Origin: an uncultured candidate division Zixibacteria bacterium
GTDB taxonomy: Bacteria; Zixibacteria; MSB-5A5; GN15; FEB-12
NCBI GenBank assembly: GCA_963735035.1
Contig: CAVTJJ010000003.1
Span: 736,001 to 800,000, forward strand
Direction: 5' to 3'
DNA: 64,000 nucleotides
This document shows positions 1 to 64,000 of this stretch, piece by piece. The notes beneath the pieces were generated by a model. It was not told the origin of the DNA. It made no database searches and saw only the letters and a program-made list of their open reading frames with translations. Numbering within the stretch: the first letter of the stretch is position 1; the number at the start of each line of letters is the position of its first letter. The position numbers and the translations under genes were made by a program.

Positions 1-1
1 T

Positions 2-319
2 ATGCTTTCGGGCGGTCAGCAGCAGAGACTGTGTATCGCCCGTGCCCTGGCTGTCAGACCCGAAGTGCTTCTGATGGATGAACCGGCTTCGGCGCTCGAT
101 CCTATCTCTACTTCCAAGATCGAAGACCTGATCGGGGAGTTGAAGAAGAACTTCACGATTGTCATAGTCACGCACAATATGCAGCAGGCGGCCCGTATTT
201 CCGATTTCACCGGCTTCTTCTACGAGGGGCGGTTGATCGAGTTCGGGCTAACTAAGACAATATTTACGAAGCCTTACAACAAACGGACCGAGGATTACAT
301 CACCGGCCGCTTCGGCTGA
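2..319 (+). CDS. pstB: Phosphate ABC transporter ATP-binding protein (5'-truncated by window edge)
   Basis: [15 protein letters not shown] signature, Walker [24 protein letters not shown]-loop, C-terminal [10 protein letters not shown]; followed by phoU. Confidence 0.96.
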
Positions 320-332
320 TGGAGAACATATT

Positions 333-1004
333 ATGGCTCAGCATTTACAGCGAGAAATCGAACAGCTCAAGAAGAAGATTCTTACTCTGGGCGCCACGGT
401 CGAGAGCGACATACATAAAGCCGTCCATTCGGTATTGAATCGCGATATCGACCAGGCCGTTGAAGTGATCAACCTCGACGCTACCATCGACCAGCTGGAA
501 GTTGACCTCGAGGAAGACTGCCTCAAGATTCTTGCGTTGCATCAACCGGTCGCTATTGATCTCAGGTTTATTGTAGCCGTTCTCAAGATCAATAACGACC
601 TGGAACGCATGGGCGATCTGGCGGTCAATATCTCCGAACGGGCGAAATTTCTCGCCACCAAGCGTCAGATCAATATCCCCTTTGATCTCCACACGCTCGC
701 GAAGAAAGCCATGGGGATGGTCCAAAAGAGCCTCGACTCGCTGGTCAATCTGGACGCGTCCCAGGCACGCGAAGTTTGCCGCATGGATGATGAAGTAGAC
801 GAGCTGAACCGCCAGGCCTTTGAGTCGGTCATGGCCACCATCCGTACCCAGCCGGACCAGGTTGATATCCTGATCGCCTATCTGTCCGCCTCCCGCTATT
901 TGGAACGAATCGCCGACCACGCCACCAATGTCGCCGAGGACGTCATTTACATGATCGAGGGGGTGATTGCGCGGCACCGAGAGGATTCGTCACGAATTGC
1001 CTGA
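333..1004 (+). CDS. phoU: Phosphate signalling complex protein PhoU
   Basis: QPVAIDLR, DLERMGDLAVNI, DDEVD and LERIADHATNVAE motifs; directly after pstB. Confidence 0.96.
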   Translation: MAQHLQREIEQLKKKILTLGATVESDIHKAVHSVLNRDIDQAVEVINLDATIDQLEVDLEEDCLKILALHQPVAIDLRFIVAVLKINNDLERMGDLAVNISERAKFLATKRQINIPFDLHTLAKKAMGMVQKSLDSLVNLDASQAREVCRMDDEVDELNRQAFESVMATIRTQPDQVDILIAYLSASRYLERIADHATNVAEDVIYMIEGVIARHREDSSRIA

Positions 1005-1200
1005 GCCGGTTTGACTTCGAGGAGTCGGAACACTGCAAACTACATGGGGCTGTCGCGTAACTAATCACTGGACATTCTATAAGTCCTCTTAAGATATTTA
1101 GAGGTATCACACAGATCTGACGGACTCCTGGTGGTGACTATCGAGAGCGCCTCTAAATAAGATCGCTACGACGGCAACGGCCGATGCGATACTGAGGAAC

Positions 1201-2112
1201 ATGCTGACTGGCGACCAAATCGGAGCCGCATCTAAACTCGATCGCAAGGGTATTGCGTCGTTCCTGCTTATCACCTTTGCCATTACTTACGCCATCGATC
1301 TGTCACTTATCGCGGCCGGATTTCGCATCACGCAGATCCCGGCTATGTACGGACAGCTTGCGGTCGCAGCCGTCATGTGGGTCCCGGCGCTGGCCACGTT
1401 TCTTACCGTCAAGTTCATTACGCGGGAAGGTTTCGCCGGCACGAATCTCCGCATCGGTCCGTGGAAGCCCTATCTCAAATCCGCATTGATTATCCCCCTT
1501 TGCTTTGCCGGTATCTATTTTCTCACCTGGCTCCTGAACCTGGGTGATCCCGACTGGAAGATGGAGCGGTTCTACGGTATGATTGCTTCGGCCGCTGGAC
1601 CGGGTACACCGTCGATACCATCTCTTGGACTAGTCTTGCCGGCGCTGTTCTTCCTAACGGTTATCATCGCACCTATCTTCAATGCGCTCCTCGGCTTTGG
1701 AGAGGAACTTGGTTGGCGAGGCTACTTGCTGCCCAAATTGATGCCTCTTGGAAAAGTCAGAGCGTATCTGCTGCTGGGCGTTGTGTGGTCTCTGTGGCAT
1801 CTGCCCCTTATCTTGATCGGATTCACTTACCCCGACCACCCGCTTCTCGGCATCGTTGCATTTACGGCCATGCTGTTTTCATTTGGGATCTACCTGAATG
1901 AGCTGACTCTCCGACACCACAGTTGTCTCCTGGCAGGTTGGATTCACGGCGTGTTCAACAGTCAGAAGTTGGGTATCTGGGTCTTGCTCTTTCCCGATGT
2001 GAATCCGCTAATCGGCGGCTATGCGGGGGTATGCGGCATAGTCGTATGGCTTGCTCTTGGACTGTACGAGATGCGACAGGCAAAACACGTTGAGGAAGTT
2101 GCCGTCGCCTGA
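1201..2112 (+). CDS. CPBP (CAAX/Abi) family intramembrane glutamic endopeptidase
   Basis: Multi-TM protein with EELGWRGYL, WSLWH and HGVFN motifs; GAGGA SD before ATG. Confidence 0.9.
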   Translation: MLTGDQIGAASKLDRKGIASFLLITFAITYAIDLSLIAAGFRITQIPAMYGQLAVAAVMWVPALATFLTVKFITREGFAGTNLRIGPWKPYLKSALIIPLCFAGIYFLTWLLNLGDPDWKMERFYGMIASAAGPGTPSIPSLGLVLPALFFLTVIIAPIFNALLGFGEELGWRGYLLPKLMPLGKVRAYLLLGVVWSLWHLPLILIGFTYPDHPLLGIVAFTAMLFSFGIYLNELTLRHHSCLLAGWIHGVFNSQKLGIWVLLFPDVNPLIGGYAGVCGIVVWLALGLYEMRQAKHVEEVAVA

Positions 2113-2328
2113 TTACAAGTAGGGACTCTTGCGGCAAACGCCGGTCATCGCTCAACCTGGGTCCCACATGCCGCCGCAACCATGTCCGATCCCATACTTC
2201 ACGATGGTGGCTTACTATCGACGAATCCGAATGCGGACACGCGCCCTGTCCGAGCAAAAAAACTTGACATCATCGCTCTTATTTTGTCTGTTGGGATCTG
2301 ACAGAAATTCTGGCGGATACGAATAAGA

Positions 2329-3636
2329 GTGGTTGAGTTGTCGAGCGAAATTAGTACGACCATGCGCCCGGCTGATACCGGGTGTTCTTATAGGCTGCTC
2401 CGGCATCTGTCGAAGGCCCTGCTGCTTTCCTGCCTTGTCACAGCGTGTTTGATGTCGGTTTCGGTCCAGGCCGTCGATCTTTCAGGTCGGATCACCTCCA
2501 GTCTGTACGGCTCCGAGCGCTCCCATGACAAATACTGGCGCGGCTACGTGGGATTCAATTCCAACGCTACCCTGTGGCGCTCGACTCAGAACCGATCCCT
2601 CGCACTTCATACGAACCTGCGCTGGACCGGTGATCTGGCCACCAAACGACCCGGCACGCCGCAGACTTATATATATGACCTCTACTTCAAACTCGCTGGT
2701 TATCCTTCGGGCAGTGCGATCTATGTCGGTCGTCAGTTCGCCTACAACACGCTGGGCAGCTCGTTGATCGACGGATTCCGCGCCAGACTGCGTATAGTCA
2801 AGGCAATCAACCTCGATTTCTTCGGCGGCGCAACCGTGGCGCATGAACGACCCGAGAAGATTCAATCTCTTGGCAATTTCAGCATGTTCGGCGCTCGCAT
2901 CGAATACACTCAGTCCCAAACCACACGACTGGCCCTCAACTGGCTCGCCCAGACATCGTACGGCTCAACCAGCCGTAACCGGGTCGGAGTCGATGCTTTC
3001 CGTGAGGTCCGGCAGATAGAGATGTACAGCCGGATATCGTACGATCTTCTTAATGCTGACATGGCCGGAGTGTTGGCCAGAATCTCCTCCCGCCCGGGCA
3101 AATGGTACCTGTCGGGGGAATTCGATTGGCGGAAGCCGTCGGTCGATGGCAATTCCATATTCAGCCTGATCGACGCCGATGCCTATAAGGGTGTCCGGGC
3201 TGAAGCCAATCGCACCGTGTGGCGGGATATTCGCCTGCTGGGCCAGTTCCACAAAGAATTCCTGGCCGAAGGGGACGCCTGGCGCACGGTGCTGGGTCTG
3301 CGTAACACTAATTTCATGATCGGCTGGTACCACCGCGCCGGGTATGGCGGAGAAAGCAACGGACTGCAAGGTCAGGTCAATCTGGACCTCAGACCCGGCC
3401 TCGAGCTGTACGGCTCGACTTTCATGTCGCGCTACCTGATCCAACCAGAGACTCGGGATAAGATCGACGCTTATTCATCCAGTGCCGGCTTACTCTGGCG
3501 ACCGGGCCGGGCGATGCAGATCAGGATCGAAGGCCAGTACTTGCGAAACGCCGTAGAAAAGAATGATTACCGGATATACGTTCAGTTGGCGAAGAATTTC
3601 GACATCAGATCGACTAGGACGGAGGCGGGAAAATGA
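2329..3636 (+). CDS. Predicted outer-membrane beta-barrel (porin of a porin-cytochrome cluster); start uncertain (GTG 2329 or ATG 2362)
   Basis: Signal peptide ending VQA; alternating amphipathic strands with many aromatics (YVGRQF, YRIYVQLAKNF); stop overlaps the start of a multiheme cytochrome. Confidence 0.7.
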   Translation: MVELSSEISTTMRPADTGCSYRLLRHLSKALLLSCLVTACLMSVSVQAVDLSGRITSSLYGSERSHDKYWRGYVGFNSNATLWRSTQNRSLALHTNLRWTGDLATKRPGTPQTYIYDLYFKLAGYPSGSAIYVGRQFAYNTLGSSLIDGFRARLRIVKAINLDFFGGATVAHERPEKIQSLGNFSMFGARIEYTQSQTTRLALNWLAQTSYGSTSRNRVGVDAFREVRQIEMYSRISYDLLNADMAGVLARISSRPGKWYLSGEFDWRKPSVDGNSIFSLIDADAYKGVRAEANRTVWRDIRLLGQFHKEFLAEGDAWRTVLGLRNTNFMIGWYHRAGYGGESNGLQGQVNLDLRPGLELYGSTFMSRYLIQPETRDKIDAYSSSAGLLWRPGRAMQIRIEGQYLRNAVEKNDYRIYVQLAKNFDIRSTRTEAGK

Positions 3637-4691
3637 ACATCCGACGTCCTGGTCTGCTTGCTGTGATAACGCTGACTGTCGCTGCCGCCATGATGGCGGG
3701 CACGCCTCCGCAGGCGACTGTTTCGAGTCTGATATTCTCGCACACCCTGCACGTCACGGGACAGGGAATCGAGTGTGTCGCCTGTCACGCCGAAATTCCA
3801 TCCAGTACCGGCGCCAAAGATCTCAAGCTCCCGACCATGGATGCGTGCGCCGCATGCCATGAAGTCGAAGATGACAAGACCTGCGGACAGTGCCACCGCG
3901 ATCCGGAGAATCCGTCACCGGCGGTTGCGACCAGACTTTCGGTCCAGTTCAACCACAAGCGACACTTGGAACTCAAAACCGCCTGTAACACTTGTCACAG
4001 CCTGACGAATGAAAACGGCGAAGCTCTGCTGACACCCACTTTGCCAAATAAGCCGATGTGTATGTCCTGTCACGATGGCGTCCGCGCCCCGTGGGATTGC
4101 CGTCTTTGCCACGCCGGCGGTAAGACGACTCTGGCCGATATCCATCCGACCGGTTGGCGTCACCAGCACGCCGAACAAGCCACGCTCAAGCCGGATTGGT
4201 GCCACACCTGCCACCAGCAGGAAGTGTACTGCATTAGCTGTCACCGGGGTGACAACCAGACCGGCAGCATTCACGATCTCAACTACGAATTTACGCACGG
4301 GCTCGACGCTCAGGGCAAAGAGGCCGATTGCGCCCATTGCCACGACAGACGCGCTTTCTGCAACGATTGCCACGAACGCGAGAACCGAATGCCGCTAGCC
4401 CACTCGACCGGAGCCTGGCTCACCGAACACGGACGGGCGGCGCGCAACGACATAGAGAACTGTGCCTCCTGCCATGAAGTCGATGATCCCACCTGCGCCC
4501 GCGCGGGTTGCCATCGCGATGCCGACGGAGTTCGCGGGACAGACCAGCCGATTCATTCGGCAGATGCGGGTCGATTCGATAGCCATGGACCGTGGCACAG
4601 CGACGATAGCTATTTCTGTTTCACCTGCCATACCAGCACCGGCCGTCCGGGGGTTGGTTTCTGCGGCTACTGTCACGGGAGCAAAGACTGA
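3633..4691 (+). CDS. Periplasmic multiheme c-type cytochrome (13 CxxCH plus 1 CxxxxCH), cytochrome c3/c7-like N-terminal part
   Basis: Manual motif count; signal peptide; FSHxxH and FNHxxH c3-type distal His motifs. Confidence 0.92.
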   Translation: MNIRRPGLLAVITLTVAAAMMAGTPPQATVSSLIFSHTLHVTGQGIECVACHAEIPSSTGAKDLKLPTMDACAACHEVEDDKTCGQCHRDPENPSPAVATRLSVQFNHKRHLELKTACNTCHSLTNENGEALLTPTLPNKPMCMSCHDGVRAPWDCRLCHAGGKTTLADIHPTGWRHQHAEQATLKPDWCHTCHQQEVYCISCHRGDNQTGSIHDLNYEFTHGLDAQGKEADCAHCHDRRAFCNDCHERENRMPLAHSTGAWLTEHGRAARNDIENCASCHEVDDPTCARAGCHRDADGVRGTDQPIHSADAGRFDSHGPWHSDDSYFCFTCHTSTGRPGVGFCGYCHGSKD

Positions 4692-6181
4692 TGAAAGCCC
4701 GGACAAATACTGGCCGCAGTCATAACGGAGCCGGTCTGGCATTAATTCTTTGCTTTGGTCTTCTTCTCTCCACCTGGTGCTGCAGCGATGAACGCACGGC
4801 CAGTCAGTTGCCGGGCACCCACTCGGCTTCGTGGATGGTTAGGGGATTGGCCGATTTTCATGGTACGGTCGCACTACAGAACGGCACCGGAAGTTGCGCC
4901 GTATGTCACGGGGAGGACTACAATGGCGGGCAGGTAGGCGTTTCATGTATTGATTGTCATCTAACCAGCGGTGCCTGTATCGCCTGCCACGGCGGATTGG
5001 ACAACCACACCGGCGCACCACCTCTCGGACTTCGCAGCGAAATTTCCGACACAACCGTGGCCGTGGGTGCACACACTCTGCACCTGACCGGAACGTCGCG
5101 CTCAGCTGCGGTGACCTGCCAGTCGTGTCACCTCGTTCCGGCAAGCATGTTCGAGCCGTATCATCTGAACGCCAACGGCGGCGTTCTTGATTCGATTGCC
5201 GAAATAACCTGGCAAGGATTCGCCGACGGCGGTCGCGCTCGATGGAACCGTACCGCTCGCACCTGCTCCCGCACTTATTGCCACGGCAATTTCAGCGGCG
5301 GTGATTCCACCTATTCTCCGATATGGACATCGCCCAAACCAGATTCATTGCGGTGTGGCACCTGTCATAATTCTGGTGACAACCCTGACTCTCTCGGATT
5401 CATCCATATAGTTCACTATTCCGGCAATACCTTCGTATGTGCCGACTGTCATTCCGGTGTGGTGGACTCGTCGCTGCACATCATCACCCCTTCGCTTCAC
5501 GTCAACGGCGTTGCCAACGTCACCCCTCTGGACACCACTAGGTGCGATCAGTGTCACGGCACCGGCCCGGCGGCCTGCACCCACTGTCACGGCGGCGGTG
5601 ACAATCAGACCGGGGCGCCGCCTCGTGGTTTGCACGGCGAAAATTCCGCGGCCGAACTGGCCGTGGGAGCGCACACCCCGCACATGGAAAGCGGCTATGT
5701 GGCTGACGCTTTCGCGTGCAATGAGTGCCACAAAGTGCCATCCCGCCTGTCCGATCCCGATCATTGGGCGGTTGATTCGGTTGCCGAAATCACCTGGGGT
5801 TCGCTGGCCGGCACCGGCTCGACCTGGAGTCGCATTACCCGCCGCTGCAGCTACACCTACTGCCATGGGAACTTCTACGGTGGATATATCGCCAACGCAC
5901 CTATCTGGAACGCCCCCGGCCAGGCAGCTTGCGGCTCGTGCCATGACGACGGCGCCAATCCGGGCGATCTGCTGGGCAAACACAGCAAGCATGTCCGTAG
6001 CGAACATATCGGATGCTACGAATGTCACTCCACTACGGTCGATTCGAGCTTGTCGATTATTGGCAAAGCGGTTCACGTCGATGGCCAGAACACGGTCGCG
6101 TTCGGAGCCAGACAGATTACTTACTCGAACGGCGGATGTTCCGGCTCAGGGCTCTGCCACGGTGATGAAAACTGGTTCTGA
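4691..6181 (+). CDS. Multiheme cytochrome c with CxxxxCH/CxxCH motif pairs, probable lipoprotein (11 CxxCH, 2 CX4CH, 1 CX5CH)
   Basis: CSRTYCH..CGTCH and CSYTYCH..CGSCH pairs; internal duplication (TGAPP...AVGAH twice); signal ending LSTWCC. Confidence 0.9.
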   Translation: MKARTNTGRSHNGAGLALILCFGLLLSTWCCSDERTASQLPGTHSASWMVRGLADFHGTVALQNGTGSCAVCHGEDYNGGQVGVSCIDCHLTSGACIACHGGLDNHTGAPPLGLRSEISDTTVAVGAHTLHLTGTSRSAAVTCQSCHLVPASMFEPYHLNANGGVLDSIAEITWQGFADGGRARWNRTARTCSRTYCHGNFSGGDSTYSPIWTSPKPDSLRCGTCHNSGDNPDSLGFIHIVHYSGNTFVCADCHSGVVDSSLHIITPSLHVNGVANVTPLDTTRCDQCHGTGPAACTHCHGGGDNQTGAPPRGLHGENSAAELAVGAHTPHMESGYVADAFACNECHKVPSRLSDPDHWAVDSVAEITWGSLAGTGSTWSRITRRCSYTYCHGNFYGGYIANAPIWNAPGQAACGSCHDDGANPGDLLGKHSKHVRSEHIGCYECHSTTVDSSLSIIGKAVHVDGQNTVAFGARQITYSNGGCSGSGLCHGDENWF

Positions 6182-6211
6182 TTAATCTGTATTGAGATTG
6201 AATGACTGCTT

Positions 6212-8008
6212 CTATTTCACGGCCAACTGCGGATTCGAGCGGGCGTCCCTGAGATACTGAGCGCACTTCCGAAGCGATTCAACGTAAACTACAACCACCA
6301 ATATTAGCATCACCACCGTCGCCAACGCATTCAGGTTTCCCGTGAAAGTATGCTTGGGGAGATAGTTGTTGACGATGTTCTCGATTCCCGCCACGAAAGT
6401 CGTCGCGAACATGAATAGCGACGGGATGAAAGTCATCAGAGCGTAAGTCCATTTCCCCGAACGCTTCAGAATATAGATTGTACCTATCGACAGCGCCAGT
6501 GTGGCCAGAAGTTGGTTCGCGACCCCAAACATCGGCCAGATCGATGAAATATCGCCGTTGTAAACCAGATACCCCCACAGGAAACTGATCGCGGCGCTGC
6601 TGAAAATGACCCCGGGCAGCCAGGTCGAACTTCCGAGTTTCGGATGAATCGGCTTGAGAATCTCCTGCAGGATATAGCGCGCGACACGGGTGCCGGTATC
6701 GACCGTGGTCAGGATGAACAGCGCTTCAAACATGATCGCGAAATGATACCAATAACTCATCAGGTGTTTCATGCCCTGAATCGACGACAGAATCAGCGAC
6801 ATCCCCGCCGCCAATGAAACCGCCCCTCCCGTCCGTCCGGCCAGCGTTTCACCCGTCATCTGCTCAATATAATGAAGCTGATCGATCTGCATGCCCAGCT
6901 TGCTGAATACTTCCGGCGGAAGATTGATCGCGAAGTAATCACCGGGCATCATGGTGGTGGCAGCTATCAGCGCCATTATCGAAACAACCGCCTCGGCCAG
7001 CATCGAGCCGTAACCGATCAGGCGAATATCTCCTTCGCCGCTGATCATCTTGGGCGTCGTACCGGAACTTATCAGCGCGTGGAACCCACTGATCGCTCCA
7101 CAGGCAATCGTGATGCAGACAAACGGCCACACGGTGCCGGGAATGATCGGCCCTCCCCCGTGCACGAACTGGGTAATCGCGGGCATATGAATGACCGGGT
7201 TGACCACTATAATGCCGACCGTCAACAGCAGGATGGTCCCGATCTTCATGTACGAGCTTAGATAATCACGCGGACACAGCAGCAGCCAGACCGGCAGCAC
7301 TGAAGCAATCAGGCCATAGAGCGGGAGAATGATCGAAAGCGCCGGCTTTGAGAGAATGAAGTATTGGCCGAAAGCCGTGTGTGACAGCGGTTCTCCGGCT
7401 ATGACACCCAGGACTACAATAGTCACGCCGACCAACGATGCCTCGACCAGTTTCCCGGGTCGCAGCTTATACATGTACAGCCCGACGAACAACGCGGCTG
7501 GAACCGTGACAGCAATAGTGAAAGTCGCCCAGGCGCTTTCATTCAGCGCATTGACCACCACCAGAGCCAAACCGGCCAGGGCGGTGACAATTATGAAGAG
7601 AATCGCAAACGCCGTCGCAACACTTGCCACCGGGCTGACATGTTCCTTCGCCAGATGAGTCAGCGATTGACCCTGCGACCGCACCGAAGCAAATAGAATC
7701 ACCATGTCATGCACAGCCCCGCCGAGCACGGCGCCGATCAAAATCCACAAGTATCCGGGCAAATACCCGAACTGGGCGGCCAGGACCGGCCCCACCAACG
7801 GACCCGCCCCCGAAATAGCCGCAAAATGATGACCAAACAGCACCCAGCGGTTGGTCGGGTGATAGTCTTTTCCGTCGCGCAACGTGTACGCCGGAGTAGG
7901 AAGTGACTTATCGAATACGAGCGCTTTGGTTATGATGAACTTGGCGTAGAATCGATACGCCAGCGCGAAGAGCAGCAGGGCAATTATGATCAGAGTCGAT
8001 GCGTTCAT
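6212..8008 (-). CDS. cstA: Carbon starvation protein A family transporter
   Basis: VLFGHHFAAISGAGPLVGPVLAAQFGYLPG, PRDYLSSYMK, TIACGAISGFHAL and WPMFGVANQLL motifs. Confidence 0.95.
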   Translation of the reverse strand: MNASTLIIIALLLFALAYRFYAKFIITKALVFDKSLPTPAYTLRDGKDYHPTNRWVLFGHHFAAISGAGPLVGPVLAAQFGYLPGYLWILIGAVLGGAVHDMVILFASVRSQGQSLTHLAKEHVSPVASVATAFAILFIIVTALAGLALVVVNALNESAWATFTIAVTVPAALFVGLYMYKLRPGKLVEASLVGVTIVVLGVIAGEPLSHTAFGQYFILSKPALSIILPLYGLIASVLPVWLLLCPRDYLSSYMKIGTILLLTVGIIVVNPVIHMPAITQFVHGGGPIIPGTVWPFVCITIACGAISGFHALISSGTTPKMISGEGDIRLIGYGSMLAEAVVSIMALIAATTMMPGDYFAINLPPEVFSKLGMQIDQLHYIEQMTGETLAGRTGGAVSLAAGMSLILSSIQGMKHLMSYWYHFAIMFEALFILTTVDTGTRVARYILQEILKPIHPKLGSSTWLPGVIFSSAAISFLWGYLVYNGDISSIWPMFGVANQLLATLALSIGTIYILKRSGKWTYALMTFIPSLFMFATTFVAGIENIVNNYLPKHTFTGNLNALATVVMLILVVVVYVESLRKCAQYLRDARSNPQLAVK

Positions 8009-8165
8009 GCACTTACCCGGATGCCAAAATCCGCCCGCAACCCAAAGTCTGCCTCATTGCGGGCACGTCATCCTGTTAGACATATAACCAATTTCCGGAG
8101 CATTACCAAACGAAAACTTGTCTAAACGGGTGCATCGCGCTCGCAGGCGCCAAAGTGACGCTATA

Positions 8166-9089
8166 CTATCCTGTTGCGCCCAACGCACTTTTCAGGTTTC
8201 TGGTCAGACTGATTGGATCTTCCAGCAGGCCCGTTGTCCTGAACTTGGCGATTATGCTCGGCGGCATCTGGTCCGATGTGACTCCCGCCAGGATCAAGGC
8301 GGTCTCCTCTTGCGTAAACTCCGCCAGGTGCTCCTTCCACAGACGGACATCTTTGTTCTCGGGACAATAGTGCTGGCATTGCATACAACCTACCAGGCAA
8401 TGGTGCCAGGACTTATCTATCCATTGCGGAAACTGCTCGGACGACTCGTTGTGAAGTGTCAGACACCTCTCGGTGTGCAATTGAAACCGATCCGGGTCGA
8501 TGGCTCCGGTGGGGCAATGTTTCGTGCAGGCCTGACAGCCATCACACGCGTCAAGTACTTGAGGCTCACGCCAGCTATCACTTTCTACCGGCATATCAGA
8601 GTAGAATGCGAGGAGGCGGTGAAAACTTCCCATCCCTTCCACATAGGCGACGTTGTTCTTGCCGTAGCGCGCTATACCGCTCCGGACCGCTAATAGCTTC
8701 AGCGGCAGCATAGCACGACAGATCTGAAATCCATGCGGTACCAGGGAAGACTCAATGGCGGACGTCACGGTCTCATCAATACTGTGCTCATATGTGGGCG
8801 GAATGATCAAGGTGCGTTGTTTCCCATCGATATCGAAAGTCACTTCCAGCGCCGGGCGCGGTACCGCTACGACAACTATCGAGCGCGCCCACGGAACATC
8901 CTGTGAGAGCATATTCTCGAAATAGGCCGCGTATTGTCTGAACACGGCGCTATTAATCAAGTTAGACGCCCGCCCCTCTTCAATAGTCCGGCGTAATTCG
9001 AGCGAGCGCTCGGCCGACACGACCGCGGATTTGAATCCCCACTGCTCCAGGCTTGCCTGCAAGGCGTCGAGAACTTCTCTTGAACTCAT
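8166..9089 (-). CDS. Epoxyqueuosine reductase (QueG)/reductive dehalogenase-like 4Fe-4S dicluster protein
   Basis: KLLAVRSGIARYGKNN..G.GSF, CDGCQACTKHCPTGAI, RCLT and LVGCMQCQHYCPEN. Confidence 0.78.
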   Translation of the reverse strand: MSSREVLDALQASLEQWGFKSAVVSAERSLELRRTIEEGRASNLINSAVFRQYAAYFENMLSQDVPWARSIVVVAVPRPALEVTFDIDGKQRTLIIPPTYEHSIDETVTSAIESSLVPHGFQICRAMLPLKLLAVRSGIARYGKNNVAYVEGMGSFHRLLAFYSDMPVESDSWREPQVLDACDGCQACTKHCPTGAIDPDRFQLHTERCLTLHNESSEQFPQWIDKSWHHCLVGCMQCQHYCPENKDVRLWKEHLAEFTQEETALILAGVTSDQMPPSIIAKFRTTGLLEDPISLTRNLKSALGATG

Positions 9090-9131
9090 GTAAAGCGCTC
9101 CAATTCCGAATTCTTATCCGTAGTATCTGCC

Positions 9132-9189
9132 GTTACCGCCAATAATATATTACTGGTTACGTTACCTGTCAATACGTTTTACCGGTTAT
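9132..9189. promoter_or_regulatory. Two abutting 29-bp imperfect inverted repeats (GTTACC-N17-GGTTAY), candidate operator
   Basis: gttaccgccaataatatattactggttac (9132-9160) and gttacctgtcaatacgttttaccggttat (9161-9189) between divergent genes. Confidence 0.55.
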
Positions 9190-9205
9190 TTTTGTTTACA
9201 AGTTA

Positions 9206-9802
9206 TTGGAGACGCTGTATCTTTGTACTATGAAGAACCTCAACCTGCTCACCACCGGGAGCAAACCCGCGCCGGGCGAACTCGTTCTCGTACAGGGGCT
9301 TGTGAATACATTCAATGTCGAAACGGGTGAAGATGAAATCGGCACCAAAGAATCGCTTAAAGCCTGGCTGGTCCGCCATGGCTTGCTGCGCTCGGCCGCA
9401 GAAGTAACTTCTGAGGACCATCGGATCGCACTATCGTTTCGTGAAGCAATCAGACACCTCCTGTTAGCCAACAACGGCCAAACGGTGGAACCCGCGTCGC
9501 TAAAGCAGATAAATGCTCTGACCTCTCGGCTCAAACTGGGAATACAATTCAAGTCTGACGGGAATCTAACCCTCTCGCCTGACAGCGACGGCATTGCCGG
9601 TGTTTGCGAGCAGATACTGGCTATTGTAGTTCAGGCCATCAACAAGGGGACCTGGTCTCGCCTGAAAGCCTGTCACGAGTCCCACTGCCAGTGGGTGTTC
9701 TATGACTCTTCGAAGAATCACTCCGGTCGCTGGTGCTCGATGACTGTCTGCGGCAGCCGCGACAAGGCCCGAGCCTTTCGCAAGCGTAGATCCCTGGGGT
9801 AG
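9206..9802 (+). CDS. CGNR zinc-finger / ABATE domain putative transcription regulator (start TTG 9206 or ATG 9230)
   Basis: PAPGEL.LVQ.LVNT N-terminus; C-terminal RLKACHESHCQWVFYDSSKNHSGRWCSMTVCGSRDKARAFR. Confidence 0.9.
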   Translation: METLYLCTMKNLNLLTTGSKPAPGELVLVQGLVNTFNVETGEDEIGTKESLKAWLVRHGLLRSAAEVTSEDHRIALSFREAIRHLLLANNGQTVEPASLKQINALTSRLKLGIQFKSDGNLTLSPDSDGIAGVCEQILAIVVQAINKGTWSRLKACHESHCQWVFYDSSKNHSGRWCSMTVCGSRDKARAFRKRRSLG

Positions 9803-9814
9803 TGAAATTGCTAA

Positions 9815-10234
9815 TCAGTGGGAAGGTTGCTGAACGACTAGCTGAGGGGTCGGCTCAACGACGTCTATTATCCAGGCCAGAGCTACCTTCTCCCAGTTCT
9901 CCGTAATTCTGGCGTCAATGATACGATCATTGGTGGGGTACTGGGCCTTCGCGCAGGCTTGAATGACCATACCTTTGGCTACAGGCGACTCAACTATGAT
10001 GGCGCCTCTTTCACATCCCATTTTCCAAACGGCATCGTAAAGTTGGTCGAATACTTTGAGCACTTCAGGCGTCGGCAGGGTCAGCCTTCTCGAGTCAATC
10101 AAGAGTGAAAATGGTCCGGCGTGCTCGGCGAACGCAGCCATAACATCGGATTTGTACCGTTGCACTTCGTCGATTTTGAAAGTGCCCAACTGCACAATCT
10201 TGAATCCGTATGATGTCTTCTCGATCGAATACAT
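9815..10234 (-). CDS. Hypothetical protein, possibly STAS/SpoIIAA-like fold
   Basis: 139-aa ORF; FSLLIDSRRL...RGAIIV...ALAWI pattern resembles SpoIIAA-like proteins. Confidence 0.55.
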   Translation of the reverse strand: MYSIEKTSYGFKIVQLGTFKIDEVQRYKSDVMAAFAEHAGPFSLLIDSRRLTLPTPEVLKVFDQLYDAVWKMGCERGAIIVESPVAKGMVIQACAKAQYPTNDRIIDARITENWEKVALAWIIDVVEPTPQLVVQQPSH

Positions 10235-10309
10235 TGAGCCGATAATCCGGTTTTTAGAGAAACTTATCTCTATTATCGGCCAATCCTGGGGGGTACTTGA
10301 CTAACAGAG

Positions 10310-11638
10310 CTACGCCAGCTTCTTCATCTCACCACCGAACGCAATGCCCATATCCCTGAGCATTTCAAACGGCGGGACGCCGCCTATCTGGACGATTACA
10401 TAGTCGTTGAGAATCTCGCGCACGCCCTCATTGGTTTGCAGGACCACGCTCTTGTCTTTGATTTCGACCACCTGTGAATCGAAAATCGCGTTTACTTTGT
10501 GACCCGCGATCAGCCGCGTCATGGCGTCTTCGTTCTTCTTCTTCACCCGAAAGAAGCTGCTCTTGCGATAGGATATAGTCACCGTATTTCCGGGTTGTCT
10601 CGCCAGACCGACCGCCGCTTCGACCGCACTGTCTCCTCCACCCACCACCAACACATGCTGGTTGGTGTAAGACTGGGCGTCGACCAGTTGATACATGACT
10701 TTGGCCTGTTCCTCGCCGGGCACTTCCAGCCGACGCGGCGTCCCGCGGCGACCGATCGCCAGCACCACAAAACGGGCCGAATACTCCGCCACCGGGGTCT
10801 TGATATCAAAATGGCTGTCAACGTGGCGAACTGACTCGACTTTCTGCCCCGGGCTCATCTTCAGATGAAAGCGATCATCGATTTCGTGCCAGATGCTCAT
10901 CAAGACTTCTTTCGAATACTCATCTTTCGTCAACCAACCGTAGAGCGGAATCTCGATCGGCTGCGTCATGACCAGTTTGCGGCGTGGATACTGGAGAATC
11001 GTGCCGCCCAACTCGCGTTCATCCAGCATGACATAATTCAGACCGTATTGTACTGCTGTTAACGCCGCTGAAATGCCGGCCGGTCCGGCCCCCACGATCA
11101 CGAAATCGTAATCAGTGCCATTCCCCGGCTTAACAATCCGTCGGGCGATTTCATCGACCACCATCCGCCCCTGGGCTACGGCGTTTCTAATTAGCGATAA
11201 CCCCCCCAGTTCGCCGGCTATAAACAGCCCCGGGACCGTGGTCTCGTTGACCGGCGTAAGAACCGGTATATCCGGGCGCGTTTTGATATCCCCCAGGCCG
11301 ACCTTAAGAGCTCCCACCGGACAGGCGGTTTCACAGAAACCGTGACCCACGCACCGCTCGCCGTTGATAACTTCGGCCACGCCCCATACCACTCCCAGGA
11401 CATCACCTTCCGGACAGGACGCAACACAGGCTCCACAACCGATACACTGAGACCGATTGACCATGGGATACTGGGCTCGTGGGCGGTCGATGCCCATGGC
11501 ATGCGCTTCCTGATGGCGTTCCGCCACGACCCGTCGGTTGTTCCGAAACTGGATCAGATACGGAAAGAAAATCACGGCTGCCAGAACCGCAACACCGGTC
11601 CAAATCAGTAGATGTTCCATAGTTGTTCTAACGTTCAA
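10310..11638 (-). CDS. Membrane-anchored ferredoxin plus thioredoxin-reductase-like FAD/NAD(P)H oxidoreductase
   Basis: N-terminal TM helix; CIGCGACVASCP and CVGHGFCETACP; GAGPAG FAD motif; GGGDSAVEAA NAD(P)H motif. Confidence 0.88.
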   Translation of the reverse strand: MNVRTTMEHLLIWTGVAVLAAVIFFPYLIQFRNNRRVVAERHQEAHAMGIDRPRAQYPMVNRSQCIGCGACVASCPEGDVLGVVWGVAEVINGERCVGHGFCETACPVGALKVGLGDIKTRPDIPVLTPVNETTVPGLFIAGELGGLSLIRNAVAQGRMVVDEIARRIVKPGNGTDYDFVIVGAGPAGISAALTAVQYGLNYVMLDERELGGTILQYPRRKLVMTQPIEIPLYGWLTKDEYSKEVLMSIWHEIDDRFHLKMSPGQKVESVRHVDSHFDIKTPVAEYSARFVVLAIGRRGTPRRLEVPGEEQAKVMYQLVDAQSYTNQHVLVVGGGDSAVEAAVGLARQPGNTVTISYRKSSFFRVKKKNEDAMTRLIAGHKVNAIFDSQVVEIKDKSVVLQTNEGVREILNDYVIVQIGGVPPFEMLRDMGIAFGGEMKKLA

Positions 11639-11655
11639 GAAGTTGTCTGGTTCGC

Positions 11656-13260
11656 TTAGAACCTGTAACCAAGTTCCGACTGAATCCGGAAACCCTTGAT
11701 ATCGTCGCCCGAATCGGTCTGCAATAACAGCCCCAGCCAGTATCGACGGCTGAGATCAGCCTGTCCGGACAGCTCGACCCAGTCGTTGTGTCGATAAGTC
11801 GTCACTTGCTCGGTCCGGTAGGCGTAGCTTCCGTAAGCAGCGTTGGCCGAGTACCTGCCACCAAAATAGGTGGTGGCTCGGACCGAGTAATTGTAGCCTC
11901 GGTTGGAAGGTCCGCTAAAGCCCGCGTACTGACCCATCAAGCTGAGCCCTTGAAACAGCAGGCTCCCCTTGCGAAGCTGTACTGAATAGGACTTGGTCGC
12001 GCTCGGGTCACCGGAGCGATTGCGATACCCCGCCGACAGAGACGAATACAGGTTACCGGGAAGTGTCAGATCGCTCTGCAGCCTGACTCCCTGGCGAAGA
12101 TGGTCATCGAATAGGCTGTCGACTGTAGAGCGGCTCCCGTATGTCCAGTAGTTGGTGCGGTTGTCATAGCTGAGAGAAAACCGTACCCGGGAAGTCGGAC
12201 GGATCCAGCCACTCAGGTAGAGATTCGACAGCTCGAACGTCGTCCCGGCCCGGACCTTTCGCCAGCTCCGATTGATATCAATCTCTCCGGTATGGTTTAT
12301 TCCCCATACGCTTCCCCGGCTCAGACGTCCCTGAATAACCAGGTACTCCCGGTTGACTTCCTGCCCATGATATTCACCAACTGCACCCAGGCTCTGCTCG
12401 AAATAGGTGTTCCGATAGTCACCTGAAGAGTAGCTGAAGTATCCGCCACCTTTCATTAGAGTCAGGCCTTGCTCATCGTACAGCCAATTCGGATAGGATC
12501 CACCGAACAGACCCGCGCGGAAGCGGTTGGACATCAGCCATTCCACCAACGCGCCGTCGATGAAGCCGATCGAGCCTGTCCGATGCGGCAGAATCCGACC
12601 GATCTGAAAATTGACCGGCGCCGACGGCTCCTCGTAGCTCAGCGAAAACTCCCATAGTCGATTCTGCCAGTCGTTGCGGGTGACAGCGGACGTGTAATCT
12701 CGCCGGCGTTTGTCAAACCGACCCCTTCCTCGTACGGCCAGCGTCAGTTCGTTGCCCCAGAGATGACGAGCCGTGAGTGATACTCGCGCGGTGGTTTGAC
12801 TGAAATCGAGATTCGACACGGTTTCATCGTTCCAGTAATAATACAAGAACGACATGCTGCCACTTACCGCCGCCTGACCTGGCTTGATTCGCACCGGCGT
12901 CGGTGCGGAAACGGGCGCGGGACTTACGGCCACCGGCTTTAGCGAATCTATCGTTACCGTACTGTCGAAGTTCAGAGGCGTCTTTGGTTCGACTGCGTCG
13001 CCGGCCTGAATATCACTCGTAGAGCTGATGATCTTGCACGAGGCCGAGTGGACCGAAATGTAAACCACTTCGATCTCCGCCTTGCTACCCTGTTTGCCCA
13101 AAACCAGAAGGCGCGTTCCCACGCTGAGACCGTCCGCCTGACCACCGTCAAGATAGACATTCTCGACCGAAACATATTTGACCGCAAAACGATCCTTGGC
13201 GCTTGCAGTAGCCACCAACAAGGTTAAGCAGACTGCGAATATCAGCAATTTCTTGATCAT
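11656..13260 (-). CDS. Predicted outer-membrane beta-barrel with N-terminal soluble domain (start reassigned to ATG 13260)
   Basis: MIKKLLIFAVCLTLLVATASA signal peptide; ATGA overlap with the cytochrome stop; amphipathic strands; C-terminal SELGYRF beta-signal. Confidence 0.8.
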   Translation of the reverse strand: MIKKLLIFAVCLTLLVATASAKDRFAVKYVSVENVYLDGGQADGLSVGTRLLVLGKQGSKAEIEVVYISVHSASCKIISSTSDIQAGDAVEPKTPLNFDSTVTIDSLKPVAVSPAPVSAPTPVRIKPGQAAVSGSMSFLYYYWNDETVSNLDFSQTTARVSLTARHLWGNELTLAVRGRGRFDKRRRDYTSAVTRNDWQNRLWEFSLSYEEPSAPVNFQIGRILPHRTGSIGFIDGALVEWLMSNRFRAGLFGGSYPNWLYDEQGLTLMKGGGYFSYSSGDYRNTYFEQSLGAVGEYHGQEVNREYLVIQGRLSRGSVWGINHTGEIDINRSWRKVRAGTTFELSNLYLSGWIRPTSRVRFSLSYDNRTNYWTYGSRSTVDSLFDDHLRQGVRLQSDLTLPGNLYSSLSAGYRNRSGDPSATKSYSVQLRKGSLLFQGLSLMGQYAGFSGPSNRGYNYSVRATTYFGGRYSANAAYGSYAYRTEQVTTYRHNDWVELSGQADLSRRYWLGLLLQTDSGDDIKGFRIQSELGYRF

Positions 13261-16200
13261 GCCCGCCCCCTTGGGTGACACGAGTAGCATGATGTGCTCT
13301 GGTACTGGTAGTTCTGAACACCGGAGTGCTTTGAATCGGTATCGGTCTTGTTGTGCTCGTGACAATTGATACACTCAAAGACGGCAAACGAACCCGCACT
13401 CACGTGACAATCTGCGCAAACACTCCAACGACCGTTGTGTATTCCTGAGTAGATCGGGAAATACTGACTGTCGTGATCCCAGGTCGACGGAGTCCAGCCG
13501 GTGGTCGTATGACAGTTCTGGCAGGCTGTCGGGAAGCCCGCCGCGGCGTGGCTCGGATTCGTGGTGGTCTGGTAAGCCGTCTGATGACACGCATAGCAAG
13601 CCGTCGAAGTGCCGGTATAGCCGCTGCTATGACACGCCACGCACGTCAAAGTTGTGTGCGCTCCCGTAAGCGGGAACGCCGTGGTGGCGTGGTTGAAGGA
13701 CGATGGCGTCCAAGCCGTAGTGGTGTGACAGGTCGTACAAATGTGATCGAAATTGTTGGTCACATGGTTCGGGTCTACCACTCCCTGGTAGGCCGCCTGG
13801 TGGCAGGAATAGCATGCTGTCGAAGTTCCGGCATAACCACTAGCGTGACACGATACACAGGTCACCGTAGCATGGGCTCCCGTAAGTGGGAAAGCCGTGG
13901 TGGCGTGGTTGAAGGTCGATGGCGTCCAGGCCGTAGGTGGTATGGCAGGTCGTACAAATGTGATCGAAATTGTTGGTCACATGGTTCGGGTCTACCACCC
14001 CCTGGTAGGCTGCCTGGTGGCAGGAATAACAATCGGTCGGTGTCCCGGCATAGGCCGTGGCGTGACAGGATATACACGTCACCGTAGTGTGAGCACCGGT
14101 CAAAGTGTAGCCGGTCGACGAATGGCTGAACGACGATGGCGTCCAGGCCGTGGTCGTGTGGCAGCCGGTACAGTCTTGGCTGAAACCAGCCAAGACATGG
14201 TTGGGATTAGTGGACGACGTAAAATTACTCTGATGACAGGAATAACATGCCGTCGAAGTTCCCGTATAACCACTGGCGTGGCACGATACACAGGTCACTG
14301 TGGTGTGCGCGCCGGTCAGCGGAAATGCCGTAGTGGCATGGTTGAAAGTCGAGGGCGTCCAAGCCGTGTTGTTATGACAGGTCAAACAATTGTGGTCGAA
14401 ATTGTTGGTCACATGGTTCGGATCTACCACCCCCTGGTAGGCCGCCTGATGGCAGGAATAACAGTCTGTCGGCGTTCCGGCATAGACCGTGGCGTGGCAC
14501 GAAACGCAGGTCACCGTAGTGTGAGCCCCGGTCAAAGCGTAACCCGTCACCGTATGGTTAAACGACGATGGCGTCCAGGCCGTAGTCGTATGGCAGCCGG
14601 TACAGTCTTGGCTGAAACTCGCCAGCACGTGGTTCGGATTGGTAGACGACTCGAAATTGCTCTGATGGCAGGAATAACAGTCGGTCGGCGTGCTGACGTA
14701 ACCCCCGGCGTGACACGAAATGCACGTCACCGTAGTATGCGCCCCTGTCAGCGGGAAGGCGGTAGTGGCGTGGTTGAAGCTCGAAGGAGTCCAGCCGCTA
14801 GAAGTATGGCAGGTCTGACAGTCGGTTGGGAATCCGGCCGTTACGTGGTTAGGATTCGTAGCCGTCGCAAAGGAGCTCTGATGACACGCATAGCAGGTCG
14901 TCGGCGTCCCGGTGTATCCGGCCGCATGACACGAATTACAACCTATCGTCAGATGCTGTCCCGTGAGGGCGAACGACGTCAGGGCATGACTAAAGCTCGA
15001 CTCCGCCCACGAGGTAGTATTGTGGCAGGTCAGGCAATTGTGATCGAAATTGCCCGTCACGTGATTCGGATCCGCCACACCCTGGTAGGCCGCCTGATGG
15101 CAGGAATAACAATCGGTCGGCGTACCGGCATAAGCTGTCGCATGACACAGATTACAGGCGGTGGTAATATGGGTACCCGTCAACGTGTAGCCTGTTACCG
15201 AGTGATTATATGACGACGGCGTCCAGCCACTGGTCGTATGGCACGTTGTGCAGTCGTGGCCAAAATTGGCGAGCGCGTGATTCGGGTTGGTGCCGGACGC
15301 ATAAACGCCCTGATGACACGAATAGCAATCGGTCGGTGTGCCGGCGTACCCGCTCGCATGACACAAATTACACGCGACGTTGACGTGCAAGCCGGTCAGC
15401 GGAAAAGCTGTAGTAGCATGGTTGAAAGTCGAGGGCGTCCACCCTGCCGTCGTATGACACACCGTGCAGTCGTGACCAAACCCCTGCTGCACATGGTTCG
15501 GCGACGTAACACCTTCGAATGCGGCCTGGTGGCAACTGTAGCAGTCAGTTGGAGTCCCGGCAAAGGTAGTGCTATGGCATCCTGAGCATGTCGCGCTGAC
15601 GTGCTTTCCGGTCAGCACAAATCCGGTCGTCGAGTGATTAAACGACGACGGCTTCCACGCGGAAGTAGTATGGCACTTAGTACAGTCGTGATCGAATTGC
15701 GCCAGAACGTGATTGGGATCCGTCGATTGATCGAAAACGGCCTGGTGACAGGCATAACAAGCGGTCGGCGTTCCCTTGTACTGTGTCGCATGGCAGGAGA
15801 TGCAAGTCGCCTGAAGATGCGCACCAGTCAGCGGAAACACTGTCAGGGAATGGTCAAAAGTGGCCGGCTTCCAGCCGTAGATCGTGTGGCACTGCGTACA
15901 GTCATGCGGGTAGGCGCCCGTCACATGGTTCGGATCGGTCGTGGCAGCAAAGACAGCCTCGTGGCATGAATAGCAATCGGTCGCTAAACCGACATACTGA
16001 GTAGCGTGGCACGCCTTGCAGGCCACTCCCTGATGCCCACCGACAAGCGGAAAAGCCGCCGGGTGATGATATTCCACATTCCGCCAGGTGGATGCAGTCG
16101 GCTGATGACAAACCTTACAGTCGGTCGAAAAACCGGCCCGCGCATGATTCGGATCCTGGGTCGCCGAGTACGCCTCCGTATGGCAATCGTAGCAAACCAT

Positions 16201-16665
16201 CGGCGTGCCGGCGTACTCCTGTCGCGCGTGGCCGACATGGCAAGCTTCGCAGTCCGCGACCGCGTGCGCACCGGTCAGAGCAAATCCCCTTGAGGCGTGC
16301 ATTTCGAGCGTACTTCGACGGTTCTGCCAATCGCGCGGCGTGTGGCAATTGTCGCAGTCCTGACCAAGCTGGCCGTTGTGGCGATCAGCGTGGCAGTCAG
16401 CACAGGCAACTCCGACGTTACTAAACAGGGGACTCTTGTGGCAGCCGATACACTGCGCCGTTGCGTGCGAACCTACCAGGACAAAGCCGGTCGCATCGTG
16501 CTTGAACTGCAGCGAATCGCGCATCTTCGACCAGGATTCGGTGGTATGGCAGTCCTGACAGTCCCACTTCAAGTTACCGTGGGGGTTCTTCACGGTCGAT
16601 TGACTTAGAAGCGCACTTCCGATAAGCAATGACGCGCCAATCAGAAACAAGAAGAATCGTCTCAT
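13257..16665 (-). CDS. Giant tandem-repeat multiheme cytochrome c (~1135 aa, 46 CxxCH by manual count) split by a +1 frameshift near 13936
   Basis: Signal peptide MRRFFLFLIGASLL; 72-aa triheme repeats continue across ORFs 13840..16713 and 13257..13865; ccgtaGGtggtatgg has one extra G versus sister repeat ccgtagtggtgtga. Confidence 0.9.
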
Positions 16666-16667
16666 GA

Positions 16668-18320
16668 TTAACTGCTCCTTTCCGGAGTGATCGTGCCGTG
16701 GCAGGAGACGCAAGTGATGTCAATCGGCTTGTATTTGGCAAATAGTCCGTTCTCGTCTTTTACACTCAAATGACACTTTTCACAGAGCACCGTCCGGTGG
16801 GCGCCGTCCAGTTTGAACCGACTATTCTTATGGTCGAACTTCGTAGTCTTCCAGCTTGATGCCAAATGGCACCCCGAACAATCGGTGGCATTATCCTTCG
16901 CGAATTGACCGCGATGAGTATCCGGATGACACGATTGGCAATCGGTCCGGATACCGGTAAAGCGCACCGCTTTGATGTCTTTCGCCTGGGCGATATCGGT
17001 ATGACACTTCATACAGGCAACTTGGACGTGACGCCCTTCGAGAGGAAACTTGCTCTTCGAATGGTCATAATTGACCCGGTTCCACCCCTCGACTGCGTGA
17101 CAGAGTTCACACCCTGAGGCCGCCACCATCTTGTCCACTTGTCCCTTGTGCGGGTCCTTATGGCATCCCAGGCATTTCACAGAAGCGAAGACAAACCGCA
17201 GCTTTGAAGAACCATCGGCCGCTTTCAGCTTGTGGCAAGTCAGACACGGTACGGCTTGATGGGCGCCACGAAGCGGATAATCCGATTGATCGTGCTGGGC
17301 CATCGTGTAGCGCGCCGGAGAGTAACCGCCGACCGTATGGCACTCTTCGCAAGCGCCCTTCGACGCCCGCTTGGCGAAATCTCCATTATGGTAATCCGAA
17401 TGGCAGTCACGACAGGCGGCGAATTTCAATCCCGGCTTGGCCTGGCCTCCGCTGTGACATTTCTCGCACTTCAGGGCAAGATGCTTCCCTTCCAACGGGT
17501 AGCGCGTCTTCTTGTGATCGAAATTCACCGTATTGACCAAACGCCACCCTTCACTGCTATGACAGGAGCTACAGTTCGCCCCGAGCTTACCCTTATGCGG
17601 ATCGGTATGGCAGTCAGTGCATTGGGCAAACGGCAAGCCGACGTACTTCTGGTAGTTGGGATCTTCCGGGAGCGGACGGTCGGTCAGAAGTGGGTGACAT
17701 TTTACACAGAGAACGGTCATGTGCTTGCCTGTCAGAACATATTTGGCCGTGGCGTGGTCGAAGGCCGCCGCCGGTTTCCACGCGGTCATAACGTGGCACT
17801 TGGCGCAGACTTCACTCAATTGGCCGCGATGCTCATCCCGATGGCACGCTGTGCAGGCGGTCTGAAGTCCCAGGAAAGTCCTCTTTGGGTTAGTCTTCTC
17901 CTTCGATCCAACCGCCAGCGCGCCCATATACTTGGCGTCATGACACTTGCGGCAAGTCAGCGAGCCATGTTTCCCCTCAAGACGAAACGCGGTGGCAGAA
18001 TGGTCAAACGCGGTGTCGCCGTCTTTCCAATAGATCAGAGCAACGTCACGCCCCTGGTGCTCCACATGGCACTTCTGGCAGGAACGATAATCCTGGCGGC
18101 TGTGCAGTCCTTTGCCGGCGTCCTGCTGGTTCTTGATCCGGACATGGCAGTCAAGACATTTGTCCGGCACCAGTTCCTGATCACCACCGTGGCATTTGGT
18201 GCAGTTCTCAACTCCTTCGAGAGACGTATGCCCCTCACTTAGATCACCGGGCGAGAGCTGCGCCCGAACTGTCCCCGCCCCGAGGAAGAAAAGAAATATG
18301 AGCAGTAGGCCCCTTACCAT
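16668..18320 (-). CDS. Lys-rich periplasmic multiheme cytochrome c (20 CxxCH)
   Basis: Signal peptide ending VRA|QLSPG; repeated FDH..(F/Y).L.G.H...CxxCH units; manual count of 20. Confidence 0.92.
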   Translation of the reverse strand: MVRGLLLIFLFFLGAGTVRAQLSPGDLSEGHTSLEGVENCTKCHGGDQELVPDKCLDCHVRIKNQQDAGKGLHSRQDYRSCQKCHVEHQGRDVALIYWKDGDTAFDHSATAFRLEGKHGSLTCRKCHDAKYMGALAVGSKEKTNPKRTFLGLQTACTACHRDEHRGQLSEVCAKCHVMTAWKPAAAFDHATAKYVLTGKHMTVLCVKCHPLLTDRPLPEDPNYQKYVGLPFAQCTDCHTDPHKGKLGANCSSCHSSEGWRLVNTVNFDHKKTRYPLEGKHLALKCEKCHSGGQAKPGLKFAACRDCHSDYHNGDFAKRASKGACEECHTVGGYSPARYTMAQHDQSDYPLRGAHQAVPCLTCHKLKAADGSSKLRFVFASVKCLGCHKDPHKGQVDKMVAASGCELCHAVEGWNRVNYDHSKSKFPLEGRHVQVACMKCHTDIAQAKDIKAVRFTGIRTDCQSCHPDTHRGQFAKDNATDCSGCHLASSWKTTKFDHKNSRFKLDGAHRTVLCEKCHLSVKDENGLFAKYKPIDITCVSCHGTITPERSS

Positions 18321-19243
18321 ACCCACCCGTATCCGGTCCAGACAACCACACTGATATGAACCATCATTATGATATACATGAGAATCGCAAACGGCTTGTG
18401 GATCACATGCCAGTAATGAAACGTTTGCTGCACCTGTGCCAGCAGCGCCACCCGTCGCTGAAGCAGCGCCCTTGTGAACGCCGGTTTTGCAAATTCTCGC
18501 AGTTGTCGCTTGGGCATAGGCATGGCAACCATTATCTCATGTACAAAGCGGCGCCGCACAAACGGACGAAACAAATCGTCCACAAGCAAGAGGCCGATGG
18601 CTCGCATGGCGCCGCCCCCGAAACCGGTAACGTACCGGGCGGTCACGCCCTCGAGCTTGATGATGCCGGCGTCATCTAGTTCAAAACGATTTCGCAGTTG
18701 CTTGGTTAAATCGCCCATTAGCCCATTTAGTTCCTGAATGGTCAGTTCTGTGCCCTGGATATTTCGAGGAATCTGCAGATAAAGATAGCGGCCGAAAAAT
18801 CCGCTTGCAGCCACCGCCACCATAGACCAGAAAGCTACCGCCACCAGACCTTGTACCTTGAAAGCCGTATGTAGTACAATGAAGAGCGGTCCCATAACGC
18901 CCAGGTAAATATGAAAATCCAGCAATGACCGAAGCGAAATCTTCCGTCCCAACAACTTGGTACGCTTGCGCACCGAATAGATCAGCATCAGAACCAACAT
19001 CCCTGCTCCGGCATAACCGTACATCAGCCCTCGGGTTCCGGCGGGGCGGAATTCGCGATAGCCTAGGTCGTGAGGCCGGTCGGCATAGGGGGTCGTGTAG
19101 TACGAAAAACCGTCTATCAGAAACCAGACAAGCAGAGCTATAGAAACGAGCCAAACCAGCCAGAAGAACAGACTCCTGCCGGACTCATTATTGTGGGGTT
19201 TCTCAAGGACGGGACTGACCGCCTCAACGAGTGGTAATTGCAT
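18314..19243 (-). CDS. Inner-membrane protein with His residues in TM segments (putative b-type heme binder)
   Basis: Hydrophobic helices carrying DFHIYLG, VLHTAF, FHYWHVIHKP and VHIS; first gene of the cytochrome operon. Confidence 0.75.
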   Translation of the reverse strand: MQLPLVEAVSPVLEKPHNNESGRSLFFWLVWLVSIALLVWFLIDGFSYYTTPYADRPHDLGYREFRPAGTRGLMYGYAGAGMLVLMLIYSVRKRTKLLGRKISLRSLLDFHIYLGVMGPLFIVLHTAFKVQGLVAVAFWSMVAVAASGFFGRYLYLQIPRNIQGTELTIQELNGLMGDLTKQLRNRFELDDAGIIKLEGVTARYVTGFGGGAMRAIGLLLVDDLFRPFVRRRFVHEIMVAMPMPKRQLREFAKPAFTRALLQRRVALLAQVQQTFHYWHVIHKPFAILMYIIMMVHISVVVWTGYGWVW

Positions 19244-19593
19244 CCAGAAAACGTCCTATTTGAATGCTTATGTCATTACCAGCTATCTGGTCTACAGGTT
19301 CGACCGGGGCTCGAACCGGGTCCAATGCGTATCAGTCTTTATATCGGCAGTTTAGTAAAGCGAATCAAAGAAAAAGAAGTATTGTCAGTTTGCAGGCAAA
19401 AGGCACTGGCCCTGAAGAGCTTGTGAGGTTGCCTAACTTCAATCAATATCGCCTTCTCGAGCTCACGGGCCTGGTCAAGGGTCTGCGATCCCCCTCCGAT
19501 ATACGGGAAAATGGAGAGCAATATCGCTCGGCTTTCCCAAACCCAATACGGTTATGCGGACACGGCAGTGGACGCTGAAAGGGTGACTCTCTC

Positions 19594-20394
19594 ATGAGTA
19601 ATCTACGGGAACACTTAAAGCCAAATCAACTCAAGGGCAGCAAGCCTCGCTGTCACACACTAACGCATGGCCTACCAGAACAAGTTGCCAGGCAGCTAAA
19701 CAAGCTCGTTGATCCTTGCGGCTCGATCGCGGCATCCGACTTCTGGATGCCACGGGGTTTTGACGACATCGAGGAAGCCCAGTTGCACAACGCGCCGCAC
19801 TTGCTTGATACAAAACGGAACGGGGAAGCGCTCAAATCGTGGTGGCTCGCCTGCGCCGGCTCCACTACGCGTACACCGAACTGGGATATCGCAAGCACTT
19901 GCACGATTGAAGGCAGACCTGGCTTGCTTCTGGTTGAGGCCAAAGCGCACTGTAGAGAACTGAAGACGAAAGATCGCTGTGGCTCCGGCAATGAAATGAA
20001 TTACGAGCGTATCGGACAGGCAATACGCGAGGCCAACGACGCTTTCAACCTGATTAGGCCCGGCTGGAAATTGTCACACGAGCATCACTATCAGTTGAGC
20101 AATCGCTTTGCATGGAGCTGGAAGCTGGCGAGTCTTGGCATACCGGTTGTGCTCGTGTATCTGGGGTTTCTGAATGCAAATGAAATGAACGACCCCTTCC
20201 ATGATGAGCAATCCTGGGTTCGTACAGTACAGAGCTATGCTCGAGATGTTGTGCCCGAGAGTGTTTGGGACAGCAAATTGATAATTGGCAATACTCCCCT
20301 CTACGCGCTCATCCGTTCAATAGAGATTCCGTTGGCGTCGATTACCGCTACAACTGATGAGTTGAAGGCAAGAAGCGCAACAAGAGTCCATTAG
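19594..20394 (+). CDS. Hypothetical protein with PD-(D/E)XK nuclease-like motif
   Basis: PNWDIA...LLLVEAKAH and HYQL.NR; isolated 266-aa ORF. Confidence 0.6.
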   Translation: MSNLREHLKPNQLKGSKPRCHTLTHGLPEQVARQLNKLVDPCGSIAASDFWMPRGFDDIEEAQLHNAPHLLDTKRNGEALKSWWLACAGSTTRTPNWDIASTCTIEGRPGLLLVEAKAHCRELKTKDRCGSGNEMNYERIGQAIREANDAFNLIRPGWKLSHEHHYQLSNRFAWSWKLASLGIPVVLVYLGFLNANEMNDPFHDEQSWVRTVQSYARDVVPESVWDSKLIIGNTPLYALIRSIEIPLASITATTDELKARSATRVH

Positions 20395-20431
20395 AAGCGA
20401 CCGAAACACTACCTTCCACGCCGCTCAGCCG

Positions 20432-21679
20432 CTAACGGCGACGTCGGCCCTTGGTCGATTTCGGTTTCGAAGTCCGGCCAAACGGCCTGGGCGGTCTCGC
20501 GGCCTGCGCCCGCTCCAGCGCCATCGGCGCGGGACGACGCGGCACCTTATCGAACGGCAGTCTCGGAACCTGCTTGATTGACAGTCCGGTCTTTATGAGT
20601 CGCTCGATGTCCCTGATGTCGTTGCGCTGATCGAACGTGGCAAACGAAATCGCGCGGCCGGCCATACCGGCGCGAGCTGTGCGACCGATCCGATGCACAT
20701 AGTCCTGTGAATTGCCGGGCAAATCGTAATTAATCACGACTTCGATACCGACCACGTCGATACCCCGCGCAGCGACATCGGTGGCCACCAGTACCCGATA
20801 CTTCCCCGACTTAAACCCCTCGAGCGCATCGCGCCGCTGCCCCAGGCTGCGGTCGGAATGTATCTCCGCCGCCGAGTGCCCCATACCGCGCACATAGCGG
20901 GTTAGTTTGCGAGCCCCGTGCTTGGTGCGGGTAAAGACCAGCACCGGGCCGTGGTATTCAGCCAGCAGAATTTCGAGAAGCTGGCTCTTCGCTTCCCGCT
21001 CGATGAAGAACACTTCCTGCACGACTTTTTCGGCGGCCGTTCCCGACGGCGCGATCTCGATATTGATCGGCAGCTTCATGTGCTGGCGGGCAAGCCCCAT
21101 AATCTCCGACGGTATCGTGGCGGAAAACAACATGGTCTGCCGCTCTTTGGGAATAGCCCTCAGTATCTTGTTGAGTTGAGGAGCAAACCCCATGTCGAGC
21201 ATGCGGTCAGCCTCGTCCAGAACAAGTATCTGAACGTTGCACAGATTAATCGCCCGTTGCTCAAGGAAATCAACCAGGCGGCCGGGTGTAGCTACGATTA
21301 TGCGCGGATTCTTCTCCAACGCCTTCTTTTGGGGGCCTTCAGGCGCTCCGCCTATCAGCACCGCGGTACGCAGACCAAGGTTCGCTCCCACCGACTGAAG
21401 CGATTCACTTACCTGAATCGCCAGTTCGCGTGTCGGCAAGAGCACCAGCCCGCGGCCCTTGAGCTGTGCCAGGCGTTGAATCATGGGAATACCGAACGCG
21501 AGCGTCTTGCCGGTGCCGGTTTGGGCGACCGCAATCAGGTCCTTGCCTTCGAACCCGACCGGAATCGAGCGTCGTTGTATGGGTGTCGGCTCAGTAAACT
21601 TGAGACGATTGATAGCCGCCAGCAGTCCCGGGGCTATGCCCAGGCCGCCGAATCCTTTAGAGTACGTATCACTTACCAT
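20432..21679 (-). CDS. DEAD-box ATP-dependent RNA helicase (RhlE-like)
   Basis: Q motif PTPIQ, AQTGTGKT, PTRELA, DEAD, SAT, ARGID, HRIGRTAR; basic tail. Confidence 0.96.
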   Translation of the reverse strand: MVSDTYSKGFGGLGIAPGLLAAINRLKFTEPTPIQRRSIPVGFEGKDLIAVAQTGTGKTLAFGIPMIQRLAQLKGRGLVLLPTRELAIQVSESLQSVGANLGLRTAVLIGGAPEGPQKKALEKNPRIIVATPGRLVDFLEQRAINLCNVQILVLDEADRMLDMGFAPQLNKILRAIPKERQTMLFSATIPSEIMGLARQHMKLPINIEIAPSGTAAEKVVQEVFFIEREAKSQLLEILLAEYHGPVLVFTRTKHGARKLTRYVRGMGHSAAEIHSDRSLGQRRDALEGFKSGKYRVLVATDVAARGIDVVGIEVVINYDLPGNSQDYVHRIGRTARAGMAGRAISFATFDQRNDIRDIERLIKTGLSIKQVPRLPFDKVPRRPAPMALERAQAARPPRPFGRTSKPKSTKGRRRR

Positions 21680-21860
21680 ACCACAAGGGTAAGGCTAACC
21701 GGTCGCAAAAGATATTCAAAAATTGCGATTGATTCCGACTGAAGAAGGCTGATTGACCACACTTACGTCGCAATTGGCCGAACAACTGGCCGCCCAAAAA
21801 CCGGCTGGCGAGTGCCTGCCGGTCGTCAATATGTCCTTCAGATGAAGAGCGCAGTGGTCC

Positions 21861-23285
21861 TTACTGACCCGGCCTGATATTCTGATTCATACGAAACAGG
21901 TTTTCCGGATCATATTTCTTCTTGATCGAGGCCAGTCGGTCGTAACCCGGTCCATAGGCGGCCTTGATACGTTCCGATTCGTCATCGGTCAGGAAATTGA
22001 CATACACACCACCCGTCGCGTACGGCGTGGCTTCGCGGAAGAATCCTCGCGCCCAGTCGATACAATTCTTGTCCTCTGACGGCTTCTCCCAGCGCCCATG
22101 GACATTGCACACGTAGATCGTGTTGCGATGCGAATAGGCGGTCGCGTCAGGCGATGGACGAGTGGTCGCGCCGCCGAGCAGACCGAAAAATATCTCACAG
22201 TGAGGCGAGGGTAGGTTCTCTGAGTAACGCACCGCTACATCGATTGCGCCGTCGCTCAGATCGACAAAGTTGTGTGATTTCCAGTAGTTCCGCGCCCCCG
22301 GAGTAAGCAGCGGATCAAACGCCTGCTGCCAGGCGGTGTACGGTTGCACTCCGACATGCTCTCCCAGCACCGTCCCGAACTTGCGCACCGGCTGAAGGAT
22401 CTTCTCACCTTCAGTCGGATCGCCGGCGTGGAACAAGCAGAACGCGATGATTTCGGTGCCATGTACTTTAGCTGGAAGGAACGGCAGAGGCGGCGCTTTG
22501 CGCATAACTGTCCACACAGTTGTCTCGTCGCCGAGCTTCCTGACATACTCTCGGAACGCCTTCAAAGCCGACCTGGCTTCTTTCAGCGGATAGACCACCA
22601 GCCCGCTGTATACCTCCGGCCCGACCTGGTGCAGCTTGAACTCGAAGCGACTCACAACCCCAAAATTGCCGCTGCCGCCGCGAAGCGCCCAGAACAGATC
22701 CGCATTCTCCTTGTCGCTCGCGTGGAGCAGTTGCCCGTCAGCCGTGATTACGTCGGCACCAATCAGGTTGTCGACCGTCATCCCGTACTTGCGCGACAGC
22801 CAGCCAAAACCGCCTCCGAGCGTGAGCCCGGCCAGACCGGTAGTCGAGTTGATGCCAACCGGAGTAGCCAGTCCAAACGCCTGACATTCACGATCGAAAT
22901 CAGCCAGGGTCGCCCCCGGTTCTACCTGGGCTACCCGGGCGGCGGGATCGACTGTCACACTGCGCATGTTCGACAGGTCAACGAGCAGACCGCCGTCGCA
23001 CACCGCATTCCCCGCAATGTTATGCCCGCCGCCTTTGATTGCGGTCAAAAGATTTTGTTCTCGCGCAAACGAGATTGCCTTGCGGATATCCGCCACCACG
23101 GAACACCGCACCACCATTCCCGGTCTGCGGTCTATCATGGCATTCCAGACGGTCCGCGACTTGTCGTAACCATCATCGCCGGGGAATAACAGCGCCCCGC
23201 GCAATGACGATCTTAGCTTTTCGAGAGCGGTGGAGTCCACCATGAGGGCTTCACCGTTCCCTGTGGCCACTCTTGCTGCTTTCAT
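21861..23285 (-). CDS. FAD-linked oxidase, VAO/berberine-bridge-enzyme family (start reassigned to ATG 23285)
   Basis: IKGGGHNIAG, GLTLGGGFGWL, LFWALRGGSGNFGVV and C-terminal YVNF...YDPENLFR. Confidence 0.92.
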   Translation of the reverse strand: MKAARVATGNGEALMVDSTALEKLRSSLRGALLFPGDDGYDKSRTVWNAMIDRRPGMVVRCSVVADIRKAISFAREQNLLTAIKGGGHNIAGNAVCDGGLLVDLSNMRSVTVDPAARVAQVEPGATLADFDRECQAFGLATPVGINSTTGLAGLTLGGGFGWLSRKYGMTVDNLIGADVITADGQLLHASDKENADLFWALRGGSGNFGVVSRFEFKLHQVGPEVYSGLVVYPLKEARSALKAFREYVRKLGDETTVWTVMRKAPPLPFLPAKVHGTEIIAFCLFHAGDPTEGEKILQPVRKFGTVLGEHVGVQPYTAWQQAFDPLLTPGARNYWKSHNFVDLSDGAIDVAVRYSENLPSPHCEIFFGLLGGATTRPSPDATAYSHRNTIYVCNVHGRWEKPSEDKNCIDWARGFFREATPYATGGVYVNFLTDDESERIKAAYGPGYDRLASIKKKYDPENLFRMNQNIRPGQ

Positions 23286-23466
23286 GACTTGCACTCCAAT
23301 CTGGCTATTCGCAGGCAACACGCTTTGCCTGCGTCGTATTTCACGACGTGGATCAACATTATCCATAATACGCCGCATCGTCCCGGACGTTTGAGATTTA
23401 GTTTGACGCTAATGTGACAGATTGGCTACGGACAAAGTCGTTGCAGGTCAAGGGACTATGCCCCTG

Positions 23467-24243
23467 CTATTTCCGGCCGGTCTTGGGAATTTGCGCCAGG
23501 AGGCGAAGCAGACCGTCAAGTATCGTAACGGGATGGGGCGGGCAGCCGGGTATAAAAAGGTCCACCGGCAGCAGGTTCTCGGCGCCGTTGTGTACCTGGG
23601 GATGGTCGACATACGGTCCGCCGGAAATTGCGCAGGCTCCGACCGCGATCACAATCTTCGGATCGGGCACCGCCTCGTAGGTCTTGAGTAGAGCGAGTTT
23701 CATGTTTTCCGTGACCGGGCCCGTAATCAACAACCCGTCGGCGTGTCTCGGCGAAGCTACAAACTGGATACCAAAACGCCCCAGATCGTACACAATGGTG
23801 CCCAGCACATTTATGTCTACCTCACACCCGTTACACCCACCGGCGCTTACCTGCCTCAGACGAAGCGAGCGCTTGAACAAGCGAAGAGATTCATCCTGGA
23901 GCTTTTGAACCAGCACTTTCTCCGAATCGTGTCGAATCAGAAGATCGGAGCGATTATTGGCGGCCAGGCTGTGGTCACCAGAGTACCTAATCAATTTTCC
24001 CGAACAAGCTTTCACACACTCCCCACAGAAGAGACAGCGGCCCATATCAATCACCGGATGGCGGTCAACCACTTTGACCGCGACTGTTGGACAGACTCTT
24101 ACGCACTCAGAGCATTCGTTCGCACAGTTATCCGAACTGACCACAGGCCGACCGGCAAACCGCTCCGGAAGGATCGGGGGTTCGTCAGGGAAACCGACCG
24201 TCCGGTTTCCGAATTTCATGCGCGCGAGTAACGCTTTCAGCAT
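23467..24243 (-). CDS. Group-4 hydrogenase-related small subunit (ferredoxin fused to NuoB/HyfI-like domain)
   Basis: CSECVRVCP and CLFCGECVKAC; SAGGCNGCE, SPRHAD, GACAISGG and IPGCPP. Confidence 0.9.
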   Translation of the reverse strand: MLKALLARMKFGNRTVGFPDEPPILPERFAGRPVVSSDNCANECSECVRVCPTVAVKVVDRHPVIDMGRCLFCGECVKACSGKLIRYSGDHSLAANNRSDLLIRHDSEKVLVQKLQDESLRLFKRSLRLRQVSAGGCNGCEVDINVLGTIVYDLGRFGIQFVASPRHADGLLITGPVTENMKLALLKTYEAVPDPKIVIAVGACAISGGPYVDHPQVHNGAENLLPVDLFIPGCPPHPVTILDGLLRLLAQIPKTGRK

Positions 24244-24252
24244 AAGTCTGCT

Positions 24253-25734
24253 CTACAGGTCATGGCCACAGTACGAAAGGTTGAAACTCTTATTGCACAG
24301 CGGGAAGTCCGATATCTGCTGGTTTCGCATCGCGGCCGCGAGGCCGGCCCAGTTATGAAATGACGGATCGAACACTTTGTACCATTCGAATCGCCCGTCG
24401 CCGCCAGTGCACGCTATATGACAGATTTCGCCGCGCCATCCTTCGACCAGCGAAATAACGAGTGAGTCCGGCTCAATCGAGTCAGACGTAGCCGGGGCCA
24501 GAGCCGGCTCGTTTGGCATGGTTGTCAACCGGGCGCGAATAAACTCAACCGAGCGGGCAATCTCCTGCCAACGAATATGCGCACGCCCAAACACATCCCC
24601 CGTCTGCCACAGCGACACCGGAATCTGAGCAAAACTGAAGACATCAGAAGGATAATCCAAACGCGCATCCTGTTCCAATCCTGCCGCCCGCGCGGGGGGA
24701 CCAACGATTCCCAATTCCCGACACTGCGCCATTCCGAGCAATCCCGCCCCTTCGAAACGACTGACCACCGACGGCGTGTCCCACAACAGAGCCGCGGTCG
24801 TACTGATGTCCGCAAAAGCCTGATCCAGTCTCTTCAGGAACACCTCTATCTGACTCTCATCGAGATCATACGCCACACCGCCGGGCCGCGCGATGCCGCG
24901 CCCAAGCCGATTGCCACAGAGAAATGCCGTCAGGTTCAGGAAGTCTCCCCGAATTCGTCCACAGTGTGACGCCACCGGAAGATAGCCAACATCGCCGGCC
25001 AGCGCCCCGAGATCGCCCGTGTGATTGGCCAGACGTTCCAACTCCAGCGCCACGCTTCGCAAGATCATCCCGCGCAAAGACACTCGACGGTGCGACAAGG
25101 TCTCTAAATTCTGGCAGTACGCGGTGGCATGCCCGACCGACGTATCCCCCGCCAGCGTTTCCATATAATGTATGGTGCGCGGGGTCGGTCCGTCCTTCAA
25201 AGCCTGTTCCACGCCCCGGTGTTGATACCCGAGTGAGATTTCCAAGTGTAGGACATTTTCCCCTGCGCACGAAAATCTAAAATGCCCCGGCTCGATTATT
25301 CCCGCGTGCACCGGGCCAACTGCCACTTGATGAATGTCGCTTCCGGAAATACTGTAGAAATCGGTTATTCCCACCGGCGATCCGCTGAATCGAATAGGCT
25401 TCAGCCAGGGATGCCCTTCGGGAGTCACACCGCACGATTCTGCGATCTCTCTTTCGAACCAGTGGGCCTGCGTGCACTGCGGCGTCAAAGCAGGATACCT
25501 ATCCTTCACGAGCGTCGAGCAAGTCTTGAGCGCCCCTTCATCCCGGACGGAAATCACCCCGTAGAGCCGGTGTCCATTGACATGCGGTTGCGCGAACAAG
25601 GCAATCAACCGGTCGCCGATGGCAACGCTCCCAATGATCGTCTCAGCGAAAGAATCGAACTTGAGCATCGGGATGTCCCGAAGCCGCACCAGTTCGCAAT
25701 GGCGACACATGAGCGCCCGATCTCCACTCATCAC
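24253..25734 (-). CDS. Hydrogenase-4/Ehr large subunit (NuoCD/HyfG-like) lacking NiFe-binding cysteines
   Basis: WFEREIAE, GPVHAGIIEPGHFRF, LGYQHRG, ELERLANH, VEGWRGE and DPSFHNW; C-terminus DFPLCNKSFNLSYCGHDL. Confidence 0.9.
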   Translation of the reverse strand: MMSGDRALMCRHCELVRLRDIPMLKFDSFAETIIGSVAIGDRLIALFAQPHVNGHRLYGVISVRDEGALKTCSTLVKDRYPALTPQCTQAHWFEREIAESCGVTPEGHPWLKPIRFSGSPVGITDFYSISGSDIHQVAVGPVHAGIIEPGHFRFSCAGENVLHLEISLGYQHRGVEQALKDGPTPRTIHYMETLAGDTSVGHATAYCQNLETLSHRRVSLRGMILRSVALELERLANHTGDLGALAGDVGYLPVASHCGRIRGDFLNLTAFLCGNRLGRGIARPGGVAYDLDESQIEVFLKRLDQAFADISTTAALLWDTPSVVSRFEGAGLLGMAQCRELGIVGPPARAAGLEQDARLDYPSDVFSFAQIPVSLWQTGDVFGRAHIRWQEIARSVEFIRARLTTMPNEPALAPATSDSIEPDSLVISLVEGWRGEICHIACTGGDGRFEWYKVFDPSFHNWAGLAAAMRNQQISDFPLCNKSFNLSYCGHDL

Positions 25735-27210
25735 CGGCCTCCCAGCAAGCGTGCCGCTTCGTTAAGAAGACCGCTCAACGGCGACGGCAGGTAGACACCC
25801 AACATCAGGACCGCAAGGCACAAGACGGCCGGAGGTAGAATCGAGGTCAAAGATTCTCTATCAGTCGAGGTGCCTGCCGATTCACGGGTCGGTCCGTACA
25901 CCATCTTCATTACTATACTCGTCATGGCGACAAAGATAACCCCCAGCGCCGCCAGAAGCACAATTGCTACCATTATGTGCCCCGAGTCGAGGGCGGCGCG
26001 AATAATTGTCAACTCACTTTGAAAAAGACCAAACGGCGGCATTCCGGTAATGGCGAACAGACCGGCCATCCAGAGCACCCCCGATGCCGGCAGTTCGCCC
26101 AGCATGCCGGTAATCATGCTGACCGACTTCGTTCGGTAACGCGCCAGAATATTGCCCGCTACGAGAAACAGCATCCCTTTGGTCAGCGAGTGATTCACGG
26201 CGTGAAGCAGGGCTCCGAAGGAACCCAGCCCGCCGAGTCCGACACCCACGGCCAGAATTCCCATGTGTTCGATGCTTGAATAGGCCAGCATTCGCTTGTA
26301 ATCAAGCTGTGCGACTATGAAGACCGTCGCAATCACGACCGAGAGCAGCCCGAACACGAGCAATAGTCCATGAGCAAAGTCACCAGACCCGGTCGCATCG
26401 AGCACCTGCGTCATTCGCAAAATGCCGAGGAAAGCGCAATTAAGCAGCGCTCCCGAAAGCAGCGCCGATACTACCGACGGCGCCTCGCTGTGGGCGTCGG
26501 GCAGCCAACTGTGAAGAGGCGCCAGTCCCATTTTTGTTCCATATCCTACCAGCATGAACAGGAAAGCTATCTTTATCCAGGGCACCCGGAGGGACGAAGC
26601 ATTGGCAACCAGGTCGCCCACCACCAGCGGCACATCAGTGGTCTCCATGTCCTGACGCGGCAAAGGCGAGAAAGAACGTGCCCAGCAGGGCCAGCGCGAT
26701 ACCCACCGAACAGATCAGCAGATATTTCCAGGTCGCTTCAAGGGAACGATGGTGTCGGTGGAAATAGATGAGCGGAGCACTCGTCAGCGTGGTCGCCTCG
26801 ACCGCCACCCAGAGCAAGCCGAAGTTGTGACTCATAGTGACGAGAGACATCGTCGCCAGGAAAAGCAGCAGGCAACCGACAAAGACAGCTTCGGGCTCAT
26901 TGACGAACAAGACCGATTCTTGAAAATCAGGTCGTTCCCCGGCTTGCTCCCGGGCAAGGTATGACACAGCGTACACGGCCGCGGCCAGGAACAGGCAACT
27001 TACGGCCGACAGGAATACCAACCCAAGAGCATCGATCTGCAGCCAGCCGTCCATGATCGGCTCAGGGCGCAAATACCAGGCTAACGCCGTCAGTGCGGCG
27101 TGACCAATCGCCACCGCCACCAGCAGCCCCCGCCGCAGGTCATTCCTCCGCGTGACGAAAGATGTCAGTCCGGCCAGAGCCGGTATGAGTACGAGCGCCA
27201 GGATTATCAT
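25731..27210 (-). CDS. hyfF: HyfF-like proton-translocating membrane subunit, +1 frameshift near 26640-26660
   Basis: ORF 26635..27210 (LWVAVEATTL, SLEATWKY) joins ORF 25731..26663 (GYGTKMGLAPLHSWLPDAHSEAP, DYKRMLAYSS); the 1480-bp span is 493 codons plus 1 nt. Confidence 0.85.
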
Positions 27211-27902
27211 GCTTCGGAATCCTTGCTCGTCAATTCCTTGCGACCCTTGAACCAGTCTTTGAGCGTACTCAACTGACCCGTCTCGATGTTGTCAAACTCG
27301 CGACTGATCTGGAACACCATGATGCCCATGATGAACACACCCACAAAGACGTCCAGGAGAATACCTATTTCGATCAACATCGATTCCGACTGGGCGAAGA
27401 AGACACCGAAAGCATAAATGCCGTTTTCCAAAGCGAGATACCCGATGATTTGCATCAGAGCTTGTCGACGGCTGACGATCAGAAAGAGTCCTGTGACTAT
27501 AGTAAAGAAGACCATCGGTATCGCCAGGCGGTAACCGGTCTGGTCAGGGAGTGGCAGGACGTATCCCCACCAGAGTGAACTGCCCATCACAAAGATGCCG
27601 ATTAGCAGCGAAGGCATCGGCCCGACATAGTAGGTGATGGTGCGCACCGTGCTTAGTTCGCGAAGACTGCGCATCAACAGGCGGGGAAACACGATACCCT
27701 TGAGCGTGATCACCAGAACCGCGATTATCGCCAATCGAACCGAGAGTCCGTCCTGATGGACAAACAGCGGCAGAAGGCCTAGCGCTAGTCCTTGAACGGC
27801 GATGATTCGTACCGACGCTCTCAGCCACCCTGCACCCAGAAGCAGGAAGTTGGTGATGATAATCAGCACGACTAAAGCACTTACCATATCGTACATAATC
27901 AT
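27207..27902 (-). CDS. hyfE: HyfE-like membrane subunit (start reassigned to ATG 27902)
   Basis: QIIGYLALENGI and EIGILLDVFV motifs; TGATG overlap with the upstream gene. Confidence 0.85.
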   Translation of the reverse strand: MIMYDMVSALVVLIIITNFLLLGAGWLRASVRIIAVQGLALGLLPLFVHQDGLSVRLAIIAVLVITLKGIVFPRLLMRSLRELSTVRTITYYVGPMPSLLIGIFVMGSSLWWGYVLPLPDQTGYRLAIPMVFFTIVTGLFLIVSRRQALMQIIGYLALENGIYAFGVFFAQSESMLIEIGILLDVFVGVFIMGIMVFQISREFDNIETGQLSTLKDWFKGRKELTSKDSEA

Positions 27903-28816
27903 CACCCTAGAACCAGTATAGCCGCCAGCATGGAGAGCGCTCCGGCGCCCACCAGCAGTTGAGGAACCTTGAGCAGACGAAAACGAGCCATCGACGATTC
28001 CACGATGCCCACGGCGATTGTCAGGAAGAGCATGCCCACGAGAGCGTATCCCTCCCTGAACCAAATCGGCGCCTCGGTCAGGTTCGGTGAAAATACGCCG
28101 ACAAACAACGCCCCGAGCAGCCATAGTTTCAGCGCGCTGCCGTAGAGCACGAGGCCTAAATCCGGACCGCCGTGATCGAGAACCATCACTTCGTGAATCA
28201 TGGTTAGTTCGAGATGGGTCGTGGGATCATCGATCGGAATACGGGAGTTTTCCGCCAGGTACAGAACGAATAAAGCTCCGGCCACCAGCGCCGGCGCACC
28301 GATACTCCAACCGGTCACACCCGACGTGTACAATATTCCACTGAGCGACAGACTGTGACTGAGACGAGAGAGCGCAAACAGACCGACAAACAAGGCCGGC
28401 TCGACCAGCATCGAGAAAGTCACTTCGCGGCTGGCCCCCATCCCTTCGAACGCAGAACCGGTATCAAGCGCGGCTATCACGATGAAGAATCTCGCCAGTC
28501 CAAGGACGTAGGCTAATAGAACCAGGTCTCCGTTGAATGCCAGAGGAGCCACACTACCGGCGAATGGAACCAACAACAATCCGGCGACAACCATGGCCAG
28601 ACCGACTATCGGCCCGGCTCGGAACACCCAGGTCGTCGTACGACTATATACGGCGCTCTTGTGCAGCAACTTGTAGATGTCGGAGTATGCCTGCAAGAGC
28701 GGCTGACCGCGCCTACCGGCCATGATAGCTTTTGTGCGATTGATAATGCCCAATAAGAGCGGCGCCACGACCAGCGCCAGAATAATATGCCCCACTGAAA
28801 GCAGATTGATCTTCAT
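27902..28816 (-). CDS. hyfC: HyfC/HycD (NuoH-like) membrane subunit (start reassigned to ATG 28816)
   Basis: GRRGQPLLQAYSDIYKLL, DTGSAFEGMGASRE, AENSRIPID and ELTMIHE. Confidence 0.88.
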   Translation of the reverse strand: MKINLLSVGHIILALVVAPLLLGIINRTKAIMAGRRGQPLLQAYSDIYKLLHKSAVYSRTTTWVFRAGPIVGLAMVVAGLLLVPFAGSVAPLAFNGDLVLLAYVLGLARFFIVIAALDTGSAFEGMGASREVTFSMLVEPALFVGLFALSRLSHSLSLSGILYTSGVTGWSIGAPALVAGALFVLYLAENSRIPIDDPTTHLELTMIHEVMVLDHGGPDLGLVLYGSALKLWLLGALFVGVFSPNLTEAPIWFREGYALVGMLFLTIAVGIVESSMARFRLLKVPQLLVGAGALSMLAAILVLG

Positions 28817-30784
28817 CGCAGCTTCCAGAACATCAGGGTGAGCAGGGTTATCAGGATATATAGCACGTAGAGTTGCACATTGCCATGTTGTACCCAACGA
28901 AAGGCTTCCAACACTTTTCGAACACCTATGAAAACCGGACGATAGAGAAGCTCCTGGAACAAATCCGGAGTGACTGTCTGCAACGACGCCGCTTTCGGAA
29001 ATACCCCTTCGGGTTTCAGTAGAATCTTACGAGTTCGTAGAATCCCGCGGAATCTCTCAGTGATCGGTCGCGTGAAGGATGAAGCCGTGTACTGCATACG
29101 GGCGGTAGGACGGGCGTAGCCACAATCCCAGGTCACCGTTTCCTTTACTACTTTCCTTCTCAGCAATCCCAGTCGCAAGAAGGCTATGAGCGCCACCAGC
29201 CCCAGACAGATCAAGAATGCCGCCATGACGTAGTAGAGCGGTTTCGTCCCCTGAGCAAACAGATCGTTTATTGCGGCTGGAGGCATCTGACTTATCTTGG
29301 CCAATTACCGGACCAAGGGCGGTGAAGACATACGGCGCCAGAAGACCTACGGCCAGACACGCCACGGCCATGACTACCATGGGTATGACCATGCCAGGGC
29401 CGACTTCATGGATGTCTCTCGCGGATTCAGTCCTGGGCTCACCGAGAAACACCACCCCGGACGCTTTAGTAAAGCAGGCCACTACCAGTCCGCCGATCAG
29501 CGCCAGGCTGCCGAGCGTCACCACTCCCACTACCGCCAGACGGCCGTCGGATGCGGTCCCCCCGTGCAGTGCCCCTAGATATATGAGAAATTCACTAACG
29601 AACCCGTTGAGCGGCGGGAGACCACAGATGGCGATTGACCCGACCAGAAATGTGACACCAGTCCACGGCATACGTTTCAAGAGGCCACCCAGTTGATCCA
29701 TTTCGCGCGTTCCGGTAGAGTGCGCCACCGATCCGGCTCCGAGAAAAAGCAATCCCTTGAAGAGAGAATGATTTACAACGTGAAGCAGCCCCCCGCCAAA
29801 TCCCAGTATCGCTATCATAGGGGCATTGAAGCTTATCCCGAGCAACCCGATTCCCAGCCCCGCAGCTATTATCCCAATGTTCTCCACACTGCTATAGGCC
29901 AGGAGCCGTTTCAGATCGTGCTGCGCCAGTGCAAACAGAACTCCCAGGACTCCCGAAGTCAACCCGACCGCGAGAAGTAGATATCCCCACCATTGCGGCG
30001 GCGGACCCAGAAACGTGAGCGTACGCAATATGCCGTAGATGCCCATCTTGATCATCACGCCCGACATGAGCGCGGAAATATGGCTTGGCGCCGCCGGATG
30101 TGCCTCGGGCAGCCAAACATGCAGCGGTACAAACCCTGCCTTGGTACCGAAACCGATAAGGCAAAGAATAAAGAGAAGCCCAGCGTGAGCTGCCGGTGAG
30201 AATTGGTCAAAGTCAAGCGAGCCGTTGTGTCCCATAAGAATGAAAAGGGCTATCAGAAACGCCGTCCCAAAATGCGCCGCCACCAGATATATCCATCCCG
30301 CCGTCTGAACGCCGTCCTTCTTGTCTTCCAACATTACCAGGAAGAACGACGAGAGCGACATCGCCTCCCAGGCGACCAGAAAGAGCACCGCGTTTCGCGC
30401 GACTACGACCACCACCATCGAAACGATGAGCACACCAGTGAAGAACCAAACTACTCCGAGATTGTGCTCGTGCCGGCTGTGCCAGAGATACGAGGCTCCG
30501 TAAACGCTCACCGGTATCGATATGCCGAAAATAATCAACAGGAAGAGCGCGGAAAGTGGATCCAGACCGACCGAGAAAGTCCCTCCCGGAACATTCCACA
30601 ACCATCGAATGGAGTCAACCCCGCCGCTTATAAGAGTTTTCACGACCGGTACCAGGCCTACCAGACAGCCAACAACAATCCCGATCACACTTGCAGCGGA
30701 TGCCGCGGCCGGGGATCGCTGCAGTATCAGCGATACGATGCCGGAGAAGAGAATTACGGCTACGGCAATGAGTACCGTCTCCAT
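28813..30784 (-). CDS. hyfB: HyfB-like antiporter-type membrane subunit, +1 frameshift near 29301
   Basis: WEAMS, GFGTKAGFVPLHVWLPEAHPAAPS, DLKRLLAYSSVEN and GLPPLNGFVSE; second part has TWDCGY...MQYTASSF; removing one G gives VIAKISQM in frame. Confidence 0.87.
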
Positions 30785-30788
30785 TAGT

Positions 30789-31493
30789 CTACCCCACCTG
30801 CGGCTTTGCAGAAGCGCCTTGCACCAGCGCCGCTTCTACGTTTTTCGCTGCGTCAAGAATCTCATCTCGCAAGCCCCGATGCTGCACCGCGGCGAGAAAA
30901 GCGGGGTCACGAAGCGAGTAGGCCAGACGTGAGATAATATGAAGGTGAGCCCGCACAGTTGGGCTGATCAACATGAAAAGCGCATATACCGGCTGGCCGT
31001 CGATAGCCCCGAAATCAACCGGATTTTCGAGAAAGAACAGCGTGACCATCGGTTTCGAAATGTGCAGCACTACCGGATTCCGGACGTGAGGAATCGCGAT
31101 ACCGTCGCCAATGCCCGTCGACGACAACTCCTCGCGCGCCACCAGCACTTGATAGAGAAACTCCCGATCCACTTCCTCAGGCAACTGCAGCAACTGGACC
31201 ACGTTCTTCAGCACCGCCCATTTGTCCGCGCCGACTACCCTGTAATTGACCCCACCGTTTTGAAGGGCTTCGTATAATGATGGCATCGGAACGCCGCTGG
31301 TTTCCGGCTCGGCAAAGATCTCAGGCGAGATGGCCATTTTCCGGGAAGTGGCCCATTCCAGGATTTCGGCCCGGTTGAACCGGTATTGTTCGTGCACCTG
31401 GTAGGCCGGTATCTGACCCTGGCTAATCCAGCGGTAAACTGTTTTCTCAGAAACGTTTAGGAGTCGGGCGATATCTTTGACCGTCAGTGTCAT
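30789..31493 (-). CDS. Excisionase-type HTH fused to PTS EIIA (Ntr/Fru-type) domain, putative regulator
   Basis: LTVKDIARLLNVSEKTVYRW...YRF HTH; REELSSTGIGDGIAIPH with the phospho-acceptor His. Confidence 0.9.
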   Translation of the reverse strand: MTLTVKDIARLLNVSEKTVYRWISQGQIPAYQVHEQYRFNRAEILEWATSRKMAISPEIFAEPETSGVPMPSLYEALQNGGVNYRVVGADKWAVLKNVVQLLQLPEEVDREFLYQVLVAREELSSTGIGDGIAIPHVRNPVVLHISKPMVTLFFLENPVDFGAIDGQPVYALFMLISPTVRAHLHIISRLAYSLRDPAFLAAVQHRGLRDEILDAAKNVEAALVQGASAKPQVG

Positions 31494-31968
31494 GAAGTCA
31501 CATCTTTCTCACGCATGCCCTATTAGTGGCCACGTATACCTAACATCGGACATGTAGTGCCCTCCCCCGTAGTCTGTCAAGGACAAAACTGATCATCTAA
31601 AGGCCATTGGACTGCCTGTAGTAGCAATATAAACCCTGCACCTATTGTTGAAAGACCAAAGGTGCCTTGGTCCCCCTTGCGACAGACCCGAAGACATACC
31701 CGATCCCAATCCGACTGCGCTATCAATAATTGACGAAACTCGATGGAGCACAATAAGGTACGAGAATTGAAACCTGTCGGTTTGATGCTGTGTGGAGCTA
31801 TCGTCCTGTGGCGAATTGTACCATACTTCCAGGCCAGCCCCGACCTAATCGCAAGAAACTTGACTCTCGCAATCGACAATCATAGCTTGGAGCAAGCGCA
31901 CTTTGTTCAGTCAGACGCGCGAAAATCATGAACGTAACGCTGTTCACTTATTCTGTCGAGGAGACCGT

Positions 31969-33195
31969 GTGAAACATCTCATTACACTACCGGCTGCTCT
32001 CGTGCTTGGCGTAATTCTGATTGCACTTCCTGCCGGCACGAACGCCCAATTTGGCAAGCTCAAGAACAAGCTCAAAGACAAGGTGAGTGAGAAGATCACC
32101 GAAACGAAGTCACCCAAAGATTCCACCTCGAACGACACGTCCGAAACGAGCTCGTCTCCTCAGACAGATTCGACCGGCCTGACAAGCTCGACCGACACAG
32201 CCACAGCCAAGGACAATTTCTCTCTGTACACCAAGTTCGATTTCGTGCCCGGCAATAACGTCCTCTACTATGATGACCTGGCGGGTGAAGAGGTCGGCGA
32301 ATTCCCGTCCCGGTGGAACCTGGTCGAAGGTGTCTTTGAGATTGCCAAGGTTGGTCCCGAGCCGTGGATCATGGTGTCAACTCAAGGCACGATCTCCCCC
32401 AAACTGAACGGACCGCTGCCCGACAAATATACGGTCGAGTTCGAGTTCTTGAATCGAACCAAGTCCTACCAGGGAAGTCATTTCATTGAATTCGAGTGGG
32501 TAGACGCCGAGGAAAACATACCGGCCCGCCTTCAAATCTGGAACAATCATCGAGCCACTTTCTACATGAATGATGGCAACAGTGGCGATAAAGTAATTTC
32601 TGAGATCGCCGTGCAGGAGGCCTGGGCAAGCGGCATACACTCTCTCCGAATGATGGTGACCAAGAGCTCGATCAAATGCTACATCGACGAGCAACGCGTA
32701 GTAAATGTGCCCAAGACGGAAGGTTTCGCGCCAACCGGTTTTAGGATCGCCTTCATGGCGAACGACGATGATTTTGCGGTGGAGAAGATGTTCGTTCGCA
32801 ATTTCCGCCTTGCCCAGGGAGGCAAGACGCTCAAAGAGCAGCTCGACGAAACCGGTAAGATAGTCACCCATGGCATATATTTCGATTCCGGCTCGGATCA
32901 GATAAAGGGGGAATCGTACAAGACCCTGGCCGATATCGGCCAACTCCTGACAGAGAATCCCGCTCTGAAGATCTCGATCGAGGGGCACACCGACAGCGAT
33001 GGCGCGGACAACGCCAACCTCGACCTCTCCCAGCGTCGGGCCGAGGCGGTACGGACTTACCTCATCGCCACGTTCAAGATTGATGCCGCCCGACTGGAAG
33101 CGAAAGGCTGGGGCGAAACCAAACCGATTGACGTTAACACATCGGCCGAGGGGAAAGCGAACAACCGGCGGGTCGAATTGGTCAAGCTTGGGTAG
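31969..33195 (+). CDS. OmpA family protein (start reassigned to GTG 31969)
   Basis: GAGGAG SD; signal peptide ending TNA|Q; C-terminal IYFDSGS..IEGHTDSDG..NLDLSQRRAEAV..NRRVEL. Confidence 0.9.
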   Translation: MKHLITLPAALVLGVILIALPAGTNAQFGKLKNKLKDKVSEKITETKSPKDSTSNDTSETSSSPQTDSTGLTSSTDTATAKDNFSLYTKFDFVPGNNVLYYDDLAGEEVGEFPSRWNLVEGVFEIAKVGPEPWIMVSTQGTISPKLNGPLPDKYTVEFEFLNRTKSYQGSHFIEFEWVDAEENIPARLQIWNNHRATFYMNDGNSGDKVISEIAVQEAWASGIHSLRMMVTKSSIKCYIDEQRVVNVPKTEGFAPTGFRIAFMANDDDFAVEKMFVRNFRLAQGGKTLKEQLDETGKIVTHGIYFDSGSDQIKGESYKTLADIGQLLTENPALKISIEGHTDSDGADNANLDLSQRRAEAVRTYLIATFKIDAARLEAKGWGETKPIDVNTSAEGKANNRRVELVKLG

Positions 33196-33436
33196 CCGGG
33201 CCACGCAAACATAGTCGTAGATTATCCCTAATTGGAATTGGTCTTGAAACAGTGGTCATCCCGGCTTCAGAAAAGAGCTGGCTCGGGCCGCGGCCAATTC
33301 GCAGGACCATCACCGGCAAACTCAAAAATAAGGCTGCCGGGAAGTCGTGTTCAGTGAACTTCCACGGCAGCCAATAACTGCAGGTTAGTAGCGGCGCAAC
33401 TGAGGTCTTCAACCTCGAATTGCTACCGTGACGGCC

Positions 33437-36400
33437 TTATTTCAGGAGCAGCATCTTACGTGTCTCCAGAAATTCGCCTGCCTTGATCCGGTAGAAGTAG
33501 ACACCGCTGGCGTATTGGCTCGCGTTCCAGTCGACCCGGTGATATCCGGCCGGCATCTCACGATCTACGAGGACATCTACCGTCTGGCCAAGAATATTGA
33601 AGATCGTCAGTTTCACCGCATTCGCTTTCGGAAGTGCGAACTCAATCGTGGTTACAGGATTGAACGGGTTGGGGTAGTTCTGCGAAAGCTCGAATCGGGT
33701 CGGGAGGTTCGGGTTGCCGTCCTTGACTGCCAGGCTCACATCCCGGTGAACCATGTCCGCGGCCTGAGCTTTTACCACCTCGTACTCTCCCGGCACGGAG
33801 ATCAACACCCATTCTCCCTTTTCAATCACAGCCGAGCTGTCGAGATCGACCAGACCCACCTTGAGCGTATCCCCATGACGCCCCTGAACGAGATCAAGTC
33901 CCAGTTCCGTGAGCTTGCGAGCAGGCGCAGTTCCCTTCCCGACCAGGCTCAACTGGACGCCTCGCAGTACCATATCGGTCGACAGGAAGAGGCTGGTAGT
34001 GTCGTTGCTGACGGATCGCCACAGGGTGGGCTCGACCGCCGCCATTTTCGCCTGCGGAACGGGTACAGTCTGCGTACAGGAGATCAAATCACGCTGCGAA
34101 ATGAAGAGGTGGTCGACACCGTAGGTTATGTCGCTAATCGTAATGGCGCGCTCCGGATCGGCGTTTAGATTACTCTCGTCGATACACGCCAGTGGGGGGC
34201 AACTGATGAACAGGTGGTCGATAAGAGCTGAGATATCACCGATGGTGCATTCGACCCCGTCCTGGTTGACATCACCACGCACGCCCTGACAGCAGGACGC
34301 AATGGTGAAGCAGTACGGTCCACCCCAGACCGGGTAGGTGTGGCCGGTCCAGTCTCTCCCCGGAAAGTCTCCGTAATACCAGCCCCACGTGTTGCTACCG
34401 TTGGGTAGGTAATCGAAATTGTCAATACAGATCTCCTTGCCGATGTCATCGCATGATACCTGAGTCTCTATATACCAGGCGATTCCCCCGGCCCCGGGCG
34501 GTAGCTTGTAGCCAGCCAAAGGCATAATGGAACCGACAAACGTCACCGAGTCGACCGTTTCGTTATGGTGGATCGAAGTAAAGGTCATGCCGCCCTCCAG
34601 ATACGCCGAGTCCCATACCGGCCCCTCCAAAGCCCATTTCACCACGATTGGATCAAAAGTGGCGCCATCAGGCGACGAAATTGTGAAACCGTTAACTACT
34701 GCCGTGATCGGCTTAGTCTGATCGTTCTGAATGCTCAGTACAAAGCGGACAGTCTGGCCACAGGTAAACTCCGGCCCTGTCGGAGCCAACAATTCCACCG
34801 TCCCGCCGAGCCCGCACGTAGTGTGGGTTGTCTGCACCCAGGGTGTAGTGATATAACCATCCGTCGCCCGTGCCCGCCAGTGATAGACGGTTGCCAGTTC
34901 GCCATCGAAGTTAAGTTTCAGGCTCGGCGACGGGCTATGTTCCACCTGGGTGATGATGTTCTCCATCGCAGAATCACGCGCGAATTGGATATCGTAGTAG
35001 ACCGAATCCTTTTCAGGATCAGTACAACCAGAGAAAGACAAGCCCTCAATGTGTCGATTCCCAGGGTAGTGGGCAGGCGTAAACTGCGGCGTCGACGGTC
35101 CGGCGTTGATGTGTATGAAAAGGTACTTCCAGCTTCCCCAATTAGTGCCGTTGCTTACGTGTACCCGTGCTATATAGTTCGTCCCCCGGGTCAGAGCCGG
35201 CCCGCTGTAGGCAGCCAAGGTATCTACAGACGTTACTTCACCGGTCGTCCAGATACCGCCGCCCTCCCAGGTAGTCGGGAAAGCAGCCAGTTGCAGTTCG
35301 TAGAACTGCTGGGTGCCCACCGTGTCTTTGAAACTCCAGTAGAACGTGGGTGATAATGACATCACGTGATCCTGGACTTCGTCACCAACGTTGATATTCT
35401 CAGCCACCGGCAGGATCTGTGGCGACTGGTAAGGAAAAGCACCTATGTCGCCACGCGTTCCATCGGCATCCACAAACTCCGCAGCGGGATCGCCAGTGTC
35501 AATGCAGGGCGAGCCCGCCGTCAAATGGAAATCACTGTGTGCTGAGTCCGCAAACATTGGATCAGCCGATATACTCCTAGTACCGGGAGTAACCCCGAAG
35601 TAGTTGCCGTCGGCGTTCATATAAGCATCGTTGTAATTGCACGCGACGTTAACATTGGAGAGCACTGCCCAACCTGGGCCGTTGTTGGCAAAAATGTTGT
35701 TTCTTACGTCAACATCGTTCCCGTTCGATTGGGTGAAAGCCAGACATGACCCGCCATAACGGCCGGGAGTGTAGACGGCCTGGACGGTGGTCTGATTGCC
35801 GACGAACGTATTGCCGTGGATCTTCAATTTCAAAGAGTTGCTTGCCCTGATCGCCCCACCCAGATTTGCCTTGTTGTTAGTAAAGAGATTATTTTTGATA
35901 GTGCAATTCTTGGTGTCACTGAGACAGATCCCACCGCCGTATCCACTGAGTCCCAGGTTATTGAACCAGTTGGATTCCACGAGAGCTGAACCGTTTGCGA
36001 TGCGTATACCGCCGCCGCTCGTGCCGTTGTTGCAACTGTTCAGGAATTGATTGTTCCGCACGACTACCTGATCGGTGGTACTGTCGACATACAAAGGCGT
36101 TCTGCCGCAATTAGTGAAGATGCATCCTTCTACTAAGGCCGCCGCGCCATTCAATAGGATTCCCTGGCCGCCGGGGTTTTGAAAGGTAAGATTGCTTATT
36201 GTGGAAACTCCTCGGCTGCCGTTCAATGTAATCAGGGCAGACTGCCAATAAGTAGTACTGGTGATAATCGTAACATCGGGCCCGTCACTGGACGTGAGGA
36301 CAACTACCTTTCCGTCGAAATCAATATTCTCCCGGTAGGTTCCCGGCCCAACAATGACCGAATCGCCGTCAAACGCCGCCGCTACAGCCGCAGATATAGT

Positions 36401-39400
36401 CGCATGATCATCCGGCACCCTTCTTCGACCGGTGAGGCTCACCCGCACAACGGCCGAACTCCAATCACCCCATTCTGTCCCGTCATGCACCCGCAGACGC
36501 AGGAAATATGTCGTGAGATCGACAAGAGCTGGTCCACCATACACCAGATTCCCATCTCCGGATGCAACCGGACCGGAAGTCCAGATCGGGGTGGCCAGCC
36601 ACAGAGGATCTGTTCCCAATTGTGCCTCGTGCTGATTCTGAGTTGTCGATAACGGATCGAGATAGGTCCAGGTGATGGTCGGGGTACCGCTCTTCAGCAC
36701 ACCGTAGGCGTTGACCGGTTCGAGAGCAATATTTGCGGCAATCGGATAATCGACCGGTGAGCCGCTGACGGCCCCGATATCACTGCGACTGCCGTCCGGA
36801 TCGTTGTGGGATGGATCCGGGTCCCCGGCATTCATACACGGCGAATCAAATCGAAGAGCGAAAGTATTGCCAGCCGTGTCAACTATCAGCGGATTGACCG
36901 ACATACCGCCGGGAATTTCCGTAAACCCGACTCGATTGGACAACTGGTTTCCGTAGGCATTGTTATATCGCACATTGGCGGAATAGGTGGATATAATCCC
37001 CGCTCCTTTGTTGAATATGACCAGATTATTGTAATAGTTTCCAGCACAACCAATGCTAAGTCCGTCACCTTCGGTACCGTATATTGTGTTGTTAACAACT
37101 TCCACATTACCGGACTGCGTCTGCAGACCCTGCACGTTGCGGGCAAAGATGTTGTTTCGGGCGGAGCCTGTTCCGGCCCGTAGTCTGGCCGCCAGAGTGC
37201 TTCCCGTGACGTAGTTGCTGTCCAGGCGGTATTGCCCCAGGAGAACAACTGCCCGGTTGTTGTCGACGAATTCGCAGTGCACAGAACTCACGGATTTCGC
37301 AAAACCGCTGTTCAGGGCGGTTCCCGTTAGACCTACGAATCGGCAATCACGAATATCGCAACTTGCGCTGTCTCGTAATAGGATTCCGCAACTGCCATCA
37401 GTGAAGGTCAGTCCAACAATGGTCAATTGGGAGCTCCCTGGCAGAACTGTGATTGTCGCCTCTGCCCCTGGCATCGATTGGAGGATAGTTGAAGCGGCCT
37501 CCCCCGTGGACATCAGGACCAGTCCTTCACACTCCGCTATCACGCTCTCACGATATGTTCCCGGCTCGATGAATATCGTATCACCTTCCACGGCATAATC
37601 AAACGCATCATGAATCGAAGTCATGTCACTGGGGACATGGATCGACCCGGCCCCCTTGAACCGACCGCTTATTTCGTACCAGTCGCCCCATTGGCTACCA
37701 TTGTACAGGCGAATGCGAAAATAGTAGATTACGAAGCTACTCAAAGGCGGACCACTGTAGAAGATATCCGTTTCTGACCCGCTTATCGGCCCCTGGTCCC
37801 ACACCTCGGCTACGTCCCAATATGAATCAGTGCCGACCTGAATCTGGTACATTTGCTGGGTCGTGGGTTGATCATCGACATATTCCCAGCGCAGCTCCGG
37901 AACCAGAGTATAGAATGATACTATCTCGAAGTTGTGAACAAACGGCATCGGCAGTGCTTCGAACCATAAAGCGCCAACATCATTGCGACTGCCGTCCGGA
38001 TCGTTGTAAGACGAATCGGGATCGCCGACGTCGACGGCCGCCGATCCTGGCAGAAGACGTGCATCCCCCAGAGCCGGGTTGGCCAGCATGGGATCGCCGA
38101 AGATCTGCACGCTGCTGTCATAACCCAGGTGGTCTTCCCAGGGAGCCCCGTTTTCCCAGAACAGGTTATGTGAAACATGAGCCAATTCCAGGTCAATCCG
38201 GTAGTCTGACTCGCAGTCAGCGATTGCCTCATAGCGACAGTGTGCAAAGATGTTGTTGTAGACATTGATATCGAAATATTCCGAACTGGCGGAATAGTAT
38301 TCGTCGTTGGTAATGGCCCGGTCATTTCCCCAGAATGTGTTATTGGTTATGTATGCCGAACTGCCCGGTGCTAGAACAGGGATGCGAATAGCGCTCTCGC
38401 CTCCATTGTTAATAAAGAGATTACGCTTGATGTCGATGCGCCGGTTATCGTTGCCCAGAATTACGATAGTTGACGGAGAGACCTGCTGCCAAGTGAAATC
38501 GGGATCGATGTGGATCTGGTTGTCACGGAGGATATTATCTCTGATCGTAGCTGCGCTGTATTGTATGAGGACGGCTGGCGGTCCGGATGCTCCGGTAATG
38601 GTTAGTCCGGCGATTTCGGGCACACCGTAGCTATTGTATCCATATTGGATGCTGATAATCGGCAAATCCAGGGATGCCGGGAGGAGAATAGTATTTTCCG
38701 CTCCCGTTTCGCCCAGGACCAACACCTGACGGTTGATGGCGATTTCGAGGTTCTCTTTGTATTCGCCCGGCGCGATCAGCACAGTATCGCCGGGGAGTGA
38801 CGCATTGATAGCAGCTTGTATCGTGGGGTACTCTGAGGGCACTCGTAGCGCCAGCGAGCCGCCACGGATCATGATGATCGATTGCAGCGGGTTGATCAGG
38901 CCGGAGCCCAACTGACCCGCCAGATCCGGATTGAGATGATCGAGGCTCGTAGCCGTCGAAATAATGGCGTCAATCACTTCCTGGCGCGTGGCCGAAGGTT
39001 TATAGGTCCAGAGCAGGGCCGCCTGGGCCGCCACGAACGGTGCGGCGAAACTGGTTCCTCCCCACCAGGCGTAACTGTCGCCGAGATACGGACCATAGAT
39101 ACCGGTGCCGGGGGCGCAAACATCAATGTTGGAACCGTAGCAGGAGAAATCGGCCAGAAGATCGAGCGTATCGACCGCGGCCACACCCAAAACGTTGGGA
39201 TCCGAAGCTGGGAAATGAGCGCCCGGCGTATGGCCATTGCCTGCCGCGGCCACGATCAGAACCTGATGTTCGGCCGCATAGGCCGCCGCCGCCGCGATCG
39301 CGTCATGGCGTTCGATCGTAACCAGGCTGAGATTGATTACCTTGCATCCGTCATTCACCGCCTGGATGATCGCCTCTGCCAGAACATATGCATTGCCCAG

Positions 39401-40045
39401 ACCATCAAGACCGGTGACGCGATAGACATAGATGTCCGCTTCGGGGGCGACCAATCTGGTGACACCCGCCACGAAAGTACCGTGACCACTGTTAGCTCCG
39501 CCTTCTTCGTCGAAGGGATCGTTGTCGGAATCGACGTAGTCACGGCGTTTGACTACATTATCCTTGAGAAGGGGATGATTGTAATTCACACCGCCGTCGA
39601 GCACCGCCACGCGTACCCCGGCACCGGTGGCCTGAACATGCACCTGATCGAGACCGAGGTGGGTTGCCGCTTCCTGGTTGCGGAAATCTCCTGTGCGCTG
39701 ATTATCCGATACCGGCAGGCTTCCCTGTACACCCTTGAGAGGATCGACCAGGAAATTCGGCTGGCAAAACGCCACCCCAGGCATCGCGGCCACAACCGCC
39801 GCCAGAGAGTCCAGATCGGGACCGGTCGGCAGCGAAAGCAGGTATATCTCCAATTGGCTCAACTGCTGCTCGACCGTCGCACCGACCGATGAGACAACTT
39901 CATCTACGGAATGGCCTGGCTGCATCTTGAGAACCAGCGAACCATCCTCATAGCGCGTTGAGCCGTTGACCATACCGCTGAGTGAGATACCCAGGATCAA
40001 CACGCCTATTGTGATTCTCAAGACTGTAGTTCGGGGACTGCCCAT
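33437..40045 (-). CDS. Giant secreted S8 subtilase with three beta-helix/Fn3-like repeats, dockerin-like pair and T9SS-type C-terminal sorting domain (~2200 aa; start ATG 40045)
   Basis: AAGGAGG SD; signal peptide; triad VAVLDGG / SGHGTFVAG / GTSFAAP plus AAGN; GDVNQDG..IGDISALIDHLF; NYPNPFNP...SGVYFYRI...RKMLLLK. Confidence 0.9.
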   Translation of the reverse strand: MGSPRTTVLRITIGVLILGISLSGMVNGSTRYEDGSLVLKMQPGHSVDEVVSSVGATVEQQLSQLEIYLLSLPTGPDLDSLAAVVAAMPGVAFCQPNFLVDPLKGVQGSLPVSDNQRTGDFRNQEAATHLGLDQVHVQATGAGVRVAVLDGGVNYNHPLLKDNVVKRRDYVDSDNDPFDEEGGANSGHGTFVAGVTRLVAPEADIYVYRVTGLDGLGNAYVLAEAIIQAVNDGCKVINLSLVTIERHDAIAAAAAYAAEHQVLIVAAAGNGHTPGAHFPASDPNVLGVAAVDTLDLLADFSCYGSNIDVCAPGTGIYGPYLGDSYAWWGGTSFAAPFVAAQAALLWTYKPSATRQEVIDAIISTATSLDHLNPDLAGQLGSGLINPLQSIIMIRGGSLALRVPSEYPTIQAAINASLPGDTVLIAPGEYKENLEIAINRQVLVLGETGAENTILLPASLDLPIISIQYGYNSYGVPEIAGLTITGASGPPAVLIQYSAATIRDNILRDNQIHIDPDFTWQQVSPSTIVILGNDNRRIDIKRNLFINNGGESAIRIPVLAPGSSAYITNNTFWGNDRAITNDEYYSASSEYFDINVYNNIFAHCRYEAIADCESDYRIDLELAHVSHNLFWENGAPWEDHLGYDSSVQIFGDPMLANPALGDARLLPGSAAVDVGDPDSSYNDPDGSRNDVGALWFEALPMPFVHNFEIVSFYTLVPELRWEYVDDQPTTQQMYQIQVGTDSYWDVAEVWDQGPISGSETDIFYSGPPLSSFVIYYFRIRLYNGSQWGDWYEISGRFKGAGSIHVPSDMTSIHDAFDYAVEGDTIFIEPGTYRESVIAECEGLVLMSTGEAASTILQSMPGAEATITVLPGSSQLTIVGLTFTDGSCGILLRDSASCDIRDCRFVGLTGTALNSGFAKSVSSVHCEFVDNNRAVVLLGQYRLDSNYVTGSTLAARLRAGTGSARNNIFARNVQGLQTQSGNVEVVNNTIYGTEGDGLSIGCAGNYYNNLVIFNKGAGIISTYSANVRYNNAYGNQLSNRVGFTEIPGGMSVNPLIVDTAGNTFALRFDSPCMNAGDPDPSHNDPDGSRSDIGAVSGSPVDYPIAANIALEPVNAYGVLKSGTPTITWTYLDPLSTTQNQHEAQLGTDPLWLATPIWTSGPVASGDGNLVYGGPALVDLTTYFLRLRVHDGTEWGDWSSAVVRVSLTGRRRVPDDHATISAAVAAAFDGDSVIVGPGTYRENIDFDGKVVVLTSSDGPDVTIITSTTYWQSALITLNGSRGVSTISNLTFQNPGGQGILLNGAAALVEGCIFTNCGRTPLYVDSTTDQVVVRNNQFLNSCNNGTSGGGIRIANGSALVESNWFNNLGLSGYGGGICLSDTKNCTIKNNLFTNNKANLGGAIRASNSLKLKIHGNTFVGNQTTVQAVYTPGRYGGSCLAFTQSNGNDVDVRNNIFANNGPGWAVLSNVNVACNYNDAYMNADGNYFGVTPGTRSISADPMFADSAHSDFHLTAGSPCIDTGDPAAEFVDADGTRGDIGAFPYQSPQILPVAENINVGDEVQDHVMSLSPTFYWSFKDTVGTQQFYELQLAAFPTTWEGGGIWTTGEVTSVDTLAAYSGPALTRGTNYIARVHVSNGTNWGSWKYLFIHINAGPSTPQFTPAHYPGNRHIEGLSFSGCTDPEKDSVYYDIQFARDSAMENIITQVEHSPSPSLKLNFDGELATVYHWRARATDGYITTPWVQTTHTTCGLGGTVELLAPTGPEFTCGQTVRFVLSIQNDQTKPITAVVNGFTISSPDGATFDPIVVKWALEGPVWDSAYLEGGMTFTSIHHNETVDSVTFVGSIMPLAGYKLPPGAGGIAWYIETQVSCDDIGKEICIDNFDYLPNGSNTWGWYYGDFPGRDWTGHTYPVWGGPYCFTIASCCQGVRGDVNQDGVECTIGDISALIDHLFISCPPLACIDESNLNADPERAITISDITYGVDHLFISQRDLISCTQTVPVPQAKMAAVEPTLWRSVSNDTTSLFLSTDMVLRGVQLSLVGKGTAPARKLTELGLDLVQGRHGDTLKVGLVDLDSSAVIEKGEWVLISVPGEYEVVKAQAADMVHRDVSLAVKDGNPNLPTRFELSQNYPNPFNPVTTIEFALPKANAVKLTIFNILGQTVDVLVDREMPAGYHRVDWNASQYASGVYFYRIKAGEFLETRKMLLLK

Positions 40046-40055
40046 ATCTTCCTCC

Positions 40056-42785
40056 TTATCCTGCTCCGTAAACGGAGAAGGATGCCCAATCATAGACCGA
40101 TGGATATTTCTGTCTGACGGTAAGCGATGCTTCACGCACAGCGTCGCATACACTCTGACCGCTCAAAATCGATTTGTAATAATGACCGATCCACACCGCG
40201 GCCGAATTGTCGGATACCGCCCAATGGCTGCCTACCACGTTGCGGCTGCCCATCTCCAGAAGACAACGCACAAGCCCGGTGGCTTCCTCACCCGGCGCCA
40301 CCGACTGGTGGGCTGTCCGACAGGCAGCCAACGTCACCAGGCCAACCCGGCAGTTCTTCAACCTGAAATCGGCCCCGAACAACGGACCGTCCTGAAGTTG
40401 AAGTGAAGAATAGAACGGATTGTCGGTTCGGTAGCGGGCATGTCCTGTGAAATGCCACATGGCCCACTCGCCCTCAGAGGGCCAGTCCTCGCGTTGACAC
40501 GGATCGTGCAGCTCCAATTCGACCGAGGCACGAAGCAGCCCGGCAAGTTCTTCGTGGGTGGGGACTAGATTTGTCTTGTCGCCCACGAAGACACCGACCC
40601 GTCCCTGCGGCGAAACGTCAAGAGTCCGCGCGTACAGGTGATGTTGCACACTCGGCGAAATGATCAAGCTGTGATCAAGAATCACAGCACGCTTCCCGTG
40701 TATGAATGCCGACCAGGGCAGAGTGGATAAGAGTCCGTCCGGCACAATAAGTACCTTGCGGTGTTCGTGTCCAATTTCGAGCGGGCTCCAGAAGAAATCG
40801 CCCATTTGGGTAAAGAGACGGCGCTCGTCATCCAGATCAGCCGACGTGCACCCGGAAGCTGACAGCAATGACCGATTGAGCTGCACCTGCCATGCGCCGG
40901 ACCATTCAGGAAGCAGTCGTCGCGCACCACGATATCGACACACCCGCGATGAACCGCGCTCATGGACAATTGCCACTATGTCTTCCTTCTGAAGACAGAA
41001 CTGCACCACCGGGTACTCGGCCGACACAGCCTGCAGGCCGGAACGAAATCGCCTTAACCATGGTTCGAGACGTCGCGGCTGTTGCTCCATCATGGCGAGG
41101 TTGTCGCGCACTTCGCGCTGGAGACGGCGCAACGAAGGATGTGACGCGAAACCATCGCCTGATCGCGTGCCGGGAACCGGACCGATCTGCTCGGCCAGAG
41201 CCGATACTTGACGCGCCAGTCGGGAAAGCGATTCCTCAGCCTGAGTACGCTTGGCCGCCGCAGCGAACGACGCGCCGGAGGCCGCCCAAATTCCAACCGT
41301 CTTGAAACGGTCGATCCAGGTGGTTGCGCACACCGGATTGTCGTCTATCGTGTGGGCTATTAATCGCTCATAGGGATCGGTCCGACCATGCGTGAAGGTG
41401 GAGCGGAGTTCCACCGGTGGCAGTTTGGCCCGCACCAAATCAAGCACTTCCGCCGCTCGTGTCCAGTGACCCATGGCGCTGGCGAAAGCACCGCGCTTGT
41501 ATTCACGGTCTCCCTGTATTGTCTGATAATGCGCCAGAAGATACGGCACACTCTTTACGGCGGGATTGCGGCTAAGCCGGCGCCGGGCCGTGTCATCATC
41601 CGGCATATCCGTGAGCAGTTGCAGATCGCTTATAGCGGCCCAGAGAGGGAGTTGACGGTCGGCTAACTTGCTGCGAATCTGTCTCAACCTTGACGGCTTC
41701 GCCGCCTGGCCGGGGGCAACCTGGACTTCGAAAAGTCGGACAGCCGTCCGGAACTCCTTGTTCTTTTCCAGAGAGAATTCGCGTCGCGCCCGCCTCAAGG
41801 CGCGGCTAACCTCGGCCCCGCGGCCGAGCACATGGGCAGATCGAGCCCGAAAGAAAGCCGCTTTGCCCGCTTCATAATGCAGGCCCAGGCTATGCGAACG
41901 GCGCTCCGCCTCTCGTGCTGCACTCAGGGCATCCGCAAAGAGATTCAGTCCAAGGTACACTTCGGCGCGATCTAGTACACACAGCAGCACACCCTTGTTC
42001 TGCCGCACCTGCCGATACTTCTCTTCACACTCGTACAGCAGACGCAGCGCGACATGATAGTCGTTGCTCAACACTGCCAGCCAGGCCAGACCGTAGTTGC
42101 TCTCGTTGACAAACAGATCGTGAAGCTGGCGGCCGAAATTCTCCCGCGCCTTCTCGTAGTATTTCCGGGCTTCATCGAACTCGAAGAGCTGGACCAGGGT
42201 GTTGGCCAGATTGTAGTAGCACAATCCCAGCACCAGTTCGTTCCCGCTCCCCCGCTCGAGATGCCGACGGGCCGTCTCGTAGTTGCGGCGTGCTTCACGG
42301 TGACGGTCCTGCCGATGCAAGAGATTGCCGTAATTGATACGGGTCTTGGCTACCTGGTCCAGGTCCCCGAGTTTTTGAAAAGTAACCATGGCCATACGGG
42401 CCCGACGTCGCGCCACCACCGGGCGTCCCAGATACATATAAACATCTATCAAAATCTTGTCGATTTGGGCGCGATTGAAGGGGCTTCGGACAACCAGCGC
42501 GCGAGCTTCCTGATAAGCCGCCTCTGCTTCCGGATATTTCCCGGAACAAAGACTGGTCCAGCCGAGGCACCTTAGCGCGATCTGTAACGGCATTTCGGAC
42601 TGGGCGCGGGTGAGCTTGACGAACTTCTTCGCCATCGCGTGTGCCCGGGGGATCGATCGTTGGGTTTCCGCCCGAACCAGGCGATCACACGCCGTGGTCA
42701 ATTCATGAGGGTCTATTCCGTCAGCGTGACCGGATTTGAGAAATCTCCTGGCCGCCGCCTCAGAACTGCGCCGCTCTACTACCAC
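40056..42785 (-). CDS. TPR-CHAT domain protease (copy 1)
   Basis: TPR-like helices (NYGNLL, YYNLANTL); CHAT motifs LIVPDGLLSTLPW, HFTGHA, LVTLAACRT, SHWAVSD and WASF. Confidence 0.9.
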   Translation of the reverse strand: MVVERRSSEAAARRFLKSGHADGIDPHELTTACDRLVRAETQRSIPRAHAMAKKFVKLTRAQSEMPLQIALRCLGWTSLCSGKYPEAEAAYQEARALVVRSPFNRAQIDKILIDVYMYLGRPVVARRRARMAMVTFQKLGDLDQVAKTRINYGNLLHRQDRHREARRNYETARRHLERGSGNELVLGLCYYNLANTLVQLFEFDEARKYYEKARENFGRQLHDLFVNESNYGLAWLAVLSNDYHVALRLLYECEEKYRQVRQNKGVLLCVLDRAEVYLGLNLFADALSAAREAERRSHSLGLHYEAGKAAFFRARSAHVLGRGAEVSRALRRARREFSLEKNKEFRTAVRLFEVQVAPGQAAKPSRLRQIRSKLADRQLPLWAAISDLQLLTDMPDDDTARRRLSRNPAVKSVPYLLAHYQTIQGDREYKRGAFASAMGHWTRAAEVLDLVRAKLPPVELRSTFTHGRTDPYERLIAHTIDDNPVCATTWIDRFKTVGIWAASGASFAAAAKRTQAEESLSRLARQVSALAEQIGPVPGTRSGDGFASHPSLRRLQREVRDNLAMMEQQPRRLEPWLRRFRSGLQAVSAEYPVVQFCLQKEDIVAIVHERGSSRVCRYRGARRLLPEWSGAWQVQLNRSLLSASGCTSADLDDERRLFTQMGDFFWSPLEIGHEHRKVLIVPDGLLSTLPWSAFIHGKRAVILDHSLIISPSVQHHLYARTLDVSPQGRVGVFVGDKTNLVPTHEELAGLLRASVELELHDPCQREDWPSEGEWAMWHFTGHARYRTDNPFYSSLQLQDGPLFGADFRLKNCRVGLVTLAACRTAHQSVAPGEEATGLVRCLLEMGSRNVVGSHWAVSDNSAAVWIGHYYKSILSGQSVCDAVREASLTVRQKYPSVYDWASFSVYGAG

Positions 42786-43342
42786 GGAAGTTTCTCCAGG
42801 CTGATCCGGAGATCCGGCGAAAGCAATTCAAGTTTGCGAGGTGGCCGCAACGAAGACCAGACGAAACACTCGCCACAACCAACCGGCAGTTTGCGGCGTC
42901 CCGCCTGAAGAACGAACCGGCTGGTGATGGCGCCGTTTTCATAAACTCGGATCGCCAGGTCCCAGCCCTCCAGTTGCCGGTTGGCCACGAATTCTATTTC
43001 AAATGGTGCCACCGCAAAACGAACTCGTCGTTCCACCCCGAAGGCAGCCTGACGGACAGCCAGCGCCGGACGACTGATCCAGGTATCGAAGACTCGTGAG
43101 GCCGTCACTGAACGGGCGGGCCGACGAGAGCCCACCAGCAACGGGATGGCTTTGTGGCGCCGCAATAACTCACTCGGCAGTTTCGATTCGAGTTGCCCTG
43201 ATTCAGCCCCAAGCCATTTCAGAACGTCAAAAAGTGAGCGACATGAATTGCAGCTTTGGAGGTGTTCGGCGAACGGCACTTGACCCGTACGTGCTGCCAT
43301 AATCAAATCTTCTCTTTCCGGATGGTCATTGTTTGGCTTCAT
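42779..43342 (-). CDS. Soluble zinc-finger (HxxxCxxC) anti-sigma-like protein (copy 1)
   Basis: EHLQSCNSC; no TM segment; lies between the ECF sigma and CHAT genes; paralog at 49384. Confidence 0.7.
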   Translation of the reverse strand: MKPNNDHPEREDLIMAARTGQVPFAEHLQSCNSCRSLFDVLKWLGAESGQLESKLPSELLRRHKAIPLLVGSRRPARSVTASRVFDTWISRPALAVRQAAFGVERRVRFAVAPFEIEFVANRQLEGWDLAIRVYENGAITSRFVLQAGRRKLPVGCGECFVWSSLRPPRKLELLSPDLRISLEKLPW

Positions 43343-43424
43343 GTGGTTCCGTCATCCAGGACAATCGGAGAACAAACGTTCCTACGTAACGACTGCGTCA
43401 CCGACTTGCCCGTCTTGTGTGTAT

Positions 43425-43451
43425 AGTTCCAACCGTCATGAATCTTCGTAC
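43425..43451 (-). promoter_or_regulatory. Candidate sigma-1 promoter GTACGA-N14-TGGAACT overlapping the sigma-1 stop
   Basis: Same two boxes and identical spacing recur at 44162-44188 (+). Confidence 0.5.
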
Positions 43452-43999
43452 CAGTTTTCTCCCATTTCTTTCAGAATCTTCCGCAATTTGGATAGACATC
43501 GCTGTCGCATCGGACCGATGCTATTAGTGGGGATGTTGAAACGCCGGGCGATTTCTCCATAAGATTGTTCACCAGGCGAGAAGAACAGCGCCGTCAGTAG
43601 ATCGCGGCAACCGGCATCCATCTGTGCCAGCGCCTTATCCAGCAAGGCGCGTCGCTGCAGGAGGATCACCTGCTGATCGGGTGGTAGTGGGTGGGGAGTA
43701 TGTGGGGCTTTGCTCTCCACGCGCTGAGTGCTCGCCTGCTTGCGAAGGATTCGCATGGCCCGGCGATAAGCGGTCCCGGACAACCAGCCGGGCAACTTCT
43801 GCCAATCATGAATTCGGTGACGCGAAACATAGAGGGCTACCCAGGTTTGCTGGGCGCAGTCTTCGGCATCGTGGTCATCCAATCCGTAGCGACGTGCTAC
43901 CGAGTAGACCAGAGTCGCATAGAGATCGACTAATTCCTCCCACGCGGCATGATCACCGGCCAGTACGCGTAACCATATGTCTCTTAGCTCGGTAGGCAT
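43436..43999 (-). CDS. ECF sigma-70 factor (copy 1; start ATG 43999, TTG 44026 possible)
   Basis: GDHAAWEELV..Y...VY, DAEDCAQQTW and LPGWL region 2; SYGEIARRFNIPTNSIGPMRQRCLSKLR region 4. Confidence 0.92.
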   Translation of the reverse strand: MPTELRDIWLRVLAGDHAAWEELVDLYATLVYSVARRYGLDDHDAEDCAQQTWVALYVSRHRIHDWQKLPGWLSGTAYRRAMRILRKQASTQRVESKAPHTPHPLPPDQQVILLQRRALLDKALAQMDAGCRDLLTALFFSPGEQSYGEIARRFNIPTNSIGPMRQRCLSKLRKILKEMGENWYEDS

Positions 44000-44161
44000 A
44001 GACGGAGTAAATGGCCCGACCGCCAATTTCGGTGGCTTTCCGAAAATCGTGGTTCGCCCGTGGCCTGATGGGTTCCTGTCTAAATTCAGCGCTTCTTACC
44101 AAAAATACGGTCCCCTAATTTTTATCCAACACATTTATCCAACAATATGTCGCGCTACGAT

Positions 44162-44188
44162 GTACGAGAATGCCGCTGAGGTGGAACT
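44162..44188 (+). promoter_or_regulatory. Second copy of the candidate sigma-1 promoter
   Basis: GTACGAgaatgccgctgaggTGGAACT. Confidence 0.45.
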
Positions 44189-44394
44189 GGGCGCGTCGAG
44201 GGGGGAGCAGCCGGTATCTCCTACGGTACCATTCAACAATTACCGCAGGTGGTTCTGCCCCGCTCTGTGGGTGAGATTCAACATGGATACCAAGTCACAA
44301 GATGTGTGCACACGTCGTCAAATGTGATTGCCCTTCGATCCCAGATTCGTCCAACTTGAGGGAAGCAACATATCATGTCAGGAGGTTGGAACCG

Positions 44395-44646
44395 ATGGGT
44401 CAACGCAAGAATCAAGTTCCGGGGTTGCACCCGGTGACGGTGTTTCCTTACTACAAGATTCAGGTTTGGAACGTTCGAGTGGGAGCCTGGCAGGACATTC
44501 AGAAGAAGTTCGATTCGTTGGACTCCTTAGGTGCATATGCCATGGCTAAGCTGTCTTGGAGTGAAACCACAAGAATCGTGACTGTCAAGAGCGAAGGGCA
44601 ACGAATGATCGACAAACTATTTGATGCTTTCGGTGAGCCGCGTTAG
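44395..44646 (+). CDS. Small hypothetical protein (83 aa)
   Basis: AGGAGG SD at 44380-44385 before ATG 44395; plausible composition; no recognised motif. Confidence 0.5.
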   Translation: MGQRKNQVPGLHPVTVFPYYKIQVWNVRVGAWQDIQKKFDSLDSLGAYAMAKLSWSETTRIVTVKSEGQRMIDKLFDAFGEPR

Positions 44647-44781
44647 ACGGGCGAGCGGAAGACTGTGGGGAAGGCGCAACCTGGACTCTGACAATCAAAT
44701 CTGGGTCTGAAAGACGAATTTCACAACCGTGACTTGGCAACATGCGCCTTGTTGCGAATGCAAAGAGCGTGAAGCTTTGTA

Positions 44782-46074
44782 TCATAACAGGGCATGAGAC
44801 TTTCCGATCTCCTTTGTCTGCTTCTCACCAACTCCGGCCTTCTTGGCGTAGCTTGACCAATTGCCGACAATGTCAACGATGCTATCTATAATCGAATTGG
44901 GGCTGTTGATACTTGCTTTCTTTGCCACTTCACTAAGGTCTGATCTCGATACTTGATCGTAATTACTGTTTATAGTCATCTGGTGAGATTTCGTCCATAC
45001 CGCTTCCGGATTATAAGCATAGGTGACATCGTAGGCGGGTGATAGCCTCCAATGTCCATCCCTGTCCATCAGGAACGATATGTTCTTGGTGTGGTCGTCC
45101 TGATTTCTTGCGATGACATTGAAACACATTCTCCTGAACAGTTCTTCCGAGGTCGGATAATGAAGACCGAGTGTTCTCATAACCTGAAAGGCCTGCTCAT
45201 AGGAATAGGCGTGAGGCTTATTGTAGTCGTAATGCGCCATCCCACACAATGATAGCATGTGGAGTTTTTCATTGTCTTGCCGATCAAATCTCCTTGTCAT
45301 GAAGTGAGCGCGACCTCCTTCAAGCTTCAACTCACAATCGGTCATTTCAATGCCACAGTCTCGGGCCATCAGATAGTAGGCGTATTCTATCCTGCCATAC
45401 CCCTTAGGATCTCCAAGTAGCCGATTTGTTACGCCATCGAGCTTTATTATCCAATACTCATACCCATCTAGATCATCGATCTGACCCGATCGTATGTCCC
45501 CAGTCTGCTGGTTGTAGGCAACGATCGCTTTGGCTCGTGCCCCTCCCGCGGAGGTACCCACTCTGATTATCTCACGCATGCCTTGCTCATCAAGGTGATC
45601 AAGATCCGCACGAAGATCTGCTCGTTCTAACAAGACGTTAGCTGCCAGTCTTACAAGTTTCTCGATTTCAAGTACCGTTCCCGTGCCACCAATATCCCCT
45701 TGGGGCGGATGATACTCTAGAGCTCCCATTCCTCTTGTCCCGGTGTAACATAACCGCTCTACAGGATTAACCGATTCTAATGTTCGATTCTGCTCAGAAA
45801 GCCATCGATCCAACAACGCTGTACCGAATCTATCTGGAAGGCTATCTGATAGTAGGCCTGGCAGCCCCATAAAGGTCTTGGGATCCAATTCAGGGAAACT
45901 GTAAATTCGTCTTCCAGATCGAGCCTCACTTAGCGACATTCTGATTGGTGATATATCCAGATCCTTTTGAAGAAAGGCCTTGTCATATTCAAAAGTGGCC
46001 AGTTTTCTTGATTCATTCCATGAGACTGCACCAACCATAGTTCCCCAGATCTTCACCTCTGCAACAACAGTCAC
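44782..46074 (-). CDS. hipA: HipA family Ser/Thr kinase toxin
   Basis: DSLPDRFG N-domain, GTSAGGARAK P-loop, RRFDR, NQDDHTKN catalytic loop, LSPAYD. Confidence 0.93.
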   Translation of the reverse strand: MTVVAEVKIWGTMVGAVSWNESRKLATFEYDKAFLQKDLDISPIRMSLSEARSGRRIYSFPELDPKTFMGLPGLLSDSLPDRFGTALLDRWLSEQNRTLESVNPVERLCYTGTRGMGALEYHPPQGDIGGTGTVLEIEKLVRLAANVLLERADLRADLDHLDEQGMREIIRVGTSAGGARAKAIVAYNQQTGDIRSGQIDDLDGYEYWIIKLDGVTNRLLGDPKGYGRIEYAYYLMARDCGIEMTDCELKLEGGRAHFMTRRFDRQDNEKLHMLSLCGMAHYDYNKPHAYSYEQAFQVMRTLGLHYPTSEELFRRMCFNVIARNQDDHTKNISFLMDRDGHWRLSPAYDVTYAYNPEAVWTKSHQMTINSNYDQVSRSDLSEVAKKASINSPNSIIDSIVDIVGNWSSYAKKAGVGEKQTKEIGKSHALL

Positions 46075-46427
46075 TTGGCGCCCCCATTACTCTTTTTGCG
46101 TGAAAGCCGCGATCCCGATGCTCGTTGTCGTCGGTTCCTTTTGAGTTTCAGCAATTGAATCGGGCTAATTTCAGCCTCTTCGGAGAACGTGTTCAGAATG
46201 TCAAGCTTGTCCAAGGCCCTCAAAATCTGTACCAGGGTCAATAGGGTGTAAGCCTGCCCCCTCTCCAATCGACTGACCGTAACTCTGTTCACACCTGACA
46301 TTTGGGCCAACTGCTCCTGGGTCATATTGCGATTTAGTCGCATTCGTTGTATGAACTGGCCGATTTCGATGACAACCGCTGGGTCCGACATGGACCGCCA
46401 GTCTGTTTTGTCGCGAGTTAGCGTCAT
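46071..46427 (-). CDS. Xre-family HTH antitoxin (HipB-like; start ATG 46427)
   Basis: RLNRNMTQEQLAQMSGVNRVTVSRLERG; stop overlaps the hipA start (GTGA). Confidence 0.88.
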   Translation of the reverse strand: MTLTRDKTDWRSMSDPAVVIEIGQFIQRMRLNRNMTQEQLAQMSGVNRVTVSRLERGQAYTLLTLVQILRALDKLDILNTFSEEAEISPIQLLKLKRNRRQRASGSRLSRKKSNGGAK

Positions 46428-47010
46428 TATGTCCTCAAGACTGAGTTTATGTAACATTTGAGCTACTGTAAGTCTATATACGTTGTCGGAAAATGTCAAC
46501 AGCTAATTAATAATATGAGCTTCAAAAGATCCAATTTATGATAATATTGTAGCTTATATACTACATTACAACGGCACCATTCTCAATATATCCACATGAA
46601 ACAACTCGAGACTGGGCCAGACAGAAGTGCAACTGAAACAAGTGCAGTACTGCCCTCCCCGAAGAACATCCCCACTTGTTACAAACAATAATCAGAGTCG
46701 TGCTCGGAAAAGAGACTCTGAAGATTTCAATTTATTCACTCGGAGACTCGAGAGAGTCATAGGAATATCTTCTGAAGCACCCGGAGCCTGCTGAGGCGCT
46801 AATAAGCGGGGTCTACGAGACGCATTCCGCAACTGGATAGTCGATCATGCGGCATGAGAATGTCCCCTTGACTGGCGACGCCGGGGATTTTGAAGTGCTA
46901 ATCTGGCACCTACCTGGATGTCCGAAAGATCACCGCCTTCCAGAAATAGGCCTTCACGACATTTGGCGATTGATGTTTGTCTGACGGAAATGGCCTACGG
47001 GACCAGGGCA

Positions 47011-47040
47011 TAAAGAAAAGGCCGGGCACCTGCCCGGCCT
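47011..47040 (-). terminator. Intrinsic terminator-like hairpin
   Basis: Minus strand AGGCCGGGCA-GG-TGCCCGGCCT followed by TTTCTTTA. Confidence 0.6.
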
Positions 47041-47252
47041 CCGCTGTGTAGCACCCACAGCCGGGGAACCTGATACATTCGTGCCAGCCGTTGACACAGC
47101 CGCGCAGGTTTCCCTATTCGTACCCACTTCTTGACCATCAGAGATGGCGGATCCCGAAAACCGTTCACCCCGGTGCAAAAAAATTGTGTGTGAGACCTCT
47201 CTTCAAAGGTGCGCTAAATCAGGCCGCACGCCTCCCGCAGGATCATCCAACG

Positions 47253-47283
47253 GAAAAGCCCGCCTCCAGAGAAGCGGGCTTTC
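47253..47283 (-). terminator. Intrinsic terminator downstream of the caspase gene
   Basis: aaagcccgc / gcgggcttt stem, about 25 bp after the caspase stop. Confidence 0.6.
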
Positions 47284-47308
47284 TTCATGCAGTTGGCGGA
47301 TGAGGGAA

Positions 47309-48199
47309 TCAGATATCTAAGTCACCGGTGTACATATCAGTATGTTTCGGATCCACCTTCAGCTTGGACGCTGCCGCCCAGAGCTTCATGTTTACCTCAG
47401 CGTACGTGGATATTTCTTCGTTATAGATCAGTCCCTGGTTCTGGGCGGCGTACAGGAAATAGTAGGTCCAGGCGCCGTTCTGCAGGTCGGGAGCGTCATA
47501 AGAGTACTTTGATGTCGACGCCGTGGAGAGCACAGTGCCGGTCATGCAGTCAGCGTGGAAATCGCCGATCACACAGGCGTCGAGATTGATGGTCTTCTTG
47601 GTGCAGTTGGCGGAATTGAGATACCCCATTACATACGAATGAGTCAGGTAAAACAGGTCGCGTGAAATGATGCTCGATCCGCCAGACGGACGGACTTTAG
47701 TGCCGTGCCCAGAGTAGAAGAAGGCAATCTCGTCACCCGGAGCCGCCGCATCCCGCAACCAGATCAGGCCGGCCTGAATGTTGGCCGCCGAGGCGCTATA
47801 ATCTACGTCGCTGCGAATCGTGAATCCCTCAGCAGTCAGGTATTCAATGACATCGCGGGCGTCGTCGTCGCAGTAACTCAGGTCGTTGGCCGTGCCGTCG
47901 TAGTCGGAAATCCCGATGATATAGGCATACTTGTGAGCCGGGCTCGGATTGGGATCGATGGCCAGGCCGCCCGGATCAGTCAGCCGGTCATTCGTCTCTA
48001 CGGCAGTGCCAAACTTGGTGTAGGCGAGTTGCACCGCTTCGGGGCGGGTGTCGATGAACTCAGGCCGCTGAACCAGGGTACCTGAGTTGGTCTGGTTTCC
48101 ACCGGGGCCGGTCACCGTCGGCTCTTGTGAGCACCCAAAGAGAGCCGTGAGGACACAGCACAGGCTAAGCAATATTAATAGCCTTTTCATGTAAGACAT
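47309..48199 (-). CDS. Caspase-family (C14) peptidase with lipoprotein signal
   Basis: Lipobox LFGC; YAYIIGISDY, LSYCDDDA, FFYSGHG (His), LDAC (Cys) and NGAWTY. Confidence 0.9.
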   Translation of the reverse strand: MSYMKRLLILLSLCCVLTALFGCSQEPTVTGPGGNQTNSGTLVQRPEFIDTRPEAVQLAYTKFGTAVETNDRLTDPGGLAIDPNPSPAHKYAYIIGISDYDGTANDLSYCDDDARDVIEYLTAEGFTIRSDVDYSASAANIQAGLIWLRDAAAPGDEIAFFYSGHGTKVRPSGGSSIISRDLFYLTHSYVMGYLNSANCTKKTINLDACVIGDFHADCMTGTVLSTASTSKYSYDAPDLQNGAWTYYFLYAAQNQGLIYNEEISTYAEVNMKLWAAASKLKVDPKHTDMYTGDLDI

Positions 48200-48790
48200 C
48201 TCCTATCGGTTTATGTTAGTAAACGATCAAAGAGGGAGTTCACCCCGATACCGAACGCTGACGACCTCCTGTCCCAGAGGACGTACCGGCTTGGTTATTT
48301 TCATCTTCCGGCACTCCTCAAAGGCGGTCGAGAACCGGAACATGATGCTGTGGGTGCACTGTAAGTATAAGCTATATCAAACAAGACTGTCCACTCTTTT
48401 TTATCGTCACAGATTAGGGCTTCCGGACCAAAGGGGAAGCTTACGTGCGTACTACTGCTATTGCAGGCACGATGACAAGTCGGAAGAGAAGACCGACGGC
48501 ATGGCAGGAAGACTTGGTTGAGATATGCCCGATGCTGACCACCGTGGGCAATTCGACGACCAACTTCTACCAGCTGGCGCCTTGGAGTTGCTGCCCACTC
48601 GAAGGCTGAGATCATCTTACAACCGATTGTAGGTCATGCGGATTGCCTCCCCGATTGCTCCTGCGAACAGCTGCAGCGAATCACCTGACTTCAATTGTCC
48701 TTCCAAGAAGTCGAAAAGGACATTATAATCCAGATTAGACGGGTCAGGCCCATCCGGCCAGGATCCGTGGGCTTAGGCAAATGGATTGCA

Positions 48791-49387
48791 ATGACTTCTA
48801 AAGAGATGAGTCGCACCGATACCGAGTTGTGGCACGCCATCCTGGCCGGCGAACCAGCAGCGTGGAAGGAGCTGGTCGTCCGTTATCGGTCTCTCGTCTA
48901 TGCCACGTGCACCTACCTTGGCCTCTCTCAATCTGAGGCCGGGGATGCCTTCCAACAGACCTGGCTTCTTCTCTTTCAGAAACGGGGGCAGATTCGTGAC
49001 CCCCAACGGCTATCGGCCTGGCTCGTAACCACCGCCAGGCGTGAGGCCCTTAGGTTGAAGAACCGCTCCGATGCCGTATCACTTGACTCAGCGGCGGCAG
49101 AAATCCCCAACCTGGAACCAGGCCCGGAGCAGGAGCTTCTGTTGATCGAACGGCAGGCTGTGATAGAAACTGCTATCGAGCAACTCGACAACCCCTGCCG
49201 GGAACTAGTGCGTGCCTTCTTTTTCGCACCCGCCGACCTTTCCTACGAGGACATCGCCCGTCAACTCGGGTATTCCCCCAACACCCTTGGAGCCAAACGA
49301 CAACGATGTCTGGCCCGGCTCAGAAGAATCCTCGAGAAACTTGGCTTTCTGGATGAACGAAAATCGGAAAAGGAACCTCTGCTATGA
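48791..49387 (+). CDS. ECF sigma-70 factor (copy 2; start ATG 48791 or 48806)
   Basis: GEPAAWKELV.RY..LVY, DAFQQTW and LSAWLVTTARRE; SYEDIARQLG...LGAKRQRCLARLR. Confidence 0.92.
   Translation: MTSKEMSRTDTELWHAILAGEPAAWKELVVRYRSLVYATCTYLGLSQSEAGDAFQQTWLLLFQKRGQIRDPQRLSAWLVTTARREALRLKNRSDAVSLDSAAAEIPNLEPGPEQELLLIERQAVIETAIEQLDNPCRELVRAFFFAPADLSYEDIARQLGYSPNTLGAKRQRCLARLRRILEKLGFLDERKSEKEPLL
49354..49381 (+). promoter_or_regulatory. Candidate sigma-2 promoter TGAACGAAAATC-N11-CTCTG at the end of the sigma-2 gene
   Basis: Identical 12-mer and CTCTG recur at 54217-54245. Confidence 0.55.
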
Positions 49388-49971
49388 CGAAGCAAAGGAG
49401 GTCTGGTACGGAAAGACATTTGACACGCAAGGAACTGCTCTCGGCTGCCAGGGACGAACAGGTGCCGACCGATCATCTCAGCCAGTGCGCCGAGTGTCGG
49501 GAGTCGGTGTCGCTCCTCAGATCGTTCCAGATGGCTGGCCGAACGCCTTTACCCGAGCCGCCGCTGGCATGGATCGAGCGAGCGGCGAAGATCCCGGAAA
49601 GTTCATGGCGCTCCCGGATTCTGGCTCAAGTAAAGGGTGTCATCACATTCGATTCCTGGCTTCAACCGTACCCGGTTGGAGTGCGCGGCCAGGCCAGCTC
49701 CAATGAACGGCGAGTCTGCTGTGAAGCTGGTCCCTATCTTGTTGATCTTCGAGCCGAGAAACACGTCGACGGCTGGAGAATGGTGGCTCAACTCTCCGGC
49801 GAAAACGCCGAGACGGCCAGATTGATTGACGGCGCTCAAATTGTCCCGGCCGACCCCGACGCAATATTTCAATGGTCAGCGACACACCCCCCGTCGGCCC
49901 TGTCAATCCAGGTCGGCGAGAAATGCATCCTGTTCCCTAAATTGTCATGGAAACGTCCTCGCAAAACATAG
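49384..49971 (+). CDS. Soluble zinc-finger (HxxxCxxC) anti-sigma-like protein (copy 2)
   Basis: DHLSQCAEC; shares FD(S/T)W..P...VR....ERRV and W..(S/A)...P..L with copy 1. Confidence 0.7.
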   Translation: MTKQRRSGTERHLTRKELLSAARDEQVPTDHLSQCAECRESVSLLRSFQMAGRTPLPEPPLAWIERAAKIPESSWRSRILAQVKGVITFDSWLQPYPVGVRGQASSNERRVCCEAGPYLVDLRAEKHVDGWRMVAQLSGENAETARLIDGAQIVPADPDAIFQWSATHPPSALSIQVGEKCILFPKLSWKRPRKT

Positions 49972-52694
49972 CCCGGAGATTTCTCTCTACGGGTCGAACG
50001 ACGACCGTCCCAGAGGCGGAGCTTACGACCGCCTGTGTCAGTTTGATCCTTGCTGTGTCCCGGAAATCTTTCGTGCGCTCACTGGAACTGAGCGAGAAGT
50101 TTGTTGGGTTCGCTAAGAGTCATGATCAGGGGATGCGTCTGATGGCCTATCGTGTCCTCGGGCAAATGAATCACATGGCCGGAAAACACACCGAGGCTCT
50201 CGCGGCCTACAGTCACGCGCGACGTCTCGCCGCCCATGATGTCAGGGCACGAGCCGGTATGGACAGGATGCTGATCGACGTCTACATGTACCTTGGCCGT
50301 TATTCGGACGCCCGGCGTGCGGCCACCCGAGCAATGAAAGCCTACAAGCAGGCTGGCCTGGAAGGCGACTGGCACAAAACTCGTGTCAATTATGCCAACC
50401 TGTTGCATCGTCTGGATCGCCATGTCGATGCTGGTCGGATATACCGTGAGGCGGCTGACTATTTCGAGCGGGCGGCTGATCCGTTGGCTACGGCCCGTTG
50501 CCTGTACAACCTTGCCAATTGTCTGGTGCAACAGTTTGAAATAGCGGAAGCCGAAAGAGACTATGCCCAAGCCCGGGAAATATACGAGCGCGAGTCTTAC
50601 ATGCTGGACGCCTGCGACGTGCGCTACGGTCAGGCCTGGCTCAAGATGCTCAGAGGGGAACTACATCTGGCCCTCCTCGAGTTAAACGAATGTTCGCGGA
50701 TCTATCAAAGTGCCGGAAATCGTCGCGGCGTGGCGCTCTGCCAGCTTGATCTTGCCGAAGTGTCTTTGGGACTCGGTCTCTATTCGGATGCTCTCGACTA
50801 CGCTCGCAAATCGTTCCGACAATTTGCACATCTGAATCTTCGCTACGAACAAGCCAAATCGGCTCTCTTTCGGGGCCAAGCCGCTCTGGCCGTGGGCAAG
50901 AACAAGGAAGCTGCCCGGGCGGCTGAATGGGCCAAAGCAGGTTTCGACGCTGAACAAAACCGTGGTTTTGCCGGCGTAGTCCAGCTTTTGTTTGCCGCTT
51001 TGGAGGAAGGATCTGATCATGCGGCTTCACTTCGGCTGCAACGTGCCGGCCGACTCTTTCAACGGAGCCAACTACCTCTTTGGGAAGCTGTATGCGACAT
51101 GCGCTCAGCCCATGATGAGTCGCGCTCGGACCGGGCACTGCAGCGCCTGGCGCGGAACAAGGCTGCCCATGTGGTACCACATATATATGCAGGTTGGCAG
51201 ACCATCCAGGGCGACCGACACCAGGCCGCCGGCCACGGCGCGCAAGCACGAAAATGCTGGACGCGAGCGGCAGACCGACTCGACGCGGTCCGGAGCCAAC
51301 TCCCCCCTATAGAGCTACGGAGCGCCTACGGACGCTCCCTACCTTCACCACACTCCAGACTGGTGGCTGCGGAGGCGGTTCGTGCTCCCCTCCGCGCTGC
51401 CGTCTGGTCTGAACGCCTGAAGACCGCAGGTGTATGGGCTCCGGTTTCGTCGGAGGCGCTTAACTCCCACAGTCGCCGGAGAATTAACGCCAGCCTCGAA
51501 GCATTGTCGTCACAGGTTGCCGGCCTGATGCACCACTTGCCGGGACAGCAGGGCGAACGCGGAATGACTACCGTCGGATCCAGTCGATCGCTTCATCGCC
51601 TCCAGCGTCAACTTCGACTTCAGTTCTCAGAAATGGAAACGACACCGGCTGCCCAAACCGATGACCATGGCGATCTGGATCGATTGATAGCATCGACTTC
51701 GAAACGTCTGCCGATCGTGCAGTTCCATGTAGCCGACAATGACATTTACGTCTTTGTACATCAGCACGGGCGAACGACCCTGTGTACCATTCGGGACGGT
51801 CGTCGCCGAATTGCGTACGCGATGGAGCGATGGCGCTTCTTCATGGAGCGACAGCTATTTGCATCTTTCCCGGGAAGGCAGATCCTGGGGCAAAAGGAAG
51901 ATACTTTCTGGGCTGAGCTGGGGAGTTGGCTCTGGCATCCGCTAATGGTGGATTCGGCGGCTGACAATGTCTTGATTGTGGCCGAAGGCGAGCTGGCCAA
52001 CCTGCCCTGGCAGGCGCTGTCGTTTCACGGAAAACTCCTGGCCGAGCAACATCATATCACTCTCGCGCCCAGCATCCGTCATTTTGTGGCGGCTGAAAGA
52101 GTTAGGGTATCCGATCCGTCGGTTCAATTCTTTCGGAGTGACGTTGGCAGCTTGCCTAATACAGAGGCAGAAGCTTCAATCCTGCGGAGACTGGCCGGTG
52201 ATGCGTTGACCGAACATTTTCCCTCGCGCCGGACCGACTGGCCCACCGAAGGGGAAAGTCGCTTATGGCATTTTGCCGGTCACGCGGTGCTCCGCCACGA
52301 AAACCCTTTCTATTCCTACTTGCTTCAATCGGATGGTCCACTTTTTGCGGCTGATTTTCGCATGCGCCGCTGTCAAGTCAGCCTTGCCACGCTGGCCGCT
52401 TGCAGGACTGGCGAACAGGTGGCCTTGCCAGGTGATGAATCAACTGGCCTGGTGCGCTCCCTTCTTGAGATGGGGGCCCGCAATGTTGTGGCAGGACGCT
52501 GGCCGGTATCGGATGAAAGCGCCTCACATTGGATGACTGATTTCTATGGCAGATACTTTCGAGATGATGATCTTTTCACCGCGGCCCGTGAAGCAACCCT
52601 CGGGGTGAGAGAGAAGTACCCCTCGGCCTTTCATTGGGCTGCTTTCGCGGTTTTTGGCGCCGCCAGAACGGGAGGCCCATATGTGGCCCATTAG
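49947..52694 (+). CDS. TPR-CHAT domain protease (copy 2)
   Basis: TPR-like N-terminal half; EGELANLPW, HFAGHA, LATLAACRT, RWPVSD and HWAAF. Confidence 0.9.
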   Translation: METSSQNIARRFLSTGRTTTVPEAELTTACVSLILAVSRKSFVRSLELSEKFVGFAKSHDQGMRLMAYRVLGQMNHMAGKHTEALAAYSHARRLAAHDVRARAGMDRMLIDVYMYLGRYSDARRAATRAMKAYKQAGLEGDWHKTRVNYANLLHRLDRHVDAGRIYREAADYFERAADPLATARCLYNLANCLVQQFEIAEAERDYAQAREIYERESYMLDACDVRYGQAWLKMLRGELHLALLELNECSRIYQSAGNRRGVALCQLDLAEVSLGLGLYSDALDYARKSFRQFAHLNLRYEQAKSALFRGQAALAVGKNKEAARAAEWAKAGFDAEQNRGFAGVVQLLFAALEEGSDHAASLRLQRAGRLFQRSQLPLWEAVCDMRSAHDESRSDRALQRLARNKAAHVVPHIYAGWQTIQGDRHQAAGHGAQARKCWTRAADRLDAVRSQLPPIELRSAYGRSLPSPHSRLVAAEAVRAPLRAAVWSERLKTAGVWAPVSSEALNSHSRRRINASLEALSSQVAGLMHHLPGQQGERGMTTVGSSRSLHRLQRQLRLQFSEMETTPAAQTDDHGDLDRLIASTSKRLPIVQFHVADNDIYVFVHQHGRTTLCTIRDGRRRIAYAMERWRFFMERQLFASFPGRQILGQKEDTFWAELGSWLWHPLMVDSAADNVLIVAEGELANLPWQALSFHGKLLAEQHHITLAPSIRHFVAAERVRVSDPSVQFFRSDVGSLPNTEAEASILRRLAGDALTEHFPSRRTDWPTEGESRLWHFAGHAVLRHENPFYSYLLQSDGPLFAADFRMRRCQVSLATLAACRTGEQVALPGDESTGLVRSLLEMGARNVVAGRWPVSDESASHWMTDFYGRYFRDDDLFTAAREATLGVREKYPSAFHWAAFAVFGAARTGGPYVAH

Positions 52695-54108
52695 GCAACT
52701 GTTAACATCGCTCACCTTCATCCTGGTATTGCTGCTCCCGCCCGCGGCGACAGCACAGGGGGGGCAGGGGCCAGGCAAGGGTGGCTATAAGCCCGCTGAG
52801 ATCGTATGCCGCCTCGACTCAACTACTACAATAGATGAAATCAACACTCTTTTCGGTACGACCGTTCGCGGACACCAAACCCAGACCGACTGCTTCTTGT
52901 TGTTCGTCAGTGGCGGGCGTAATGCTGACAGCTTAGCTGAGATTATCGCCCAGACTCCCGGAGTCGTCTACTGCAGCCCCAATTATTATCTAATGGCTCC
53001 TGAGGGCCTTCAGGGTAGTTCTCCATTTCCTGATCTGGAAGTGATTGGCGACATGGATGGCCAGCTCGCTGCCGAGCAGCTTCAACTCACGCAGGTGCAT
53101 CAGGTCGCAACGGGAACCGGCATGAAAGTGGCCGTGATTGACGGCGGCGTGAACTTAAAGCATCCCTATTTTGCTCTTCATTCGGGAACTCTTGTTTCTG
53201 TCTATGATTACATCGACAACGACGAAGTGGCCTTCGACGAGCCCGGAGGGTCGAATTCCGGCCACGGCACGTTTGTCGCCGGAATTGTTCGTCTGGTTGC
53301 CCCTGACGCCGATTTGTACATATATCGAGTGCTAGATACAGCCGGCATGGGTGACGGCTTCTCTATCGCGCAGGCCGTCCTGCAGGCCATATCCGACGGT
53401 TGCCAGGTTATAAATCTGAGTCTGGGTATGTCCGGCTTGCACGACGGGCTCGACGATGCTCTCAAACTGGCACACCAAAACGAAATAATGGTGGTCGCAG
53501 CCGCCGGCAATGATTCGACCAGCGCCTTGAACACGTTCCCCTTCCCGGCAATTCGGGAATACTGCATAGCCGTAGCGGCTCTCGACTCCGTTCTGCTCAA
53601 AGCCGATTTCTCCAACTACGGCACACCAATTGACATCTGTGCTCCCGGAACACGCGTGTACTCTCCTTACCTTGACGAACTCTATGCCTGGTGGGACGGC
53701 ACGAGCTTCTCGACGGCGTTCGTCACCGGGCTGGCTACGCTGTTAAGACAGCAGCATCCGGTGGCCTCGTGGGATGATCTATATGGCTCGATCCTCAACT
53801 CGGCTAAGAACGTCGATACTCTCAATCCGACCTACGCCGGACTGCTGGGTTCCGGCCAGATCGACCTGCTCAAATCGCTTGGGGCGTCGGGTGAAATCAA
53901 ACGCGGGGATTTGAACTCAGATGGCACTGTGAGTATCGGTGACATATGTGTACTAATAACCTACCTATACATCGATCCCTCAATTTCCAATCCGGGAATT
54001 GCAGGCGATGTCAATTGTGATAATTCACTGAGCATAGGTGACATATCGATGCTTGTGGCTCACCTTTTCATAGACGATCAACCGCTCTGTTCGGGCGATT
54101 TGCCTTAG
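52681..54108 (+). CDS. Secreted S8 subtilase with C-terminal dockerin-like domain (start ATG 52681)
   Basis: GGAGG SD; signal peptide ending ATA|Q; VAVIDGG / SGHGTFVAG / GTSFST; GDLNSDG..IGD and GDVNCDN..IGD repeats. Confidence 0.9.
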   Translation: MWPIRQLLTSLTFILVLLLPPAATAQGGQGPGKGGYKPAEIVCRLDSTTTIDEINTLFGTTVRGHQTQTDCFLLFVSGGRNADSLAEIIAQTPGVVYCSPNYYLMAPEGLQGSSPFPDLEVIGDMDGQLAAEQLQLTQVHQVATGTGMKVAVIDGGVNLKHPYFALHSGTLVSVYDYIDNDEVAFDEPGGSNSGHGTFVAGIVRLVAPDADLYIYRVLDTAGMGDGFSIAQAVLQAISDGCQVINLSLGMSGLHDGLDDALKLAHQNEIMVVAAAGNDSTSALNTFPFPAIREYCIAVAALDSVLLKADFSNYGTPIDICAPGTRVYSPYLDELYAWWDGTSFSTAFVTGLATLLRQQHPVASWDDLYGSILNSAKNVDTLNPTYAGLLGSGQIDLLKSLGASGEIKRGDLNSDGTVSIGDICVLITYLYIDPSISNPGIAGDVNCDNSLSIGDISMLVAHLFIDDQPLCSGDLP

Positions 54109-54140
54109 TAGGCTGACTACCGCTTCTCACCTCAGAGATC

Positions 54141-54175
54141 GCCGGGGTGGTGCTCAGACACCATCCCGGCTTTTT
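54141..54175 (+). terminator. Intrinsic terminator after S8 copy 2
   Basis: gccggggtggtg / caccatcccggc stem followed by TTTTT. Confidence 0.75.
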
Positions 54176-54216
54176 CGTGAATACTCACCGGAAATTCCGA
54201 TTCCTGTCATATTTCC

Positions 54217-54245
54217 TGAACGAAAATCAGGTCGCCCCCGCTCTG
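54217..54245 (+). promoter_or_regulatory. Second copy of the candidate sigma-2 promoter (N12 spacer)
   Basis: TGAACGAAAATCaggtcgcccccgCTCTG between the terminator and the next gene. Confidence 0.55.
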
Positions 54246-54321
54246 TATTTCAAAAGACGTCCAGACATGGACATTAACCGGCACCGTCGTTCCGGTGACC
54301 GCTTTTGCGAAGGAGGAATGT

Positions 54322-55527
54322 ATGAAGTATGCAAGATCAGCCGTGGTTACCGGAATGGTACTTATGGCTGCCGTCATGTTCGCCGGGTGTTCGCGTAACA
54401 ACCCGATCCAGCCTACATCCGACCACTCGGCGTTTGACGTCCTTGCCAGCTCGCCGACCGGGGCCCAGCTCAACGTTCGCGTTCAAACCTGTGATCAGCT
54501 TCGTCAGATGCTGACCGTCTGTGACCGTCCGGACACGATCATGGCCAACCAGAACTGCGAAGTTGTCCGCGTACAAAACGGACAGGCAACTGCAGCATCG
54601 TTTGGAGACATTCACCCCGGCGATAGCCTTCAGGTGTTCGGCTCACGTCAGCAAAACAACTATATCTATGCTTACCGCCTTCAGATCAAGTACCAGGAGG
54701 CACAGGGTTATCAGGTGGCCGCCCGGGTCGCAACCACTGACCGAAACCGATTGATGCTCACCTTCCAGGACAGGCCTGACACGTGCGTCGCAACGCAGCA
54801 ATGTGAATGCACCCGCCAGTGCCAGAGAACCCAGTTCGGGCTTGATTTCGCCGATATCCAACCCGGCGATTCCGTCCAGGTGTTCGGATCACGGCAACAG
54901 GATGGTTTTATCCATGCGCAGCGTATCAAAGTATGTGCCACCGACGCCGGCGGGCGGTGGGATATTTCTTTCAAAGATACAATTGCTGCCATCGACTACG
55001 AACTCGGTACGTTCACGGTCAAGAACCGTACTGAGTTGATCACAACCGACGAAAACACCGTGGTGAAAGCTGTATTAGTAGTGGTCAACCCGCCGACTGA
55101 CAACGGCAAGAACAGAGGCGGCGTCTCACTCGGAACGCCGCCGCAGTGGGGTCAGACTTTCATCGATACTTTGCTTTCATTCACGGATCTGGAAGTTGGC
55201 GACTTGGTCACGGTACACGCACTATATGTGGATGATCAGACCCTGTTGGCGGCCTGCATTACTCTGTCCGACTGCACCAATCTGAATCAGAAGTGCGTGC
55301 AATTTACGGCTCCCATCGCTACGATAGAAGTCGGGACCAGGACCGTCACATTTGATGGTCAGGCCTGGATCGGTCAGGTATGTAATGGCGCTAAGTTGAT
55401 TGGATTGGACGGAGAAGAGCTTACTCTGGCTGATTTTGTAATCGGCGACCTGGTGGCGGTGAAGGGGTTTCCTCTTAGTGAGTCAGAATTGCGCATTTCG
55501 CAGATGGAGAAAGTAACCGCTCTCTAG
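54322..55527 (+). CDS. Lipoprotein with four DUF5666-like (OB-fold-like) repeats (start ATG 54322)
   Basis: AGGAGG SD; lipobox FAGC; FGDIHPGDSLQVFG, FADIQPGDSVQVFG, FTDLEVGDLVTVHA and LADFVIGDLVAVKG. Confidence 0.78.
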   Translation: MKYARSAVVTGMVLMAAVMFAGCSRNNPIQPTSDHSAFDVLASSPTGAQLNVRVQTCDQLRQMLTVCDRPDTIMANQNCEVVRVQNGQATAASFGDIHPGDSLQVFGSRQQNNYIYAYRLQIKYQEAQGYQVAARVATTDRNRLMLTFQDRPDTCVATQQCECTRQCQRTQFGLDFADIQPGDSVQVFGSRQQDGFIHAQRIKVCATDAGGRWDISFKDTIAAIDYELGTFTVKNRTELITTDENTVVKAVLVVVNPPTDNGKNRGGVSLGTPPQWGQTFIDTLLSFTDLEVGDLVTVHALYVDDQTLLAACITLSDCTNLNQKCVQFTAPIATIEVGTRTVTFDGQAWIGQVCNGAKLIGLDGEELTLADFVIGDLVAVKGFPLSESELRISQMEKVTAL

Positions 55528-55598
55528 GACGACTACTTCTGGCACCGTGTGGGGCAGGCCTCAGCGCAACTCTCGTCCTCACACAGTACTATCACCTG

Positions 55599-55624
55599 CG
55601 AGCGGGTCGGTGCCGACCCGCTCG
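55599..55624. terminator. Perfect GC-rich inverted repeat between convergent transcripts
   Basis: cgagcgggtcgg-tg-ccgacccgctcg; no clear U-tract. Confidence 0.5.
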
Positions 55625-55660
55625 TATCTATTCATAGTAGATAAATTGGATCGATATCAA

Positions 55661-55737
55661 TGGCGGGGTTGACGAGACTCGAACTCGCGGCCTTCTGCGT
55701 GACAGGCAGACGTTCTAACCAACTGAACTACAACCCC
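55661..55737 (-). tRNA. tRNA-Asp (GTC), CCA encoded
   Basis: GGGGTTG/CAACCCC acceptor stem, anticodon arm TCTGC-CTGTCAC-GCAGA, GTTCGA T-loop, 3' GCCA. Confidence 0.97.
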
Positions 55738-55860
55738 GTCTCAAATACCATCGACATGCTCAACATCGCCCTGAAGCCATCCATCCTGCAGGTCCGCTGT
55801 CACCACCGACCCGCTACCCACGACCCGGAGTCATCGGCGCAAACCCATCACCCAAAAAAA

Positions 55861-55934
55861 TGGGCGATACTGGATTCGAACCAGTGACCCCCTGCGTGTA
55901 AGGCAGGTGCTCTAACCAGCTGAGCTAACCGCCC
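55861..55934 (-). tRNA. tRNA-Val (TAC), CCA not encoded
   Basis: GGGCGGT/ATCGCCC acceptor stem, CCTGC-CTTACAC-GCAGG, GGTTCGAATCC. Confidence 0.97.
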
Positions 55935-56254
55935 AATGGCTCCAAACGCTGCCAAGGGCCCCAAATATAAACAACCCGCCCAAAAGTGCAAGAGATAATG
56001 AAGAACCAAAATTGTCCCTGAACCATATCGTCAAACCAATCCCGCCACCAGGTCAGTCGGCAAGTCGATCTGCGAGCCCGCGGCCCGCCGTGCTTCCGCC
56101 CCCTCAAGCCCACAACCCCCAGGTGCCGACCCTAGAAGTGCCAGAAACCTACCGGAACCCCTCCTCCAAACTGACAATACAGGAAAACTCGCTCCAGACT
56201 CGATTGGGCCCTTATAGCCCCAAACTGCCCTGCGGCGAAAAACAGGCTGCGAGG

Positions 56255-56530
56255 CTACTCTGCTTCGGCGCTGCCCGGCTCCGGGGTCGCCTCGTCCGGC
56301 TTCCCTTTGGCCATGATCGCAAACGGAATCAGCAGGTAACCGATCACCAGGATAATCGGCGCCACCGTCAACGTGATCGGATTGTTCGGATCGTCGCCAT
56401 AACCGAGACAGATATACCCGATCGCGATAATCGCCAGGGCGACTCCGAAAAGGATGTAGTTCTTCCTGCCGAACGGCCAATCGAACGCCGGAGAATCAGC
56501 AGCTTTTGCTTTGGTGGTTTTGACTGCCAT
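56255..56530 (-). CDS. DUF3098-family small membrane protein (start ATG 56530)
   Basis: PFGRKNYILF...IGY...TVAPIILVIGY. Confidence 0.75.
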   Translation of the reverse strand: MAVKTTKAKAADSPAFDWPFGRKNYILFGVALAIIAIGYICLGYGDDPNNPITLTVAPIILVIGYLLIPFAIMAKGKPDEATPEPGSAEAE

Positions 56531-56565
56531 AAGTATCCCAATAAACAATCAATTGTACTCAAGTG

Positions 56566-57807
56566 TCAAGAGACAGAAACGTCCCGCGACGGCTCCGTCT
56601 CCGAAAAATTATACACTGCCGAAAGCCCAATGGCCCAAACCAGCAGCAAAACCGTCCGAACCTCTTCATCCGAAAAGGTCGCTTCGGTCATCGAAGCTAT
56701 CAGAAACGCGATTGAGCCGACTATCGCAATCGCCAGCCGGCCCCGTACTTCTGGGTCCCCGACCGTCTGACGCCACCCCTTCGCCAGAGTGTAAAGGAGC
56801 GCCGCCCAGAGCAGGACGAATGTTACCAGTCCTGGAATCCCCGACCGGGCCGCCGCCTCAAGAAAATCGTTGTGGGCGTGCGAATACCAAAATTTGGATT
56901 CGACCGAAGGATCGAGTCTTTTCATATAGTCAGGTCCGAAATTCCCCGGCCCAACGCCCAGAATCGGATGGTCGGAAATCATCTCCAGCGACCGCTCCCA
57001 AATAAACAGCCGCCCGCCCGGCCAATCGGCGTTTAAGTGATATCGCAGCTCGGTCGTAAACCGACTCCTGACACTGGGCGTCAAGACCCCGATTAACAAC
57101 ACGGCCATCAGGATTGCGAATCCCCATTTGCGAGACGTACGAGCGGTCATCAGCAGCAAGGTGATGAGACCAACCAGCCCCGCCAGTGCCGGCCCGCGAC
57201 CACCGCAGAACAGGATCGATACCAGTCCCAGCCCCCCCGCGGTCAGCACCGCCCAGTGCTTCCACGACCATCGCTCAACTTTGGTCAGCACCCAGGTCAG
57301 AACAGCCAGCGAGGCCACCGCTACCAGATTTCCATAGGTCAGAGCTTGCACAAAAGTTCCGCTCGCCCTGGGATTGGCCTCCGGAAGTGGCGCGAACCCG
57401 TCCCCAAGATGATATTGCACCCGAAACACATACATTAGAATTGTGGCTACCGAGAAAAGAGTCAGTCCAATCGAGAGAACCCCCACGGTTTGATCCAACA
57501 TTCTCCGCTCCCGGCCTAGATACAACCCAACCGGAATGATTATGAACAGCCATTCCTCGCGCATGTTGTCGAGCGAATGCAGCGGTCGTTCTTGCAGCAA
57601 ACAGACGAAGACCAACCAGCCGACATATAACCCTACCGCTGTCCAAAAAACCCCCAGCCCATGACCAAACGGATTGAATCGTTCCCGCACTGCCACTATG
57701 ACGAACAAAACCGCGCAGACACCGAGTGAGAGCTGTGTGATGGAGATCGAGAAAGTCGAACCGAAGACAAAGAGGAGGAAGAAGAACGCCATCAGCCGCC
57801 GAAGCAT
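56566..57807 (-). CDS. O-antigen ligase (WaaL/Wzy_C) family protein
   Basis: Multi-TM; RASGTF, GGRG, RLFIW..SLEMISDHPILGVGPGNF and HAHNDFLE. Confidence 0.9.
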   Translation of the reverse strand: MLRRLMAFFFLLFVFGSTFSISITQLSLGVCAVLFVIVAVRERFNPFGHGLGVFWTAVGLYVGWLVFVCLLQERPLHSLDNMREEWLFIIIPVGLYLGRERRMLDQTVGVLSIGLTLFSVATILMYVFRVQYHLGDGFAPLPEANPRASGTFVQALTYGNLVAVASLAVLTWVLTKVERWSWKHWAVLTAGGLGLVSILFCGGRGPALAGLVGLITLLLMTARTSRKWGFAILMAVLLIGVLTPSVRSRFTTELRYHLNADWPGGRLFIWERSLEMISDHPILGVGPGNFGPDYMKRLDPSVESKFWYSHAHNDFLEAAARSGIPGLVTFVLLWAALLYTLAKGWRQTVGDPEVRGRLAIAIVGSIAFLIASMTEATFSDEEVRTVLLLVWAIGLSAVYNFSETEPSRDVSVS

Positions 57808-57824
57808 ATCAGCCTCTGTCGGTC

Positions 57825-58415
57825 TCAGACGAATAGGTCGCGTTCGACCATTTCGACTAACTGGTGTATGATGAACAAGTGCTCTTCCTGAATCCGCTGG
57901 GTTGACCGATGCGGAACTATCAGCGGTTTGTCAACCTGCTTGCCCAACAGTCCCCCGTCGCCGCCCAGCAACCCGGCCGTGATCACCTGCTTGTGGCGAG
58001 CGGTCGAAACCGCTTTCAGCAGATTCTCGGAGTTGCCCGACGTGGACATCACTATCAGCATGTCTCCCCGGTGCCCGAGCGCCTCTACTTGACGAGCAAA
58101 GATATTTTCGAAACCATAGTCATTACCGACCGCAGTTATAACAGCCAGGTCGGCAGACAACGCTATCGCCGGAAGCGCTTCCCGGTTACGATCCGATGTC
58201 AACCGGACCACCATCTCGGCGGCAAAGTGACAGGCCATCGACGCCGACCCGCCGTTACCGCAGATCAGGATCTTGCCGTGGGAGCCGATCACACCCGACA
58301 TGATACCGGACAAGTCGAGCATCTTCTGGCCCAGATAATCAACGGTCGCCTTGCGCACCAGGACCGCTTCTTCGGACTGGCGGACCAGTTCTATCAACGC
58401 TTCTTGCTGATTCAT
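57825..58415 (-). CDS. gmhA: D-sedoheptulose-7-phosphate isomerase
   Basis: CGNGGSA, LPAIAL, NDYGFENIFARQVEALG, STSGNS and RIQEEH. Confidence 0.9.
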   Translation of the reverse strand: MNQQEALIELVRQSEEAVLVRKATVDYLGQKMLDLSGIMSGVIGSHGKILICGNGGSASMACHFAAEMVVRLTSDRNREALPAIALSADLAVITAVGNDYGFENIFARQVEALGHRGDMLIVMSTSGNSENLLKAVSTARHKQVITAGLLGGDGGLLGKQVDKPLIVPHRSTQRIQEEHLFIIHQLVEMVERDLFV

Positions 58416-59179
58416 ACTCTTACAGATTCCTTTGGATGGGTGGCCGCGGTAAGTTCGCGAAGATAATCGATGCCACCCTTTGATTCCAGGCGAGTGCCCA
58501 TGACGATAAACGACGCCCCGGCTGCTACTCGTGAGGCACAGTCTTCGGGCGAGTGCAACCCGCCGCCCACCAGCACCGGAATGTCTATGATCCCCGCAAC
58601 CGCCTGCACCATGTCGACCGGCACCGGCTGCCCGGCCCCGGACCCGGCTTCAAGATAGACTAATTGCATTCCGAGATACTGCGCGGCCAGCGCATGAGCG
58701 CAGGCTATATCCGGCTTGCTTCGCGGAATAGGCAAAGTCCCGGAAATAAACTGCACCGACGTGAGCGGGCCGGATTCAATTAGCATGTACCCGGTCGGGA
58801 TAGCTTCCAGACCGGCTGCCCGGATAAACGGCGCGCCCTTGACCTGCTCGTCGATCAGATACTGCGGATTGCGCCCAGATATCAGCGAGGTGTAGAGAAT
58901 GGCGTCGGCGTCGGAAGTTATCTGAGTGAACGAGCCGGGGAAAATTATCACCGGCAGGTGGGCGCGCGCCTTGATCTGTCGCACCGCCGTGGGGAAATGG
59001 CCGGCCATCATGAACGATGTCCCCACGAGGATGGCATCGACACCGCAATCCGAGGCCGCTTCGGCGAGCGCGAGATAATCTGAATCGTGACTTCGATCAG
59101 GGTCAATCAGCAACAGAAATCCGCCGCCGCGCGCGGCGCGGGCATCAAGAAGGCTGTTGAATACCTGTCCCATGTGCAA
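58412..59179 (-). CDS. Geranylgeranylglyceryl phosphate synthase family protein (group II-like)
   Basis: LLIDPD, PVIIFPG, DAILYTSLISGRNPQYLI, PTGYMLI, YLEAGSGA and VGGG. Confidence 0.88.
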   Translation of the reverse strand: MHMGQVFNSLLDARAARGGGFLLLIDPDRSHDSDYLALAEAASDCGVDAILVGTSFMMAGHFPTAVRQIKARAHLPVIIFPGSFTQITSDADAILYTSLISGRNPQYLIDEQVKGAPFIRAAGLEAIPTGYMLIESGPLTSVQFISGTLPIPRSKPDIACAHALAAQYLGMQLVYLEAGSGAGQPVPVDMVQAVAGIIDIPVLVGGGLHSPEDCASRVAAGASFIVMGTRLESKGGIDYLRELTAATHPKESVRV

Positions 59180-59184
59180 AGCCT

Positions 59185-61807
59185 CTATTTCTTGAGGAGT
59201 TCCATGAGCTTCGTAATCAGTAATTGAGGTTCGACCGGCGACGGGGTGCCGCCCTGGGCGAAATTCGGTTTGCCGCCGCCGCGACCGCCGTGCTCGGCCA
59301 GTAAGTCACGGAGTAGCTTGCCGGCGTCGATTTTCGAGCCATCGATTGCTGCCGCACTGGCCGCCAACATCACCGCCATCTTGCCCTGAGTGATTCCGGT
59401 CCCGAGAGCCACTACCGCGTGGTTCATCTCCTTGCGCGAGTCAATCCAGGCCGACATCGTCTCGCGATCGGTTTCGCCGAAATCGTGTGTCCAGAGTGAG
59501 AGAGCGCCGATTTTTGTCTCGGTGCCTATCGATGCCCCCGCGCCGAAGACTAATTCGGTCTTGAGCTTCTTGATTTCTTTCTGCAGCGCAGAGTTGTCGC
59601 TGCGAAGTTGCTCCACTCCTGCCAACAAGTCTGATTCGGGGCGATTCACTGCGCCGGACAAACTGAGAACGAGCCGCTTCCGATCAAGCATCTGCTTTTG
59701 AGCCTCGCGGCCGGTGATAGCTTCAAGACGCCGGACCCCCGACGCGATTCCGGTTTCGACCGTAATGAAGAACGGCCCGATCTGGCCGGTGTTGGTCACA
59801 TGGGTGCCGCCGCAAAGTTCCTTGGAGAAACCAGGGACAGAGACAACTCGCACCGTGTCGCCATATTTCTCGCCGAACAACGCCATGGCGCCCGATTTCT
59901 TGGCTTCGGCAACCGGCATGATATCGGTGTTGACATCGACCGCCTTCAGAATCTGTTCGTTGACGAGCCGCTCTACCTCGGCGACTTCATCGGGTGTCAA
60001 CGGTTGATGATGCGAGAAATCGAATCGCAGTCTATCCGGACCGACATACGAGCCGGACTGCTTGACATGCTCCCCGAGGACTTTGCGCAGCGCGGCGTGA
60101 GCGAGATGGGTCGCGGTATGATTGCGCATGATGTCCCACCGGCGCTCGGCATCGACTTCGGCGGTGACCGAAATACCTGTGGGAATCTTCTCAGCGCTTC
60201 CTTTGATGACGATCCCCTCGTGGATATACCAGTCGCGATGCTGATACATCGCCTTTACCTGTATTTCCAGATTCTGGCCGACAATTCGACCCTGGTCGCC
60301 AATCTGGCCACCCGACTCGACATAGAAGGGTGTCTTGTCAAGAATGAGACACACGTCCGCCGTATCCACGGTGTCGTTAGACTTTCTACGATAGAGAATC
60401 TTCGCGTCTGTGGACAACGCTTCACGAATGAAATTCGTAGGTCCTACATCGGGCGGTTCTTTTTCGAGAATCTGTTGCATCGTTCCGGCATGAGATTGAA
60501 ACACCCCGGCCGACCGCGAACGCTCCTGCTGCGCGCGTCATCGCCTTGTCAAAACCTTCACGATCGAGCGTCAGCTTATGCTCCGCGGCGATAGTCTCTG
60601 TCAGATCGTACGGAAAACCATAGGTGTCGTAGAGCTTGAAGACATCACCACCGGGGATGACATTGCTCCCGGTTGACCTTACTTCTTTCGCCAATGTTCC
60701 AAGAAGCTCAAGGCCCGTATCCAGCGTGCGCGCGAATGATTCTTCTTCCGCCTTGATCACGCTGATAACATAATCCTGCTTCTGCTTGATCTCCGGAAAG
60801 ACACCGCCCATCTCGCCCACCAGCGCCGGCACCAGTTTGTGCAGGAACGGCTCTTTGGCGCCTAACTCACGTCCATGACGGGCGGCGCGGCGAAGAATCC
60901 GCCGCAGAACATACCCTCTCCCCTCGTTGGAGATGCCGGCCCCGTCGGCCAGAGCAAACGTCAGCGCCCGGATATGATCCGCCACTACATGATGCGACGG
61001 CACATGGTCCTGATATTTCGAGCCGGTTATTTCGGAGATCGCCTTGATCAGCGTCTGGAATATGTCTATGCCGTAGTTGCTGTCTGCTCCCTGCATAATC
61101 GCGGCGATTCGTTCGAGCCCGGCACCCGTGTCCACCGACGGTTTCGGCAGCTTCACCAGCTTGCCGTCGGGCGTCTGCTCGTACTGCATGAACACGAGAT
61201 TCCAGATTTCGACAAACCGGTCGGACTCGCCGTTGACTTTGTCTTCGGGCCCGTCGCCGAATTTCACGCCCCGATCAAAATGAATCTCAGAACAGGGTCC
61301 GCACGGACCGATATCGCCCATCGACCAGTAGTTGTCCTTCTTGCCGAACCGAAGCACCCGGCCGTTTTTCAACTCCGGCGCGATCTTGCCCCAGAGACGG
61401 TAGGCTTCATCATCGTCGAGATAGACGGTCGCGTACAGCCGGTCCTTGGGAAGTTGCAGGACTTTGGTGACCCATTCCCAGGCGTACTCGATAGCCTCGG
61501 CCTTGAAATAGTCACCGAACGAGAAATTCCCGAGCATCTCGAAGAACGTATGGTGCCGGGCGGTGAAGCCGACATTGTCGAGATCGTTGTGTTTGCCGCC
61601 GGCGCGGATGCATTTCTGCGACGAGGTCGCGCGCGGAAAATCCGGTTTGCGTTTGCCGGTGAAAATATCCTTGAACTGGTTCATCCCCGCGTTGGTGAAC
61701 AGAATCGTAGGGTCGTCGAACGGGACAACCGGCGAGGATTCTACCAGGCGATGGTCATGTTTCTGAAAATAGTCCAGAAACGACTGTCTGACATCTGCGG
61801 TCCTAAT
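59185..61807 (-). CDS. alaS: Alanine--tRNA ligase, +1 frameshift near 60531-60537; start uncertain
   Basis: LFTNAGMNQFK, TFFEMLGNFSFGDYFK, GPCGPCSE, LYDTYGFP, then TPFYVESGGQ, NHTATH, ELCGGTH and GRGGGK; joined length about 873 aa. Confidence 0.95.
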
Positions 61808-62498
61808 CGTCGTCTGCCTTTCCTGAGGTGCCAAAAACTTCTTCAAAGGCGGCGCGGGCCGTCTCATAGCCGAAACCGCGCCGGGAGAGGTAACTATACG
61901 CCTTGCTGCGTACGGATTCAACCTCTATCTGGTCGGGAACCGGCCACCTCAGACGAAGCGCCCGCACGGCGTTCTCGACCGTCTCGGTTCCTTCGAGCAG
62001 CATATCCACCGCCTGCTCGGCGGTTATCCGCTCGATCATCTTCTTCCGTAGCAGAGCAATCAGGAATGACCGTCCCGACGGCTTCCGTTCGAGCGCCCGA
62101 CGCGCCAGCGCCAGCGCCAGGCGGGCGTCATCGACCAATCCCTTTGAGGCGTATTTCGTGATAGTCGCCGCCGTCAACTTCTCGGTGAACCCTTTGCGTC
62201 GCAATTTCAGCCGCAATTCACCTGCCGAGTGTTCGCGCAACGCCAGCAGGCGAGCGATCTCGCGGTCGCACAGGAATCGTTCTGATTCGTCCACCAGCGA
62301 GTTCACCTGGGCCAGTGTAATTACAACGCCCGCTTTGAGATTGTATTGGTAGACCAGTTCGATTGGCAGAAACAGGGGGTCGGGAAGGTCAGAAAGGGTG
62401 ACACGGAATCCGCCCGGTTTTTCTTCGACGGCGGTTATTCTCGATTGATTGACCATCCTCTGTGTGCTCTCCGAAACGGCACGATAATAGTCCGGCAT
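61803..62498 (-). CDS. recX: Regulatory protein RecX
   Basis: LLALREHSAGELRLKL, GLVDDARLA and YLSRRGF; upstream of alaS as is common. Confidence 0.85.
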   Translation of the reverse strand: MPDYYRAVSESTQRMVNQSRITAVEEKPGGFRVTLSDLPDPLFLPIELVYQYNLKAGVVITLAQVNSLVDESERFLCDREIARLLALREHSAGELRLKLRRKGFTEKLTAATITKYASKGLVDDARLALALARRALERKPSGRSFLIALLRKKMIERITAEQAVDMLLEGTETVENAVRALRLRWPVPDQIEVESVRSKAYSYLSRRGFGYETARAAFEEVFGTSGKADDD

Positions 62499-62556
62499 GG
62501 CCGGAGAAACAAAAATTGCCGGTTGCTGACTGACGACCTACGGTCACTATCAGCTA

Positions 62557-62802
62557 GTGCCCGGCAGATGTCCACATCTGCCGGCTTCAGACCCCGTCAC
62601 CCTGAGCCTGTCGAAGGGTGAAGTCATCGTAGGGCAGAACCCCTTGTCGTTCTGCCAGTAGGTCAGGAGGCCTTAGCCTCCTGACAAATTCCCTCGGATC
62701 GGAGAGGCGTCAGGAGCCTAAGGGCTCCTGACCTACCAGGACCGTGCGCGGCACACGTCCCGTGTGCCCGTATCCCTGCAGACGAGGACGTCTGCCGGGC
62801 AC
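62557..62802. repeat. Cluster of REP-like palindromes, including inverted pairs
   Basis: At least seven 26-28 bp hairpin units; GTAG-headed pair 62658-62685 / 62709-62736; GTGC-headed pair 62557-62584 / 62775-62802. Confidence 0.75.
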
Positions 62803-63064
62803 ATAATGGGTCGCCCTGAGTCCCATCCGTCCCCCCCGGCAACATCCTACTTCATCGTACGCCATGATCTCAAAACCCGCGTCTGGCTCCGGAAATCAGG
62901 TTTCTGCGTCAAGTTGGTGGTTGACAGACCGGCAGCGTTTTCCTATCATGCTCCCAGACAAGTGGGGTGCTAACCTCGCTTCGGATATTAGGTTCATGTT
63001 TCGTTGAATTTCGAATTGTGGCATCGTACACAGATGCAGCAAGTTATCGAACAACTGCGACCTG

Positions 63065-63961
63065 ATGGCCCAAAATGAAGGACTAGACGCTTTGGATTTG
63101 CAGGGAAATATCGAGAAATTCGCCCTCGTGGAAATACTCCAGTTGCTGGCCGGCGGACGCAAATCGGGCACGCTCGGAATCCAGCACGACGACTCCATCA
63201 TCATGATCTATTTCGAGGCGGGCGATGTTGTCTACGCCTACGGCCCTCGCGAGACGTTCCATCTCGGCCAGCTCCTCAACGAACGGGGCAAGATCACCGA
63301 GACTCAGCTCGAAGAAGCTGTAGCGATCCAGGCCAAGAACGAGAATACTCGTCGCCTCGGCGAAATCCTGATGAGCATGGGGCATATCGACCGCGCCGAT
63401 CTTGAGTTGGTGGTGCGCGAACAAATTCAGGAATTACTCTACTCGATGCTTAGCTGGCGGAGCGGCTCGTTCAAATTCTACGAGAACCAATTCCCCACCA
63501 AAGAAGAAATCACCGTGTCGATCTCGGTCGAGAACGTTATTCTCGAAGGGTTACGTCGTCTCGACGAAGAAACCATGATCCGCGAAACGCTACCGAACCT
63601 CGACCAGGTCTTTCAAATTTCGACTTCGCAGGCGGGACGTACCCGCGCGGTAACCATGAAGGCGTCCGAGTGGAACGTCATGGCCATAGTTGACGGACAT
63701 CGGTCGATCAATCAGATCTGCGAGACCAGCCCGGTCGGCCGTCACGAGACTCTCAACCGGATCGCGCAACTGAAACTGGCCGGACTGATCGAGCCGGCTG
63801 AGCGACGCATGTTGCCCGCCGATGACACCAATCTCGAAAAGATGATCGCCGGGCTGAGCCGTCAGCTCGAAGAATACCTGACACAGAAAACGAAGACGGT
63901 CCCGACCGGACGCGCCGTCACACGCACTTTGATCGAAGAGGCGGTGAGTGAGTCGAACTGA
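63065..63961 (+). CDS. DUF4388 (PATAN-like) domain protein
   Basis: LQGNIEKFALVEILQLL....KSGTL, IYFEAGDVVYA, LGEILMSMG, WRSGSFKF and ILEGLRRLDE. Confidence 0.85.
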   Translation: MAQNEGLDALDLQGNIEKFALVEILQLLAGGRKSGTLGIQHDDSIIMIYFEAGDVVYAYGPRETFHLGQLLNERGKITETQLEEAVAIQAKNENTRRLGEILMSMGHIDRADLELVVREQIQELLYSMLSWRSGSFKFYENQFPTKEEITVSISVENVILEGLRRLDEETMIRETLPNLDQVFQISTSQAGRTRAVTMKASEWNVMAIVDGHRSINQICETSPVGRHETLNRIAQLKLAGLIEPAERRMLPADDTNLEKMIAGLSRQLEEYLTQKTKTVPTGRAVTRTLIEEAVSESN

Positions 63962-64000
63962 CACGCTCAAATCATTCGAGGTCGTTCTCGAATCGTTTCT
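63948..64000 (+). CDS. Start of a probable next gene (truncated by window edge)
   Basis: GTG overlapping the DUF4388 3' end after GAGG; open to the window end (MSRTDTLKSFEVVLESF). Confidence 0.35.
   Translation, partial: MSRTDTLKSFEVVLESF

Follow-up and report, generated by a model that had tools for sequence, protein, structure and literature searches.

Trans-envelope conduits of the PCC3 type were described by He et al. 2017 (Front Microbiol 8:1584; PMC5566968) from Gallionellaceae, Leptothrix and other Proteobacteria, with Sideroxydans lithotrophicus ES-1 and Leptothrix cholodnii SP-6 as prototypes. According to the accessible portion of that paper, they combine a giant, low-complexity cytochrome built from repeats (median 34 hemes), another cytochrome with about 21 hemes, an outer-membrane beta-barrel whose gene adjoins a multiheme cytochrome gene, and an inner-membrane protein (IMP) of ~300 aa, whose five transmembrane (TM) helices include TM4 with SGxxG and TM3 and TM5 with WX3HX13H. 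The published proteobacterial clusters are presented, in the available parts of the sources, as four genes without a flavoenzyme, and their models are quinone-linked (PMC5566968, PMC9900912, 10.1101/2025.02.27.639646), the quinone pool being the assumed point of electron entry at the inner membrane (PMC5566968). A conduit can evidently exist without a flavoprotein. The first-pass annotation of the locus treated here called PCC3 conduits biochemically unresolved, which accords with papers up to 2025 whose available text still describes their function as unverified (10.1101/2025.02.27.639646).

The locus lies in a window of 64,000 nucleotides, the whole stretch analyzed, from an uncultured candidate division Zixibacteria bacterium (CAVTJJ010000003.1:736001-800000). 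We read it, at a probability of about 0.5, as a PCC3-type trans-envelope conduit that has an NAD(P)H-linked reductase of its own as a cytoplasmic extension.

The five-gene locus and its relatives

The locus had been annotated as a tightly coupled minus-strand run of five genes; the ORFs are there (Table 1), except that the giant cytochrome gene is divided between two of them. The IMP gene overlaps the gene for the 20-heme cytochrome by 4-13 nt, the two cytochrome genes are ~2 nt apart with the ATG at 16665 as the start, the barrel ATG overlaps the stop codon of the giant cytochrome in an ATGA at 13257-13260, and 17-35 nt separate the barrel gene from the oxidoreductase gene.

Table 1. Genes of the cassette, in window coordinates
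Feature	Position	Strand	Evidence
Inner-membrane protein (IMP), 309 aa	18314..19243	minus	ORF
20-heme c-type cytochrome, 552 aa ORF	16668..18326	minus	ORF, 20 CxxCH
Giant repetitive c-type cytochrome	13257..16713	minus	ORFs 13840-16713 (957 aa) and 13257-13865 (202 aa)
Outer-membrane beta-barrel, 534 aa	11656..13260 (ORF 11656-13374, probable start 13260)	minus	AF2 model
Membrane-anchored Fe-S flavoprotein (oxidoreductase), 436-442 aa	10310..11638 (probable ATG 11620)	minus	Pfam

The proposed resemblance to PCC3 was borne out: a barrel gene lies beside a multiheme cytochrome gene, two large cytochromes are encoded, and the IMP carries the motifs of the definition in the available text of He et al. 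2017 (PMC5566968), save that WX3H is found on TM5 only, the corresponding TM3 position being Leu in the window protein and keeping Trp in just a part of the homologues. Compared by description with the PCC3 prototypes, the locus shares a ~300-aa five-helix IMP with SGxxG and HX13H pairs on TM3/TM5, a presumably periplasmic cytochrome of ~20 hemes and, adjoining an outer-membrane barrel, a very large, repeat-built cytochrome rich in Thr, Ser, Ala and Gly. It differs from PCC3 in its host phyla, in the TM3 Trp, in the barrel (22 strands here, up to 42 predicted in the available text of He et al.) and in the fifth gene, that for the Fe-S flavoprotein.

A neighbourhood survey, which the first-pass annotation had recommended, covered the closest 80 of 476 matching loci, 25 of which lie on contigs that end too early to show the oxidoreductase. 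The gene is present in all of the 55 loci that reach far enough, and in 51 of these it adjoins the barrel gene on the same strand. Among four of the proteins the oxidoreductase is the best conserved: its mean pairwise identity is 0.57, while the IMP reaches 0.47, the 20-heme cytochrome 0.46 and the barrel 0.36. The pairwise distances of these four correlate across 44 loci with r 0.84-0.91. No family was shared among the 89 flank ORFs scanned in the flanks of 29 loci, nor did the window's own flanking genes recur in the 80 closest loci, bar one weak DEAD-box match (locus L080). The hosts seen were Zixibacteria, Calditrichota, 'Ignavibacteria', Acidobacteriota and Emticicia, and none of the 80 loci was labelled proteobacterial. 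The five genes are a self-contained, co-inherited cassette.

Cytochromes and outer-membrane barrel

The periplasm is presumed to be spanned by the 20-heme cytochrome, whose annotated heme number was confirmed by a count of 20 CxxCH motifs (27.5 aa per heme). It has a signal peptide, with a probable ATG at 18320, and Cytochrome_C7/c3 matches in Pfam; its orthologue carries exactly 20 CxxCH in 50 of 57 loci.

The ~46 hemes ascribed to the giant cytochrome (probable ATG at 16665) are recovered on read-through, while the sequence as it stands divides them 37 + 9 across the two ORFs. Three-frame translation together with the DNA places a one-base frameshift near 13935, in a non-homopolymer context, after which an in-frame stop follows at 13840. 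Read through, the protein has 1135 aa, no internal stops and 46 CxxCH (24.7 aa per heme); it is rich in T, A, H, S, C and G and is built on a 72-aa three-heme repeat, with 216-nt tandem repeats in the DNA and a heme count that fits a 1+3n series. Taken at face value, the frameshift would be a genuine mutation, cutting the outer cytochrome short at 37 hemes and leaving the cassette inactive in this genome, as its non-homopolymer context and the in-frame stop would suggest. We regard this as improbable. The read-through protein agrees both with the 1+3n series and with an intact ORF of 1142 aa and 46 hemes in a related locus (L031), and neither half of the gene shows any other decay. Moreover, alaS, normally one essential gene, is likewise broken in two by a frameshift within this window, which points to assembly indels.

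The presence of a beta-barrel was upheld by an AF2 model (pLDDT 82.7) with 22 strands; the protein consists of a signal peptide, a small N-terminal beta domain, a Pro/Ala-rich linker and the barrel, which ends in GYRF. Foldseek matched it to outer-membrane barrels of PapC/FimD and OccD/OprD with E about 1e-9, and searches of Pfam and NCBIfam gave no family match. MtrCAB, MtoAB and Geobacter Pcc/Ext likewise insulate a multiheme chain within an outer-membrane barrel, and in them electrons enter at the inner membrane via quinol dehydrogenases (CymA, ImcH, CbcL). Unlike in those systems, the barrel here belongs to no matched family and has usher/OprD-type folds as its best matches, and the heme numbers are far larger.

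Membrane protein and flavoprotein

Five hydrophobic helices are predicted for the IMP, with the N-terminus placed in the cytoplasm (hydropathy and an AF2 model of moderate confidence, pLDDT 78.6), and a hydropathy and charge scan found K+R-rich loops at 92-105 and 151-284. The protein is His-rich, as annotated, with nine His. Conservation of the membrane His residues, on which the first-pass annotation had staked its proposal, holds for all four members of both HX13H pairs (H111/H125 and H282/H296), which are invariant across 38 homologues together with W278 and S147-G148..G151, the SGxxG motif (SGFFG).

With 13 residues between their members, these His pairs on TM3 and TM5 are suitably spaced for two stacked b hemes. 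His pairs on TM3/TM5 likewise hold both b hemes of the PF01794 (Ferric_reduct) enzymes NOX, FRE, STEAP and MsrQ-Fre, over which electrons pass from NAD(P)H and flavin to a trans-side acceptor; the accessible text of He et al. 2017 already likened the PCC3 IMP to NADPH oxidase and ferric reductase (PMC5566968). The window IMP matches PF01794 weakly, over residues 76-134 only, at E 0.005 and with 17.4 bits where the cutoff is 28. Foldseek of the IMP model against the PDB gave no significant fold match, NOX, STEAP and MsrQ included (best E 0.62), and a sequence profile search of the PDB retrieved no chain at E up to 1. The cassette also differs from PF01794 enzymes in that its IMP has five helices, not six, that its dehydrogenase is a separate, TM-anchored protein with a TrxR/YpdA fold and two Fe-S motifs instead of a fused FNR-type domain, and that electrons would be handed to a 66-heme chain instead of straight to O2 or Fe(III). 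Because there is no fold match and the Pfam score is below threshold, it is motif geometry that suggests heme b binding, and we consider the IMP a putative di-heme b transmembrane electron carrier. It may in addition have a quinone site.

The oxidoreductase had been annotated as a TM-anchored enzyme with 2x[4Fe-4S], FAD and NAD(P)H sites. A TM helix, Fer4 families, Pyr_redox_3 (2.2e-45) and Pyr_redox_2 were indeed found, but the ferredoxin domain has seven Cys and one His instead of the eight Cys of the canonical 2x[4Fe-4S] type, its first motif being CxxCxxCxxxCP and its second CxxHxxCxxxCP. All eight positions (C59, C62, C65, C69, C90, H93, C96 and C100) are invariant in 45 homologues, as are GxGxxG, GGGDSAxE and SYR, and the His is kept in Emticicia. 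The second cluster may thus be a [4Fe-4S] cluster with a His ligand or a [3Fe-4S] cluster, and the conserved SYR(K) that follows the second Rossmann strand is a hint that the nucleotide is NADPH.

The best PDB match of the oxidoreductase is Bdr/YpdA (7a7b, 1.1e-28), followed by thioredoxin reductase (TrxR) and TrxR-type ferredoxin-NADP+ reductases (FNR 5ygq, 3lzw, 3ab1), with which it shares the flavin and NAD(P)H domains; it differs from YpdA/Bdr and TrxR-type FNR in its N-terminal TM anchor, its ferredoxin domain and a flavin domain devoid of Cys. Two family assignments were rejected. Against YpdA/Bdr (TIGR04018) it scores 168.4 bits with a cutoff of 339.9, and all seven Cys lie within the ferredoxin domain, whereas that family requires a catalytic Cys. 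Against thioredoxin reductase (TIGR01292) it scores 94 bits with a cutoff of 343, and there is no Cys outside residues 59-100, hence no CxxC. Since the flavin domain has no Cys, the protein is not a disulfide reductase. Its TM helix is preceded by about 0 and followed by about 6 K+R, and a twin-arginine motif occurs in 0 of 45 homologues. From such topology signals, the Fe-S and FAD domains and the K/R-rich loops of the IMP are predicted to be cytoplasmic.

Candidate electron paths

Pairing of the IMP with a cytoplasmic redox protein recurs outside the standard gene order. In Emticicia oligotrophica DSM 17448, a cultured member of the Bacteroidota, all five genes are present on plasmid pEMTOL02 but are ordered differently (ccsA-IMP-oxidoreductase-23-heme-40-heme-barrel), with the IMP adjoining the oxidoreductase, and one further locus (L068) has the IMP and the oxidoreductase only, without cytochromes. 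Fusion of the two, a check proposed in the first-pass annotation, was found neither among the best 150 of 3639 representatives nor in a search for longer proteins, but four proteins of 649-742 aa do join 4Fe-4S dicluster domains to an IMP match; in P0390, the one that was read, the 4Fe-4S domains occupy an N-terminal part that has no signal sequence and is followed by an IMP-like TM domain. On all three alphaproteobacterial plasmids inspected (from Bradyrhizobium sp. BTAi1, Acetobacter aceti and Methylocystis rosea), a gene annotated as 2Fe-2S cluster-binding lies directly upstream of a related IMP. The HX13H membrane protein of BTAi1 and the window IMP are 35% identical over 135 aa; the BTAi1 redox protein, the sole one scanned against Pfam, is FNR-type (FAD_binding_6, NAD_binding_1 and Fer2), the A. 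aceti and M. rosea proteins being known by their 2Fe-2S annotation alone. Clusters of a multiheme cytochrome (MHC), an IMP and an 'other redox protein' also appear for Gallionella, Leptothrix and Dechloromonas in Table S6 of He et al. 2017, as far as that source is available (PMC5566968). Like the cassette, these porin-less modules set an HX13H membrane protein directly beside a cytoplasmic redox protein, and a small multiheme cytochrome is also beside the IMP in the BTAi1 module and the Table S6 clusters. Unlike the cassette, they have shorter IMPs (about 190-310 aa) and no barrel or giant cytochrome, so that electrons would stop in the periplasm.

Because the oxidoreductase is co-inherited, its pairing with the IMP recurs and Fe-S/IMP fusions exist, the best-supported wiring runs from NAD(P)H through FAD, FeS and heme b to heme c. 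The membrane-anchored flavoprotein would oxidise NAD(P)H at FAD and pass electrons across its two Fe-S clusters, the second with the invariant His in place of Cys, to the IMP, on which it presumably docks. A cytoplasm-side heme b (putative ligands H111 and H282) would accept them and a periplasm-side heme b (H125 and H296) would receive them next, after which the 20-heme periplasmic cytochrome and then the 46-heme repetitive cytochrome, either running inside the 22-strand barrel or docking on it, would carry them to an extracellular acceptor.

Under the published PCC3 model the IMP would instead trade electrons with the quinone pool and the flavoprotein would stand beside the main path, where it could be a local type-II-like NAD(P)H:quinone reductase that feeds this pool, or a maintenance or regulatory reductase. 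The available text of He et al. 2017 proposes that such IMPs are quinone-active di-heme b-type cytochromes (PMC5566968), and in the available literature Gallionellaceae PCC3 clusters are reported with four genes, the flavoenzyme not among them; the IMP, too, shows no above-threshold fold or sequence tie to NAD(P)H-driven FRD enzymes. Nevertheless, we think a quinone-coupled conduit unlikely, since the flavoprotein is kept in every informative locus and with the IMP even where cytochromes are absent (L068), since the adjacency of the two survives the changed gene order of Emticicia and FeS-IMP fusion proteins are known, and since the two-cluster wire with its His-ligated terminal motif would be superfluous for a simple quinone reductase.

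The direction of flow in the NAD(P)H-linked wiring is probably outward, because the potential gap and the membrane potential favour electron export. A reversed path would draw electrons from Fe(II) or Mn(II) outside the cell, from a cathode or from a partner cell, with the flavoprotein acting as an NAD(P)+ reductase; PCC3 was first discovered in Fe(II) oxidisers and, in the available literature, is discussed as an iron oxidase candidate, and the Table S6 clusters of Gallionella, Leptothrix and Dechloromonas similarly combine an MHC, an IMP and a redox protein. On bioenergetic grounds, however, electrons moving inward over a two-heme protein would oppose the membrane potential, and Fe(II) would be far too oxidising for NAD(P)+ reduction, so that only very low-potential donors would suffice. 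Zixibacteria, Calditrichota, 'Ignavibacteria', Acidobacteriota and Emticicia, the hosts seen here, are not known as lithotrophic iron oxidisers, and uptake appears very unlikely. Outward flow from NAD(P)H would dissipate rather than build proton-motive force, so the cassette is likely a redox-balancing electron sink or serves reductive mobilisation of mineral Fe/Mn, and is not a coupling site.

A more specific version of the outward path, which we put forward tentatively, is that the cassette would be a complete, quinone-independent, non-respiratory wire: a split, Fe-S-extended bacterial counterpart of NADPH oxidase and ferric reductase, portable across phyla, in which two b hemes would pass electrons from cytoplasmic NAD(P)H on to ~66 c hemes and these would lead across both membranes to minerals. 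The phyla concerned would be Zixibacteria, Calditrichota, Ignavibacteria-like lineages, Acidobacteriota and Bacteroidota, and its use would be as a non-coupling electron vent or in reductive mobilisation of mineral iron and manganese.

The cassette-bound flavoprotein probably links the conduit to cytoplasmic NAD(P)H, a link undescribed for PCC3-type systems. If this is true, PCC3-type conduits gain a defined cytoplasmic partner that can be addressed with two proteins, the IMP and the flavoprotein, and phyla abundant in sediments and the subsurface would have a quinone-bypassing route of extracellular electron transfer. E. oligotrophica DSM 17448, cultured and with the five genes on a plasmid, would offer an experimental handle that the uncultured hosts do not give.

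Organization of the five-gene cassette

The stretch from 10310 to 19243 was found to be filled by five minus-strand ORFs whose ends overlap or almost touch (table below). Promoter and terminator scans gave counts no higher than in shuffled sequences. Hits in the ESM Atlas were confined to clusters without names (Acidobacteriota, Gemmatimonadota and Myxococcota).

Cytochrome, membrane and redox genes of the cassette and of a second cytochrome cluster in the window
Feature	Position	Strand	Remarks
Inner-membrane protein (IMP)	18314-19243	-	309 aa; sole family signal a sub-threshold Ferric_reduct match
20-heme cytochrome	16668-18326	-	20 CxxCH counted
Giant cytochrome	between 20-heme cytochrome and barrel	-	216-nt (72-aa, three-heme) repeats
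Barrel	11656-13260	-	predicted structure, fold matches
Oxidoreductase	10310-11638	-	N-terminal TM helix, ferredoxin domain, Pyr_redox_3-type flavoprotein
Second cluster, first cytochrome	3633-4691	+	13 CxxCH
Second cluster, second cytochrome	4691-6181	+	11 CxxCH and 2 CX4CH; matches Geobacter CxxxxCH...CXXCH motif family

The first-pass annotation described the giant protein as a cytochrome of about 46 hemes, a number recovered on read-through, whereas the gene as sequenced is broken into ORFs of 957 aa (37 CxxCH) and 202 aa (9 CxxCH). The frame shifts near 13935, the extra base lying within a stretch that corresponds to CHTTTAW in the paralogous repeats, and when one base is skipped the computed product has 1135 aa, no stops and 46 CxxCH, or 24.7 residues per heme. 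At the related locus L031 the ORF is intact, with 46 hemes in 1142 aa. The alaS gene of the same window (59185-61921, minus strand) is also frameshifted, as two overlapping ORFs of 499 and 439 aa with the break near 60,470-60,500. This suggests that the window carries assembly indels, and an assembly indel is therefore more likely than a mutation in the giant cytochrome as well. Because several ORFs overlap, further frameshifts may be present in a complex-I/Mrp/Mbx-like membrane cluster at 23467-30784 (minus strand), which encodes an Oxidored_q6 protein with a Fer4 domain, a 49-kDa/30-kDa fusion, NADHdh and Proton_antipo_M.

Among the 80 related loci closest to the window, the giant cytochrome ranges from 10 to 73 CxxCH, and heme numbers mostly follow a 1+3n series (16, 19, 22, 25, 28, 37, 46, 52, 55, 58, 67, 70, 73), which indicates that its length changes by whole three-heme repeats. 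The heme number of its smaller partner is fixed, at 20 in 50 of 57 loci. No Pfam or NCBIfam family matched the barrel; its model (pLDDT 82.7) begins with a signal helix and a small beta domain, continues through a disordered linker into 22 strands, and resembles outer-membrane barrels in a fold search (E about 1e-9).

The second cytochrome cluster (2329-6181, plus strand), in which a 435-aa protein without a Pfam family precedes the two cytochromes, may be a further porin-cytochrome set. Two subtilases are encoded in the region 33437-54108, one of 2238 aa that combines beta-helix domains with a C-terminal T9SS sorting tail and one that bears a dockerin. The same region holds two TPR-CHAT proteins, each adjoining an ECF-like sigma factor (sigma-70 region 2), as well as a protein with a caspase domain and, within a low-GC patch (GC 0.487 at 44-46 kb), a HipA-like kinase.

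Conservation of the oxidoreductase with the cluster

When one genome per species was scanned, 476 loci encoding an IMP relative were found, and the gene content of the closest 80 was read by tblastn with the window proteins. Their record titles name Zixibacteria, Ignavibacteria, Calditrichota, Acidobacteriota, Abyssobacteria and Eisenbacteria. The barrel gene is followed by the oxidoreductase gene on the same strand in 51 loci, the oxidoreductase is present in another arrangement in four, and in 25 the contig is too short to reach the position; no locus offers space for the gene and lacks it. The oxidoreductase, which the first-pass annotation had counted as a member of the operon, is thus present in all 55 loci that reach far enough, and on this conservation the reading as a hitchhiker was rejected. 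With a mean identity of 0.57 it is also better conserved than the three other proteins in the comparison. Across 44 complete loci, IMP, oxidoreductase, barrel and 20-heme cytochrome have correlated pairwise distances (r 0.84-0.91), which shows co-inheritance and says nothing on contact.

The four other arrangements comprise two loci with a few overlapping bases and two described here. A Calditrichia chromosome (L054, 16622-20302) has an extra 49-CxxCH cytochrome gene between barrel and oxidoreductase, and a 25-CxxCH cytochrome ahead of the barrel. In an Acidobacteriota contig of 10.4 kb (L068, 5415-7845) IMP is directly followed by the oxidoreductase, with ArsA-type ATPases and a PDZ protein in the flanks and no cytochrome or barrel on the contig. 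An apparent barrel-oxidoreductase fusion at locus L076 was rejected as an artefact of ORF extension.

The genes flanking the cassette in the window showed essentially no recurrence in the 80 loci, bar one weak DEAD-box match, and a Pfam search that covered 89 flank ORFs, drawn from 29 loci, found no common family or accessory gene. The conserved unit is therefore exactly the five cassette genes. Just downstream of them the window encodes a protein of 307 aa carrying a 4Fe-4S double-cluster domain (Fer4_16; 8166-9089, minus strand) and a putative CGNR zinc-finger/ABATE regulator (9206-9802, plus strand), the latter being found near the cassette in 0 of the 80 loci.

The membrane protein and its probable redox partners

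The Ferric_reduct match of IMP (E 0.005) scores 17.4 bits against a Pfam cutoff of 28. Relatives numbered 1715 at E <= 1e-3 in a word-indexed search, and 3639 cluster representatives in an exhaustive one. No sequence-profile match to solved structures (PDB) was obtained, and the best fold match of the model had an E of 0.62. The membrane His residues on which the first-pass reading relied for heme binding proved to be conserved: in an alignment of 38 relatives with 45-80% identity to the window protein, H111/H125 and H282/H296 are invariant, as are W278 and S147-G148-x-x-G151. IMP thereby carries the same HX13H, HX13H and SGxxG features that, in the portion of He et al. 2017 consulted (PMC5566968), define PCC3 and PCC4 inner-membrane proteins. 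Hydropathy and charge place loops 92-105 and 151-284 on the cytoplasmic side, so that each pair would have one His near either membrane face, the geometry expected of two stacked b hemes.

The closest solved relatives of the oxidoreductase are YpdA/Bdr, thioredoxin reductases and TrxR-type ferredoxin-NADP reductases, and it scores under both the YpdA and TrxR cutoffs (NCBIfam). A role as disulfide reductase is ruled out, since the flavin domain is free of Cys. The seven Cys of the protein are confined to the ferredoxin domain, in the motifs CxxCxxCxxxCP and CxxHxxCxxxCP; the earlier description as 2x[4Fe-4S] is amended accordingly, the second motif having a His in place of one Cys, and this His is invariant in 45 homologues and is shared by Emticicia. 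K and R are almost absent ahead of the TM helix, with about six in the 15 residues past it, and a twin-arginine motif occurs in 0 of 45 sequences; a cytoplasmic position of the cofactor domains is therefore expected. The SYR(K) that follows the second Rossmann strand is invariant and does not contain the acidic residue usual in NADH sites, by itself a hint that the enzyme may use NADPH.

In the cultured Emticicia oligotrophica DSM 17448 the order on plasmid pEMTOL02 is ccsA, IMP, oxidoreductase, 23-heme cytochrome, 40-heme cytochrome and barrel, which makes IMP and oxidoreductase neighbours. Identities to the window proteins are 33% for IMP, 40% for the oxidoreductase (same His motif) and 22% for the barrel; ccsA lies ahead of the cluster in Emticicia only. 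A fusion of IMP with the oxidoreductase, raised in the first-pass annotation, was found neither in the best 150 of the 3639 representatives nor among longer relatives. One 418-aa protein (P0356) joins the N-terminal part of IMP, cytochrome fragments and the C-terminal part of the oxidoreductase, and was rejected as a designed fusion and read as a deletion or misassembly. Four IMP-matching proteins of 649-742 aa, recovered in the search for longer relatives, bear 4Fe-4S dicluster domains; in P0390, the one of the four that was read, these lie on a signal-less N-terminal part before the IMP-like TM domain.

In all three alphaproteobacterial plasmid loci inspected (Bradyrhizobium sp. BTAi1, Acetobacter aceti, Methylocystis rosea) a shorter relative of IMP is immediately preceded by a gene annotated as 2Fe-2S cluster-binding. 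The BTAi1 protein, the one of the three scanned, has FAD_binding_6, NAD_binding_1 and Fer2 domains (Pfam), and a 7-heme cytochrome is next. This module of FNR-type reductase, IMP relative and cytochrome (pBBta01 locus L082, 3332-11978) lies between gnd plus zwf and tal. All three belong to the pentose-phosphate pathway, zwf and gnd being sources of NAD(P)H; the setting is suggestive, as a single case. Clusters of MHC, IMP and "other redox protein" (412-425 aa) are given in Table S6 of He et al. 2017 (PMC5566968), so that the pairing of this membrane-protein type with a neighbouring redox protein is already published, though, in the portion consulted, not for PCC3.

Relation to PCC3 and proposed electron path

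The resemblance to PCC3 noted at first pass holds at the motif level for the first four genes. Published PCC3 clusters, in the portions of the sources consulted, have four genes, are modelled as quinone-linked and have a function called unverified (PMC5566968, PMC9900912, 10.1101/2025.02.27.639646); the cassette differs in its fifth gene. Our literature search turned up neither the five-gene form nor a quinone-independent NADH-to-multiheme route. The supplement text of He et al. 2017 (PMC5566968), in which several tables may be pictures with little text, mentions no Emticicia, Caldithrix, Ignavibacteria or thioredoxin reductase.

The best-supported wiring, with putative cofactors and docking, runs from NAD(P)H through FAD, Fe-S and heme b to heme c. 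Electrons from NAD(P)H would pass via FAD to the two Fe-S clusters of the oxidoreductase, from there to two b hemes in IMP and the 20 c hemes of the smaller cytochrome, and on to the 46 c hemes of the giant one, through or on the barrel. Bioenergetics favours outward flow, because NAD(P)H lies far below Fe(III), Mn(IV) or humics in potential and because electron export runs with the membrane potential and import against it. Such a path would use up membrane potential, which suggests a role as an electron vent or in reductive metal mobilisation. The interest of the cassette lies chiefly in its offering a concrete, testable cytoplasmic partner, together with a culturable host.

Follow-up and report, generated by a model that had tools for sequence, protein, structure and literature searches.

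In a 64,000-nucleotide stretch of DNA (the window) from an uncultured soil bacterium of the phylum Zixibacteria, the same order of four genes is present twice, back to back: two paralogous, divergent cassettes (A, 33437-44026 on the minus strand; B, 48695-54108 on the plus strand) each encode an ECF sigma factor, a zinc anti-sigma-like protein with an HHCC motif (Zas), a TPR-CHAT protease-like protein and an S8 subtilase. On balance, we believe that each cassette is a self-contained switch in which a protease gates the ECF sigma factor and whose output is exported proteolytic machinery, the support for this reading coming throughout from sequence, models and synteny.

Module A comprises sigA (43436..44026, minus strand, likely start 43999), zasA (42779..43342, minus; 187 aa), chatA (40056..42785, minus; 909 aa) and the giant exported subtilase S8A (33437..40153, minus), and module B comprises sigB (48695..49387, plus strand, likely start 48791), zasB (49384..49971, plus; 195 aa), chatB (49947..52694, plus; 915 aa) and S8B (52654..54108, plus); the two likely sigma starts are those given by the original prediction. 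For the subtilases, starts at about 40045 (S8A, MGSPRTT...) and 52681 (S8B, MWPIRQ...) are more likely, because the signal peptides begin there. Neighbouring genes overlap or adjoin; for sigB and zasB the shared stretch is ATGA. Identical domain sets are found in the two modules by Pfam and all four gene pairs are paralogous, with identities of 41% for sigA and sigB, 28% (E 7e-20) for zasA and zasB, 40% over 907 residues for chatA and chatB, and 45% over the catalytic part of S8A and S8B. The original prediction had seen here the same four genes twice, divergent, overlapping or abutting, and diverged yet intact; domains, paralogy and coordinates bear this out, and at 28-45% identity the catalytic residues of CHAT and S8 are kept. 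As paralogues the two cassettes are ancient, and because their promoter boxes differ they are probably insulated from one another. The twin arrangement is not general, since in the other sampled genomes with both types (G065, G071, G073, G047 and G098) cassettes of type A and type B are located apart from one another.

Within Zixibacteria the cassette is conserved as an operon. A Zas-like protein was matched in 125 of the 285 genomes of the phylum, and a neighbourhood survey with Zas as bait, a check that had been proposed together with the prediction, found sigma, zas, chat and S8 in the same order on the same strand in 39 of the 40 loci retrieved, which come from four families. Such recurrence of one gene order across genomes goes far beyond what chance would give. 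With CHAT as bait, in loci that overlap partly with the former, sigma and zas were present in 69 of the 71 loci with room upstream, and S8 in 64 of the 67 with room downstream. The zas gene always abuts the sigma gene, and in most loci the reading frames of zas and chat have 4 to 25 nt in common. At locus L052 CHAT is truncated with no S8 adjoining, and at L047 it is split over three ORFs. Both paralogue types are found in more than one family, and a DUF5666 gene follows S8 in most B-type loci. Zas is absent from two genomes of the same genus (77% and 100% complete), so the cassette is dispensable.

Both sigma factors belong to the ECF (group 4) sigma-70 proteins by their Sigma70_r2 domain, which lies above the Pfam cut-off (E 2.1e-11, 43.9 bits in sigA; 2.8e-9, 37.1 bits in sigB), with region 4 below it (Sigma70_r4 at 0.0076, 16.2 bits, in sigA; Sigma70_r4_2 at 1.4e-4, 21.9 bits, in sigB). 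Their homologues are 179-256 aa long. Hydropathy analysis detected no transmembrane segment or signal peptide in the sigma, Zas or CHAT proteins of either module.

The sequence of Zas supports its assignment as a soluble zinc anti-sigma. The motif H-x3-C-x2-C is present in both window proteins (HLQSCNSC in zasA, HLSQCAEC in zasB) and, with an upstream fourth ligand, has the form that defines ZAS proteins: H12, H31, C35 and C38 do not vary among 19 Zas sequences, the last three are retained in 40 of 42, and all four positions stand at 90% or above in 71 diverse representatives. Pfam assigns zero families to zasA and zasB, zf-HC2 (PF13490) appearing without significance in 2 of 19 members (best E 0.038), and among solved proteins the top relative in profile comparison is RsiW, a zinc anti-sigma, whose alignment covers HxxxCxxC and is weak (E 0.039). 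The expectation of a small soluble zinc anti-sigma is thus supported by its hallmarks, with the HHCC motif invariant and the gene adjacent to that of sigma. In the AF2 model, Zas consists of N-terminal helices, a disordered linker and a beta-sandwich (residues 108-183 in zasB), the latter a generic Ig-like fold with a best Z of 7.5 and no specific match. The sole invariant columns among 71 Zas relatives are D90, W92, R101 and R109, which mark the linker and all lie in or beside the region that contacts CHAT in the model described below.

Soluble two-domain zinc anti-sigmas with an N-terminal H-x3-C-x2-C and a C-terminal beta-rich sensor are known in RsrA and in ChrR of the ChrR/RpoE pair of Rhodobacter sphaeroides, and Zas shares with ChrR the solubility, the N-terminal His/Cys site and the C-terminal beta-rich domain, together with a ChrR-like spacing of the zinc ligands. 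This layout, together with the position of zas-chat-S8 behind the sigma's own promoter motif, would agree with Zas being an anti-sigma like RsrA or ChrR that responds to redox state or zinc and releases sigma by itself, CHAT and S8 being mere genes of the regulon. We consider this improbable, since the most constrained residues of Zas are found in the linker rather than in the zinc site, and since neither the modelled docking at the CHAT dyad nor the constant presence of an intact CHAT after zas, in overlapping frames, would be explained. The C-terminal domain also differs from that of ChrR in its generic Ig-like fold and its modelled docking on CHAT, and we know of no CHAT-type partner for ChrR. 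A switch gated by CHAT is the reading followed here.

The CHAT proteins are clearly recognized by Pfam (E 2.7e-32 in chatA, together with TPR families; 1.6e-32 in chatB), and their His-Cys dyad behind a TPR array is that of TPR-CHAT proteases of the separase/craspase type. The dyad motifs claimed for both proteins, HF[T/A]GH and LAAC, are indeed there as WHF[T/A]GH and LAAC on both sides, and the predicted catalytic residues of chatB, H779 and C819, are each kept in 41 of 42 sequences. The AF2 model of chatB (pLDDT 86.9) retrieves separase (E 6e-16), Csx29 (1e-13) and DdvA (6.7e-12) with Foldseek.

A multimer model of CHAT with the anti-sigma, also among the checks proposed at the outset, was built from chatB 61-915 and zasB 51-195, the N-termini of both chains being omitted. 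It reached an ipSAE of 0.66 (runs of 0.66, 0.66 and 0.69), the best of three controls giving 0.00, and passed a score mark that most solved complexes attain (116 of 157) and hardly any mismatched pairs (2 of 215); the counts apply only roughly, because custom alignments were used for this model. Part of this pass may come from likeness to the solved CHAT-substrate complexes Csx29-Csx30 and separase-securin. The runs share at least 78% of their contacts, with a partner pLDDT of at least 72. In the model, Zas 97-103 contacts CHAT 778-781, 817-819 and 853-859, and Zas 108-163 contacts CHAT 624-653, so that the invariant linker (D90, W92 and R101) lies at the His779/Cys819 dyad with the beta-sandwich docked alongside. 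The model supports a CHAT that binds Zas with the invariant linker at the catalytic dyad, and it would be equally compatible with Zas as a substrate or as a pseudosubstrate inhibitor. The proposal that CHAT cuts the anti-sigma therefore stands in part: the modelled binding and placement of the linker fit it, and cleavage itself is a prediction.

This ambiguity bears on a relation like that of securin and separase, in which Zas would be a pseudosubstrate inhibitor or adaptor of CHAT, the true target being for instance sigma, the S8 precursor or another protein, and Zas would couple the availability of sigma to CHAT activity in either direction. Securin binds separase as a pseudosubstrate, and the CHAT model has its highest-ranking structural matches among separases (TM by query 0.52-0.57), a disordered partner segment lying in the active site in both cases; what the complex model gives is an invariant linker on the dyad, and the near-universal overlap of zas and chat suggests matched production, as for a stable complex. 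Separase and securin differ in being eukaryotic cell-cycle proteins without a sigma factor, at 10-12% sequence identity to CHAT. Although such an arrangement deserves some weight, we regard it as unlikely, because the invariant Arg beside small residues (GVRG or AVRQ) resembles the cleavage site of Arg-specific caspase-fold proteases, and because the known CHAT/anti-sigma systems, Csx29-Csx30 and DdvA with its proposed self-cleavage, act by cleavage. Zas as a substrate of CHAT is thus preferred.

Of these systems, DdvA of Myxococcus xanthus (8rot) ranks first among solved CHAT proteins in sequence-profile comparison (E 5e-4) in addition to its Foldseek match. According to the accessible text of its description, DdvA combines in one chain a zinc domain, a transmembrane helix and a periplasmic dimeric TPR-CHAT; RseP is involved, CHAT-mediated (self-)cleavage is proposed as the release step, a peptidase gene lies in the same operon, and the regulon is an island with CBASS and type III-B (PMC11506125). 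In the Zixibacteria cassette, by contrast, Zas and CHAT are separate genes, both products are cytoplasmic and the marked regulon consists of exported proteases. An anti-sigma of the single-chain DdvA type was ruled out by the two genes and the lack of a transmembrane segment or signal peptide, and no fused form was found among 176 Zas family clusters, the 150 listed being 58-232 aa long. In the type III-E Craspase arm, as far as its description could be consulted, the TPR-CHAT protein Csx29 is accompanied by Csx30, Csx31 and RpoE and is activated by Cas7-11 with target RNA (PMC10028731). On that partial account, Csx29 resembles the present CHAT as a cytoplasmic TPR-CHAT whose target is small, soluble and linked to an ECF sigma, and its structures match the chatB model strongly (Foldseek E about 1e-13, TM by target 0.42-0.56). 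Sequence likeness is marginal (E 0.15-0.29), and to our knowledge Csx30 has not been described as a zinc anti-sigma. The identity of CHAT as Csx29, the Cas7-11-linked type III-E accessory, was ruled out, there being neither cas gene nor array in the window and no PADLOC match.

The regulatory output was approached through the promoter-like motifs, whose orientation was set by their presumed likeness to ECF promoters and by which reading places genes downstream. Upstream of zas-chat-S8, and again in front of the DUF5666 lipoprotein gene that follows, there is a recurrent bipartite motif of the ECF type, TGAACGAAA-N15-CTCTGTA: in 41 sequences there are 59 B-type sites, against 1 to 10 in 20 shuffles, standing before zas in 21 of 29 B-type modules (24 when three over-long ORF calls are included), before DUF5666 in 17 loci (20 with three more) and before extra S8 genes at two sites (L064 and L065). 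In the window, the two sites are TGAACGAAA-N14-CTCTG within the 3' end of sigB (49354..49381, plus) and TGAACGAAA-N15-CTCTG upstream of the DUF5666 gene (54217..54245, plus); they are the only two perfect sites, against 0.02 expected, a post hoc figure as the pattern was derived from the same sequences. At zasB only 2 nt separate the end of the -10 box from the ATG, so that a transcript from it would be leaderless or start inside zasB. Genome-wide, the full TGAACGAAA -35 box occurs only at the two cassette sites, whereas a loose B pattern gives 33 matches against 22-25 in shuffles; since the cassette sites alone are perfect, the sigB regulon looks local, and from its motif the DUF5666 gene is a probable member. 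In sense orientation the B-type motif was not found before the sigma gene in the 41 sequences. The notion that sigma amplifies its own module would consequently hold for zas-chat-S8, with DUF5666 in addition, but not for the sigma gene itself.

A-type modules carry the pattern GTAC[T/G]A[A/G][A/G], a spacer, and GGAACT or CTCT. One copy, GTACGAAG-N13-GGAACT (43425..43451, minus), lies between sigA and zasA in the sense of zasA-chatA-S8A, and a second, GTACGAGA-N13-GGAACT (44162..44188, plus), lies upstream of sigA and is directed away from it, the sole ORF downstream being a non-conserved one of 114 aa (44302-44646). The junction motif is present in 7 of 13 A-type modules with a loose pattern, and the divergent one in 13 of 13, in the same orientation. 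Both promoters were seen in 7 A-type loci, and at each of these their -10 boxes are of one variant, either GGAACT or CTCT, which would follow from recognition of the pair by a single cognate sigma. The A-type Gibbs motif scores 15.0 bits, against 12.7 for shuffled input; the patterns are loose, with many chance matches, and the window statistics are post hoc, the patterns coming from the same sequences.

Among the genes marked by these motifs, the presumed outputs encode exported proteins. Both subtilases have signal peptides, S8A with a signal-peptide-like N-terminus after M37, and the DUF5666 protein (54295..55527, plus; DUF5666 E 1.7e-12) has the lipobox FAGC. Peptidase_S8 is recognized in the two window proteins (E 9e-43 and 2e-39), where the Asp/His/Ser residues seen in the original prediction recur in their expected contexts; among 41 sequences from the loci, Asp and Ser are each kept in 39 and His in 40, one row (L053) being a mis-picked ORF. 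With this triad, hydrophobic N-termini as export signals and a prodomain, the S8 proteins are subtilases, the prodomain passing the Pfam cut-off in S8A (E 6.6e-7) and staying below it in S8B (E 0.0074). S8A unites a Fervidolysin prodomain, Peptidase_S8, Ig-like, beta-helix and DUF5123 domains with a Por_Secre_tail for C-terminal sorting by the T9SS, and S8B ends in a dockerin.

Between the cassettes lie a Peptidase_C14 (caspase-like) gene (47309..48199, minus) and a hipA/hipB toxin-antitoxin pair (44782..46499, minus; HipA 44782-46074, HipB-like HTH 46071-46499), as predicted and now recognized by Pfam. The caspase, whose dyad is kept, has a lipoprotein signal peptide with a lipobox; being exported, it is excluded from a cytoplasmic cascade, and no sigma-B motif was found upstream of its gene. 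In 4 other loci a homologue with 76-79% identity is encoded no more than 10 kb from a B module. It is probably a neighbour outside the switch, and its suggested part in the signalling is not upheld. The hipBA pair is a bystander in a low-GC stretch (0.487 at 44001-46000, against 0.56-0.59 in the cassettes), and it was not found in 40 other loci.

These neighbours, and the parallels with DdvA/DdvS, a regulator of CBASS and type III-B, and with Csx29-Csx30-RpoE, as far as their descriptions reach, could hint at an anti-phage switch, in which infection would activate CHAT and the freed sigma would induce defence effectors. The scan of window ORFs of at least 150 aa yielded no cas gene, and the array search no CRISPR-like array, the sole tandem repeat lying inside a multihaem cytochrome gene, which agrees with the expected independence from CRISPR. 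PADLOC returned no match for sigma, Zas or CHAT and generic ones for S8 and the caspase, the cassettes are flanked by housekeeping genes, and the outputs marked by motifs are exported subtilases and a lipoprotein rather than intracellular effectors. With the cassette present in 125 of the phylum's 285 genomes, both paralogue types in more than one family, an exported caspase without the motif and hipBA confined to this locus among those compared, we hold an anti-phage role to be very unlikely, and the hinted link to defence is not sustained.

The four-gene neighbourhood is already in print as the uncharacterised context of ECF54, and is reportedly also found in Huang et al. 2015. In the accessible parts of the published descriptions, the ECF54 sigma gene is accompanied by a carboxypeptidase-regulatory-like beta-sandwich protein at +1, a subtilase at +2 and a TPR-CHAT at +3, and proteolytic control of sigma is proposed with no experiment reported (Casas-Pastor et al. 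2021, PMC7826278; review PMC8999054); ECF54 is there entirely actinobacterial, described without an anti-sigma, with boxes GTATCAG and CTCC (PMC7826278). Judged on those parts, the same four kinds of genes form the Zixibacteria cassette, but CHAT precedes S8 instead of following the subtilase, and the host, the boxes (TGAACGAAA/CTCTGTA or GTACTAAA/GGAACT) and a +1 protein with an invariant HHCC set it apart from ECF54, to whose definition (Actinobacteria only, GTATCAG/CTCC, no anti-sigma) it does not conform. In the literature searched we found no mechanistic study of a stand-alone sigma/Zas/CHAT/S8 cassette, as had been supposed; the supposed novelty is reduced by the ECF54 neighbourhood being in print and by the fused relative DdvA/DdvS being solved. 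What is new here is the promoter motif, the apparently local regulon and the model of the CHAT-Zas complex.

We therefore propose the following sequence of events for the protease-gated switch. The N-terminal zinc-binding helices of Zas would keep sigma inactive; in the model, its C-terminal beta-sandwich sits against a helix of the cytoplasmic TPR-CHAT, and the otherwise disordered linker (D90-S-W92 ... G-V-R101-G) runs across the His779/Cys819 dyad. A cytoplasmic cue at the long TPR array would then cause CHAT to cleave the linker, the most probable site being that behind the invariant Arg101, and so separate the sigma-binding part from its anchor; this part would be lost and sigma set free. 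That the cue is a ligand sensed by the TPR, or that S8 has a hand in producing the signal, as the original prediction suggests, is speculative. From the mapped motifs, the B sigma would transcribe zas-chat-S8 and the DUF5666 gene, and the A sigma zasA-chatA-S8A together with a divergent transcript from the second motif copy. The outputs would be a dockerin-bearing subtilase and a lipoprotein in B and a giant T9SS-sorted subtilase in A, and newly made Zas would reset the switch. In its best reading, the system is a protease-gated anti-sigma switch that would drive exported proteases, rather than a defence system, in these Zixibacteria.

Pfam annotation of the window reveals two sets of four genes, divergent and one per strand, in agreement with the original prediction that the same gene order occurs there twice. 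Module A, on the minus strand, is formed by a Sigma70_r2 protein (sigA, 43436-44026), a small protein of 187 aa with no Pfam family (zasA, 42779-43342), a 909-aa protein with TPR and CHAT regions (chatA, 40056-42785) and S8A (33437-40153), a 2238-aa Peptidase_S8 protein carrying a prodomain, Ig-like domains, a beta-helix, DUF5123 and a T9SS C-terminal sorting domain. Module B, on the plus strand, comprises a second Sigma70_r2 protein (sigB, 48695-49387), a small protein of 195 aa, likewise with no Pfam family (zasB, 49384-49971), a TPR and CHAT protein of 915 aa (chatB, 49947-52694) and S8B (52654-54108), a 484-aa Peptidase_S8 protein with a dockerin; a DUF5666 protein is encoded next (54295-55527). 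Pairwise identity between the modules is 41% for the sigma factors, 28% for the small proteins (E 7e-20), 40% end to end for the CHAT proteins and 45% for the catalytic part of the S8 enzymes, and by this sequence comparison all four gene pairs are paralogues. An ATGA is common to sigB and zasB in the window, and in most loci the zas and chat reading frames have 4-25 nt in common. A third CHAT-domain gene lies on the same contig outside the window (G000:C3:942631-943635; open frame of 1062 aa, CHAT E 2e-62); it is not among the matches listed by the chatB search and is therefore probably not of the cassette type.

The gene set extends well beyond this 3.6-Mb, 97% complete genome. The small protein, here named Zas, belongs to a small family, made up of 176 clusters (50% identity) out of 1.8 billion representatives, with no fused form in the 150 clusters listed (lengths 58-232 aa); one relative, and most contigs with related loci, are labelled Candidatus Zixiibacteriota. 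Within the phylum its profile matches 125 of 285 genomes (91 of 198 when only those of good quality are counted), with up to four copies per genome, and finds none in both other genomes of the same genus. When we compared 20 kb around 40 of these matches, representing four families, the order sigma, Zas, CHAT, S8 was kept on one strand in 39, the neighbourhood survey thus bearing out the expectation of a conserved unit. In L052 CHAT is truncated and S8 is not adjacent, in L047 the order is kept with CHAT in three ORFs, and the version in L072 is divergent and weak. An independent search from CHAT (80 loci, partly overlapping the first set) showed sigma and the small protein in 69 of the 71 loci with room upstream, and S8 directly 3' of CHAT in 64 of the 67 with room downstream. 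Recurrence of the order in other loci rules out chance juxtaposition of the four genes: the cassette is a real, conserved regulatory unit, of which the window holds two old paralogous copies. B-type cassettes, the relatives of module B, have an S8 of about 470 aa, as a rule with one or two DUF5666 genes 3' of it, and occur in four sampled families (f1, f2, f4, f5); A-type cassettes have an S8 of 600-2200 aa and occur in two (f1, f2). As each type is found in more than one family, the duplication is old, and since the other sampled genomes with both types (G065, G071, G073, G047, G098) carry them at separate loci, the back-to-back layout in the window is incidental. Another back-to-back pair, in locus L069 of a different genome, joins a B-type cassette to a third version (L069:3430-8845, minus strand) that shares 30% (sigma), 26% (CHAT) and 33% (S8) identity with those of the window, so that at least three ancient branches exist in the family.

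Hydropathy scanning and inspection of N-termini gave no signal peptide or membrane segment in either sigma, small protein or CHAT; over 19 residues, hydropathy peaks at 0.55-0.61 in the small proteins and at 1.27-1.45 in CHAT. The N-termini of S8A and S8B are both signal-peptide-like, and lipoprotein-type signals are found in the DUF5666 protein (…MFAGCS) and in the caspase-like protein encoded between the modules (…LFGCSQ). From these signals, the sigma factors, Zas and CHAT are predicted to be cytoplasmic, and the S8 proteins, the DUF5666 protein and the caspase exported. The caspase-like protein keeps its His and Cys contexts; its lipoprotein-type signal excludes it as a cytoplasmic step of a switch. 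About 130 nt 5' of its gene (window about 48200-48400, minus strand) are strongly conserved in four of five loci (L039, L040 and L042 among them), reading …AACCTAGCCGGTACG…GAGGAGGTCG…GGGGTGAACTCCCTCTT…; this stretch has no Rfam match and could be a leader RNA or the promoter of another sigma. By analogy with cohesin-dockerin logic, the DUF5666 lipoprotein and the adjacent, probably co-regulated S8B, which ends in a dockerin (both within 52654-55527, plus strand), might serve as surface anchor and cargo.

The genomic setting and the exported products bear on the proposal that the cassette serves phage defence. Modules A and B are separated by hipA, a hipB-like HTH gene and the Peptidase_C14 (caspase-like) gene, the hipBA stretch having a GC content of 0.487 vs 0.56-0.59 for the cassettes. 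As originally noted, there is no cas gene among the window ORFs scanned, and no CRISPR-like array was detected in the window. Flanking genes code for multihaem cytochromes, CstA, an NADH-dehydrogenase/Mrp-like complex, OmpA, Wzy, PcrB and alanyl-tRNA synthetase: the surroundings are ordinary chromosome, with no defence island. PADLOC gave no match for sigma, Zas or CHAT. With these flanks and an output of exported proteolytic machinery, the defence framing of the original prediction is not supported, and we favour a role in extracellular protein degradation. Among the flanking genes, that of a 957-aa multihaem cytochrome (13840-16713, minus strand) contains 216/432-bp tandem repeats (13569-14797) and is adjoined by further MtrC/MtrF-like and cytochrome c7 genes. 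The alanyl-tRNA synthetase (59185-61921, minus strand) consists of two overlapping ORFs, one with the catalytic tRNA-synt_2c part (60422-61921) and one with the tRNA-synt_2c end, tRNA_SAD and DHHA1 (59185-60504); the cause could be a frameshift or misassembly, or the enzyme could be truly split. An Rfam scan of 33000-56500 matched two tRNA genes (55664-55737 and 55861-55934, minus strand), directly 3' of the DUF5666 gene, and nothing else. A sequencing-run search returned one soil DNA run with 0.11 of the words and listed no RNA run.

Zas can be read as a zinc anti-sigma factor. Both small proteins of the window contain H-x3-C-x2-C, and H12, H31, C35 and C38 (zasB numbering) show no variation across 19 sequences and a conservation of 90% or more across 71 diverse representatives. 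This H/H/C/C pattern is that of zinc anti-sigma domains, with a spacing like that of ChrR. The Pfam family zf-HC2 stays below significance (2 of 19 members, best E 0.038), and no solved protein is significantly similar, the best by profile being the anti-sigma RsiW, over the motif (E 0.039). The assignment thus draws on the motif, its invariance and its fixed place beside an ECF sigma, with no family match behind it; protein-atlas matches to Acidobacteriota 'zinc-finger' clusters, with zf-HC2 in 27% of one cluster, serve as leads only. An AF2 model (mean pLDDT 64) comprises helices at 15-47, a low-confidence linker at 49-106 and a confident beta-sandwich at 108-183 (pLDDT 75-91), for which a wide VIA-align search gave generic Ig-like matches only (best Z 7.5). 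The sole four invariant columns in the 71 relatives, D90, W92, R101 and R109, lie in the linker or first strand. The cassette sigmas have conserved cysteines of their own, unusual among ECF sigmas: in the sigma-4 region all 42 have the equivalents of sigB C168 and C205 (window about 49196 and 49307), and in sigma-2 38 of the 42 retain C85. These cysteines may be joined in a disulphide or contribute to the zinc site jointly with Zas.

The proteases appear catalytically intact, as had been claimed for the window. CHAT residues H779 and C819 (chatB numbering) are each kept in 41 of 42 modules, and the S8 triad in 39 (Asp), 40 (His) and 39 (Ser) of 41, one row of which (L053) is a mis-picked ORF. 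The chatB model (pLDDT 86.9, pTM 0.84) shows a TPR superhelix to about residue 530 and then the CHAT domain; Foldseek matches it best to separases (E 6e-16), to Csx29 of Craspase (about 1e-13) and to DdvA (6.7e-12). By sequence profile an E of 5e-4 is attained by the CHAT of DdvA alone, Csx29 being marginal, and phmmer found no match of chatB among PDB chains. The TPR part displays invariant rows of N148, N151, H154, R155, D157, H159, N188, N191 and Q195; such surfaces bind extended peptides in other TPR proteins.

A complex of chatB 61-915 and zasB 51-195 was modelled, with both proteins supplied as alignments. It scored 0.66 (runs 0.66, 0.66 and 0.69) vs 0.00 for the best of three controls, a mark that 116 of 157 solved complexes attain, as do 2 of 215 mismatched pairs; these counts are a rough guide since own alignments were used, and part of the score may reflect likeness to CHAT-substrate complexes already solved. 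At least 78% of contacts agree between runs, and the partner pLDDT is 72 or more. CHAT helix 624-653 is where the beta-sandwich (108-163) rests, and Zas 97-103 (PVGVRGQ, with R101) contacts CHAT 778-781 (catalytic His), 817-819 (catalytic Cys) and 853-859, including conserved D856. The model supports the CHAT:anti-sigma pairing originally envisaged, with the most conserved Zas residues placed at the catalytic dyad. Such a linker would fit a substrate as well as a securin-like pseudosubstrate, so that Zas as a securin-like inhibitor of CHAT is a rival explanation that accommodates the same contacts; another takes Zas for a redox sensor, with CHAT as mere cargo.

Regarding the genes that the sigma factors might control, B-type loci contain a recurrent bipartite motif, TGAACGAAA, 14-16 nt, CTCTGTA, similar to RpoE-type promoters with their -35 box GAAC and -10 box TCTGA. 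If the first box may differ at one position, the 41 sequences hold 59 sites, vs 1-10 in 20 shuffles. A reading on the sigma strand, which makes the motif antisense, was rejected because the reverse complement puts genes downstream of nearly all sites. The motif stands in sense just 5' of zas, within the sigma 3' end, in 21 of 29 B-type modules (3 further pre-zas sites fall within over-long ORF calls), 5' of DUF5666 in 17 loci plus 3, and 5' of additional S8 genes in L064 and L065; in L039, L040 and L042 it faces away from the sigma gene. No sense-orientation copy was found 5' of the B-type sigma gene, in accord with a blank Gibbs search of these upstream regions (12.0 vs 11.0 bits for the shuffled control); exact dyad counting reached at most 6 sequences vs 4 in the shuffle. 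Of the proposal that the sigma amplifies its own module, the part concerning zas-chat-S8 and DUF5666 is thus supported, and that concerning the sigma gene itself is not. The window holds exactly two perfect sites, at 49354-49381 and 54217-54245 (plus strand), vs 0.02 expected, a post hoc comparison as the pattern derives from such sites. Genome-wide, a loose pattern gave 33 matches vs 22-25 in shuffles, and the two cassette sites are the sole matches with the full TGAACGAAA -35 box; the B-type regulon therefore looks local, a small set of exported proteases. The zasB ATG lies 2 nt past the end of the -10 box, so that a transcript from this predicted promoter would be leaderless or start inside zasB.

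A-type loci show a related motif, GTAC[T/G]AAA, a spacer and then GGAACT or CTCT. By a loose pattern, 7 of 13 modules have it at the sigma/zas junction, and in all 13 a second copy, facing away, stands 5' of the sigma gene; in the window these are at 43425-43451 (minus strand, between sigA and zasA) and 44162-44188 (plus strand). Both copies share the same -10 variant in the seven loci where both were seen, as would fit a single cognate sigma acting at the two. Across A-type loci, no ORF 3' of the divergent copy is conserved: here a 114-aa ORF without family follows (44302-44646, plus strand), in L051 a TetR-like ORF, and elsewhere none. A non-coding RNA could be transcribed from this promoter-like copy, or the copy could block the promoter of the sigma gene itself.

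The best-supported reading of the cassette is a protease-gated anti-sigma switch, in which Zas would bind the sigma, a cue sensed by the TPR array would lead CHAT to cut Zas after R101, and the sigma would then drive zas-chat-S8 and the DUF5666 gene. Catalytic residues, zinc motif, locations, gene order and overlaps, and motif positions are its sequence-based parts; the docking of Zas with R101 at the dyad is modelled. A more specific proposal, which we consider possible though rather doubtful, is that of a CRISPR-free cytoplasmic counterpart of Craspase and separase, where CHAT holds Zas by a beta-sandwich exosite with the invariant Arg in the active site, and cuts when the TPR groove binds an intracellular cue, e.g., imported peptides made by the induced subtilase.

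The gene set is already in print, and the cassette is a variant of a catalogued kind. In the actinobacterial group ECF54, position +1 encodes a carboxypeptidase-regulatory-like protein, +2 or -1 a subtilase and +3 or -2 a TPR-CHAT protein, with promoter boxes GTATCAG and CTCC; no anti-sigma is given in this account, whose main text touches on the group in passing only (Casas-Pastor et al. 2021, PMC7826278), and proteolytic control has been proposed in a review (PMC8999054). A fused relative is DdvA/DdvS of Myxococcus: the solved DdvA joins a zinc domain, a TM helix and a periplasmic TPR-CHAT in one chain, its operon includes a peptidase gene, and self-cleavage has been proposed (PMC11506125). 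Craspase (Csx29-Csx30-RpoE) is the CRISPR-bound analogue (PMC10028731). As the original prediction anticipated, we found no mechanistic study of a stand-alone cytoplasmic cassette in the literature searched, which took in the earlier ECF groups of the Casas-Pastor supplement. What is new here is the candidate promoter motif with its apparently local regulon, and the model in which a linker with an invariant Arg comes to lie at the active site of CHAT; the two open the mechanism to direct testing.

As far as their accounts of ECF54 go, ECF surveys list the sigma/subtilase/TPR-CHAT neighbourhood without an anti-sigma or known control, and here the +1 protein is readable as a zinc anti-sigma. Bacterial caspase-like proteases of this class have so far been understood only within CRISPR or as a membrane-spanning fusion. 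If the counterpart proposal were true, it would supply the missing anti-sigma and a mechanism for the whole class of ECF54-type cassettes, and the cassette would be a 'protein utilisation' sensor, like the sigma/anti-sigma control of polysaccharide utilisation loci. The cassette could also explain the control of extracellular proteolysis in an uncultured phylum that is widespread in soil and sediment.
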